This document shows, piece after piece, positions 1 to 64,000 of a DNA stretch of 64,000 bases. The DNA lies in NCBI RefSeq assembly GCF_022045235.1, contig NW_027266330.1, positions 1,860,001 through 1,924,000 on the forward strand, read 5' to 3'. A program made the translations under genes and the position numbers. Numbering within the stretch: the stretch's first letter is position 1; every line of letters starts with the position of its first letter. Below the pieces are notes generated by a model. The model saw only the letters and a list, made by a program, of their open reading frames with translations, did no database searches and was not told where the DNA came from. This stretch comes from Haliotis cracherodii (lineage: Eukaryota).

Positions 1-1415
1 CGCCCTCTGTTGTCAAACATGCTCCTTCAGCACCAACCCTACGCCCCTGATCTGGCTCCGTCTCTTGTCAAACATGCTCCTTCAGCACCAACCCTACGCC
101 CCTGATCTGGCTCCATCTGTCGTCAAACATGTTCCTTCAGCACTAACCCTAAGCCTCTCATATGGCGCCCTCTGTTGTCAAACATGCTCCTTCAGCACCA
201 ACCCTACGTCCCTGATCTCTCTCCGTGTGTTGTCAAACATGCTCCTTCAGCACCAACCCTACGCCCCTGATCTCTCTCCGTCTGTTGTCAAACATACTCC
301 TTCAGCACCAACCCTACGCCCCTGATCTCTCTCCGTCTGTTGTCAAACATGCTCCTTCAGCACCAACCCTACGCCACTGATCTCTCTCCGTCTCTTGTCA
401 AACATGCTCCTTCAGCACCAACCCTACGCCCCTGATCTGGCTCCGTCTCTTGTCAAACATGCTCCTCCAGCACCAACCCTACGCCCCTGATCTGGCGCCC
501 TCTGCTGTCAAACATGCTCCTTCAGCACCAAACCTATGACCCTCATCTGGCTCCGACTGTTGTCAAACATGCTCCTTCAGCACCAACCCTACGCCCCTGA
601 TCTCCCTCCGTCTGTTGTCAAACATGCTCCTTCAGCACCAACCCTACGTCCCTGATCTCCCTCCGTCTGTTGTCAAACATGCTCCTTCAGCACTAACCCA
701 ACGCCCCTGATCTCCCTCCGTCTGTTGTCAAACATGCTCCTTCAGCACCAACCCTACGTCCCTGATCTCCCTCCGTCTGTTGTCAAACATGCTCCTTCAG
801 CACTAACCCAACGTCCCTGATCTCCCTCCGTCTGTTGTCAAACATGCTCCTTCAGCACCAACCCTACGCCCCTGATCTCCCTCCGTCTGTTGTCAAACAT
901 GCTCCTTCAGCACTAACCCAACGGCCCTGATCTGGCTCTGTCTGTTGTCAAACATGCTCCTTCAGCACCAACTCTACGCCCCTCATCTGGCGCCCTCTGT
1001 TGTCAAACATGCTCCTTCAGCACCAACTCTACGCCCCTGATCTCTCTCCGTCTCTTGTCAAACATGCTCCTTCAGCACCAACCCTACGTCCCTGATCTTT
1101 CTCCGTCTGTTCTCAAACATGCTCCTTCAGCACCAACCCTACGCCTCTCATATGGCGCCCTCTGTTGTCAAACATGCTCCTTCACCACCAACCCTACGCC
1201 TCTCATATGGCGCCCTCTGTTGTCAAACATGCTCCTTCAGCACCAACCCTACGTCCCTGATCTTTCTCCGTCTGTTCTCAAACATGCTCCTTCAGCATCA
1301 ACCCTACGCCCCTGATCTGGCGCCCTCTGTTGTCAAACATGCTCTTTCAGCACTAACCCTACGCCTCTCATCTGGCGCCCTCTGTTGTCAAACATGCTCC
1401 TTCAGTACCAACCTC
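1..1415. repeat. 55-bp tandem minisatellite (~26 copies, truncated by window start)
   Basis: The motif (T/C)GTCAAACAT recurs at 11, 66, 121, 176 and onward, a 55-bp period. It probably lies in the first intron of gene A. Confidence 0.95.
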
Positions 1416-1687
1416 ATACCCATTTCGACTTGACCGATGACTTCATAGCAGTTGTGGAGAACATTTAGGGCGACAAGGACTTTTTCGAAACTGGGACACA
1501 GTCCCTCCATCGCCGTAACATAATGTTGAACAATTTATCATTTTAATGTATTAAGATCAGGTTTGTCTGTTCGAGGCTCAAAACATGTCACATTGTCAAG
1601 CTGTTAGAAAAGTAAAACATATGTGTTGAAAAGTGTTTTGTCCAAGTAAATGGTAACTTTACACAAGTATCATTGATGAGAACATCA

Positions 1688-1926
1688 GTGAGTGAGTGAG
1701 TTAATTAGTTTGGGTTTAACGCTTCTTTGAACAGTATTCCAGTTATATCATGGCGTGACACTAACTTTGGTCAAACCCAAGAGCACGAGTATGGTGCTGA
1801 CAAACCAAGAAACAATTGGGACGAACCAGGATTTGAACCCACAACCATAAGTTTCTGGCGAGTCCAAGTGGCCATACTCTGCAAAGCGAATTACGATACC
1901 TTAGACGACTGGGCCACCCGTGCCGC
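1688..1926 (-). mobile_element. tRNA-derived SINE, family 1
   Basis: The minus strand has A-box-like TGGCCCAGTCG, B-box GGTTCAAATCC and a (CTCA)n tail. Similar copies occur at 27268, 38271, 38895 and 49927. Confidence 0.8.
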
Positions 1927-1973
1927 ATATGAGCACAACAAGAATATTAATACAACCATGTGTTCATTCTCAG

Positions 1974-2915
1974 GTGGTAAATGTTTCGATAACCAGCAAT
2001 GCTCCGAGTGTGAGGAGCAGACGGGTCGATGCAGCACCAACTGCTCTAAAGGATATTTCGGCCCAAAGTGCATGGACGTGTGCAGCAGAAGGTGCAGGTA
2101 CCGCACATGTAAGTTGCACCTCGACAGGGGGATTGGGAGATGTACTGATGGCTGCATACCAGGATTCCAAGGCCCAAACTGCCAGAGGCCATGTTACACT
2201 CACCAGGAAGACTGTACCAGATGCCCAGGTGGATGTGATGAGGAGTTCTGCCAGATGGGTGGAACTTGTTTCTCTGGCTGCAGCGACTCATACTACGGAG
2301 CAGGATGTAGGAAGTGTTCCAGCAGATGCAAGTCCTGCAACAGGATCACAGGAACATGTGAGGAGTGTCAGCCTCCATATTCTGGACTGGACTGTAGATC
2401 CTCGTGTGAGCACTGTGTCGGTGGATGTGAGAGTGGCTGCCAACAGGGATGCAGACAAGGATTCTATGGAGACAACTGTACTGAAGCATGCAGTGACACC
2501 TGCCGAGCTGATCCCTCCCTGTCTACTGATGAACACTGTCCTGAGGGTGACTCATGTACCCCTGAGTGCCACAGCCAGACTGGCGAGTGTGTTCACGGTT
2601 GTGTAGATGGCTGGTACGGCCCGAAGTGTTCAAGGCGATGCAACTCTAACTGCAAACATCAAATGTGTAACCATGCGGGTGTATGTGTTGAACGCTGTGG
2701 GAAATGCCTCAATAAAACTTGTAACGGATCCTGTATGAATGGATGCAGCATCAGGGAAAATTGCAACACGACGTGTGATCTATGTCCTGAGGGTGTTTGT
2801 GATGAGAGCTCTGGTGTCTGTGTGCAGGGATGCAATACGACTGGATCTGGATGTGGCGACAACTGCACAACCAACTGCCAAACGCCCGACTGTCCTTCTG
2901 GATCTTGCCACGCAG
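1974..2915 (+). CDS. Gene A, large EGF-like ectodomain exon (MEGF10/SCARF-like multiple EGF-like domain receptor; signal-peptide exon not in window)
   Basis: Acceptor ttctcag|1974 and donor 2915|GTACAC, phase 1-1. The frame is open with repeated CxxG(F/W/Y)xGxxC motifs (CSKGYFGPKC, CIPGFQGPNC, CRQGFYGDNC, CVDGWYGPKC). Confidence 0.9.
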
Positions 2916-3084
2916 GTACACATCTTCAGTCGTAGACAAACAGATATGTCAAGTTGTAAATCGGTTTTAAATATGTGCAAGATATTCTCAATTCCTCAGT
3001 CAACATATTCAAGCCCCTTTATAAAGGGCCACACTTCCCTTACCTCATACTAGGGAGTATATAGGATAGTACATTAATTTTAAT

Positions 3085-3600
3085 GTGACTGTCCAACACA
3101 TTGTCGGTGGATGTCCAGCTTTGGCACAAACACAGTATCTTAAGCGATATGATGGAGTGGCTCGATCTTTTCATTATCGTCTTTACCATGCTTAGGGTTT
3201 TTACACAGGGGTCCATCCATTGGACGACCCAGAATATGTAGAGGGCGTCATGGAACATATTAATTATAAAATGATTTGGAATAGCTCCGAGTACAGCCTC
3301 AGACCCCTAGTGTTCTCGGTGCCTTAGGTTTGGTTCTTCCCAATCTGTGGACTGACATTGGGAGAGTACTCGGGTTTGTTGCCAGGAATACAGCCCTTCT
3401 GACAATCTGGGTAATCTAGAAGGCTGCAGTGTTGGGGAGTCTTTACATTCTCCGAAAGGTTCTTGGTGGATTCGACTAGGCAGCCGTCAAAAGCCTAACC
3501 ATCCAGTATGTTCCAGGATCACCCAAACCTTCTTTGCTGCATTTATTTATGTTAATCTGAAAAATATATATATATAAAATAATAATAATAATAATAATAA
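3085..3600 (+). mobile_element. 5'-truncated, decayed R4/Dong-clade (restriction-like endonuclease) non-LTR retrotransposon in gene A intron
   Basis: Translates to TVQHIVGGCPALAQTQYLKRYDGVARSFH (zinc-knuckle/RHD region) and VLGALG...KAAVLGSLYILRKVL (typical C-terminus), with in-frame stops. It ends in a (TAA)n tail. Confidence 0.75.
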
Positions 3601-3632
3601 ATACCTATATGTACCCATTGCTTCCCCTTCAG

Positions 3633-3756
3633 ATGACGCGACGGCAGGCGCCTCCAACACCGTCACAGTGACATCGGTCGTGGTGGTTGTCTTCATCATC
3701 CTGGCTGCATGTACCGCAAGCTACATCTGCTATCGTAAAGGAATGTGTCTGAGACG
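3633..3756 (+). CDS. Gene A transmembrane exon
   Basis: Acceptor cccttcag|, donor |GTCAGT, phase 1-2. Encodes DDATAGASNTVTVTSVVVVVFIILAACTASYICYRKGMCLRR, a hydrophobic span with a basic stop-transfer segment. Confidence 0.88.
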
Positions 3757-4158
3757 GTCAGTAGACATCCACAACAGTAGTGTGATGAAGCAGTGCTCTT
3801 CCTGGCGAGTTATGATGACATTTGACACTCAGTAGATTTGTGTCCCTTAGTCGTATCAGAATCCGATTATGGTGGGATTCCTCCTGATAACTATTCTTAG
3901 CTTTACAGTATCATATTAAATAAAGGTAGATGAAATAGGAAGAAAGAAAATGTTCAGCAGTGTAATTGACAAAATTACTTTACGCAACCTTACATTACCC
4001 TGTCAACAATTGTCATGATGGTTTTATTGTAATTGTAATGGAGTTATATTTTACATCTTAACTTCATGAACCTTTCAAATAACCGCATTTCATGATTTCA
4101 TTTTGAAGAGATAGTCTAATCTAGTCCTGCTAATGAAACAGGGGGACATTTGTTGCAG

Positions 4159-4465
4159 GAATGGATCTGATGACAAGATGCTGGACGCTAAGCTGGAGCA
4201 GGCAGACGTCCCCATCAATGACTACCTGGAGCTCCACCACTACGAGGACATCAGAGAGGAAGATATTATGCGACCAGACCAGAACAAAGACGGCGCCGGC
4301 AGAGAGAAGGCTCTAGACATTCCTGTTTTAGCAGACTGCTTCCAAGGGGAACGAAACGATAAGGACAAATCAGTACGAGACTCCCAGCCATACACTGAGC
4401 TGAAGGAGGGCGCGCGTGTTCCTCGTCCGAGATCATCCGTGAGGTACTTATCTCCACATGACTAG
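4159..4465 (+). CDS. Gene A terminal exon: cytoplasmic tail with tyrosine motifs (YLEL, YEDI, YTEL)
   Basis: Acceptor tgttgcag|, phase 2, which matches the TM exon donor. The frame is that of ORF 4133-4465 and ends at TAG 4463-4465. Confidence 0.85.
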
Positions 4466-4706
4466 GAGAGCTACTTGTGTCTATCGCCACGTGACAAGGC
4501 GATCTACATGTGTCTATCACCACGTGACAAGGAGACCTACTTGTGTCTTTCCCAACGTGACAAGGATACCTACTTGTGTCTTTCCCCACGTGACAAGGAA
4601 ACCTAAATGTGTCTTTCCCCCCCCACGTGACAAGGAGACCTACTTGTGTCTTTCCCCACGTGACAAGGCGACCTAGTTGTGTCTATCACCACGTGACAAG
4701 GAGAGC
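4466..4706 (+). repeat. 33-bp tandem repeat (~7 units) immediately after the gene A stop
   Basis: Unit TACTTGTGTCTTTCCCCACGTGACAAGGAGACC at 4472, 4505, 4538, 4571, 4604, 4641 and 4674. Confidence 0.92.
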
Positions 4707-4964
4707 AAGTTTCAAAGGACCCCTAATATTCCTTTTGTCACTTTTTGGTCACATGTCTTTCGTACATTTTTCGTAATTGTGTGTGGACGTAATGGAGAAA
4801 TGTGAAGGGCCCGTAGGAGCAACTCTTGCTGTCAAGAATCAAACATAATTCATCATTATTCAATGTAATATTGTATAATAACATGACGTTGGTCATATGG
4901 GACTTTGCAGAGGTGGAAGGTCCGTCATATCACCCTGAAGCTTGTTGTATTCTTCAGAAATATT

Positions 4965-6339
4965 CAGTATTGGTCTAAGGCAGACTGTAATTGTCTAAGG
5001 TAGGCTGTATTGGTCAAAGGTGGACTGTAATGGTCTAGGGCAGGTTGTATTGGTCTAAGGTGGGATGTAATGGTCTAAGGCAGGTTGTAGTGGTCTAGGG
5101 CAGGCTGTAATGACCTAAGGCAGGCTGTAATGATCTACGTTAGGCTGTAATGGTATAACGTAGGCCGTAGTGAGTCTCAGGCAGGCTGTAATGGTCTTAG
5201 GTAGGCTGTAATGGTCTAAGGCAGACTGCATTGGTCTACGGTGGGATGTTATGGTCTCAGGCAGGCTGTATTGGTCTAAGGCAGCCTGTATTGGTCTAAG
5301 GCAGGCTGTAATGGTCTAAAGCAGGCTGTGAAGATCTACGTTAGGCTGTAATGGTATAATGTAGGCTGTAATGGTCATGGTTACACAGTATTGGTCTAAT
5401 GGCAGGCTGTAGTGGTCTAAGGCAAACTGAAATGGTCTATGTCGGGATGTTATGGTCTAAGGCAGGTTATGTTTGTCTAAGTTAGACTGTATTGGTCTAA
5501 GGTAGGCTCTAGTGGTGTTTGGTAGGCTGTAATGGTCTACGATAGGTTGTAATGGTCTAAGACAGGCTGTTCTGGTCCAAGGCAGACTGTAATGGTATAA
5601 AGGAGACTGTAAAGGTCTAAGGTAGACTGTATTGGTCTAAGGCAGACGGTAGTGGTCCATGTTAGGCTGTAATGGTCTAAGGCAGGTTGTAATGTCCAGG
5701 GCAGACTGTATTTGGCTAAGGTATGCTGTAATTGTCCAAAGATAGGCTGTAATTGTATAAGGTAGACTGTAAAGGTAGGCTATTATCGCAGGTTGTATTG
5801 TTCTACGTTAGTCTGTAATGGTCTAAGGCAGGCTGTAAATGTCTAAGGTAGACTGTAAAGGTCTAAGGTAGGCTGTTATGGTCTAAGGCAGTCTGTATTG
5901 GTCTACGTTAGGCTGTAATGGTCTAGGACAGGCGGCAATGATCTAAGGCAGACTGTAATGGTCTGAGGCAGGCTGTAATGGTCTAGGGCAGGCTTAATTA
6001 TCTAAGACAGGCTGTAATGATCTAGGGCAGGCTGTAATTGTCTAGGACAGGATGTAATGATCTGGGGCAGGCTGTAACGGTCTGAGGCAGGCTGTAATAG
6101 TCTGGGGCAGGCTGTAATAGTCTGGGGCAGGCTATAATGGTCTGAGGCAGGCTGTAATAGTCTAAGGCAGACTGTAATGGTCTAAGGCATGCGCGCAGGC
6201 TGTAATGGTCTAAGGCAGACTGTAATGGTCTAATGCAGGCTGTCATGGTCTAAGGAAGACTGTAATGAGCTAAGGCAGACTGTAATGGTCTAAGGCAGGC
6301 TGTAATCGTCTAAGGTAGGCTGTAATGGTCTAGGGCAGA
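4965..6339. repeat. 20-bp degenerate minisatellite running into an assembly gap
   Basis: Consensus GGTCTAAGGCAGGCTGTAAT is repeated throughout. Confidence 0.93.
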
Positions 6340-6569
6340 NNNNNNNNNNNNNNNNNNNNNNNNNNNNNNNNNNNNNNNNNNNNNNNNNNNNNNNNNNNNN
6401 NNNNNNNNNNNNNNNNNNNNNNNNNNNNNNNNNNNNNNNNNNNNNNNNNNNNNNNNNNNNNNNNNNNNNNNNNNNNNNNNNNNNNNNNNNNNNNNNNNNN
6501 NNNNNNNNNNNNNNNNNNNNNNNNNNNNNNNNNNNNNNNNNNNNNNNNNNNAAGGAAATAAATATTTTC

Positions 6570-6920
6570 CTTCCTAGATTTTATGAAGGCCTTTGATTTG
6601 GGTGAGATGTTTTTAACAATTTGGACTTCACAGTGATGTCTGGAAATACATATGGATAAGGAAATATTGATATGTTTTCTTTATAAAAAAGGAAATCGTT
6701 GCAACGGCATATGAAAGGTTTTGTGTAAACAAATTCTTCCTGTCTGAGCTACTTTTTATGAAACCAAAAATCAATCAAAAAAATAATTCTCTCTTGTATT
6801 TAATCGTGAATTGCCTCCTTAATATCCAGTTGAGAGCTATTTTGTGCATATTAATTCTAACATCGCTCAAAATGTCAGTTTGGCCAGTTTCTGAAATGAC
6901 TGGACAATAGTTATTATATT
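6570..6920 (+). mobile_element. Highly decayed LINE reverse-transcriptase fragment
   Basis: Sequence from about 6571 translates FLDFMKAFDL (LDFxKAFD RT motif). The surrounding sequence is disrupted. Confidence 0.35.
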
Positions 6921-7041
6921 TTAATATAGATACAATTACTAGAAAGGTGGTCATTTTATGTAAAGTGATGAATCACCAAAGAATGCTGTACCGGTGGAGG
7001 TGCTTGGTAGTTAGCAATAGTGTGTACATTCCTCCATGTTT

Positions 7042-9660
7042 TACACTCAGAGATCACAGAGGCCCTGTCATGTCCCTGTAACAATACACGCCTATAGTAT
7101 GACATGGGTGTACACTCAGAGATCACAGAGGCCCTGTCATGTCCCTGTAACAATACACGCCTATAGTATGACTTGAGTGTACACTCAGAGATCACAGAGG
7201 CCCTGTCATGTCCCTGTAACAATGCACGCCTATAGTATGACTTGAGTGTACACTCAGAGATCACAGAGGCCCTGTCATGTCCCTGTAACAATACACGCCT
7301 ATAGTATGACATGGGTGTACACTCAGAGATCACAGAGGCCCTGTCATGTCCCTGTAACAATACACGCCTATAGTATGACATGGGTGTACACTCAGAGATC
7401 ACAGAGGCCCTGTCATGTCCCTGTAACAATACACGCCTATAGTATGACTTGAGTGTACACTCAGAGATCACAGAGGCCCTGTCATGTCCCTGTAACAATG
7501 CACGCCTATAGTATGACTTGAGTGTACACTCAGAGATCACAGAGGCCCTGTCATGTTCCTGTAACAATGCACACCTATAGTATAACATGGGTGTACATTC
7601 AGAGATCACAGAGGCCCTGTCATGTTTCTGTAACAATGCACACCTATAGTATGACATGGGTGTACATTCAGAGATCACAGAGGCCCTGTCATATCCCTGT
7701 AACAATGCACACCTATAGTATGGCATGGGTGTACACTCAGAGATCACAGAGACCCTGTCATGTTCCTGTAACAATGCACACCTATAGTATGGCATGGGTG
7801 TACACTCAGAGATCACAGAGTCCCTGTCATATCCCTGTAACAATGCACACCTATAGTATGGCATGGGTGTACACTCAGAGATCACAGAGGCCCTGTCATG
7901 TTCCTGTAACAATGCACACCTATAGTATGGCATGGGTGTACACTCAGAGATCACAGAGGCCCTGTCATATCCCTGTAACAATACACGCCTATAGTATGAC
8001 TTGAGTGTACACTCAGAGATCACAGAGGCCCTGTCATGTCCCTGTAACAATGCACACCTATAGTATGGCATGGGTGTACACTCAGAGATCACAGAGACCC
8101 TGTCATATCCCTGTAACAATACACGCCTATGGTATGACTTGAGTGTACACTCAGAGATCACAGAGGCCCTGTCATGTCCCTGTAACAATGCACGCCTATA
8201 GTATGGCATGGGTGTTCACTCAGAGATCACAGAGACCCTGTCATGTTCCTGTAACAATCGAACCTATAGTATGACATGAGTGTAGACTCAGAGATCACAG
8301 AGGCCCTGTCATGTTCCTGTAACAATGCACACCTATAGTATGACATGGGTGTACACTCAGAGATCACAGAGACCCTGTCATATCCCTGTAACAATGCACG
8401 TCTATAGTATGGCATGGGTGTACACTCAGAGATCACAGAGGCCCTGTCATGTTCCTGTAACAATGCACACCTATAGTATGGCATGGGTGTACATTCAGAG
8501 ATCACAGAGGCCCTGTCATGTCCCTGTAACAATGCACACCTATAGTATGACATGGGTGTACACTCAGAGATCACAGAGACCCTGTCATATGCCTGTAACA
8601 ATGCACACCTATAGTATGGCATGGGTGTACACTCAGAGATCACAGAGGCCCTGTCATGTTCCTGTAACAATGCACACCTATAGTATGGCATGGGTGTTCA
8701 CTCAGAGATCACAGAGGCCCTGTCATGTTCCTGTAACAATGCACACCTATAGTATGGCATGGGTGTACATTCAGAGATCACAGAGGCCCTGTCATGTCCC
8801 TGTAACAATGCACACCTATAGTATAACATGGGTGTACATTCAGAGATCACAGAGGCCCTGTCATGTCCCTGTAACAATACACACCTATAGTATAACATGG
8901 GTGTACACTCAGAGATCACAGAGGCCCTGTCATGTCCCTGTAACAATGCACACCTATAGTATAACATGGGTGTACATTCAGAGATCACAGAGGCCCTGTC
9001 ATGTCCCTGTAACAATGCACACCTATAGTATGACATGGGTGTACACTCAGAGATCACAGAGGCCCTGTCATGTCCCTGTAATAATGCACACCTATAGTAT
9101 GGCATGGGTGTACACTCAGAGATCACAGAGGCCCTGTCATGTCCCTGTAACAATGCACACCTATAGTATGGCATGGGTGTTCACTCAGAGATCACAGAGG
9201 CCCTGTTATGTCCCTGTCACAATGCACACCTATAGTATGACATGGGTGTACATTCAGAGATCACAGAGGCCCTGTTATGTCCCTGTCACAATGCACACCT
9301 ATAGTATGACATGGGTGTACATTCAGAGATCACAGAGGCCCTGTTATGTCCCTGTCACAATGCACACCTATAGTATGACATGGGTGTACATTCAGAGATC
9401 ACAGAGGCCCTGTTATGTCCCTGTCACAATGCACACCTATAGTATGACATGGGTGTACATTCAGAGATCACAGAGGCCCTGCCATGTCCCTGTAACAATG
9501 CACACCTATAGTATGACATGGGTGTACATTCAGAGATCACAGAGGCCCTGTCATATCCCTGTAACAATGCACACCTATAGTATGACATGGGTGTACATTC
9601 AGAGATCACAGAGGCCCTGTCATATCCCTGTAACAATACACACCTATAGTATGACATGAG
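7042..9660. repeat. 69-bp tandem minisatellite (~38 copies)
   Basis: TACACTCAGAGATCACAGAGGCCC recurs with a 69-bp period (7042, 7111 and onward). This explains the 23-aa repeat ORFs on both strands. Confidence 0.96.
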
Positions 9661-10919
9661 TTGTGTAAGGTTTCATATTCCTTTCCGTTGCGCCAAGTCG
9701 CATTCTACTCGTCCTCGTCGTGTGAGGAAAATATTATATATTAATGGACAGAAAATGTTATATATTAATGGACAGAACTGTATTATGCGGAGCCCTGTGG
9801 CAAGTATAAAACATTTTTTTCTTATTTCTAAAAACTGATATTTACTATNNNNNNNNNNNNNNNNNNNNNNNNNNNNNNNNNNNNNNNNNNNNNNNNNNNN
9901 NNNNNNNNNNNNNNNNNNNNNNNNNNNNNNNNNNNNNNNNNNNNNNNNNNNNNNNNNNNNNNNNNNNNNNNNNNNNNNNNNNNNNNNNNNNNNNNNNNNN
10001 NNNNNNNNNNNNNNNNNNNNNNNNNNNNNNNNNNNNNNNNNNNNNNNNNNNNNNNNNNNNNNNNNNNNNNNNNNNNNNNNNNNNNNNNNNNNNNNNNNNN
10101 NNNNNNNNNNNNNNNNNNNNNNNNNNNNNNNNNNNNNNNNNNNNNNNNNNNNNNNNNNNNNNNNNNNNNNNNNNNNNNNNNNNNNNNNNNNNNNNNNNNN
10201 NNNNNNNNNNNNNTAGTGCGAAACTATTGGCGGCCATTTCCGTCTACACAATCCCCCACACATCAGAAATGCTGTAGCTAAGCGGAACCTTAGTCAACAG
10301 TTTATTGAGCAAGCAGACATTGTATCTATGTACATTTCCTGCTTTGTGACCTTATTTGCATATTGATTGGTCGCGCCACCAAGTTTATCAGATAACACTA
10401 TCCATCATATGATACACTTATTTACCTTCCGCTACACATCAGTTGAACATGTTTACATGGACCGATGTTCTCAAAATGTCAATTTGAAACCTGAACATCT
10501 CTTTCGTTTTCACGTTTTCACCCAGTATTCCATGAATTATATAATCTTCTTGGACAAAGGGGGAACGGCGCAGTCAACTTAGGTGCCAAAATTGCGGATT
10601 AGTGTACCAGGGTTGTTAATGTGGGAGGAGCGCTCAAAGTGGTGCAGGTGAACCCACGGTCATTGGCCTCTGACACCGAGGACGCCACTCTGCGACTGTG
10701 CCACCCGTACCCACGTACCTGCTGTTCCTCTTGTAACTACTGTCCAAACTGATCGATGTGCGAAGATTGTATGATAACATTTTATGACACCCGCCTTTAT
10801 GTACATATGTCATATTTGCATCAGGTTTATGATTTGTATCTCCCTTTAAGAAGTCGAAATATATCTGCAACGTATTCACTGTATGGCTGTAGCAGGTGGG
10901 TACAGTAGTACTTTGTGTG

Positions 10920-11144
10920 ATTGTTTGTCGTTTAACGCCACACTCAGCAATATTCCAGCTGTATGACGGCGGTCTGTAAATAATCGAGTCTGGACCAGAC
11001 AATCTAGTGATTGATGTCATGAGCATCGATCCACGCAGTTGGGATACAATCAACCAAGTCAGCGAGTCTGTCCACCCGATCCCGATAGTCGCCTCTTTAG
11101 AATGGGTTGCTGAAGAACTATTCTAACCCAGATCTTCACGGGTC
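10920..11144 (-). mobile_element. SINE-like repeat, family 2
   Basis: Reverse complement of the element at 21715-21963 (head ACCCGTGAAGATC, tail GCTGGAATATTGCTGAGTGTGGCGTTAAAC(CAAA)n). Confidence 0.8.
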
Positions 11145-11507
11145 TGCAGTATTGCTGTCTCATTATTACTATTGTGTTCCTTAATGTATACCGTGACTAA
11201 TAACCTGTTCTGAGTATAATGTTGTTGTACAGGCTTGACGTCATTACACTGAATAAACATTACTGACTGAGACTCTTGTTTCGTATGTGGTGTAGTCGGG
11301 TGCAGTGTTTCAAGCCTATTGCGGCAATGGAGAGAACAGCCGCAAGTCCTCAGCAGTGATGTTAGCATCAACAGAGGGGAGTGGGTAACCTCCCCGGATA
11401 TGCTTTCCCACATGGGTACTCTGTACATTTCCGACTTGATGTTGTTTGAATATTGCTGAATGCGACCTGTTAAGATCGCCTTTTTCTTTTCTTTTTTTTC
11501 GGGGGGT

Positions 11508-11539
<32 letters not shown>

Positions 11540-12951
11540 GTATGCATGACAAAATGACAAAGTTCTACATTTCCTTCTTTCAACTAACAAAGGTTACAGT
11601 ACACATGCAGGGGTGCCTGGAAAATGATACGTAAAATGTGCGTTGGGAGTCTATCAAACAGTCTTAAGAACAATTTGACCACACCACCACCCACTCACTC
11701 ACTCACTCACTCACGCACGCACGTACGCACGCACGCACTCCAGATCAGACGTTTCTGCCAGTGACCTTCACCAGGGACTGTATGAGAGGTGACTGACACG
11801 TTGTGAGCCTCACAAGGATGGACGGCGTTAAAGGGGCCGATCCAGGATTTATAAAAAGGGTGTTCCACTTTGGCCATTTGTAACTTCAAGTTGGGGGGTG
11901 GGAGTCCACCCCAAAACCTTCCACAAACAGAAGTAACAAATGAAAGAGGGGGCGATCCGTCACTGGAGTTGGGTGGTAATTATTTTCCAAATCAATCCTT
12001 CCCAGGTACCCACACTTCTGCCTGATCCCGACTGGTGTCGAAGGCTCCCTCCTGGTATAGTTAAATGTCTTCCACACTGGAAATGACGTCATCATCATTT
12101 GCATAATGTCAATAATCGCAGTTTCATCAAAGAAGAATACCTTGTCACTTTGATGCTGCAGATATATGCTGCCTGGTTGTGTATTTGATTCAGATGCAGC
12201 CTGTAAGGATGGAAAGTATTGTACGTAATACTTGTAAACTGTGACGTGCGTACTGTACATCCTTCGTGGACTCGGAGCTAGTTCTTTCACCCCTCGTACA
12301 TTGCACGAAAGGGAGTGACACACTTACGTACTCGATAGGAAGGGGCTGAAATATACATAAAATGGTATGTGTCAAGTAATATATTTCGCAGTGTTTGGCA
12401 GTAGCCGTTACCTATAAATCCTGAACCAAGGCCTACTCCCCTCTCGTCCAAATCGAATCGTCCAACCTCGGCACGTGCACATACAGGATAGTCACAAAGA
12501 AAAACAACCTGCTGAAACAATAGACTAAGCCGGAAAATATATTATTTGGCCTTGTATCGAAACCGCACAGCTCTATTTCCTCAAAGGTTCATCATTCTCA
12601 AGAAATCTCCAACTTTTATTATATCACCATCGTTAACATATTGTTCATATGTTTCTAATCTGAATGTTCTTAATGTTACTGAAACAACTGATACCCATCT
12701 TGTTGTTTCTTCTGTCCTAAACCGTAGGTGCGTTGACAGGCAAACCTACCAGTTTCATTCACACGCTGGGTCCACTAATATACCTACACTCAAAGAAGAA
12801 TTAAGAAGTGAAGTGTAAGTCAAGAGTCCAGTAACATAGTCAGCTCCTGGGTTACGAACATCGCATGTTATGTGATACCACTTATTGTACGTCTCTGCTT
12901 CCGGGGCTGACCAATCTCATTGAAATCAGGCCTCAGTCCTCGCTCCCGCTG

Positions 12952-13347
12952 AACAAAGATCTGAGGACATCCCATTAGGGTCACGTCAGAACGACCTTTC
13001 ATCCGACCAATCAGAGCATCGCTTACCAGATTATGAAAGTGACAGTCGCAATGTGATTTCTAATCATGCAACCCCGAAAAGTTTAACTCCGAACGATACT
13101 TTCGGGTTTAACGACTGAATCCATACAATCTAGACCATCTATTAGCCATTCCAGAATGTTCTTTTGTTCAGGTTTCAAATTTGTAATCGAGAATTTGTCA
13201 AAATATGTTTCGAAGCGTAGTCTCCAATTTGAAATTAGTGCCGTAAAGCACGAGGAAGCTGCCTTCTGAATAGTAATCTTGGTCGGTCAAAGTTCGCGCA
13301 AGGTCGGTCTGACGTGACCCGTAATGGGATGTCCTCAGATCTTTGTT
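12952..13347. mobile_element. MITE-like element with ~47-bp terminal inverted repeats
   Basis: AACAAAGATCTGAGGACATCCCATTAGGGTCACGTCAGAACGACCTT (12952-12998) is the near-perfect reverse complement of 13300-13347. It is absent from the paralogous region near 59.7 kb. No clear TSD. Confidence 0.75.
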
Positions 13348-14714
13348 TTGAGGTTTATTCTTCCGCCTTAACAGTGTGGAAATTACAAGATTGACCCGTG
13401 TCATTCATGCTTGGTCAAGTAAAAGAGGGCGCTCATGGGAAAAGGAGGTTTACAAGCTAGATGGAAACCTAANNNNNNNNNNNNNNNNNNNNNNNNNNNN
13501 NNNNNNNNNNNNNNNNNNNNNNNNNNNNNNNNNNNNNNNNNNNNNNNNNNNNNNNNNNNNNNNNNNNNNNNNNNNNNNNNNNNNNNNNNNNNNNNNNNNN
13601 NNNNNNNNNNNNNNNNNNNNNNNNNNNNNNNNNNNNNNNTGTGTGCGTGTATGTGGTATAATGTACTTGTGCATGTGTGTGTGCGTGTGTGCGTGGTATG
13701 GTACGGGGTGGGTGTGTGGGTATCTACGTGTTTGTGTATGATTGCGTGCGTGACTTTATAAGTAATTTGGCGTGTGTGCGTGTGCGTGCGAGCGTGCGTG
13801 TTCATAACCCAACCTTAATTTTAAACATTGTGTTGGTATATGTCTTATTTTACCTTATCCAGATCATGACGTTATAATTTGCTTTTATGTCTGAGTGTCT
13901 CGTAGGCCATACCTGGTCGGATGTTATATTGTATTGTTCGTGTACGTGTTTTAGTATGAAGTGTATATAACATGTGACACTATAATAAACATTATTCTCT
14001 TCGGTCACTTTTGTCAGTTGTGATACGTAATTGTCCCATTAAATGTCCAAGGTAAAACATATGGTCGGCGCAGGGCATAAGTCAGCTATGACCATTCTTC
14101 ATCAGTACACTGATATTACTCGTTTCTGTCGTCCACAGACGGAGCTGTCACAACCGATTTGCCCAGGGTCTGCTTCAATAAATAATTGTTATGACACACT
14201 GGAAAAGTCAAGCATTAAGTTTTCGGAAAACTGTGATATAATGGTATGAAATTCATCAGACATGTTCAAACGGTTGACATTTAACCTTTTTACTTTCTTA
14301 CACTTTTAAATGTTTGGCTTGTGGCGTGTTCACAAAGGCCGAATTAAAGAGAAAATGACCCAAGATGACCATGTCTTTGACACCGTTCTCAATTGTTTCC
14401 AAATATAAAATATTACTGTACACATGCAGTCTTAATATCAATTTGACCATCACCACCCCACACACGCTCCCCATTTAAGTGACAAGTCCCTTAACTATGT
14501 TTCTTCACATTCGGTTCAGACGCCTTTGCTTCGGAATAACATAATGAGCTGTGCAAGTTACACATTTGAGAACAATGACAAACAATAGGAGGATTTCATT
14601 AGGAGATACCACCCACGCACAAATTATGTACACACAGAGACATCGTACACATTCGTTACTTTAATGTATTGACCTGCATCTCCACAGCTCAGTCATTCTC
14701 ACAGGGAAATACAG

Positions 14715-14838
14715 AATGTGAATTGTCTCCCCTGTTTCACAATAACGAAAGTAGGGATTTATAACACACATAGATCGAGTGTTGATTCGCGACATGTCAG
14801 GACGAGGAAAGACGTCAGACACATCAGACATTTGTCTT
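14715..14838 (+). promoter_or_regulatory. Putative promoter and non-coding first exon of gene B
   Basis: The block is strongly conserved with 60051-60174. Both copies end in a CTT|GTAAGT donor and contain CCTGTTTC...AACGAAAGTA. The ATG exon at 17299 has an acceptor and so needs an upstream exon. Confidence 0.55.
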
Positions 14839-15684
14839 GTAAGTTAGCTTTGAATATTTCATATTTTTCACTAACCATTGATATTAGATAACGTAGTGTA
14901 CTCGCCCTGACACTAACATCGAGTGGGATTTCCACGGATCAAGGTGGCCGATGTGTGGTGGGCCGAGAATCTTTCTCATTCCGTCTATCGGACGTCTACT
15001 GGCTGCTGGTGCATACATACTTCGAATCCCTGCTACAGAAAGCCTGTTTCAGTGACCAGTAGTACATAACTATACGATGTCGGTCAGCAAGAGTCTGACC
15101 ACTGTGTCACCAAAGTGAAAGTGAAAGGACACAGTGACATTTGCGTTGTGTGTTTCAGCTCTGGGCTTTCGGGGGAAGTTGTTGTTGCTATAAGTGTTTA
15201 CGAGATCACCTTCGGCTATCCTGTCCCTCTGTGGGAGCAGGGTGCACATATCTAGTGGGAGTTTTAGTATTCATGAAATTTGTTTTTTGTATTGATACGA
15301 TTTCTATTTTCGCATATTGAAATGATTTCATTTTTTCTTTCAGGGGAAAACACGAAGGATAAATATATACTGGTGAGTCACCAGTGTCAACGTCTGCTGC
15401 AATTGTTGGCGATACATTAACTATGATGCCCTTCCATGAGGTCAACCATAGGCCTATAATCAGCTGATGAGGGGGGTCAACTATATTATAGATCCATTTT
15501 ACTTTCCGTGTCAGTGACTGCATGCTTGTGGCATGGAAGGAAATACACGCATCTGGTGGTGAATGATATAATTATACCGGACATACTTAGCAGGTAATAT
15601 ATTGGACAGCCTTTGTTAATTTGAGTGTTATCAAGAACATTATGTTTGAACATGTCTGTACATGTTTGTCATGTGGCGCGCGTG

Positions 15685-15689
15685 CGTGC

Positions 15690-15724
<35 letters not shown>

Positions 15725-15872
15725 TATGTGTGGATGTATGTTTGTAGGTGTGTATGCATGTGTATATGCATGTTTGTATGCATGCATGGGTGGATTGATT
15801 TATGTGTGCATGCATTTGTGTGTTTATGCGTGCGTGCGTGCGCGCACATGCATGCATGAAAGCATAAATGTA

Positions 15873-15920
<48 letters not shown>
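15685..15920. repeat. (GT)n/(GCGT)n/(ATGT)n compound microsatellite
   Basis: Directly visible dinucleotide and tetranucleotide runs. Confidence 0.9.
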
Positions 15921-15921
<1 letters not shown>

Positions 15922-17321
15922 ATGTTGGTGTGGATGTATGTAACGTAGTAAGAGGGGAGGTAACTCTAATGTATGTTACATAATCTCTCACATTTCAAAG
16001 CTTACAAGTTACACATTCCATTCTACTAAGTCAAGTAACTGTATTGGCTGTTGATCACTTATCAGGAACACACACAATCATGACTCATTGTTTCTTCTCC
16101 TTGTCGTAAATACACCCATAATACTTGCATCGGAAGCCCTGATTTGTTATTGGTATCTAACAATAATTTAATGATATTGAACAAGAAAAGATTACAATAT
16201 CTCATTAATTACATTTTTGAGTGTATATTTATCCCCCCCCCCCCCCCCCCCCCCCCTTCTAATTTTTTTTATTGGATTTACAGTATGTTCCTCATATAAT
16301 TATATTTTTCTGAAAGTGAATAAATATGTAATATGGTCGGTGAAACATACCCAAACATGACATTTGCAGACAATAAACTTTGACATTTACTGATGGCACT
16401 TTACCAAACTTAATATTTCAAAATTCCTTATCAGTATCAGTCATTCGAATTATTAACGGGTCAAATCAGTTGATTTGAAGTAAGTTTCATACAAGCTTGT
16501 TTCTAAAACAATAACCTACACAGTCAATCACGGACAAAAGTCACAAGGCAAGGACCATGAAAATTGATCTTCCTGGACTAATGGACTAACAGTAGATATC
16601 AACTCTCATTCCATTTCACCAAATTTTATTTCTAGACGCTTGACACACATGGTTTGATGATCAGATAAATCAAATCAATACCCAGATTAGGTGAACGGTG
16701 GTATTGCAGGAAATGTGCTAAAACGTCGTAAAACCTAGGTCACTGACTCACTCACTTTCCAATGGGTGAAATGTGAAGAGGACATAAAATGCTCAGAATT
16801 AACAAACGACAACACAGATAATGAGTTCCAATAAGTCACCTTGCGACATAACTGATAACTGAAAGGAACATTATGAATCCGTCATTAGCTTTTGATCCAA
16901 TTCTTATCTAAACCCGGAATGGGTCTTTATATTTTTCAGGTTCATATTTTAAACAAACTGTTGAAGGCACCTGTGTACCATTACTTTTGACAGATGTGAA
17001 TCATGTGAAGCATGACTAGTTTGTATGTATGGTGTATTTCAGCACGTCAAGGCAAAAGGGAACACACCTGGCGATGTTCCTCATCCATGGCTTCTTGGGG
17101 ACACCGAACTGATGTGAGACGGGGTGTTTGTTGGAGAGGCAGGGATGACGATCAACCAAATGATTTGATATGGCCAAAACAGCTTTAATCTACCCTCTAA
17201 AATTAGTTTTAATATTACCTCCCTTTGTAAATTGACCTGACAATGTCAGAGCCTGACACTTTCGTTAATGACAGTTGTTTGTTTCTCGTCTTTACCAGAA
17301 GGGGTGCTGCTGACACAGACC

Positions 17322-17355
17322 ATGTTGGACAGGGGCCTGATGCTGCTACTGCTGG
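17322..17355 (+). CDS. Gene B coding exon 1: start codon and signal peptide
   Basis: Acceptor tttaccag|17299, accATG at 17322, MLDRGLMLLLL, phase-1 donor |GTACGT. Joining the next exon gives MLDRGLMLLLLVVGVLG-QEC. Confidence 0.8.
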
Positions 17356-17789
17356 GTACGTTTATACGTTTGACATCAATACTGACAGCTACATGTAGTT
17401 AGGCCCTTGTGATGAATATATAGATAATGTTTCATGGTTTGGTTTGTGTCCTGAAAGGTATGTAATTAATAGCTATTTTTTTACCTGAACTAATAAAAAG
17501 TGAACTAAAAGTGGTGGCCATAGATATTTATCATCCAAAACTGGCTCCCACAGGAGATATCGCTTGGATGAGTTCAAGCGATATCTACACCGTAGATATC
17601 GCTGCAATGAAATTACATCACAATGCTTTGCAGGCCATTGTGATGTCACTGGTTACCATGACGTCACAATCAAATGACATCACTAATGGCTCTGCTACTG
17701 AAGCTGTTTGCAGTACTTTTTACGCTGAAGACACTGCTAATTACTGTCTACAAATTAAAAAAGTTGAAAGAATGATGTTGGATGATAAA

Positions 17790-17940
17790 TAAAATCTCAC
17801 CCTCGTGTCTTTTAATATCAAATATATCAACACTCGTTGATAAAAGTGGCAAAAATCCTCGGCAAGCCTCGGAATTTTTCCCTTTTTATCAACTCGTGTT
17901 GATATATTTGATATCAAAAGACACTCGGATGAGATTTTCT
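17790..17940. repeat. Long imperfect palindrome, probably part of a non-autonomous DNA element (~17.5-17.95 kb)
   Basis: The arm AAAATCTCACCCTCGTGTCTTTTAATATCAAATATATCAACACTCGTTGATAAAAG matches the reverse complement of about 17882-17938. Confidence 0.8.
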
Positions 17941-18770
17941 GTATAGTTCCATATCTATCTTCAGAGGTTAACGATAATTTGCCAAAAAAGAAAGCACTGA
18001 AAATGTTAATGTACACATATTTCGATTTTATTGTACTTGAACTTACATCACACCCCTTTCTTATCACCTGAACATTCCATTTGTCAGTCCACCCTGTCAT
18101 AGTTTGTAAACTTTCGCATTTTCAACATTTCCCCTGAAACCACAAGACAAGTGTAGTTTATCATTTGACAATATGATCCCAGCAAAGGCTCTTAGAAATC
18201 TGCCCCGTATTTGTAAATAGTAATTGCAGAAGTACTGTCAGCTTAAGTGTTTGTTGTTCAGTGCAGCACTATGTACCAGATCATCCAGTAATTGAGGAGC
18301 AATGATCCGTGCACTTGGTATAAAAGCAAAGGTTATCCACCCAAACCACTAAGTCCCCTCTTGTAACCAGTATACATTGTCAGGTTCATACATAACGTCA
18401 CCTCTACCAACAGTGTAGGTTGTCCATCTGATTCATTAAGTCCCCTTTAAAGCCGGGATAGGTAGCTGGGGAACAAATCTAGCCTGAAATCCCCAGGAAT
18501 GTTTATGTTAAAAAAGTAACTTGCAATTACGGTGTGATTTACGCATGTATTAAAATGAAATAGTCATGTTGTTTTTCTGGCATAAAAGCTTCTCTACCTT
18601 ATGTTTGCTTATCCTTCTTAATGTCTTTATCTTTTTGATAATCTCAAGTAAATGTTCCAGAAACATTCAGGTGAGGTACAAAGTAATGCGGCACTAGTTT
18701 CTTTGACATGATGACAAATGCATTGATTATTCCATCAAAAAGTTTAAGAGTACTCTTTTCTCCCTTCCAG

Positions 18771-19049
18771 TTGTGGGCGTATTGGGCCAGGAGTGTCCCG
18801 AGGGCAAATATGGAGAACACTGTGAACTGAACTGCAGCCGTTCCTGTTTTCCCCATTCCGGCGAGGATGTGCACTGTGACAGACACAGTGGCAAGTGTTC
18901 AGAAGGCTGCGTGGTTGGATGGTACGGCGATCAGTGCCATGTACCCTGTAAAAAGAACTGCCCGCGGCACATCTGCAGTCAGCAGACTGGTCACTGTACT
19001 CGGCCGTGTGAAGGAAACAAAACGGGGGATTTCTGTGAGATCCACCACG
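18771..19049 (+). CDS. Gene B exon 2: EGF-like ectodomain (~2 MEGF-type modules)
   Basis: Acceptor cccttccag|, donor |GTATGT, phase 1-1. Encodes CPEGKYGEHC...CVVGWYGDQC...CEGNKTGDFC. Confidence 0.9.
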
Positions 19050-20049
19050 GTATGTACAACTGGGGGCTGGGAATCATCAGATAGTGGCATTTAATTCATT
19101 GATTACTGTCATTGCAAAGCTGTATTGTGTAATTATCACACACAGAATACTGTAAATTACATGCACATGTCAATGGATGACAAACAGAGAAACATGTTAC
19201 TTACTTACTTTATCTCCATTTGAACATTGTTGATTATGCACATGCTGTCTATGATCTGGCATTTACTTATGACTAAAACAAGAACTGTATAAATGCGGAC
19301 ACTTCATATTTTATTCAAAGCTGTCACATGTTTTATAGACCACCATTTAACATCATGGACTGCCACTCATGTTAGTTGAATCATGGGATAGTATTAAAGA
19401 CAGAATTACACAACTTAAAAAACTTTGAATATTTTCGCATTAGGGATTTGCAAAAAGCAAACCCGAGCCTGTCAGTTAACCAGTAAACATAGCCTTGATA
19501 ATTGAACATAACATTAAATTTCTTAAAGCGAGGGACTTTTTTTAAAAAAAAGCAAAACTATTTTTCGTACATGTATAATAATGACCCCATATGTATTCCA
19601 GGTTAGAACAGGTCCCAAGCAATAATGGTCGTGAGAGTCAATTTATTTGTTTAGTGCTCGGTGACTGGTTGATTGCGTCAGAGACCATATATCATAGCTC
19701 ATCGTACCCCACATCGTACTCCACATCACTGTCTGGTTCAAACTAGATTATGTAAATGATATATTCATATGGCTGGAATATTGCTATATACGCACACAAG
19801 GAGGAAACTTCCATCCTCAGCAAAACATGATATTCTTTCATTTTAACTAAATAAGTTAACAATTATGAATAAATGTGGCACAAGGCATACTGTGTGTATG
19901 ATAGGACAATAGGTAGTTCATGGGGTCAAGGGGTGAAGGGTGAAGGCCACATGGATCAAGATGCTCAGTTACAGCACTTTACTGACTGTATTTCACTTCC
20001 AAACTCTAGCATTGTTCAGCAGTGTAGAGACAAGTGTATTATGTTACAG

Positions 20050-20173
20050 AGAATGGTCAAAAACAGTCACAAGAACCTGCCTCAATACCACTGGTCGCCA
20101 TACTTGTCCCTGTGTCCGCCATCCTCCTCCTCATCATCATCACCGTGGCTGTACTCTTCATAAGACACAGAAA
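20050..20173 (+). CDS. Gene B exon 3: transmembrane segment
   Basis: Acceptor gttacag|, donor AA|GTATGA, phase 1-2. Encodes ...IPLVAILVPVSAILLLIIITVAVLFIRHRK. It is 124 bp, the same length and phases as the gene A TM exon. Confidence 0.88.
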
Positions 20174-20414
20174 GTATGACAATATTTCACTCATGATCAT
20201 GATTAGGTTTCCTTTCAATGATAAGACAATAACTTCTGCTTGATACCATATACCATGGCTTTTAGTATGTGCACTCTGTGTATGTTACTTCCCTAGTCTG
20301 TAAACTGGTTGAATCGGCACAATACTAGATTATCTTCAACTACGTTGATTCTTACAGGACATATTAGGCATGTTCGACTTGATTAAGTAGGATTTCATTG
20401 GAGAAAACAGTCGC

Positions 20415-20850
20415 ATTATTATCCCCCACTACGAAGTGGAAGAGGGATACAAGAATGGGTGCTGTCTTTCCGTCCTTCCGTCTGTCCGTCCGTCGGCCTC
20501 GTTTCGTTTCCGGAACAGAACTCAAACACCATGAGAGATATTTTTACCAAACTTGGCACATGGGTATGTCTGTGCTGGTGCCTTTTGATAGTTTGGGATT
20601 TTGAAAAATTATATTTGTCGAGTTTCCATGGCAACGACTTTGACTTGGACTGAAATTGGCGGTAGTGCACGCTTCCGGAGCAGATCGTGAAAACCGTAGA
20701 ACATTTCTTAACCAAACTTGGCACATAGATAGGACTAGTGATGAACTGGTGACTTTTGGTGGTTCATGTTTTGTGTTTCACAGAAACTCACATCAATGAT
20801 TACAGTGAAAGAGACCTCCAGGGACATCAAGTCCATCCAGGAGACACTAC
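20415..20850. mobile_element. Helentron-associated non-autonomous element (HINE/DINE-1-like)
   Basis: TTATCCCC...GGGATA short hairpin start, (CCGT)n microsatellite, and two ~165-bp internal repeats sharing ACCAAACTTGGCACAT. This is the standard HINE layout. Confidence 0.6.
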
Positions 20851-21652
20851 ACATGGTATTGATGTGTATGTGTTTCAAGAACAGTGTCAGGCTATGTGAT
20901 GTAACGTCATCTCACAGTATTGAATACATTTCCTTTCTTGTTGGCAAGTTCTGCACTGTTTGTGTGTGTGTTCCTCCAAAAGTGTCATGGACAGGGGTTG
21001 TCACATTCACTTACTGATTTCATGCAGAAACTTCAGGAACCTGTCCTAGTTACTGGGGATTTCCACGGTGTTCTGAGTGAAAAACTAAAATTTTGAGATT
21101 TCTTTAATGTGCAGAAAACATTTTGAGCTACAGTGGACTTCTTCACCGATCATGCCAGTGCGGTGGCATTCCAGATTCCAGTCTACTACTCAGATCATCA
21201 GATCATTGATACTGTACTTCCAAGTACACCTCGCATTGATCTCTAAGTAAAGAAAGAACTCCCTTACTTCTCTGATTATTTTTAAAGTAATAACACATCT
21301 CATCACAAATACAGTTTACGTGTTCTATCATAAACTGTAGATGGCAAGAAACACCAGTAATAATTGTTTAGTGCTTGGCAATTAGGCCATTTACTAAATG
21401 TTCCAGTGAACATAGTTCACAGGGGCTAATGACTTGCACACAATTGGACATATCACATTGGCGGGGGATATGAGTATTGCATGGTTGTGAGGTATAGTTG
21501 GTGACCATTTTCCGCTGCACAACAAATAAAAAGCAAGCTTTATTATCACCTGTGCCATAATAAGCATTAACCACAACAGGAATTGATTAATGATAATTTC
21601 ATGAATTGTGTTGATTGTCATATTACTAATGTTATGTGTTATTCTGTTTCAG

Positions 21653-21663
21653 ATCTAATCAGG
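21653..21663 (+). CDS. Gene B exon 4: 11-bp microexon
   Basis: ctgtttcag|ATCTAATCAGG|GTAAGT. It converts phase 2 to phase 1, exactly what is needed to link the TM exon to the downstream exons in frame. Confidence 0.75.
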
Positions 21664-21714
21664 GTAAGTATTAAATCAGTTGTTGAAAGATATCAGTGAT
21701 TACACATACCAACT

Positions 21715-21963
21715 ACCCGTCAAGATCCGGCGTACAATAGGTCTCCAGCAACCCATGCTTGCCGTAAAAGGTGACTAACGGGATCGGGTGGTCAGGCTCG
21801 CTGACTTGGTTGATGCATGTCATCGATCCCAATTGCGTGGATCGATGATCATGATATCAATCACTTGATTGTCTGGTCCAGACTCGATTATTTACAGACC
21901 GTCGTCATATAGCTGGAATATTGCTGAGTGTGGCGTTAAACAACAAACAAACAAATCAAACAA
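21715..21963 (+). mobile_element. SINE-like repeat, family 2, with 12-bp TSD
   Basis: ACACATACCAAC flanks the element at 21702-21713 and 21964-21975. (CAAA)n tail. Confidence 0.88.
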
Positions 21964-22621
21964 ACACATACCAACACAATTAAGTAAATATAGAGAGTAA
22001 ATATAGTTTCAGTTTACTCCCAACATGTCAACTGGGCGTGTGAGGAAAGCCTAAAGTCATGCAGGTCTCAGACGTTTGAAGGCCCAGGGAGAAGAGTTCT
22101 GTTTTTAGTTACAAAAATCCATAGGATTGAATATTAGAAACATATGTTAATGATCGAACTTATTCCACGCTTAGCTGTGATGTATTGAATTATTGTCTCA
22201 TATTATGATATATTAGGAACATGTAAAGGTCTTATCTGTATTTTAGATGTAAAGTGTACTGGTGTTTAGTTAGACTGAAGTTGTACCTCATGGGTGCTGT
22301 GCAGTTTTTTAATCAAACAAATTAATTTTTTCCAAGTAATTTTACTTTGTTTAATTTTTAAAATTATGATTAATCCTACTCCCCAATGTAAATGTCCAAT
22401 AGTTTTAAGGTTGTCCTATTTTAAAATCCAATCAATAAAACCAAGTTACTGAATCTTCTAAGACTGAAAGTTATCGAACAATTGAATTTTCAAAAGGTAA
22501 GCTGCTCCATCCTATCCATCCAAAGACTAAATCATGACTTCCTACTATTATACATTTTTTTTAGAATATGGTTTTGAAGTTGATTATTCAAGTTTTTCAG
22601 ACAGATTTCTCTCATTTTCAG

Positions 22622-22666
22622 CCTCGGACGACGTGGAGTGTGGAGAACTGCTTAGCCCAGGAGGAG
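22622..22666 (+). CDS. Gene B exon 5: 45-bp juxtamembrane linker
   Basis: ctcattttcag|...GGAG|GTAGGA, phase 1-1. Encodes ASDDVECGELLSPGG. Confidence 0.7.
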
Positions 22667-23419
22667 GTAGGAACACAGACACATGTATTTTATGTAATGT
22701 TAGCTCACTAAAAGTGAGCTCACGTCAAGGCCTGATTGCCCGATGCCAGTGGTGTGTGGTCCAGTGTAAACGCCTTCACTTCAGACACCACTGAAACAAT
22801 GCTGAAACTTTATATACTTGTTCACTCCAATGATGACCAATTTGTTCAAGCGAGTCAAATCCAATTTTTACTGTAAACGCTGCTTTTTGAGGTCATTATT
22901 GGGTCATCTCTGTTCAAACTAGAATAGTTTCATACCAGATGACCAAATAATGAGTTTGTAGCGGTGCCCAACACATGTTCCGTTTTTGTGATACTTTAAG
23001 TTTTGACTTTGATTTGATCTTCACACTTCCACCATACTGACAACTCAAACTTTTAGCCATTTTCTTTCAAAATGTAATGAAATGTAGTATATGTGTTGTG
23101 ACAAAACCCTTTCAATAAACATCAGAAATCTCTAAAAAAAGGAGTCCTTTGGACAATTTCGACTATATCAAAAGCACGTGTTTATGAATCACTATCAAAC
23201 AGATATCCTGCTCCATCGTGGCCCCCTGATCAATCAAGTTTTGAGCAATATGAAATCCTCCTTAAAAGAGTACGCTCGATTGTACCTCAAAAGTTGTGAA
23301 ATGTGGACACCGAAAGCTGGTACTGCTAGAATATTGCTCAATTAACATTGACTATTGGACAGTTGACGTCATCCCTCCCAACAGTCTTGTGGATAGTTGT
23401 CACTCTGATTCTTTAGCAT

Positions 23420-23622
23420 AGGTAATAATATTACCTATGACTGTGGCGATGAATAGCATTTGATCACTTACCCATTCTGATATTAGGTGCTAATATTACC
23501 TATGACTGGGGCGATGAATAGCATTTGATCACATACCATTCTGATATTAGGTGCTAATATTACCTTTGACTGGGGCGATGAATAGCATATGTTCACTTAC
23601 CCATTCTGATATTAGGTGCTGA
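23420..23622. repeat. ~65-bp tandem repeat, 3 copies
   Basis: TAATATTACCT...GGCGATGAATAGCAT...CCATTCTGATATTAGGTGC at about 23426, 23491 and 23555. Confidence 0.85.
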
Positions 23623-23758
23623 TGTTATTTGCATTCAAACAATTTGTATTTGTATAAATATAACATGCAACTCGCATGATATAACTGTTTTAAGTAGCAT
23701 GTTGCTTATTGGTAAGATGTGTGATACATATGACCAGCAATAGTCCTTTGTGTTACAG

Positions 23759-24744
23759 TGGACACTGACCTCATCGTTGCGTGCAGGGAGGGGAAACTAA
23801 AGGCAGTCAGAGACATTCTGTATAAGAGCCCGGAGGACATCAACAAGAAAGGCTGTGGCGGGATGACACCAGTGATGTGGGCAGCAAGGAGGGGACACAG
23901 AGAAGTGCTGGACTTGCTTGTGAGAAAAGAAGCTGATCTGAAACTTGTGGATGATGCCAGTAACAATATCCTTCACCGGGCCTGTTATGGAGGGCATGTG
24001 GCAATGGTGAAACATGTTGTCTCAAAGAACATGGTGGACATCAACAGTAAGGGACGGGATGGGAGAACCCCATTGATGTGGGCAGCTCGGGAGGGGAAAA
24101 GGCAAATCTTTGACTTACTTGTGAGTAAAGGGGGCCTTCCATCAGAGGTTGACAAGGATGGAAACAACATCCTGATACTGGCCTGTTGGGGTGGAAATGA
24201 GGAGATTGTGAAGTATATCATCTCACATGACGATGTAGACATCGATGGAAGAGGACAGTCTGGCAGGACTCCATTGATGGCAGCAGCATACAAGGGACAT
24301 GGAAAGGTCTTTGACCTGCTGGTTGATAAAGAAGCTGATCTGACACTAGTTGATGATGCTGGTGACAACGTCCTCCATGTGGCCTGTCTTGGAGGACATG
24401 TGGATATTGTTAGCCGTGTCCTCAAGCTGGGCAAGGTGGACATAAACAAACAAGGTCAATGTAGCAGGACACCACTGATGGTGGCAGCAAGGCTTGGAAA
24501 TAATGAAATATTTGATTTACTGGTGACTGAAAGAGCTGATGCATTAACAGAGGATGATGACAGAAACACCATCCTTCATCTGGCCTGTGAGGGAGGGCAT
24601 ATTGACATAGTGAAGTATGTACTCTCGCTGGATACTGTGAATATCAACGCCAGGAACAAACAAAATGAAACAGCAACCATGCTGGCAAGAAAAGGAGGCG
24701 ACGTGTGCAACCTTCTTGTGTTGCATGGTGGTCTCAGTAGATGA
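23759..24744 (+). CDS. Gene B terminal exon: ~10 ankyrin repeats (intracellular domain)
   Basis: Acceptor tgttacag|, phase 1 (the ORF-track 'start' is the split GTG codon). Repeated GxTPLMxAA...G / NILHxAC.GGH..IV motifs. Stop TGA at 24742-24744. Confidence 0.93.
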
Positions 24745-27267
24745 AAGGAGAAGGACAGCTGAGAGTATCCTTTTTTGAATTGTTGAAACTGTTAAACATA
24801 CCAGCTACATCGGACGAGAGCTTGATAATGGTCCACTGGTCAATTGGAATGTTGTTTTGATGTTCCATACTTCAACCACATGTTGATGGCGGAGGTCAAA
24901 CGAAAAACACTTGAAACATTCTTATGAAACATACAGTTCTTAATAGATTATTCTTCACCCAATAACAATAATAGCCCCCAAGGTATGCCTTGTGCTACCA
25001 GCCCAGAACGTTAGCTAAGAAAACAAGCATGGAGTCCATGATAGTCATATATTCTTCAAAGGCATTCGAATGAAAGTAGCCTCAGCAAAATTTAAGGGAA
25101 AAGTACATCCTCGGTGTCATAGTTGTGGGCATATTATCATATTTCTCATCAGGGGGAAAAAACCCATTATACTGCCTGTCGAAGACTTAACTTTAATCAT
25201 TTCTCATAAATCATCTGTTCCTCTATGCATGCATTTTGAGTGTGTTGGCTTCACAGCAGGGACTGGACTCTGTTGTCTTTGTTATTGGGGTCTGTAGCTC
25301 TCTCTGAATGAACTGAAATAGTACAGAATGAGACAGATCAAGAAAAACAAACACTGAAGAGTGGGAAAAAACGTTTAGAGAAATCCTTTGTGCACAGACG
25401 TGGAGAGTCATTCGGGGATTTCAGATGCAAATTTTATTTTATTAGAAATGCTACCAACAAGAATGCCGGCCAGCTAGAACACAAAAGCCCAGGTACTGGA
25501 GCACAGCCTACAGCATGCCTGGTGTAATTCCAACAGTCTGGCAATGCCTTTGTGTACTTGGCCCAGACATCCAGATTGTGACACATGCCATACAACATTG
25601 TCATGCTCTCAGTGGGCACATGTCTTTGACATAAGGGTAATTTCACACTAGAGGGCCAAATGAACTACAAAACAAAAGCGGAAACTATTATTCCCATTAC
25701 AGTACTACTTTCCTACACATTCAATATATTTATGTGTCATTTCCATCACGATACTTTGCAGTGATAATGCCTCTGACAGTATTGAAGATCACATATGAAC
25801 TTGGGGATCATTTGACACCATAGCTTGTAGACCAATGTATAAATATGTTTTTAGAAAATACAACAACGTAGTCTGGCATTTGGTAATGACAGATTAAGAT
25901 TAAGTATTCCCATGCAGTTGAAGCTTGCTGTTCATGCATCTAGCTTTAATGTGTAAAGTTTTAAGCTGCTTGTTTCATTGTAGATGTTCCTATGTTGATC
26001 TTGCACAACGTAACAGAATTGTCATTAAATGCATTTAGTTTGTACCAGAACAAGCTGCCAAGTGGACTGAACACAGTCACGTGCATGTTGCTTTGGAAAG
26101 TCAGATTGACAGTGATAGTGATTGTGAACAATATGAGGCAAAAGTCTCCAGTTAGACACATCAGCGCCAATGGTATTAAAGGAAAATGAATAGTGTGGAA
26201 GAGTTGTCTCCCTGATACCACACAGACGTCCAGGCAATAAAAAAAAAAGAAACAATCAAAGCTAGGAATGTTTAAACACCCATTATTTATGAGATATTAT
26301 TTTACATATAACAAGGATTTTTATACCATATATTTTACCATTCGGATTTGGGTTCATAAAAACCCTTGGACATGTTTTATCCGACTTATAAAAAGACCAA
26401 TGAATCTGAAACAACATTTATCAACAATTGTATGTATCAAGTCATACTTTACGTGAACCTTTGGAAACGAGCGTAAAGCATCTCTTCCTGGCGTCCTGGC
26501 GTACTTGCAACAGAGATTCGTAAAACCATTGTTTATTATCAGCACCTCTGTAGCCTGGTACGTGAACCACTAAACTACAGCTAAACGAACCTCTGAAATA
26601 TACATTACCTCTGTCATTTGATGTTACATCATTCCGCACATTTCCTTGCCTATGTTGTGTTCAAATGCAAAATACATCTCTAGCGAGGGACATTCACGTA
26701 TCACAATATAATCGGAAGATGTAAATATAAAATCCCTTGGATATTCTGTGAAACCATAGATATATTATATAAAATACTGGGGATACTTCTTAAGGTTGTA
26801 GTAAAAATATGGCCTCAAAACTCAAACCCCGTGAGTCAACATGGCCCACAATCAAATGGGCTTTAAAAAGTCATAACGGCCAGAGGTAAAAATGTTAGAA
26901 TGGCCACCATAATGATCAATGAACGTCCACTGTGAGTGGGCTGTGATGTTCTTGCCCCTTGTCCTTTGCAATTATGCCCAGCCGCCTAAAGACAGACACG
27001 TAGTCTGTCTCCATGAACCACCTTTGTCTATTACCCCATCCACCATCAGTCAAGTCCGTTAATATGTGCTTTGAGGCAGCAACACGGCGCTCCTGTGAGA
27101 CTGAGCTTCCAGGAGTTTGTTGTCTTTTTAATGTTTGTGGCCGTTGGGACTCTTTCTGTGACCGTTTCGACCTTAACTGTTGAGGCCGTTTTGACCTGCT
27201 TTTCAATCACCGTTTATGAGATTTACCCCATTTGGAGAACAAAAGGATGATTAAAATGTCATTTAGG

Positions 27268-27548
27268 GAGTGAGTGAGTGAGTTTGGTTTAACGCCGCTT
27301 TTAACAGTATTCCAGTTATATCACGGCGTGTCAGCTTAATGTGGGAGGAAACCGAAGTGATGCAGGTCTCAGACGTTTACTACTTCGGTGAAACCCACGA
27401 ACACGGGTATGGTGCTGACAAACCTAGAAACATAATTGGGGCGAACCAGGATTCGAACCCACAATCATAGGTTTCTGGCGTGCCCAAGGGACGCAACTCT
27501 GCACAGCGAATCGCGGCGCCTTATACGACTGGGCCACCCATGCCCCCC
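27268..27548 (-). mobile_element. tRNA-derived SINE, family 1 (most complete copy)
   Basis: Minus-strand head GGGGGGCATGGGTGGCCCAGTCGTATAAGGCG, B-box GGTTCGAATCC, and (CTCA)n tail. Confidence 0.85.
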
Positions 27549-28599
27549 ATAATGTATGTGATGGGTGACACGGATTTCAAGGAATATCTATTGATTGGTA
27601 CTAGATATATATCCTTTTCTCTGAGTATTTTGCTGTTTCACTTTGACGATCTGTGATAAAACATATAGCTCCAGTACATTCCCTATTACTTTATATATTT
27701 CTAAGCATGATTTCATCATTTGTGGTACTTATAGAACGAGATGATTGTTTAATGCGGATATGTGTCAGACGACGTAGGTTCCTCGCCAACAAACCATTAT
27801 GAACACATTCGCTTGATATAGTAATGCTTTACAGAGTTCCATAATTTCTTCTTTTAGGGTTTGTACACCCATCGACTGTGTTTCAGAAGAAATTAATTTT
27901 TATCCAGGTTACTTTTTTAATCGAATTTGTAACATTATGAATAACGTTAAAGTTAATTGTGTATATTATTATGCCATTCAGATACATGTATTACCTGGTA
28001 TTTTTGTATTGAAACATTTGTCTCACAAATCCTCACCTTACGCAAGTACTTTCTGGGCAATAGCATCAGTTGTCCAACCTACTGAGGTCCTCTGTAACTT
28101 CTGGTTGTTATTGACGACCATGGCTTACAGAACATGTGATGCCTTCACAGATGCATTTTCTGATACATACATGTATGACATTTTATTCATTTGCTCAAAT
28201 TGACTGCATGTTTTCAACAAATGATTCAATACATATTTGCATGATTTTGTATTGTCGAACATATGTCTTTACTGCTTTAGCATGAATAAAACAATTACAG
28301 ATATATTTTTCGTCTTCATTTCAATCTATTGCCCATTGGGAACGGTGCAGCAATGAATCATAGGCAAAAGGTCAAATCATCAAACACATTTGTCATTGAT
28401 CAAAATAATAGGAAGGGGTGAGTTTGACTTTTGGATAATGTAAATGGGACTAGTGCTGCAAACAATTTTATGTCAGAAATTGAGTGAAATGTATAAATGT
28501 GTAAAAGAAATCAGCAAACTGACACCAGATGATTGATAACAGAATGGGGGATGTTGTTCTAATGTGAACCATAGATGGCCAAACAGAGCTAGCTTTACA

Positions 28600-29300
28600 G
28601 GCTAGTTCTGGTACTGGTCCTGTCGAAGGCATCGATCCCTATAAACCTAGACATGTTCTGTCGGGGAGTCGGCCATGGCAGTACAGCCAGGTTATTCTGC
28701 CTCAATAAGATGCAACAAGTGCAACATGTGGGTGGACATTATCTTGCTACCACGTTACGTTACGTCCCTGCATTTGCACTAAGGGTAGAATATGATCTTG
28801 AAAGATGTCCTCCCAGTTGCCATTAACAATGATGAGTTGTATTCTCCCATGAGTTGTGATGCTACCCCATATCATTTCAATTCACCCATAAACTGACGAC
28901 TCAAGCGTCGCTAAAACGTTCCCTGTTCTGGACACCTGTAGACCCTTGCAGATGAAACCTGAAATCATCTGTGAACAGCATACTGTCTCAGTCTTGTCTT
29001 CTGAACCTCAAATGCTGTCCGGACCAAGCTAGGCATACCTGACTGTGACATGGAAGTACGCTTGTTCTCCCTCAAACGGCTGTGTACGGTTCTGCCTCTA
29101 ATAGGTCTCAACCCAGGAATTGTCCGAGTTGTCAATGTGGCAGTTTGGTATCGATGCCGTAGATGCACCAACATAATATGGTTGTCACACGTACACGAGC
29201 GTCCTGTTGCAAGTCACGAGTGTTGACCTGCTGTATATAATGTCTCCAAAGGCATGGTATTGTGTTTCGATGAACATTAAAATGTCTGACGTTGATTTTC
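28600..29300 (-). mobile_element. Decayed Tc1-like transposase remnant
   Basis: The minus strand gives HLRHRYQTATLTTRTIPGLRPIRGRTVHSRLRE (HTH region, similar to the copy at 49 kb), LFTDDFRF (first catalytic D) and QDNVHPH (second D), with frameshifts. Confidence 0.7.
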
Positions 29301-30317
29301 CTTCAGCCGTGGCGTTGCTTGCGGTTTAACTAAAGCGTTTTTATGGGCACCTATCTTTTAATATTTACATGAAATAACAAATGGTAGCTTCACTCTATCG
29401 CTGAGAAAATGGCTAATGTCAAAGGCACCCATGGACCCTGACACTACAAATAACTAGACCTACTTGGATTCCTTCTTCAGCGATTCTACTTATCCCCTGT
29501 CAAACGGTGATAACGGTGAGCTTGCCGAGACAACACAAACGTGTCTAGTTTTCTGAATTGCCTAAATAAGCGGAATCTACGAAGATCTTAGCGAATGGGA
29601 GCTGAATTTGAGAAATGGAATTTGGAAATGAAGTTATGTGATGTTTCAAGACATATTGAAGACTATAAGTGCGAAACCTCATAACTTCATCATTATTTTG
29701 TTTTGATGTAGTTTTTCATAACCTGAAATGGTCAGGTGACTTCCGATCATAGCAGAAATACAGTACCTTGTAATATCAGACCGCTGAAGATATAAATCCA
29801 GTTTGTTCACCTATAAGTCGCTCATATGTGCCGGAGTCTTAAAGGGGGGGTCGGAGTTGTCCCCCTTGGAGAGTGATATATTAAAAACTTGCGAAACTTG
29901 TGAAACCCGATAAAGTCGACTGGCTGTCTGTGTTAGGGCTTGCTGCAACTGAAATAAATTATACACACTTTAATTGCCCATTCAAACACAACCTTTCTAG
30001 AAAAGAGGGGCAGGAATCCCATTCAGCTGAAGTCTCGGAGTGACACGAGTTGGTCATGAATGAGTCGCTTCCATCTCTTTGTAAAGGTGTAACCCGCACC
30101 AAGCATGTGTTGTAAATGAGCTGACAACTGTCAAGGTAGTGAACAGGACCCTGACGGAGAAGTCTCTGCTACACCGTGCAGGGACTCGATAGTTTATTCA
30201 CACATTTTGACCGTGTTACTATGTAACTGACGACAGTGCACAATTCGGTTCCAGTCTGGGGGGTACATGAAACTGACAGGGTAGTCTCCCTTTGAACCGT
30301 GCACGATCAGCAATAGT

Positions 30318-30318
<1 letters not shown>

Positions 30319-30365
<47 letters not shown>
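30319..30365. repeat. (CA)n microsatellite abutting the 89-bp satellite
   Basis: Direct observation. Confidence 0.95.
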
Positions 30366-30367
<2 letters not shown>

Positions 30368-33300
30368 ACTGTAGATGTAATATTGTCATATCCCACATTC
30401 ATACACTAACTAATCAGCGTGACATGCTCCATGGTTCTTGATCTACATGTCAACGTACTGTAGATGTAATATTGTCATATCCTACATTCATACACTCTGT
30501 AATCAGCGTTACATGCTCCATTGTTGTTGATCTACATGTCAACGGAATGTAAATGTAATATTGTCATATCCCACATTCATACACTATGTAATCAGCGTTA
30601 CATGTTCCAATGTTGTTGATCTACATGTCAACGGAATGTAGATGTAATATTGTCATATCCTACATTCATACACTATGTAATCAGCGTTACATGCTCCATT
30701 GTTGTTGATCTACATGTCAACGGAATGTAGATGTAATATTGTCATATCCTACATTCATACACTATGTAATCAGCGTTACATGTTCCAATGTTGTTGATCT
30801 ACATGTCAACGGAATGTAGATGTAATATTGTCATATCCTACACTCATACACTATGTAATCAGCGTTACATGCTCCAATGTTGTTGATCTACATGTCAACG
30901 GAATGTAGATGTAATATTGTCATATCCTACATTCATACACTATGTAATCAGCGGTACATGCTCCATGGTTCTTAATCTACATGTCAACGGAATGTAGATG
31001 TAATATTGTCATATCCTACATTCATACACTATGTAATCAGCGTTACATGCTCCATTGTTGTTGATCTACATGTCAACGGAATGTAGATGTAATATTGTAA
31101 AATCCTACATTCATGAACTATGTAATCTGCTTTACATGCTCCAATGTTGTTGATCTACATGTCAACATACTGTAGATGTAATATTGTCATATACTACATT
31201 CACACACTATGTAATCATCGTTATATGCTCCATTGTTGTTGATCTACATGTCAACGTACTGTAGATGTAATATTGTCATATGCTACATTCATACACTATG
31301 TAAACAGCGTTACATACTCCGATGTTGCTGATCTACATGTCAACGGAATGTAGATGTAATATTGTCATATCCCACATTCATACACTATGTAATCAGCGTT
31401 ACATGTTCCAATGTTGTTGATCTACATGTCAACGGAATGTAGATGTAATATTGTCATATCCTACACTCATACACTATGTAATCAGCGTTACATGCTCCAA
31501 TGTTGTTGATCTACATGTCAACGGAATGTAGATGTAATATTGTCATATCCCACATTCATACACTATGTAATCAGCGTTAAATGCTCCAATGTTGTTGATC
31601 TACATGTCAACGGAATGTAGATGTAATATTGTCATATCCCACATTCATACACTATGTAATCAGCGTTAAATGCTCCATTGTTGTTGATCTACATGTCAAC
31701 GGAATGTAGATGTAATATTGTCATATCCTACATTCATACACTATGTAATCAGCGTTACATGTTCCAATGTTGTTGATCTACATGTCAACGGAATGTAGAT
31801 GTAATATTGTCATATCCAACATTCATACACTAACTAATCAGCGTTACATGCTCCATTGTTGTTGATCTACATGTCAACGGAATGTAGATGTAATATTGTC
31901 ATATCCAACATTCATACACTAACTAATCAGCGTTACATGCTCCAATGTTGTTGATCTACATGTCAACGGAATGTAGATGTAATATAGTAATATCCCACAT
32001 TCATACACTATGTAATAAGCGTTACATGCTCCATTGTTCTTGATCTACATGTCAACGTACTGTAGATGTAAATTGTCATATCCTATATTCATACACTATG
32101 TAATCAGCGTTACATGCTCCAATGTTGTTGATCTACATGTCAAAGTACTGTAGATGTAATATTGTCATATCCTACATTCATGCACTATGTAATCAGCTTT
32201 ACATGCTCCAATGTTGTTGATCTATATGTCAACGTATTGTAGATTTAACATTGTCACATCCCACATTCATACACTATGTTATCAGCGTTACATGCTCCAA
32301 TGTTGTTGATCTACATGTCAACGGAAGGTAGATGTGATATTGTCATATCCTACATTCATACACTATGTAATCAGCGTTACATGCTCCAAAGTTGTTGATC
32401 TACATGTCAACGCAATGTAGATGTAATATTGTCATATCCTACATTCATACACTATGTAATCAGCGTTACATGCTCCATTGTTGTTGATCTACATGTCAAC
32501 GGAATGTATATGTAATATTGTCATATCCCACATTCATACACTATGTAATCAGCGGTACATGCTCCATGGTTCTTGATCTACATGTCAACGTACTGTAGAT
32601 GTAATATTGTCATATCCTACATTCATACACTATGTAATCAGCGTTACATGCTCCATTGTTGTTGATCTACATGTCAACGGAATGTAGATGTAATATTGTC
32701 AAATCCTACATTCATGAACTATGTAATCTGCTTTACATGCTCCAATGTTGTTGATCTACATGTCAACATACTGTAGATGTAATATTGTCATATCCTACAT
32801 TCACACACTATGTAATCAGCGTTACATGCTCCATTGTTGTTGATCTACATGTCAACGTACTGTAGATGTAATATTGTCATATCCTACATTCATACACTAT
32901 GTAAACAGCGTTACATACTCCGATGTTGCTGATCTACATGTCAACGGAATGTAGATGTAATATTGTCATATCCCACATTCATACACTATGTAATCGGCGT
33001 TACATGCTCCAATGTCGTTGATCTACATGTCAAAGTACTGTTCATGTCATATTGTCATATCCTACATTCATACACTATGTAATCAGCGTTACATGCTCCA
33101 ATGTTGTTGATCTACATGTCAACGGAATGTAGATGTAATATTGTCATATCCAACATTCATACACTAACTAATCAGCGTTACATGCTCCAATGTTGTTGAT
33201 CTACATGTCAACGGAATGTAGATGTAATATAGTAATATCCTACATTCATACACTGTGTAATAAGCGTTACATGCTCCATTGTTCTTGATCTACATGTCAA

Positions 33301-36300
33301 CGTACTGTAGATGTAATATTGTCATATCCTATATTCATACACTATGTAATCAGCGTTACATGCTCCAATGTTGTTGATCTACATGTCAACGTATTGTAGA
33401 TGTAACATTGTCACATCCTACATTCATACACTATGTTATCAGCGTTACATGCTCCAATGTTGTTGATCTACATGTCAACGGAATGTAGATGTGATATTGT
33501 CATATCCTACGTTCATACACTATGTAATCAGCGGTACATGCTCCAAAGTTGTTGATCTACATGTCAACGTACTGTAGATGGTATATTGTCATATCCTACA
33601 TTCATACACTATGTAATCAGCGTTACATGCTCCAATGTTGTTGATCTAAATGTCAACGGAATGTAGATGTAATATTGTCATATCCTACATTCATATACTA
33701 TGTAATCAACGTTACATGCTCCAATGTTGTTGATCTACATGTCAACGGAATGTAGATGTATTATTGTAAAATCCTACATTCATACACTATGCAATCAGCG
33801 TTACATGCTCCAATGTTCTTGACCTACATTTCAAAGGAATGTAGATGTAATATTGTCATATCCCACATTCATACACTATGTAATCAGCGTTACATGCTCC
33901 AATGTTATTGATCTACATATCAACGGAATGTAGATGTAATATTGTCATATCCCTCATTCATACACTATGTAATCAGCGGTACATTCTCCGATGTTGTTGA
34001 TCTACATGTCAACGGAATGTAGATGTGATATTGTCATATCCTACATTCATATACTATGTAATCAACGTTACATGCTCCAATGTTGTTGATCTACATGTCA
34101 ACGGAATGTAGATGTATTATTGTAAAATCCTACATTCATACACTATGCAATCAGCGTTACATGCTCCAATGTTCTTGACCTACATTTCAAAGGAATGTAG
34201 ATGTAATATTGTCATATCCCACATTCATACACTATGTAATCAGCGTTACATGCTCCAATGTTATTGATCTACATATCAACGGAATGTAGATGTAATATTG
34301 TCATATCCAACATTCATACACTATGTAATCAGCGGTACATTCTCCGATGTTGTTGATCTACATGTCAACGGAATGTAGATGTAATATTGTCATATCCCAC
34401 ATTCATACACTATGTAATAAGCGTTACATGCTCCATTGTTCTTGATCTACATGTCAACGTACTGTAGATGTAATATTGTCATATCCTATATTCATACACT
34501 ATGTAATCAGCTTTACATGCTCCAATGTTGTTGATCTACATGTCAACGTACTGTAGATAGAATATTGTCATATCCTACATTCATACACTGTGTAATCAGC
34601 GTTACATGCTCCAATGTTGTTGATCTACATGTCACCGGAATGTAGATGTAATTTTGTCATATCCCACATTCATACACTATGTAATCAGCGTTACATGCTC
34701 CAATGTTGTTGATCTACATGTCAACGTACTGTAGATGTAATATTGTCATATCCTACATTCATACACTATGTAATCAGCGTCACATGCTCCAATGTTGTTG
34801 ATCTACATGTCAACGTACTGTAGATGTAATATTGTCATATCCCACATTCATATACTATGTAATCAACGTTACATGCTCCAATGTTGTTGATCTACATGTC
34901 AACGGAATGTAGATGTATTATTGTAAAATCCTACATTCATACACTATATAATTAGCTTTACATGCTCCAATGTTGTTGATCTACATGTCAACGTACTGTA
35001 GATGTAATATTGTCATATCCTACATTCATACACTATGTAATCAGCGTTACATGCTCCAATGTTGTTGATCTAAATGTCAACGGAATGTAGATGTATTATT
35101 GTAAAATCCTACATTCATACACTATGCAATCAGCGTTACATGCTCCAATGTTCTTGACCTACATTTCAAAGGAATGTAGATGTAATATTGTCATATCCCA
35201 CATTCATACACTATGTAATCAGCGTTACATGCTCCAATGTTATTGATCTACATATCAACGGAATGTAGATGTAATATTGTCATATCCCACATTCATACAC
35301 TATGTAATCAGCGGTACATTCTCCGATGTTGTTGATCTACATGTCAACGGAATGTAGATGTGATATTGTCATATCCTACATTCATATACTATGTAATCAA
35401 CGTTACATGCTCCAATGTTGTTGATCTACATGTCAACGGAATGTAGATGTATTATTGTAAAATCCTACATTCATACACTATGCAATCAGCGTTACATGCT
35501 CCAATGTTCTTGACCTACATTTCAAAGGAATGTAGATGTAATATTGTCATATCCCACATTCATACACTATGTAATCAGCGTTACATGCTCCAATGTTATT
35601 GATCTACATATCAACGGAATGTAGATGTAATATTGTCATATCCAACATTCATACACTATGTAATCAGCGGTACATTCTCCGATGTTGTTGATCTACATGT
35701 CAACGGAATGTAGATGTAATATTGTCATATCCCACATTCATACACTATGTAATAAGCGTTACATGCTCCATTGTTCTTGATCTACATGTCAACGTACTGT
35801 AGATGTAATATTGTCATATCCTATATTCATACACTATGTAATCAGCTTTACATGCTCCAATGTTGTTGATCTACATGTCAACGTACTGTAGATGTAATAT
35901 TGTCATGTCCTACATTCATACACTATGTAATTAGCTTTACATGCTCCAATGTTGTTGATCTACATGTCAACGTACTGTAGATAGAATATTGTCATATCCT
36001 ACATTCATACACTGTGTAATCAGCGTTACATGCTCCAATGTTGTTGATCTACATGTCACCGGAATGTAGATGTAATTTTGTCATATCCCACATTCATACA
36101 CTATGTAATCAGCGTTACATGCTCCAATGTTGTTGATCTACATGTCAACGTACTGTAGATGTAATATTGTCATATCCTACATTCATACACTATGTAATCA
36201 GCGTCACATGCTCCAATGTTGTTGATCTACATGTCAACGTACTGTAGATGTAATATTGTCATATCCCACATTCATATACTATGTAATCAACGTTACATGC

Positions 36301-37462
36301 TCCAATGTTGTTGATCTACATGTCAACGGAATGTAGATGTATTATTGTAAAATCCTACATTCATACACTATATAATTAGCTTTACATGCTCCAATGTTGT
36401 TGATCTACATGTCAACGTACTGTAGATGTAATATTGTCATATCCTACATTCATACACTATGTAATCAGCGTTACATGCTCCAATGTTGTTGATCTAAATG
36501 TCAACGGAATGTAGATGTAATATTGTCATATCCTACATTCATATACTATGTAATCAGCGTTACATGCTCCAATGTTATTGATCTACATGTCAACGGAATG
36601 TAGATGTAATATTGTCATATCCCACATTCATACACTATGTAATCAGCGGTACATTCTCCGATGTTGTTGATCTACATGTCAACGGAATGTAGATGTAATA
36701 TTGTCATATCCCACATTCATACACTATGTAATAAGCGTTACATGCTCCATTGTTCTTGATCTACATGTCAACGTACTGTAGATGTAATATTGTCATATCC
36801 TATATTCATACACTATGTAATCAGCTTTACATGCTCCAATGTTGTTGATCTACATGTCAACGTACTGTAGATGTAATATTGTCATATCCCACATTCATAT
36901 ACTATGTAATTAGCTTTACATGCTCCAATGTTGTTGATCTACATGTCAACGTACTGTAGATAGAATATTGTCATATCCTATATTCATACACTATGTAATC
37001 AGCGTTACATGCTCCAATGTTGTTGATCTACATGTCACCGGAATGTAGATGTAATTTTGTCATATCCCACATGCATACACTATGTAATCAGCGTTACATG
37101 CTCCAATGTTGTTGATCTACATGTCAACGGAATGTAGATGTAATATTGTAAAATCCTACATTCATGAACTATGTAATAAGCGTTACATGCTCCATTGTTC
37201 TTGATCTACATGTCAACGTACTGTAGATGTAATATTGTCATATCCCACATTCATACACTATGTAATCAGCGTTACATGTTCCAATGTTTTTGATCTACAT
37301 ATCAACGTGCTGTAGATGGAATATTGTCATATCCTACATTCATACACTATGTAATCAGCGTTACATGCTCCAATGTTGTTGATCTACATGTCAACGTACT
37401 GTAGATGTAATATTGTCATATCCCACATTCATGTAAAATCAGCGTTACATGCTCCAATGTTG
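30366..37462. repeat. 89-bp satellite array (~80 copies, 7.1 kb)
   Basis: Unit starts at 30366, 30455, 30544 and onward. Core TGTAGATGTAATATTGTCATATCC...GATCTACATGTCAAC. Confidence 0.97.
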
Positions 37463-38270
37463 TGGACGTCCTCGTACGTTCAAAGGGAAATACGCAAACT
37501 TGCAACCCCTTCATTATACACAACAGGTACATGTGGTCCAGGCAAGTTAACGACACACTAACACTATGTGTCTGGGCTGTGTGGCGTACCTGGACCTGAT
37601 GGAGTAGTCTCCCTTGTACCGCTCACAGTTTATACACATACTACTTGAACAGTGTTGATATGACTGTCGATCACTGGTGTATCCCACACCCGGCATGTGT
37701 GTTGTCAGCTCAATATTAGAGGTATAGTGTATCTGAACCTGACGGAGTAGTCTCGCGTGTGCTGTTCACAGCCAGTAATTGTCTATACACTGTGTCAGTG
37801 TTGCTATGAATGTACCAGCGGCGACTTCTACCACACACAGTTTGTTTTTTTACTCCACTGTATGCGTATATGAATGAATGGATGCAAATAATTTGACAAA
37901 ACCATTCCAATTATCGTAAGAAATCTCTGCTGAAAGAGTCAACTGTACTATTTCGACTATATCATGAGCATGTGTTTATGAATCACTTTCAAAAAGTGAT
38001 GATACCAGGTGTTTTCCCGAAAAGGGGAGCGTATCCTGCAACACCGATTGCACCCATCACAAACGCATGCAAAGGCAAGTCAATTGTTCACCGGAAAACA
38101 CCGTAACATAAGGTGGTGTCAAATGGTTTTCTCATATACATGAATGCTGCTACACTTGCGTAAACTATTGGTGCCATTACACATAAATAATTATTCCCAC
38201 TTGTCCAGGTGGTTTTCATTTGCAACTGAAAGTTCCTCTATCAATTGAAGTTTACATAAGGTAAGGGTTG

Positions 38271-38484
38271 GTGAGTGAGTTAGGTTTAACTACGCTTTGA
38301 ACAGTATTTGCGTGATAGTTTGATGCGTGAAGAAGACGCAGGTTCTAGGCGTTTTATCACTTTGAGTAAAGTATGGTGCTGACAAACCTAGAAATACAAT
38401 CAGGGTACTGGTGAACCTGGATTCAACACCATGATCATAGAACTATGCACAGTGCACCGACACCACTGGACCACCTGTGTCCCC
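38271..38484 (-). mobile_element. SINE family 1, degenerate copy
   Basis: Shares GTATGGTGCTGACAAACCTAGAAA and the tail with the 27268-27548 copy. Confidence 0.65.
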
Positions 38485-38894
38485 ACGCTCACACATAATA
38501 CATGAATACATGAACGATGTGATGTAATGGTGATCAATCTTGCCAAACGTTATCAGATTGTGTGTGGAACATTGAGACATATTGTAAATGAAATACTATA
38601 TATACATGGGCAGAGGTGACGTCAAGGTGATACAATTAGTAAAACCTTCACGGCAGATAGTGTTCCTAGCACTTTCACAAAGGTTTAAGGATCAATTGTA
38701 TCTATATTTTTAACCGCTTTCATTTGCTATTCTGACAATGCCCTCACTCACGACCCCATAGTTCCAGATGGCATTATACGTTGGTGATGTGTTCAGTGAG
38801 GTCTTTATACAGAGAAACATGGAAATCAATAGTTGACCATAACCAAGGCGTGAACAACTATCATTTTATCATTTTCACACATCTTTCATGTTTG

Positions 38895-39172
38895 AGTGTG
38901 TGAGTGAGTTTGTTTGGTGTAGCGCCGGTTGGAACAGTATTCCAGTTACATCATGGCGTGTCAGCTTAATGTGGAGGTAAGACCGAATTGATGCAGGTGT
39001 TAGACGTTTTATCACTTTGGTGAAACCCACGAGCTGGTGCTGACAAACCTAAAAACATAATAGGGGTCAACCGACATTCGAACCCACGATCATAGGTTTC
39101 TGGCGGGGCCAAAGGGACGCAACTGTGCACAGCGAATTGCGGCACCTTAGACGACTGGGCCAACGGTGTCCC
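38895..39172 (-). mobile_element. SINE family 1 copy
   Basis: Colinear with 27268-27548. Confidence 0.8.
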
Positions 39173-42100
39173 AATTTCATGTTTAGATAGTACTCGTGAT
39201 TGGAATGACACTGCTGAATGCCATCATCAACTCATAATTGGAAAGACAATTTCAATGAACGGATTCGGCAAATGCATTTTCCTTGTGTCCTTGGCCAGTG
39301 AATAATCATCAAATTCAAGACGACAATGACTGGCCTTCACCTACGAATGCAGAGAGTAACGTGTATTTATAGAGTATTTCAAGGGTCAGCTTGTGGTATA
39401 TGATACTGCACAGAAATACAGAGGGTCACTGTTACACTCAAGTAGGTGGAACAGGTCAGGTGTTTCTCACGCTCTGGTCGTGTCAATGTAGCATTATCTT
39501 GAGTAACAGCAAGCACAACACTAAAACCTAACATTTGTTGCATCGCCTAAAATAGCTTTTTTTTCATATGTTTGTACCTTTGATACGATGGCCTCGTTTG
39601 TGCGTGAATGTAATTGAAATGTGTTGTGAATGTCTCACCAGCTTCAGAGAGATCAAGACGCTGTTGATGACTTGTTAACATCCCAGATGTTTAGCGTTTG
39701 CTCAGTATTGCTCACATGTCAAACCGTTGTCGTTATCTCAGGAAAGTGAAAATGAATATAAAACTAACATTAAAGTAATCTTGTCCGGGTAAAAAAATAT
39801 TCAAGTACGTGTAAGTTTTTCCTTCTCCACCTAGTGTGTAAAGAATTTCATGATGTTAAATAGTGACCAGTATTCTTGCAAACTTGATAACTATGATAGA
39901 TTTTGCATTACAATTATATCTCAACCATCCTTACATTTCTCACGCCTCTCAGTTATCTTCTGCAATGGACAATATTTGCATTTCGTACAGGAAATGCACA
40001 GGTCTCGTTCCATCGATGAACTGTTATGGTGCACTCACAAATTAATGGCAAGCAATAGTCTTTCAATTCTGTATTGAAACGGTGTCACTTGAGTACTATA
40101 TACTTCTGTGAAAAATTTCATTGACATCATAACAACCGCCCAACATTTACAACAGAAGTGGGGAACTGTGTTAAACATGTATCATTAAGACGTTAGCCAC
40201 TCTTGTACACGAACATAATAAAGGTAATATGTAAACAACTGTCATAGCTCAACCACTGTGACTATCACATGTCGTTTATGCGTGTATAGTAATGAATATT
40301 TTTTTAAAGCTGACGACCACACCCGACATCAACAGACAAACTGAGGTGAGACGGAAGCAGATACTCGTGATCAGCATACACTACATTAAACGACCTACGT
40401 CCCACTGGACCAGTGACTCGTCATTCAAAATTCAAATCAGTAATGGAAATACTTTCACAACAAAGGGTGTGTGCAGTGAATGTTAGTATTGCGTGTAACT
40501 GCTCTGCATGTCGCAGCAAATATACGCAGCATATGTTGTATTGCCAAGGAAAATATCAAACCCAACCCCACCACTGAACCTAGGTTGTGATTCGTGATTT
40601 TGACACTTTAGTACAAGGTCTTCAAATCGCTATTAGTATTCTTGCTTTAATGCAGTATTCGTGATCAGATTGGGAATGTCTCATCTACAACGTGATGAAC
40701 ACATTAGGTCTATTGGCATACATCAAACTGGTAGAACTCAGCAATAATTTGAATGTGTTTCAGTCTGTGATTTGTAGAACGAATGCCGGAACGACACTGC
40801 ATATTGTCCATGAATCACGAGATCCGTACTACCGAGACAACATATATCCCTAAAATATCATTGGGAGATTGATTCGGACCATGCCACGCCATATAAACGA
40901 ATATTTGACCAACCGTAAGGCCAAGACTCATTATTGATCAAGTCATCTCAAACGTTCATTTTTGGACTTCACACCCTTGTCGTCTTTCTTGGTTGTTTAC
41001 AATACACAGCCAATATGATTTGGAGACATGTTATACCTTATCCATCCATTTTCCATCACTCCTACCTATTTGCATTGCTAGAATCATCTGTTATTTTTTA
41101 ATATCCCTTACTTTTATTACAGAGTATATATTGTTCGTCAGGTAAAAATATCTTATCAATGCTCAGCACATTCCACACATCACTGATACATTGTATTTTG
41201 AACCCACTTTTATGTAGTTCAATGCAACACAAGTTCAAATAGATAAATGTGATGTCATCTTGATCTTTATTAATTTTCAATTTGTGGCATTACAGGAAAG
41301 AGAAAATGAATATCTAACCAGCATTAACTGCAAGGAAAATAACAAACACTTGTGGGCAATATAAAGTTCTAGTCAAGGTCAAATAACTGTTTTACATAAA
41401 TAAATAACTATCTTCTTCCTTCTCCTAATGTCGCGTAAGGACGTTTGTAGGAGGAAGTTACATATACATTTTCCTGATGAATAATTGGAAACCTCCGAAT
41501 GTTTCACTTTTGCCTCGTAAATATACCACGGGTTAGTTTATGATGAGCAATGTATTCCTGTTACATATTGATTCGTTACTGAAACTCCCTAAACAGATTA
41601 AGGGGAGATGGAAACGCGACTTCGAAAAAATCTAATGAAGATTTTGCTTTAAATTGTACGCTTGAATAAATCAAAACTCACACTTCAGGAAAAATATAAT
41701 ATGATTGATGTTTCTGTTTGACAGTTGTTGCATTGGTGTCATACAATAATAAGCCATCAGTCAGTATTTTCGTACGTCAGACAACTCACTAGTCAAGATA
41801 CGTAAGTAATTTAAAGGGAATCTGTCATAGAATAGTAAGCCTTTCCATATGTTACTAACAGCAAATCACCTCATAATAAAAGGCCAGTATATTCACTGGG
41901 GAAGAAATCTGCAAAAAACATTCATCAGTACTATCAAGTTTTGACTTGACATTAAATACTGACGCCATGTCCATTCCTCTTTTGTACTGGCTTCCAAAAC
42001 TCCATAGAAATTGGAACAAATCGAGATATATGAATTTGCTGGGTCCAGCAAATGAATCACCAAATACCTGTCAGAACGATTAACCATAATCCTTAATACA

Positions 42101-42946
42101 TCAAAGGAAGGGCTTAACATACATTCACAGAAAGTAGTAGAAACAAATGGAATTAACAGCATGCAGGTTCTTATAAGACCTAAAGGGTTTGCTTGACTTG
42201 TTGTGATCTGTCAAAACATTTGAAAATTTTGTACATCTCTATCTAACATGACAAACTTCAATGTTTGGCGTCATCCAATTTGTGATAATTTTCTAGTTTT
42301 AATGACAGATATGTATAGTCGATTTTTGTTTCATAATTTACAAGTTCCATAGGGCAAAGAAAATAGAGGTCATAATGCAAGAGTGTTTTATTATCATTAC
42401 CATGTATTATGAATATGGAGTGTATATGGAAGTTTATTTGTCGAAATGTTTTTCACAGAAACATCCGTGCATCGAAAAACGTAGATTTAAACGTATTGGG
42501 AAAAGCAGGCAATAGTGTATTAAGCAACGAGACATTGTATTCATGTGTGGGGCTTATTAAAAGTAATTCCTGCCAGAACACCTTATTTGCAGGTTTTGGG
42601 GAACGTATCAATATAAAAAGAGATATGTGTTCATTCTAATAATGTATTATTCTTTTCATATCAATGTATATTCCTTCAGTTCCAGTGCCAAATATGTCTT
42701 TACTCTATACGTGCATACGATAGATGTCTCATGTGATTCAGAGCGTCCGTGATAGAATGTCGCTGTGCAATAAGTCATAATATGCTTAGGGACCGACGAT
42801 TTTGATATTCTGGGGAGAAAGGCCTGGGGTTTGAAAACATTGTCCCAGGAAATGCTTGAAAAATAGTTATGCTTCAGATTGGTTAAAAGAAATAGATTGT
42901 CTGCAAAACAAAATATATCGTTGCAAGGCGTATTTTTGTAACATAA

Positions 42947-43210
42947 TTGTTTGTTTGTTTGGTGTTTAAAGCCGCACTTAGAAATATTCCAGCTATATGA
43001 AGGCGGTAGGTTAATAATCGAGTCTGGACCAGACAATCAAATGATTGACATCATGAGCATCAATCCACGCAATTGGGATCGATGACATGGATCAATCAAG
43101 ACAGTGAGCCTGAGCACCCGATCACTTTAGTCGCCTTTTACAAGCACAGTCGCCTTTTACAGTAAGCATGGGTTGCTGAAGACCTATTCTACCCCGCATC
43201 TTCACGGGTC
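42947..43210 (-). mobile_element. SINE-like repeat, family 2, with 13-bp TSD
   Basis: TTTTGTAACATAA at 42934-42946 and 43211-43223. The body is colinear with 21715-21963. Confidence 0.88.
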
Positions 43211-44082
43211 TTTTGTAACATAAATCTGTATTAGGCTCATGTGCATATATAGTCTCCATACAGCACGATTCCCCATACCACCACCAACACCACCACACAC
43301 ATATCGAATATTGAATGGCAGGTCCCCTTATATGTCACTGTCGCCTCCTTTGGAATAATATCTCTGTAAAACAGTCAATATGCATCGTGTGATATATCGT
43401 TGTTTAAAGTATTTTAAGATGAATTTCAATCTAGTTTCTTCTTTATCCATTAGAGTATTATACGCGCAATATTCACTTAATTGTCGCGTAGAATATTTAT
43501 TAACTGACGAGAAAAGGTCCTATCTCCACTCTGTGTAAAACATTACAGATTTCAGTTGTTCTTTCTTCCTCCTTGGTTTGCTTTTTGAAATATTTCTTCC
43601 GTCCCCTTTGTTGCTATTACATTGATCGGATTAGAAGATTAAATATGTTCGAAATATGTTCCATTTTTATTGAACGATATCAGACCATCGATAAACCTAT
43701 GTTACAAACACACCGACACAGGATAGGAATATATTCTCAGTTCTCTTACACTTCGCGACAAGACAATGGCTAGCAGGTAATGTTACGTGTCGACTCCCAC
43801 GTTGAAACAATATGTTAACCCAGGAATCTGTACGTAAAAGAATTTAGTGTGAAACCAAAAAAACAACCAAGAAGTGGTATACAATCAACAAATGTCTTAC
43901 AAAATTCATTAAGGTTACAAATCGATACAAATTACTACACCTCAATTACAATGACAGTAAACAATAGAGTTGTAGTACAATATTCAATGACAGCAGATAA
44001 TATGATAGCCGTGGTCAGTATCAAATATTATAGGCATGAAAGTGTAAAATATATTTAGATAATTAAAGGGAAGTTAAATCAA

Positions 44083-45035
44083 TGTTATATAAATAAGAGG
44101 GAATGTATATCAGACATTATAACAAGAATTGGCACCACCTTAGAGTGTGGGGACACACTCTCTGTCAGAACGGGGGTCGTATTATAGGCATGAATTTACA
44201 GTAATTATCAACTCATTAAGACACATATGCTAAATACATAATTGAACAATTGGAGGGGTTAAAACAGTAAGACATAGATATAAGGGAAAACTACACGTCG
44301 GAAAATATATTAAGAACAAGCGATATTCGGAGTTAACCGAAGGTTGTATATCAGAGCAAGGCGATAAGAATAACATCAGAAGGAACATATAAGTTATGAG
44401 AAGTAGAATAGGTATGAGAAGAAACCGAGATGAGACTGACCACAGATACATATATGGTATCGGGGGAATAATTCAGATTCCTGGAATTGAGGGGTTCACC
44501 TTACAAAAAGTTCTAATATGGATCTTGTTATGAAACAAGTGTAGGTTAGAATGATCTAGTGTAGGGGGGTAAAGGTGGTTGAACAATGATAGATGGAAAA
44601 ATGAGTAGAGCTGTGACGTAGGTACCGGTTTAAAAAGGGTCAAAAGCCCCAGATCGAGAGAGCGGCTGGGGAGACGACATCTGGTCTGGTGCTCCGCTCT
44701 CGGCTTGTTGTCACGATCTTTCGAACCAGAAACCAAACTTAGGCACCGGCATTTCGACTGATCCTGAAGCTTTGCGGCCGAAGACTCGTATTTAAGTGAC
44801 AAATAGAGTGGGTTGACCGGCAACACAAAGTGGGAATAAAAGCTGTTAAACGAAGATCACTCTTTGTGCTTGTTGGAGGAACTACGGTAATAGGTTCAAG
44901 GCCCTCGGGTACTGACATTGTACCTCTCGCTCATCCCTGACTGTCAGCACCAAGATCGAGGGGATTACCGCAGTTCAGGTGAAGAGGTACACGAAGTGCT
45001 ACCTTCCGATTACGCAACAATTACCGTCTATAACG
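44083..45035 (+). mobile_element. Possible solo LTR
   Basis: Begins TGTTATA and ends TATAAC(G). Internal TTTAAAAAG and AATAAA are in U3-R order. The flanks TCAA/TCAT are only a near-TSD. Confidence 0.3.
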
Positions 45036-45179
45036 TCATAATATTACCTTGGACACAAATACAAAAAATAGGGTGGTGAAAGCGAACGTCAGTGATAATA
45101 ATCCATATTCACCCATTCACCCAGTGGTCAAGCTCCCGAAATGTGCTAAGCAGGGAATCAGGGATGATGAGCGATGAGC

Positions 45180-45263
45180 GACATTGTACCCATGTCGGGA
45201 ATCGAACCCGGGTCTTTGGCGTGACGAGTGAACGCTTTAACCACTTGGCTACCCGACCGCCCC
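45180..45263 (-). mobile_element. SINE family 3, head fragment
   Basis: Matches the tRNA-like head of 51403-51572 (GGGCGGTCGGGTAGCCAAGTGG...GGTTCGATTCC). Confidence 0.75.
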
Positions 45264-45672
45264 TAATCTGATAGTGACACGACAAGGTATATTATATATA
45301 TGGAGTAGAATATATAGAATTATAAACATATTTCTTTAATTTTATTTCCAGCTAAAATTTATTTAACATCTACTTAATATTATTGAAGGTTAAAGACTTA
45401 ATACTGTATTGTTTCACGTTGATATAGTTTCAATGGAAAGTTAATTAATTTCGACAAAACCTAATGACAACACAAAACATCTAAAAATCTAAACATGCGT
45501 CTTTGAAATGCTTCATGGTTGGGCTATGGACGAGCAGCGCATCTCCCTCAGACTCAGATAATATGGTAAAATGTTCCACGTTCTATTTGTAACCACCAAT
45601 TTAATGTAAAATCTGAATATATATTTTACAAGGACGATCACTGAATGTGCACTCGTCCTGTTTCCAGTTTAG

Positions 45673-45684
45673 GAAAACGAAAGT
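45673..45684 (+). promoter_or_regulatory. ISRE/IRF-binding-like motif upstream of gene C
   Basis: GAAAACGAAAGT matches GAAANNGAAA(G/C)T and lies ~230 bp before the signal-peptide exon. Function untested. Confidence 0.4.
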
Positions 45685-45914
45685 AAAACCTTTCATCTGA
45701 GCAGTTAAGGCATGTCAGTATCTTGGGAAAGAGCATTGGTTTAATTGGATAACAAATAATTTGAAAGTATGTTTCTTTTAGTTGTATTACAGACCTCAGA
45801 TGAAACTTTGATAATGCAAGCGAACATTAACTTGTTATTATCATATCACATTTATGACTTAGGGAGTGTAAACCTCATGATGTGTTGAGATTGCATTTAC
45901 TAAGCTGTTTAAAT

Positions 45915-47700
45915 ATGGTTCATTTCCTTTTCAGGCCGCTGGGGATCTTAGTGATTACGTGTATACTTATCCCCACACAAGGTAAGCAGATGGGTTATCT
46001 ATATACATTGTGCTGGATAAGGGGTCACTTGTTGACAGCGCTTCAAGAATGTTGTTGTTATTATTATTATTATTATTGAATTAGTTGTTCAATAATGATG
46101 ATATAGTCAGTAAATTTGACTTGTAGCGTGTGAATCTATGTAGACATCATGTTCGTGTCTTAAGTTACAAAGTTCTTTGTATCAATAAGTGAATGGTGGT
46201 TTGATTCCATAAGTAAGATTTATTTGGATGACAATAGAAACTTATCAAATGTATGCCTCTGTTCAAAATATCACTCTTTAGTTATCATTACCTGGCTTAA
46301 TAGATCGATGACGTTACTACCACTACATGGCTGAAGACTGGGTACCACATCCCATGTTATGCAGCACTTTTATCTTAAACCCGACCAAATACCTTTTACG
46401 TTGCTGACTATCACAAGCGATTACGCAGCTGTCATTGGAACGGGGTTGTTGGCAACACTGTTCCAATTTATTGTTCGATCATTTACAATAACAATCATTT
46501 ATTATATATTTTTTTATTAATTCCCAGTTGCTAATTGTAAGGAAAACCAACATTGTTCCGAGTGCGATGAACAGATGGGGCGATGCAGCACACAGTGCTC
46601 TACGGGACATTTCGGCCCCAAATGCATGGGTGATTGCAGCAAGGGGTGCAGGTACCACACATGTGAGCTGATCCCGGCAAAGGTATTGAGACATGTACTG
46701 ATGGTTGCATGCCAGGATTCCAAGGCCTGAAATGCGAGAGGCCATATTACAGTACCCAGGCAGACTGTACCAGATGCCAAGGTGGATGTGATGGGGAGTA
46801 TTGTCAGATGGGTCGAACTTGTTTCTCTGGCTGCAGCGACTCATACTACGGAGCAGGATGTAGGACGTGTTCCAGCAGATGTAAGTCCTGCAACAGGATC
46901 ACAGGAACATGTGAGGAGTGTCAGCCTCCATATTCTGGACTGGACTGTAGATCCTCGTGTGAGCGCTGTGTCGGTGGATGTGACAGTGGCTGCCAACAGG
47001 GATGCAGACAAGGATTCTATGGAGACAACTGTACTGAAGCATGCAGTGACACCTGCCGAACTGATCCCTCCCCGTCTACTGATCTAGTGTGGAACCCAAA
47101 GTTCGACATCTTTGAGAAAGTTAGGGAAACGCAGTCAGTTTATATATTCATACTGGCATGGGATGTTTATTACATATTACTTTCAGACTCTCCACCAATC
47201 GACACAGAGACTGTGAAGTACCTGGTGGTGTTTGTCATCTGCATCCTGGCAGCAAGTACAGTTGGTTACTGCTGCTACCCTGAGGTCTCTCAGCCAAAGT
47301 GTACGTACTGAGCAGATAGTACACATCGATATTTTTCTATCCTACGTAAGTGGGAAAATAACTTGTTATATTCTATTCGTTTCACTACATGAAATTACAT
47401 GCGCTGTTTTACATGTTGTTTTCATGTTCGGTTTGTGTGTCTATACTATCACTATCAACACCACTAATTAAACCACCATTAAGCAAAAGTAAGATCGAAT
47501 TGTTTTAGGTGATTATAATATGTAGTTGGTGCTAATATTCATGCCTTGTCTGTTTTAGAGAGAATGCAGGTTCAGAGGTGGGAGTAGATGAAGGTGAAGC
47601 ACACCACTGTCAACACAACCTGCAGGACATACAAGGTAACCAGTCCGAAGACAATGACAGTAACGAAGGCGACACGGGACCAGTCATTGTATATCTTTAA
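45915..47700 (+). pseudogene. Gene C: frameshifted, internally deleted paralog of gene A (EGF-TM-short tail)
   Basis: Signal exon 45915 (or 45935)-45981 |GTAAGC. The EGF exon from 46528 is homologous to 1974-2530 but has a 1-bp deletion near 46670-46681, giving a stop at 46728-46730. TM exon 47187-47304; tail exon 47559-47700 ending VIVYL*; AATAAA at 47729. Confidence 0.75.
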
Positions 47701-47869
47701 TCAAACATGTAACATTCTATTCAGATAGAATAAAAAACAAACTTCATTTATTTATTTGATTTCTTTTATCAGACATTTCGTTCACTGGAACCATGTATAA
47801 CGGGAAATAAGTTCTGATTACTTTTCGTTTCGTCCCAGAACTAATTTGGAACCATGAGGTAATATTAAA

Positions 47870-48020
47870 GAGTGAATGAGTACACCGCGTTGAGCAATAC
47901 TACAGTCATATCGAGGAGGGGACTCAATATATGGGCTTCACACATTATACCAATTGGGGAATTGAACCAGGACCTTCTGTATGACGTACGAACGCTGTGA
48001 ATCACTAGGCTATCCCAACG
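47870..48020 (-). mobile_element. SINE family 3, degenerate copy
   Basis: Shares GGCTTCACACATT.TACC and CACTAGGCTA with 51403-51572. Confidence 0.6.
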
Positions 48021-48139
48021 CTCAACAACAATAGAACATGTATACATACAGATAATACAACTCTTTAAAACTGTTTTTTTGTGAAATCGTCAGGTTTGCC
48101 ATGTTACTTCAGCCATGATATTTTGAGGAGAGACAATTA

Positions 48140-48287
48140 GGAGATAAACATACAGTGTTTTGAAATTTGATGTTGTCCCTACTTTTGATCCGAGCATTTT
48201 AGCACGAGGTTTTTAAATGTATGAATAAGAGGTATCTACTCAACAGTGGGACTACATCAAATTTCAAAACGCAGGAGGCTTATCTCC
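48140..48287. repeat. Inverted repeat (~43-bp arms), likely non-autonomous element
   Basis: GGAGATAA...GTTTTGAAATTTGATGTTGTCCC pairs with GGGACTACATCAAATTTCAAAAC...TTATCTCC. Confidence 0.7.
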
Positions 48288-48487
48288 ATTCTACAATGAC
48301 GACAACAACGCTTTGAAAACGGTGCTCTCTTGCAACGTGTAACAACACAGGGCACAAAGATCCGCAATCTTAGAACATTCCGAAAAGTGGTCACATGTAG
48401 TTATATATAACAAATAATACAGTAACTACACTTCAACATTAAAATACACATAGCCTTGACTAGTTCAAAATAAGTGTTCAAAACAAA

Positions 48488-49900
48488 TACACTCTTCAAA
48501 AATAGAAACGCATAGGTAGTATGTAGTTCATTGAACCTGACCGACACGAAAAATCCGGTATATAAATTGGAAATATGTTATTGGAAAATATTTGTGGTCT
48601 GATTTTCGACAAAGGGTGCGTCAAAACACAGCCATTGTCGATTTGCAATGTCTTAAACGGCATTGTTTTCACACGTGTTAAAACATGTCATGGAGAAAAC
48701 CAGTAAAGCAAAATGCACGTGCAAGTGGTAGTGGCTATAAAAAGGCAAGCATAAGCCAATAATTTGTCATTCAATTGTCAACATTTTTCAATTTCGAAAA
48801 TGCCGAGACTCAGCGCTGTCGATCGGAACATCGCCATAGGACGTATCCAAAGAAGGGCATCGCAGTCTTCTGTTGCACGCCACTTCAACGTCCACCACAT
48901 CACCATTTGCCGCCTTTGTGACCGATACACACAGTTCAATTCCACTGCAGACCGTCAAAGAACCGGCCAACCAAGAGTTACCACCCCTGCACAGAGTCGC
49001 AACATTCGACAGTTCCACCTATGTCATCGCAATGCCACAGCTACGGAGACTGCGGGACGCATCCCTGGTTTGAAGAGGATATCGGACCAGACTGTCAGGA
49101 ACCATCTTCGCGAGGCTGGAATCCGAACCAGAAGACCAGTTATCGTCCCTGTTTTGCAACAGATCCACGCTTGCGTTGGTGCCCTACCTTACAGCCTTGG
49201 GATTTGAGACACTGGTTTGGCGATGAATCACGATTTCTTCTTCACCGGCGAGATGGAAGACAGCGTGTTTATCGTCGTTGAAATGAGCGTTTTGCCCTAC
49301 ATTGTGTACGTGAATTCGACAATTTCGGTGCCGGTAGTGCCATGGTGTGGGGGGTCATATCCTACACCATGATATATGACTTGGTTGTGGGTCAGAGAAA
49401 TTTGACAGCAAATCGCTACATGAATAAAATTCTACAGCCTCACCTTCTTCTAATCATTGACCGCACACAGCTCGTGTCACGATAAACTACCTTCATACTG
49501 CCCACATCAACGGCTTGCCCTGGCTGTCGAGATCTCCATATCTCAACCCAATCGAACACCTCTGGCATGAACTCGATCGACGTGTACGTCAACGTCAGAA
49601 CACGCCGCAGACACTCCCACAACTGGCCAACGCGTTACTCGCAGGATGGCACAGAATTCCGCAGGACAGAATTCGTACACTTATCCAGCCAGTGCCGAGG
49701 AGATGCAGAGCCGTGATTGACCTTGTCCTTATGTGGCATGACAATGAACAGTTTTTAATGCCTTTGTACAACGACAACATGTGACTATCGAACTCCAAAA
49801 TTTCGCTTTTGTATCTTTGATATTGAATTGAAAATATCGACTTGATTAGGTACAATACATTTCCTAAAAATCTACCTGTGCGTTTCTTTTTTTTATCTAT
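48488..49900 (+). mobile_element. Tc1-family DNA transposon, near full length, inactivated
   Basis: Imperfect TIRs (AAAATAGAAACGCATAGGTAG / CTACCTGTGCGTTTCTTTTT). Transposase starts at ATG 48800 (MPRLSAVDRNIAIG), with WFGDESRF and SPYLNPIEHLWHEL motifs in different frames and with stops. Confidence 0.88.
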
Positions 49901-49926
49901 AAATGGCAGTTTACATGAGATACACA

Positions 49927-50157
49927 GTGAATGAGTGAGTTAGTTTTGACGACGCTTTGAACAACATTTCATTTCTAGCATGACGTGTCAGCTTGATGTG
50001 TGAATAAAGCTGCAGGTTTAGACCTTTATCGCTTTGGTGAAACCCATGAGCGTGGGCATACGCTGAGAAACCATGAAAAATAATCACGGTGGACTTGGAT
50101 TCAAACCAATGATCATAGAATTCCGGCACTACAGACGACTGGACCATCTGTACCCCC
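49927..50157 (-). mobile_element. SINE family 1, degenerate copy
   Basis: Colinear with 38271-38484 and 27268-27548. Confidence 0.65.
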
Positions 50158-51402
50158 ACACATAAGGTAAAGAAAGGAAAGTGAATGAGAGGATATAGCG
50201 GTGGATAATGTGACATATTGTTAGTGAAATGCTACATGTCCTGATACATGAACTGGGTTGACATCAAGGTGATAAAATTATTAAAACATTCACGACAGGC
50301 AGTGTCCCCAGCACATTATTACAAGTATGAACATGGACAAAATGGACAACGTTACATGCGACATATCTTAAATCTGCCAAGGGTCTAATTGATAACGCGC
50401 ATCAGACATAATCATTTACTGTGCTGGTCAGATAGAGTCACAAACACATTTAAGGAGTTATTATCTTTATCTGTATCTACAGCTAAGTTTATCATCAGCC
50501 CTTATCAAATCACACGTACCACGTATACATCAGTGGCTGGGCAGCTATTCTCCTCCATACTCCACTTACCTCATATAAAGACCGTTATTATCAATACCTC
50601 CGTCAAAATAAATAATGTAGATAGCGTCACTAAAGTTTGCAATAACAACAAATATCTGTTTAATCAGAAAATAATATTATCTCTAGTAGCTAGAATAGGT
50701 ATAATACGGACTACACTCAGTCACTCTGTGGCTTACTAATAAACGCACTCCTTATTCACTCAGGTAAAAACGGTCCCTATCTTGTACAATGTTAAATGTT
50801 CACTGTATGCTGTTACATTTGGCAATAGCTGCAAGTTCATGTGGTTATTTGATGAAGGAGGGACGACAATCTGACAGGTCGATGAGAAGAGACGTTAATC
50901 TGATTGAAAGGAAAGAGTACACCAGCGGCAGCCTGTAGTATAATATTTCAAGCAGTGGTGCAATACATGTAGCTGGGAAAGACCCTCGCCACAACAAAAT
51001 CCTCCGTCACCTGGAGTTGTGTACACACAGTAGAGCTTAAGTAAACAGAATGTGAAACAGCTCGCATAGCTAGACGTCTTGTTAGATTAGACAAGCTGTC
51101 GATTTTCTTTCATTATTATTTGTAAAACCTACTTTGAAGTAAGCCAAAAGTATAAATATTTAGACATTTAAAGTGTTAATAATTTCTACTGTCAAAATGC
51201 TAGCCGACGGATGGAGGAAGTAATTGACTGGTATTTATTTTAATCCAAAACAAACAGCCTCCCTCACTGGGGCCACTAAACTCTATCAACTCTGTCAAGA
51301 AGGAGCACAAGTTCCATATCGGATTACATAACATTAGGAAGTGGCTTGCTTCACAAGTTGCAAATTTACTTCAGACGCCTTTGAGGTATACATTCAATCG
51401 GA

Positions 51403-51572
51403 GTGAGTGAGTGAGTGAGTATGGTTTAACGCCGCTGTTAGCAATATTCCAGCAATATCAAGGCGGGGGACACCAGCAATAGGCTTCACACATTGTACCC
51501 ATGTCGGGAATCGAGCCCGGGTCTTCAGCGTGACGAGCCAACGCTTAAACCACTAGGCTACCCGACCGCCCC
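51403..51572 (-). mobile_element. tRNA-derived SINE, family 3, full length with 13-bp TSD
   Basis: ACATTCAATCGGA at 51390-51402 and 51573-51585. A-box TAGCCTAGTGG, B-box GGCTCGATTCC, (CTCA)n tail. Confidence 0.9.

Positions 51573-64000: not shown

What the first reader, a model, noticed from the sequence alone, without database searches (positions are those of the whole stretch)
1974..47700. Receptor cluster with a shared exon scaffold and swappable intracellular tails
Seen: all three genes use the plan signal exon (phase 1; outside the window for A), single EGF exon entered in phase 1, TM exon (1-2), tail. The TM exons of A and B are both 124 bp, and C is 118 bp. B's EGF exon resembles the second half of A's (CHSQTGECVHGCVDGWYGPKC vs CDRHSGKCSEGCVVGWYGDQC). 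After the phase-2 intron the tails differ completely: Tyr motifs (A), ankyrin array (B), and a short acidic tail ending V-Y-L-COOH (C). C has HHC where A appears to have HHYEDI. Inference: a diversifying paired-receptor-like system in which signalling modules are exchanged by exon shuffling at one conserved intron.
Basis: partly seen in the sequence, partly recalled or inferred. Interest (0 to 1): 0.8.

Follow-up and report, generated by a model that had tools for sequence, protein, structure and literature searches.

The report
Abalone EGF receptors with reshuffled tails
Three neighbouring black-abalone receptor genes share one exon plan, and across their gene array the outer and inner halves have separate histories, much as in vertebrate paired immune receptors.

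Summary
The window is Haliotis cracherodii DNA. Genes A and B are real, intact and already modelled in RefSeq. A is a 483-aa "scavenger receptor class F member 1-like" protein. B is a 510-aa EGF-TM-ankyrin protein, and spliced contigs from 4 runs confirm its junctions.

The shared scaffold (signal exon, phase 1, one EGF exon, phase 1, TM exon, phase 2) holds in 15 of 15 genes examined.

A, B and C are not tail-swapped versions of one another. A and B belong to two large subfamilies, each with about 150 or more genomic matches.

Across the array, however, ectodomain and tail trees do disagree strongly. In the long-EGF genes every breakpoint lies inside the EGF exon. In the B family the junction lies downstream of the microexon. 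No exchange was seen at the phase-2 intron.

The N-terminal EGF region is kept alike among genes with different tails, in two species. This is a new variant of a known kind. Any function is inferred only.

The parts
1974..2915 (+). Gene A EGF-like exon, 942 bp, intron phases 1-1 (about 314 Cys-rich codons)
   Evidence: Splice sites read. The translation is contained exactly in RefSeq P0301. At least 147 genomic matches.
2300..2670 (+). Homogenised tract inside A's EGF exon. Its borders hold the recombination breakpoints.
   Evidence: Windows 2334-2603 are 93-100% nt-identical to A in all 12 local paralogues, against 52-71% in the two outgroups. dS is 0.077 here, against 0.246 in the 5' part and 0.695 in the 3' part. 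Breakpoints fall at 2296-2674.
3633..3756 (+). Gene A transmembrane exon, 124 bp, phases 1-2
4159..4465 (+). Gene A cytoplasmic tail exon with stop. Motifs: YLEL-HH-YEDI, PVLADCF, YTEL, YLSP.
   Evidence: Only 4 strong copies in the genome (one of them split into two matches) plus 2 weak matches, all on C67.
6340..13639 (.). A-B intergenic stretch holding the three assembly gaps (6340-6551, 9849-10213, 13473-13639) and the 69-nt satellite; the 20-nt satellite (4967-6338) ends two bases before the stretch and abuts the first gap
   Evidence: No exon of A, B or C lies here.
17268..17355 (+). Gene B signal-peptide exon, 88 bp, ends in phase 1
18771..19049 (+). Gene B EGF-like exon, 279 bp, phases 1-1
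   Evidence: Spliced contigs show junction 19049|20050 in 3 of 4 runs. Fold model has mean pLDDT 83.9, and its best solved match is human SCARF1 (8hna), E 4.5e-5.
20050..20173 (+). Gene B transmembrane exon, 124 bp, phases 1-2
21653..21663 (+).
   Evidence: Contigs of X1, X2 and X4 skip 20173 to 22621, and in X2 and X4 the letters between are listed and match the microexon. g1839 has its own 11-nt microexon at the homologous place.
22622..22666 (+).
   Evidence: Junction 22666|23759 seen in 4 of 4 runs.
23759..24744 (+). Gene B ankyrin-repeat exon with stop, entered in phase 1
   Evidence: Pfam Ank_2 E 1.5e-68..
45915..45981 (+). Gene C signal-peptide exon
46528..47083 (+). Gene C EGF exon remnant. 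It covers only the 5' 60% of the paralogues' exon, has one base fewer at 46671-46677, and no phase-1 donor was seen.
   Evidence: Long branch in the 5' tree (0.12 against a median of 0.03).
47187..47304 (+). Gene C transmembrane exon, 118 bp, phases 1-2 with the downstream donor
   Evidence: The same variant is spliced to the tail in RefSeq P0303 of paralogue g1754.
47559..47700 (+). Gene C short acidic tail exon ending GPVIVYL plus stop. No tyrosine motif.
   Evidence: 100% identical in protein to the tail at C67:2198902.

Best explanation
**What the genes are.** The window holds three members of two abalone-lineage expansions of SCARF1/MEGF10-like single-pass EGF receptors. They lie interleaved in a tandem array on one chromosome. 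All inherit one exon scaffold: signal exon, phase-1 intron, a single symmetric EGF exon, phase-1 intron, TM exon, phase-2 intron.
- A is an intact long-ectodomain receptor with a tyrosine-motif tail.
- B is an intact short-ectodomain receptor. Its TM exon is joined through an 11-nt microexon and a 45-nt exon to a ten-repeat ankyrin exon.
- C is a decayed copy of the short-tail sister type of A.

**What was shown.** Within the array, homologous recombination (gene conversion or unequal crossing-over; the direction was not resolved) has uncoupled outside from inside.
- In the long-EGF genes, the N-terminal and middle parts of the EGF exon are homogenised among neighbours whatever their tail. The membrane-proximal EGF part, the TM exon and the tail keep two old lineages: a long Tyr tail and a short tail.
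- In the B family, related ectodomains carry unrelated ankyrin exons, and the reverse also occurs.

**What is inferred.** The cell can display matched ligand-binding surfaces wired to different cytoplasmic outputs. These are Tyr-motif signalling, a short or nearly tail-less form, or an ankyrin scaffold.
For: **Identity and gene models**
- Species and models.
- Spliced contigs from 4 runs in 3 studies confirm B's junctions. EGF to TM is seen in 3 of 4 runs. TM to exon 5 across the microexon is seen in 3 of 4 runs, with the microexon letters listed for 2 of them. Exon 5 to ankyrin is seen in 4 of 4 runs.
- The TM exon has phases 1-2 in 15 of 15 genes.

**Array map** (264 kb plus 9 further pieces)
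- 5 of 5 B-type genes have an ankyrin exon downstream.
- TM type and tail type co-occur in 14 of 14 long-EGF genes where both were found.

**Mosaic in the long-EGF genes**
- Identity to A falls into classes that cut across tail type in the 5' part. It is 93-100% in the middle, and follows tail type in the 3' part.
- 5' tree: a starred clade holds 3 long-tail and 3 short-tail genes. 'Short-tail genes are one clade' is rejected (lnL difference 190, p-AU 8e-6). In the 3' tree the short-tail genes are one side of a branch.
- dS is 0.246 (5'), 0.077 (middle) and 0.695 (3').
- Maximum chi-square breakpoints lie at 2296-2674 with 0 of 1000 permutations as high, in 4 of 5 triplets.
- Second species: the 4 H. 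asinina genes cluster together in the 5' part (support 84/85), but that clade is rejected in the 3' part (p 0.015).

**B family**
- Identity to B, EGF / ankyrin: g1839 78/46, g1746 74/49, P0019 48/73, P0036 53/71.
- Both AU tests reject congruence: p 3.7e-5 and p 3e-80.
Against: - No expression or splicing evidence was obtained for A or C. Reads were laid on B.
- The runs used are only guessed to be RNA. The intron-skipping contigs are the argument that they are.
- The groups for the B-family AU tests were chosen after I had seen the identity table, so those p-values are too generous.
- The H. asinina 5' clade has support 84/85 and is not starred.
- dN/dS in the 5' part is 0.54-0.93 between classes. 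Diversifying selection is therefore not shown.
- Homology of the A and C tails is not significant (22 of 200 shuffles reach the observed score).
- Pfam finds no EGF domain in A-type proteins, and there is no sequence match to a solved structure. Only B's unit was folded.
- No canonical ITIM or ITAM is readable in the tails (motif definitions recalled, not from a call).
- The genome-wide tail tabulation covers only about 290 kb of one chromosome.
Confidence: 0.72

Rival explanations
1. A, B and C are one diversifying receptor set whose signalling tails are exchanged by exon shuffling at the single conserved phase-2 intron after the TM exon.
For: - The phase-2 intron after the TM exon is conserved in 15 of 15 genes.
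- The EGF exons are symmetric 1-1 exons.
- B-type ectodomains occur with several tail kinds: ankyrin arrays, short tails, and nSTAND3 plus ankyrin.
- Among short-tail genes, the 1-nt TM-exon variant and the tail variants are not strictly linked.
Against: - All four significant breakpoints are inside the EGF exon.
- TM and tail types co-occur in 14 of 14 long-EGF genes.
- B's ankyrin exon is entered in phase 1, after a microexon and a linker exon.
- Similarity between B and g1839 continues past the phase-2 intron into the microexon.
- A and B ectodomains are only about 35% alike.
Confidence: 0.08
2. An ordinary birth-and-death tandem family with no exchange. The mosaic pattern reflects different selective constraint along the exon.
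For: - The families are large.
- The middle of the exon could simply be under strong purifying selection (dN 0.029).
Against: - Synonymous divergence also drops three- to nine-fold in the middle.
- The 5' and 3' segments give conflicting, well-supported trees.
- The 5' classes follow genomic neighbourhood, not tail type.
Confidence: 0.05
3. The mosaics are assembly artefacts, produced by chimeric joins between near-identical copies in a gap-containing array.
For: - The window has nine N runs.
- The middle tract is 93-100% identical among copies.
- C's missing base lies in a run of C's.
Against: - The same combinations appear in RefSeq proteins of H. rufescens and H. asinina, from separate assemblies.
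- Breakpoints differ between genes.
- The identical tract is only about 350 bp, short for long reads. This last point is inference.
Confidence: 0.04

Closest known systems
SCARF1 (SREC-I) / MEGF10 / Draper class of EGF-repeat single-pass receptors
   Same: - Signal peptide, tandem Cys-rich EGF-like modules, one TM helix, and a cytoplasmic tail with tyrosine motifs.
- RefSeq names A-type proteins 'scavenger receptor class F member 1-like' or 'MEGF10'.
- The fold of B's unit matches human SCARF1 best (8hna, E 4.5e-5, 31% identity).
   Different: - No Pfam EGF or EMI hit, even at E up to 1.
- No NPxY and no canonical ITAM in A's tail (read; motif definitions recalled).
- The ectodomain is one exon.
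- There are hundreds of copies in tandem arrays.
- Some members carry ankyrin tails.
Vertebrate paired receptors kept alike by gene conversion (Siglec-11/16, CEACAM1/3, KIR)
   Same: Neighbouring genes share closely similar ligand-side sequence but have different tails, with concerted evolution of the outer part within a species. Papers seen only as search listing and start of abstract: PMC5701461, PMC2832619, PMC2768862, PMC5112662.
   Different: - EGF-like rather than Ig-like ectodomain.
- No canonical ITIM, and no clearly membrane-embedded charged residue.
- The conversion tract ends inside one exon.
- Opposite signalling has not been shown.
- This is a mollusc, not a vertebrate.
Notch
   Same: The order EGF-like modules, TM helix, ankyrin repeats, as in B.
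   Different: - Precomputed Pfam for P0003 lists only ankyrin families: no LNR, NOD or Notch domains.
- The stretch between the last cysteine and the TM helix is only about 15 residues.
- The EGF exon is short (92 aa).
- The ankyrin tail is encoded by one exon.
EGF-TM-STAND NTPase-ankyrin receptors of the same genome (earlier scan note s1-829554)
   Same: The same B-type EGF unit and TM helix, followed by ankyrin repeats. I saw one myself: P0261, with nSTAND3 E 1.1e-23.
   Different: B has no NTPase domain between the TM helix and the ankyrin repeats.

Membership tests
SCARF1/MEGF10-like EGF-repeat receptors | Tandem EGF-like modules in the ectodomain | tested here: met
   **B unit**
- 20 invariant Cys/Gly columns in 30 sequences.
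- Model mean pLDDT 83.9.
- Best solved match is human SCARF1, followed by Jagged, Notch and laminin EGF modules.

**A-type**
- Rests only on the cysteine pattern, RefSeq names and 35% similarity to B.
- Pfam and PDB sequence searches found nothing.
SCARF1/MEGF10-like EGF-repeat receptors | Signal peptide and one transmembrane helix | tested here: met
   Hydropathy scan and TM exon translations. No dedicated predictor was run.
SCARF1/MEGF10-like EGF-repeat receptors | N-terminal EMI domain (MEGF10/Draper branch; recalled) | tested here: not met
   No Pfam family at E up to 1 in P0121, P0130 or P0131, apart from chance TM-like hits.
SCARF1/MEGF10-like EGF-repeat receptors | NPxY and/or ITAM in the tail (recalled definition) | tested here: not met
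   A's tail was read. It has YLEL-HH-YEDI (spacing too short for an ITAM), YTEL and YLSP, and no NPxY.
Paired receptors | Closely related ectodomains on genes with different tails, kept alike by gene conversion | tested here: met
   long-EGF genes; B family.
Paired receptors | One partner with an ITIM, the other with a short tail and a charged TM residue that recruits an ITAM adaptor (recalled) | tested here: inconclusive
   - No canonical ITIM in the A tail.
- The short-tail type has a Lys at the outer TM edge (TVKYLVV).
- 6 of 8 short tails have no tyrosine motif; 2 of 8 keep HIY(S/D)D.
Paired receptors | Opposite signalling, and co-expression in the same cells | not testable with these tools
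   Needs expression data and biochemistry.
Notch | LNR/negative regulatory region and RAM region between the EGF modules and the ankyrin repeats (recalled) | tested here: not met
   Precomputed Pfam for P0003 lists only ankyrin families. The exon map leaves no room for such a region.
   Breakpoints lie inside the EGF exon. Similarity between B and g1839 extends to the microexon.

The most novel reading that the evidence does not exclude
Abalone run an invertebrate counterpart of paired immune receptors, built on EGF modules instead of Ig domains. Gene conversion keeps the ligand-binding N-terminal EGF cassettes matched across neighbouring genes. Those genes are wired to a Tyr-motif signalling tail, a short or tail-less (decoy or adaptor-dependent) form, or an ankyrin scaffold. 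A pathogen ligand that engages one partner then also engages its counterpart with a different output. The variable N-terminal cassettes (three classes in this array) would be the evolving recognition surface.
Probability: 0.2. Interest if true: 0.8.

Novelty: new variant of a known kind. Interest (0 to 1): 0.55.

Why it matters
Concerted evolution of ectodomains across receptors with different tails is a hallmark of vertebrate paired immune receptors. Finding the same genetic signature in a mollusc, on an EGF scaffold and in two abalone species, would suggest a general solution to host-pathogen conflict rather than a vertebrate invention.

It also provides a concrete set of matched gene pairs for testing in black abalone, an endangered species hit by withering syndrome (recalled, not from a call).

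The EGF-TM-ankyrin genes are transcript-verified, but RefSeq names them only as 'ankyrin repeat domain-containing protein 50-like'. That name hides the fact that they are surface receptors. On the technical side, the 11-nt microexon shows how a phase-2 TM exon is adapted to a phase-1 ankyrin exon.

Tried and rejected
**Searches that found nothing**
- Pfam on the EGF exons and A's tail found no family, and none at E up to 1.
- Sequence search of solved structures with A's and B's EGF exons found nothing.
- Rfam on the very deep repeat in B's intron 4 found nothing.

**Ideas that did not hold**
- Profile comparison of A-type and C-type tails. The first run used a master row that lacks the motif. 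The second aligned HIYSDIN with HHYEDIR, but 22 of 200 column shuffles did as well. Tail homology therefore stays unproven.
- My first guess at where C's missing base lies (a run of G) was wrong. The alignment puts it in a run of C at 46671-46677.
- I first suspected that the 118-bp TM variant was tail-less, because three RefSeq models end in the intron.
- dN/dS did not show diversifying selection.

**Limits of the survey**
The tail tabulation therefore covers 264 kb plus 9 short pieces.
- Literature searches found no paper on abalone SCARF/MEGF arrays or EGF-TM-ankyrin receptors. The library lacks most subscription journals, and supplements were closed.
- From PMC9334734 I read only the passages found. 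It lists two MEGF10 orthologues in Aplysia and nothing on arrays.

Full report
**Source and method.** The window is G000:C67:1860001-1924000 of a 1.18-Gb assembly. The ankyrin exon translation is 100% identical to a Haliotis cracherodii RefSeq protein on a 63.4-Mb contig, so this is black abalone. I searched my own gene models exon by exon.

**Assembly gaps.** The three gaps named in the finding lie at 6340-6551, 9849-10213 and 13473-13639. A's coding sequence ends at 4465 and B's begins at 17268, so all three are intergenic. The first abuts a 20-nt satellite (4967-6338). The second follows a 69-nt satellite of 37.9 copies (7042-9658). No reading frame or intron of A, B or C crosses a gap. Only the A-B distance is uncertain.

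**Gene A.**
- EGF exon 1974-2915: 942 bp, phases 1-1.
- TM exon 3633-3756: 124 bp, phases 1-2.
- Tail exon 4159-4465.

All three translations occur exactly, with these junctions, in RefSeq XP_071085971.1 ('scavenger receptor class F member 1-like', 483 aa; P0301).

**Gene B.** Six coding exons reproduce RefSeq XP_071085979.1 (P0003, 510 aa) exactly:

| Exon | Coordinates | Length | Phases |
|---|---|---|---|
| Signal | 17268-17355 | 88 bp | ends in 1 |
| EGF | 18771-19049 | 279 bp | 1-1 |
| TM | 20050-20173 | 124 bp | 1-2 |
| Microexon | 21653-21663 | 11 nt | 2-1 |
| Linker | 22622-22666 | 45 nt | 1-1 |
| Ankyrin | 23759-24744 | 986 bp | enters in 1 |

I laid contigs of four runs from three studies on 18760-24750. 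The runs are only guessed to be RNA.
- Contigs lie on the exons and skip the introns.
- Junction 19049|20050 appears in 3 of 4 runs.
- The skip from 20173 to 22621 appears in 3 of 4 runs. In two of them the intervening letters are listed and match the microexon.
- Junction 22666|23759 appears in 4 of 4 runs.

So the EGF-TM-ankyrin transcript is real.

**Gene C.** These parts are present:
- signal exon 45915-45981;
- EGF exon from 46528;
- TM exon 47187-47304, which is 118 bp if the downstream donor is used;
- tail 47559-47700, ending GPVIVYL.

C's EGF exon, however, is damaged:
- It has one base fewer than 5 of 5 compared paralogues at 46671-46677.
- Homology to the paralogues ends at 47083, so about 40% of the exon, its donor and most of the intron are missing.
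- I found no phase-1 GT donor.
- Its branch in the 5' tree is four times the median.

I read C as a relic. I saw no RefSeq protein for it, which is not proof of absence.

**Are the ectodomains EGF-like?** Pfam finds nothing in the EGF exons, and PDB sequence search finds nothing. A model of B's unit built on a 30-sequence alignment has mean pLDDT 83.9. Its best solved match is the N-terminal fragment of human SCARF1 (8hna, E 4.5e-5, 31% identity), followed by Jagged, Notch and laminin EGF modules. A's exon was not folded. Its EGF label rests on its cysteine pattern, the RefSeq names, and 35% identity between B's unit and A at 2444-2698 (E 3e-12).

**Family sizes.** In the genome itself:
- A's EGF exon gives at least 147 matches (804 first-look candidates).
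- B's EGF exon gives at least 151 (1598 candidates).
- The ankyrin exon gives at least 186.
- A's tail has only 4 strong copies (one of them split into two matches) and 2 weak matches.
- C's tail has 7 matches. All A-tail and C-tail matches are on this chromosome.

A and B therefore belong to two different large subfamilies. They are not each other's close relatives.

**Map of the array.** I fetched 200 kb flanking the window and 9 short pieces. Exon queries give the following:
- Five B-type genes, all 5 with a B-like TM exon and an ankyrin exon downstream.
- Fifteen long-EGF genes.

The long-EGF genes carry one of three tail types:
- a long Tyr tail like A's;
- a shorter version of that tail (g1778);
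- a short acidic tail like C's.

TM type and tail type go together in all 14 genes where both were found. One gene, g2109, has no TM exon hit.

The TM exon has phases 1-2 in 15 of 15 genes. Its length varies:

| Type | TM exon lengths (bp) |
|---|---|
| Long-tail | 115-127 |
| Short-tail | 115 or 118 |
| B-type | 124, 130, about 142, more than 150 |

The shared 124 bp of A and B is therefore partly chance.

A-type and C-type TM exons align at the DNA level. The C-type carries a 9-nt deletion. In addition, 4 of 8 C-type genes carry a 1-nt deletion that is compensated by the downstream donor.

**The tails.** Of 8 short tails, 2 keep HIY(S/D)D just before GPVIV(Y/F)L. The other 6, including C, have no tyrosine motif. 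The profile alignment that pairs HIYSDIN with HHYEDIR is not significant, because 22 of 200 shuffles do as well.

**Mosaic evolution of the long-EGF genes.** Nucleotide identity to A, by 90-nt window:
- 5' part (1974-2150): six genes form one class at 90-97%. Three have long tails and three have short tails. The other genes are at 72-88%.
- Middle: in windows 2334-2603 all 12 local paralogues are 93-100% identical to A, against 52-71% for two outgroups.
- 3' part (2694-2915): long-tail genes are 87-99%. Short-tail genes and g1778 are 47-69%.

Maximum-likelihood trees agree:
- In the 5' segment a starred clade holds 3 long-tail and 3 short-tail genes. Holding the 8 short-tail genes together costs 190 log-likelihood units (p-AU 8e-6).
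- In the 3' segment the 7 short-tail genes are one side of a branch.

Further support:
- Synonymous divergence is 0.246 in the 5' part, 0.077 in the middle and 0.695 in the 3' part (55 pairs). The uniform middle therefore reflects homogenisation, not only protein constraint.
- Maximum chi-square breakpoints fall at 2296/2301, 2421-2536, 2506/2511 and 2673/2674, each with 0 of 1000 permutations as high. A fifth triplet (g1778) was weak, at 44 of 1000.
- The 5' classes follow genomic neighbourhood.
- In H. asinina the long-tail gene, the shorter-tail gene and two short-tail genes share one 5' type (clade support 84/85). In the 3' part the long-tail gene sits with the H. cracherodii long-tail genes, and 'H. 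asinina is one clade' is rejected (p 0.015).

The tail lineages are therefore older than the species split, while the N-terminal region is homogenised within each species.

**The B family.** Identity to B, EGF exon / first 190 ankyrin residues:

| Gene | EGF % | Ankyrin % |
|---|---|---|
| g2121 | 83 | 87 |
| g1839 | 78 | 46 |
| g1746 | 74 | 49 |
| P0028 | 73 | 73 |
| P0036 | 53 | 71 |
| P0019 | 48 | 73 |

- On ankyrin data, eleven 'type 1' genes form a starred clade (99/98). g1839's ankyrin groups with genes on other contigs (99/96).
- On EGF data the type-1 clade is rejected (p-AU 3.7e-5).
- The EGF-near set is rejected on ankyrin data (p 3e-80).
- I chose these groups after seeing the identity table, so the p-values are too generous.
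- DNA similarity between B and g1839 covers the signal, EGF, TM and microexon regions. It is absent at the 45-nt exon and only repeat-level in the ankyrin exon.
- g1839 has its own 11-nt microexon.

The junction therefore lies downstream of the microexon, at a phase-1 boundary.

**Wider distribution of the B-type unit.**
- All 7 proteins matching B's ectodomain in the length range searched carry ankyrin repeats.
- 12 of 120 ankyrin hits have the EGF-TM-ankyrin order by a crude scan.
- In a library of 1.8 billion representatives, many proteins have a signal peptide, one to six B-type units, a TM helix and ankyrin repeats. Others have short tails, one has nSTAND3 plus ankyrin (P0261), and one has a tyrosine phosphatase.
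- Of the 10 proteins I looked up, the 9 from Haliotis were the 8 with ankyrin tails and one short-tail isoform. The phosphatase form is from Gigantopelta.

**Interpretation.** Shown:
- a shared, inherited exon scaffold;
- two intact RefSeq-modelled genes and one relic;
- strong, repeated discordance between ectodomain history and tail history, seen in two subfamilies and, for the long-EGF genes, also in a second species (H. asinina).

Inferred:
- the cause is gene conversion or unequal crossing-over in the array;
- the outcome is matched recognition surfaces wired to different outputs, as in vertebrate paired receptors.

Not supported:
- exchange at the phase-2 intron;
- the idea that A, B and C are swaps of one another.

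Unknown:
- ligands, signalling and expression of A and C;
- whether the 5' cassettes evolve under positive selection (dN/dS 0.54-0.93 between classes).

**Comparison with what is known.** The genes are already in RefSeq under uninformative names. The closest protein class is SCARF1/MEGF10, but the EMI domain, NPxY and canonical ITAM are absent. The evolutionary pattern matches paired receptors such as Siglec-11/16 and CEACAM1/3. I saw those papers only as search listing and start of abstract. Here the scaffold is different, and the ITIM/charged-TM logic is not evident. B is not Notch. My searches found no paper describing this array, in a library with known gaps.

**Verdict.** This is a new variant of a known kind, of moderate interest.

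Noticed in passing
window 21560-21960 (B intron 4), also 20560-20760: A stretch with summed contig depth up to about 3x10^5 in all four laid runs, with many loose ends and small internal joints. It looks like an abundant, expressed repeat family. No Rfam family matched at E up to 0.01.
   Followed up: partly
window 6-1413: A 55-nt tandem repeat of 25.6 copies at 90% matches, lying in A's first intron. It produces long spurious ORFs on the + strand.
   Followed up: partly
window 4449-4704: A 33-nt tandem repeat (7.6 copies) that starts 17 bases before A's stop codon and runs on past it.
   Followed up: partly
window 7042-9658: A 69-nt satellite of 37.9 copies at 95% matches, open in several frames on both strands. 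It lies between two assembly gaps.
   Followed up: no
window 48764-49784: ORFs whose translations look like fragments of a Tc1/mariner-type transposase, just downstream of gene C. This was judged by eye and was not searched.
   Followed up: no
window 52000-58000: A strongly G-rich strand (GC skew 0.75-0.92) with six further assembly gaps.
   Followed up: no
P0261 (H. cracherodii, another contig): A 1623-aa RefSeq protein with a B-type EGF unit, a TM helix, an nSTAND3 NTPase (E 1.1e-23) and a long ankyrin array. This is a membrane-anchored NLR-like architecture.
   Followed up: partly
C67:1761719-1769117 (loci L005): Large ankyrin-only ORFs lie inside the receptor array, between a short-tail gene and g1778. 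They are a possible local source of ankyrin exons.
   Followed up: no
L025 (C67:2108801-2111500): Paralogue g2109 has an EGF exon read in two frames, with a stop in the first part, and no TM exon hit between the EGF exon and the tail exon. It is probably another relic.
   Followed up: partly
P0219 (H. rufescens): A 157-aa 'MEGF10 isoform X2' consisting of a B-type EGF unit, a TM helix and a 15-residue tail. A similar ectodomain carries ankyrin repeats in P0229. This hints that short-tail and ankyrin forms might also arise from one gene by alternative processing.
   Followed up: no

What the first reader, a model, noticed from the sequence alone, without database searches (positions are those of the whole stretch)
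17322..24744. Intact EGF-TM-ankyrin receptor: a minimal Notch-like architecture that is not Notch
Seen: six exons with canonical GT-AG sites and consistent phases (1,1,2,1,1) join into one 1479-nt frame (492 aa). It encodes a signal peptide, ~2 MEGF-type EGF modules, a TM ending VAVLFIRHRK, a ~20-aa linker and ~10 ankyrin repeats. The ORF track shows these as unrelated pieces. Established: EGF outside plus ANK inside is the hallmark of Notch/LIN-12, which also has LNR/HD domains, a RAM WxP motif and a PEST tail; none is visible here. MEGF10/SCARF/Draper receptors have no ankyrins. Inference: an independently assembled receptor class that couples a scavenger-type ectodomain to an ankyrin scaffold, possibly in innate immunity, and possibly released by intramembrane proteolysis. 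I cannot tell whether relatives already exist under automatic 'ankyrin repeat protein-like' names.
Basis: partly seen in the sequence, partly recalled or inferred. Interest (0 to 1): 0.9.

Follow-up and report, generated by a model that had tools for sequence, protein, structure and literature searches.

The report
Abalone EGF–membrane–ankyrin receptor-like gene
This black-abalone gene is real and expressed, and it joins a small scavenger-receptor-type outer domain through one membrane span to ten ankyrin repeats inside the cell; it is not Notch, it is one of about twenty such genes seen so far only in abalones, RefSeq already models it under a generic ankyrin name, and its function is untested.

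Summary
The six exons join into one 1479-nt frame. RefSeq's Haliotis cracherodii protein "ankyrin repeat domain-containing protein 50-like" (510 aa) is that same protein plus 18 N-terminal residues. Spliced contigs from three studies show the 22666|23759 junction directly and the other junctions indirectly.

The protein has a signal peptide, one 14-cysteine double EGF module, a TM helix, a 24-aa linker and ten ankyrin repeats. The EGF module's best solved fold match is human SCARF1. The linker carries an acidic dileucine-type motif, ECGELL.

It is not Notch: there is no LNR/NOD, RAM, NLS or PEST, and the ankyrin array is consensus-type.

It is not unique. About 20 loci in this genome pair the same EGF exon with an ankyrin exon. 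All 16 ankyrin-bearing relatives I found are from four Haliotis species. The same EGF-TM cassette also heads STAND NTPase-ankyrin genes, which this scan found before on other DNA of this genome (s1-829554), and receptor tyrosine phosphatases in other molluscs.

Both halves are under purifying selection.

An immune role and proteolytic release remain speculation. Verdict: a lineage-specific, domain-shuffled receptor-like family, of moderate interest.

The parts
17268..17355 (+). Exon 1: start codon and most of the signal peptide. RefSeq starts at ATG 17268; the ATG kept in the ortholog and paralog is 17322 (MLDRGLMLLLL...). Donor GT at 17356.
   Evidence: P0005 starts MLGRGLMLLLL and P0006 starts MLTQTMLDRGLL. 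The AF2 model has a helix at residues 13-34. ATG 17322 has A at -3; ATG 17268 has T at -3 (read).
18771..19049 (+). Exon 2 (phase 1-1, 279 nt): end of the signal peptide plus one 14-cysteine double EGF module of SCARF/MEGF/Draper type. Two N-glycosylation sequons (NCS, NKT).
   Evidence: 14 Cys and 7 Gly are invariant in 30 paralogous exons; paralogs hit EGF_laminin (6e-7), EGF_PEAR1L and EGF_STAB1-2. AF2 pLDDT 86, best PDB match SCARF1 8hna (E 3.7e-4). RNA contigs start exactly at 18770; sequons.
20050..20173 (+). Exon 3 (124 nt): short stalk, transmembrane helix (LVAILVPVSAILLLIIITVAVLFI) and the RHRK stop-transfer.
   Evidence: Kyte-Doolittle peak of 3.09; helix 138-171; contigs in three runs lie exactly on 20049-20173 with 64 nt before and up to 79 nt after.
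21653..21663 (+). Exon 4: 11-nt micro-exon (ATCTAATCAGG; completes K, then S-N-Q and the first base of A).
   Evidence: Present in the RefSeq model and in the ortholog and paralog proteins ('RHRKSNQASDD'). The 31-nt context with AG and GT is identical in paralog locus L001 and has 1-3 changes in L004 and L005. Contig-length arithmetic fits. No read shown to me crosses it directly.
22622..22666 (+). Exon 5 (45 nt): acidic juxtamembrane linker SDDVECGELLSPGG, carrying an acidic dileucine-type motif [DE]xxxL[LI] (ECGELL).
   Evidence: Joint 22666|23759 (GT..AG) in runs X1, X2 and X6. The aligned side of 44 nt equals the exon length. The motif recurs in 6 of 16 family clusters, with near variants in others. 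The segment has low confidence in AF2.
23759..24744 (+). Exon 6 (986 nt): ten ankyrin repeats arranged as five 66-aa double repeats, then the stop TGA at 24742-24744.
   Evidence: Ank_2 1.5e-68; ten helix pairs, pLDDT above 90; 66-aa periodicity in the paralog alignment. RNA contigs cover 23757-24688.

Best explanation
Shown: this is an intact, spliced and transcribed six-exon gene of Haliotis cracherodii. It encodes a type I membrane protein of 492-510 aa. The parts are a signal peptide, one double EGF module of the SCARF/MEGF/Draper kind outside, one TM helix, a short acidic linker, and ten consensus-type ankyrin repeats in the cytoplasm. It belongs to an abalone gene family of about 20 loci here, present in four Haliotis species. 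The family was built by joining a much-reused '2-EGF exon + TM exon' cassette to an ankyrin-array exon taken from the very large Haliotis ankyrin expansion. Both halves evolve under purifying selection. Inferred: the protein most likely sits at the cell surface or in endosomes. The ectodomain binds a ligand or another EGF protein, as SCARF1 and MEGF10 do. The ankyrin solenoid is a membrane-tethered docking platform that recruits cytosolic partners. The ECGELL motif directs adaptor-dependent internalisation. The same cassette heads STAND NTPase-ankyrin (NLR-like) genes in this genome, and this is a lineage-specific expansion in a marine invertebrate. A role in recognition or innate defence is therefore the likeliest setting, but nothing here tests it.
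For: Gene model. Domains. Family: one search found at least 150 scored copies (1632 candidates) of the EGF exon. One search found the ANK exons. My cross-reference gives about 20 loci with an EGF exon followed by an ANK exon on the same strand within 2-20 kb, mostly at C67:0.5-5 Mb. Searches show that all 16 ANK-bearing representatives are Haliotis. Cassette reuse: PTPase tails, nSTAND3-ANK, short tails. Selection: omega is about 0.25 for the EGF exon and 0.49 for the ANK exon. Sorting motif. Established knowledge (from memory, not tested here): [DE]xxxL[LI] binds AP adaptors; ANK solenoids are protein-docking surfaces; SCARF1, MEGF10 and Draper are endocytic or phagocytic receptors.
Against: There is no functional, localisation or tissue data. 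The run labels are coded and 'RNA' is the tool's guess, although the spliced joints show cDNA. Pfam does not call the EGF module in this copy. There is no excess of amino-acid change at canonical ANK binding positions (0.54 against 0.48), which gives no support to an arms-race sensor. The dileucine motif is short and absent from more than half of the family clusters. Restriction to Haliotis rests on the best 150 of 934 hits and on the genomes present in the databases.
Confidence: 0.6

Rival explanations
1. It is a STAND-less relative of the EGF-TM-STAND-ankyrin (membrane NLR-like) genes. It would act as a decoy, regulator or sensor-only partner: it shares ligands or ankyrin contacts with the full receptors but cannot switch or oligomerise itself.
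For: P0237 has the same EGF module (45% identity), a TM, a linker motif EGEPLL, an nSTAND3 NTPase and about 30 ANK repeats of the same type. An earlier scan note, s1-829554, reports about 40 such genes (that number is not tested here).
Against: The ANK arrays are only about 42% identical to those of P0237. There is no trace of a STAND exon in this gene or its introns. The family has kept the short form in four species under purifying selection, which fits an independent function just as well.
Confidence: 0.15
2. It signals like Notch. Ligand binding leads to ectodomain shedding, gamma-secretase cuts the TM, and the ankyrin tail is released and acts in the nucleus or cytosol.
For: It is a type I protein with a small ectodomain and a cytoplasmic ANK array. 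The language-model features place it nearest to Notch clusters (score 0.90, but only 125 of 256 shared features).
Against: There is no LNR/NOD regulatory region, no RAM WxP, no NLS-like basic cluster and no PEST tail. The ANK array has ten consensus-type repeats, not the Notch type. With Notch families excluded, the Atlas shows only generic ANK clusters.
Confidence: 0.07
3. It is an adhesion or structural anchor with no signalling role. The EGF module mediates cell-cell or cell-matrix contact, and the ankyrin array ties the membrane to the cytoskeleton or clusters membrane proteins, as ankyrins do.
For: After the DARPins, the closest natural PDB matches for the ANK array are ankyrin-1/2 and NOMPC. 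SCARF-family ectodomains are known, from memory, to interact in trans.
Against: There is no spectrin-binding or other ankyrin-family domain. A fast-duplicating, tandemly clustered family is unusual for a structural anchor.
Confidence: 0.1
4. It is an artefact: two neighbouring genes (a small EGF-TM gene and an ankyrin gene) merged by prediction or read-through.
For: Small EGF-TM genes with short tails and ANK-only genes both exist in Haliotis. The micro-exon join is not shown directly by a read.
Against: The linker exon is spliced to the ANK exon in three studies. Contig lengths fit one molecule from exon 2 to exon 6. The frame is open through five phase-matched junctions. The same architecture is seen at about 20 loci and in four species.
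Confidence: 0.03

Closest known systems
Notch / LIN-12 / GLP-1 receptors
   Same: A type I membrane protein with EGF-like modules outside and an ankyrin array inside. Nearest clusters by language-model features.
   Different: No LNR, NOD/NODP, RAM (WxP), NLS or PEST. The EGF module is SCARF/laminin-type, not cbEGF. It has ten consensus-type ANK repeats rather than the seven Notch-type repeats, and no Notch chain is among the 60 best PDB matches. The architecture is analogous, not homologous.
SCARF1/SREC-I, MEGF10/11, PEAR1, Draper/CED-1 (class F scavenger / MEGF receptors)
   Same: The ectodomain module type: the best solved fold is SCARF1 8hna. Relatives carry these names in RefSeq. Paralogs hit EGF_PEAR1L, EGF_laminin and EGF_STAB. 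Type I topology.
   Different: Only one double module instead of 5-17 EGFs. No EMI domain. CxxxC where MEGF10 has CxC (my reading against the MEGF pattern from memory). The tail is an ankyrin array instead of a Ser/Pro-rich or NPxY/ITAM tail.
EGF-TM-STAND(nSTAND3)-ankyrin genes of the same genome (for example P0237; scan finding s1-829554)
   Same: The same EGF module at the N-terminus, one TM, an EGxxLL-type juxtamembrane motif, and the same double-repeat style of ANK array.
   Different: No NTPase domain or exon. Ten ANK repeats instead of about 30. 510 aa against 1623 aa.
Haliotis 'ANKRD50-like / ANKRD17-like / RF_0381-like' ankyrin-only expansion
   Same: The ANK exon is 40-60% identical to hundreds of such genes, including single-exon ORFs of 1532-2108 aa on contig C20.
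   Different: Those genes lack the signal peptide, EGF module and TM.
Molluscan receptor-type tyrosine phosphatases and MEGF-like proteins with the same EGF module
   Same: The ectodomain is built from the same module, followed by one TM. They occur in Pinctada, Tegillarca, Gigantopelta, Biomphalaria and Mercenaria.
   Different: They have many tandem modules, and tails that are PTPase domains or MEGF-type, never ANK in the hits examined.

Membership tests
Notch/LIN-12 | Negative regulatory region: three LNR repeats (PF00066) plus NOD/NODP | tested here: not met
   Pfam scan of P0003 at E up to 10 lists only ANK families and noise.
Notch/LIN-12 | Tandem hEGF/cbEGF repeats (PF00008/PF07645) | tested here: not met
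   No such hit. The module is laminin/SCARF-type.
Notch/LIN-12 | RAM region with WxP after the TM; NLS; C-terminal PEST | tested here: not met
   Pattern scan of P0003 finds no W.P, no K[KR].[KR] or basic run in the tail, and the protein ends right after the last ANK repeat.
Notch/LIN-12 | Notch-type ankyrin domain (seven repeats) | tested here: not met
   Ten repeats. The best PDB matches are DARPins, ankyrin-1/2, NOMPC, latrotoxin and TRPA1. No Notch chain is among the best 60 of 340 matches.
Notch/LIN-12 | Type I topology with EGF outside and ANK inside | tested here: met
   Signal-peptide-like N-terminus, one TM followed by RHRK, and ANK after it. Topology is inferred from the positive-inside rule, not measured.
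MEGF10/Draper/CED-1 | N-terminal EMI domain and a long run of EGF repeats | tested here: not met
   No EMI. There is one 14-Cys double module only.
MEGF10/Draper/CED-1 | Cytoplasmic NPxY and YxxL/ITAM motifs | tested here: not met
   No NP.Y in the protein and no Y..[LI] in the linker.
MEGF10/Draper/CED-1 and SCARF (ectodomain module only) | EGF module of the CxxGxxGxxC...GxC type with an EGF fold | tested here: met
   Invariant Cys/Gly pattern. Paralog hits to EGF_laminin, EGF_PEAR1L and EGF_STAB1-2. SCARF1 8hna is the best fold match, E 3.7e-4, probability 1.0, but TM-score only 0.37.
SCARF1/2 | Long Ser/Pro-rich cytoplasmic tail | tested here: not met
   The tail is a 24-aa linker plus ten ANK repeats.
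Membrane-anchored STAND-ankyrin (NLR-like) genes of Haliotis | STAND NTPase (nSTAND3/NACHT-like P-loop) between the TM and the ANK array | tested here: not met
   None in P0003. tblastn of P0237 residues 1-620 against the window finds only EGF exons.
Haliotis EGF-TM-ANK family (unnamed; defined here) | One or two 14-Cys modules, one TM, a cytoplasmic ANK array, and the same exon structure | tested here: met
   P0003, P0005, P0006, P0020, P0024, P0032, P0033, P0035, P0037, P0039, P0121, P0122, P0133, P0135, P0205, P0227, P0241, P0247 and P0252. Paralogous loci L001, L008 and L009.
Ankyrin repeat superfamily | 33-residue helix-turn-helix repeats matching Pfam Ank models above threshold | tested here: met
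   Ank_2 1.5e-68 and Ank 1.9e-53. Ten helix pairs at pLDDT above 90.

The most novel reading that the evidence does not exclude
The EGF-TM-ANK genes are a distinct signalling class of abalone innate immunity. They would be surface sensors whose ankyrin tail either partners with the membrane-anchored STAND-ankyrin (NLR-like) receptors as a sensor, decoy or regulator, or is released by regulated proteolysis. That would be a second, independently evolved 'EGF outside, ankyrin inside' signalling route besides Notch.
Probability: 0.12. Interest if true: 0.75.

Novelty: new variant of a known kind. Interest (0 to 1): 0.4.

Why it matters
This is a clean, datable example of a new receptor-like architecture made by exon shuffling. 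A phase-1/phase-1 EGF exon plus a TM exon is reused with ankyrin, STAND-ankyrin, phosphatase or short tails, and the product then spreads by tandem duplication within one genus.

If the family acts in recognition or defence, it would add a membrane-tethered ankyrin branch to the expanded immune repertoires of marine molluscs. Black abalone is an endangered species hit by withering syndrome, so its defence genes are of practical interest.

The gene also shows that 'EGF outside plus ANK inside' is not diagnostic of Notch. Automatic names hide the architecture, and language-model neighbours suggest Notch, so both can mislead here.

Tried and rejected
1. Pfam on exon 2 alone and on the whole protein found no EGF family at threshold. 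I resolved the module through its paralogs and its predicted fold.
2. A PDB sequence search with exon 2 gave only spurious hydrophobin matches at E about 0.1.
3. The word-index search with the ectodomain, TM and linker found only 7 proteins, all Haliotis EGF-TM-ANK. It is too insensitive to bound the family's range.
4. ESM Atlas: the Notch clusters at 0.90 share few features. With Notch families removed, only generic, mostly bacterial, ANK clusters remain. No large EGF+ANK non-Notch cluster turned up.
5. Diversifying selection on the canonical ANK binding positions: rejected at this crude level. Pairwise Nei-Gojobori omega was 0.54 against 0.48 for the framework. My anchor pattern missed the ninth repeat.
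6. A hidden STAND exon in the introns: none.
7. The giant ANK ORFs on C20 as STAND genes: they are pure ANK.
8. Rfam on the intronic repeats: no match.
9. Literature: six searches and two papers read gave no description of an EGF-TM-ANK family. A blank in an open-access library is not proof of absence.
10. Read laying could not show the micro-exon or the 19049|20050 and 20173|21653 joints directly. The joint table was filled by interspersed-repeat joints, and 19 rows were not shown.
12. Searches used single exons by reference and the database protein P0003. The join was made only in a local script for frame and hydrophobicity checks.

Full report
ORGANISM AND LOCUS. The ankyrin exon finds a 100% identical RefSeq protein of Haliotis cracherodii (black abalone): P0003, 510 aa, "ankyrin repeat domain-containing protein 50-like". 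The window is contig C67:1,860,001-1,924,000 of a 1.18-Gb assembly.

THE OBSERVATION. Every exon has AG before it and GT after it. The lengths are 34, 279, 124, 11, 45 and 986 nt, the phases are 1,1,2,1,1, and the total is 1479 nt with a single stop at the end.
- The last 492 residues of P0003 equal this translation exactly. RefSeq starts 18 codons upstream, at ATG 17268.
- The ortholog in H. rufescens (P0005) and a paralog (P0006) start at or near the second ATG. That ATG has the better context: A at -3, against T at -3 for the first. The start is therefore ambiguous, but either choice gives a signal-peptide-like N-terminus.
- Searches used the exons by reference and the database protein P0003.

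TRANSCRIPT EVIDENCE. Four runs that held 10-19% of the stretch's words were laid on 18760-24750.
- Depth lies on the exons. It is zero in the introns except at interspersed repeats.
- A GT..AG joint at 22666|23759 is present in X1, X2 and X6, which come from three studies. Its aligned upstream side is 44 nt, the length of exon 5, so the acceptor at 22622 is also used.
- Contigs begin exactly at 18770 and lie exactly on 20049-20173 with unaligned letters on both sides.
- One 268-nt contig has 64 nt before exon 3 and 79 nt after it. That equals 11 + 45 + 23, so it fits a single molecule running from exon 2 to exon 6 through the micro-exon. This is arithmetic, not a read I could inspect.
- The tool only guesses that the runs are RNA, but the spliced joints show they hold cDNA.
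- The micro-exon is further supported by 'RHRKSNQASDD' in P0003, P0005 and P0006. Its 31-nt context with both splice sites is also kept in paralog loci: identical in L001 and with 1-3 changes in L004 and L005.

THE ECTODOMAIN. Pfam sees no EGF domain in this copy: E is 0.27 for EGF_laminin. A PDB sequence search gives only noise.
- The exon is nevertheless a sharply defined module. In 30 paralogous exons of this genome, 14 Cys and 7 Gly are invariant, in two units of the form C-x8-C-x3-C-x3-C-x(4-10)-C-x6-C-x3 plus a closing C-x8-C.
- Seven paralogs reach EGF_laminin (best 6.4e-7). Others reach EGF_STAB1-2 and EGF_PEAR1L.
- An AF2 model built on that alignment has pLDDT 86. Its best solved match is the N-terminal fragment of human SCARF1 (8hna; E 3.7e-4, probability 1.0, 32% identity over 82 columns, TM-score only 0.37). 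Jagged/Delta DSL-EGF and laminin LE modules follow.
- A full HMMER scan of 1.84 billion representatives finds 934 proteins with the module. RefSeq names them SCARF1-like, MEGF6/10/11, PEAR1-like and draper-like.

THE MEMBRANE SPAN AND LINKER. Exon 3 gives a strong hydrophobic stretch (Kyte-Doolittle 3.09) followed by RHRK. In the AF2 model it is a helix. The linker is 24 aa and modelled with low confidence. It contains ECGELL, which fits the acidic dileucine pattern [DE]xxxL[LI].
- The strict pattern recurs at the same place in 6 of 16 family clusters: ESGELL, EGTQLL, EGDSLI/EGDNLI, DGETLL, EGEPLL and DLGGLL.
- Near variants occur in others: EGEPLN, DQEVLN and DTQLL.
- A short-tailed draper-like relative has DGEGLL.
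- This is conservation by descent, not independent recurrence. Its role as a sorting signal is my inference from what is known of AP-adaptor motifs.

THE ANKYRIN ARRAY. Pfam Ank_2 scores 1.5e-68. The full-length AF2 model has ten helix pairs at pLDDT above 90. The paralog alignment shows five 66-aa double repeats. The best PDB sequence matches are designed DARPins, ankyrin-1/2, NOMPC, latrotoxins, Kidins220 and TRPA1. No Notch chain is in the best 60.

NOT NOTCH. P0003 has no LNR, NOD/NODP or cbEGF. It has no WxP, no NLS-like basic cluster, no NPxY, and no tail after the last repeat. The ESM Atlas puts Notch clusters nearest (0.90), but with 125 of 256 shared features. The tool's own guide reads that as a distant or chance hit. 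I read it as shared architecture. With the Notch families excluded, only generic ANK clusters remain.

A FAMILY, NOT A SINGLETON. The EGF exon has at least 150 scored copies (1632 first-look candidates) in this genome. The ANK exon has 188 matches at E of 1e-10 or better.
- I cross-referenced the two lists, together with tblastn on fetched loci. This gives about 20 places where an EGF exon is followed on the same strand within 2-20 kb by an ANK exon. Most lie at C67:0.5-5 Mb, around the window.
- The closest paralog (EGF at C67:2,121,752, ANK at 2,126,378) is 83% identical in the EGF exon and 87% in the ANK exon. Others are 80/70, 72/74 and 73/69 (EGF/ANK, in %). So whole genes were duplicated.
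- A few loci pair a 69-77% ANK exon with a 43-52% EGF exon. The halves have therefore not always diverged in step.
- Among the best 150 module-bearing representatives, 16 carry ANK repeats. All 16 are from H. cracherodii, H. rufescens, H. rubra or H. asinina.
- The multi-module relatives come from bivalves and other gastropods. They carry receptor tyrosine-phosphatase or MEGF-type tails.
- The remaining 784 hits were not listed, so absence outside Haliotis is not shown.

THE STAND CONNECTION. One family representative, P0237 (1623 aa), has the same module, a TM, the linker motif EGEPLL, an nSTAND3 NTPase (E 1.1e-23) and about 30 ANK repeats. This matches an earlier finding of this scan on other DNA of the genome (s1-829554). 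Our gene has no NTPase and no remnant of one in its introns.

SELECTION. Pairwise Nei-Gojobori estimates over ten ANK exons and eight EGF exons of the C67 cluster give mean omega of about 0.49 (ANK) and 0.25 (EGF). The canonical DARPin-type binding positions are not faster than the framework: 0.54 against 0.48. Both halves are therefore maintained as coding sequence. The crude test gives no sign of an arms race. One of the ten repeats escaped my anchor pattern.

WHAT IT MOST LIKELY DOES. Shown: the architecture, expression, the family and the selective constraint. Inferred: a surface or endosomal receptor-like protein whose SCARF/MEGF-type module binds a ligand or another EGF protein. The ankyrin solenoid would be a membrane-tethered docking platform, with adaptor-mediated internalisation through ECGELL.
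- A recognition or defence setting is the likeliest. The reasons are the STAND-ANK siblings, the scavenger-type module and the lineage-specific tandem expansion. Kaur et al. 2021 (PMC8195603) describe such expansions with ankyrin and receptor-like architectures as typical of marine invertebrate immune repertoires. Nothing here tests that setting.
- The rivals are a STAND-less decoy or regulator, Notch-like proteolytic release, an adhesion or cytoskeletal anchor, and a prediction artefact. They are scored in their own section.

NOVELTY. The protein is already in RefSeq under a generic, misleading name. I found no paper on an EGF-TM-ANK family. It is a new domain combination of known parts within a known kind of process, namely lineage-specific shuffling of receptor cassettes. 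I class it as a new variant of a known kind, with interest 0.4.

Noticed in passing
window 1727-2935 and 4133-4465 (+); partial copy at 46709-47311 (+): An upstream neighbour gene has a large Cys-rich exon of many MEGF/laminin-type EGF units and a separate cytoplasmic-tail exon. A nearly identical stretch of the EGF exon recurs at 46.7-47.3 kb, as a partial duplicate or pseudogene.
   Followed up: partly
window 21700-21955 (+), 10918-11143 (-), 42950-43217 (-); fragments at 19722-19785, 51424-51466 and 61632-61675: A SINE-like interspersed repeat of about 250 bp lies in intron 4 of the gene, with two more copies (81-85% identical) in the window. RNA-run contigs pile up on it to word depths of 5x10^4 to 5x10^5. 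It has no Rfam match. A second repeat at 20560-20760 also draws high depth.
   Followed up: partly
window 6-1413, 4967-6338, 7042-9658, 30370-37463, 62016-63750: Five large satellite arrays: 55 bp x 26, 20 bp x 68, 69 bp x 38, 89 bp x 80 (7 kb) and 42 bp x 41. The 69-bp array produces the long spurious ORFs at 6956-9659 on both strands.
   Followed up: no
window 52439-57696: A GTGGTA/GTGGTG-type microsatellite field of about 5 kb, broken by N runs. It explains the GC skew of 0.75-0.92 in that region.
   Followed up: no
G000 contig C20: L031 674-7000 (-) and L032 1095-5693 (-): Single-exon ORFs of 2108 and 1532 aa made of nothing but ankyrin repeats (about 60 and 45 repeats), 55-60% identical to this gene's ANK exon. 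Contig C20 holds dozens of such matches.
   Followed up: partly
P0237 (RefSeq XP_071098478.1, H. cracherodii, contig of 40.9 Mb): An EGF module - TM - nSTAND3 NTPase - ankyrin (about 30 repeats) protein of 1623 aa, i.e. a membrane-anchored NLR-like architecture using the same N-terminal cassette. It agrees with scan finding s1-829554.
   Followed up: partly
P0027 (H. asinina), P0064 and P0265 (H. rubra), P0186 (H. cracherodii): RefSeq models with the EGF module joined to ANK repeats but no detectable TM segment. They may be TM-exon-skipping isoforms (which would be secreted) or mis-predictions.
   Followed up: no
window 48764-49207 (+) and 51673-52068 (+): ORFs that look like fragments of a transposase with an N-terminal HTH and of an integrase-type protein. 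They probably come from decayed mobile elements downstream of the gene.
   Followed up: no
window 23419-23627: A 65-bp x 3.2 tandem repeat inside intron 5, about 130 bp upstream of the ANK exon's acceptor.
   Followed up: no
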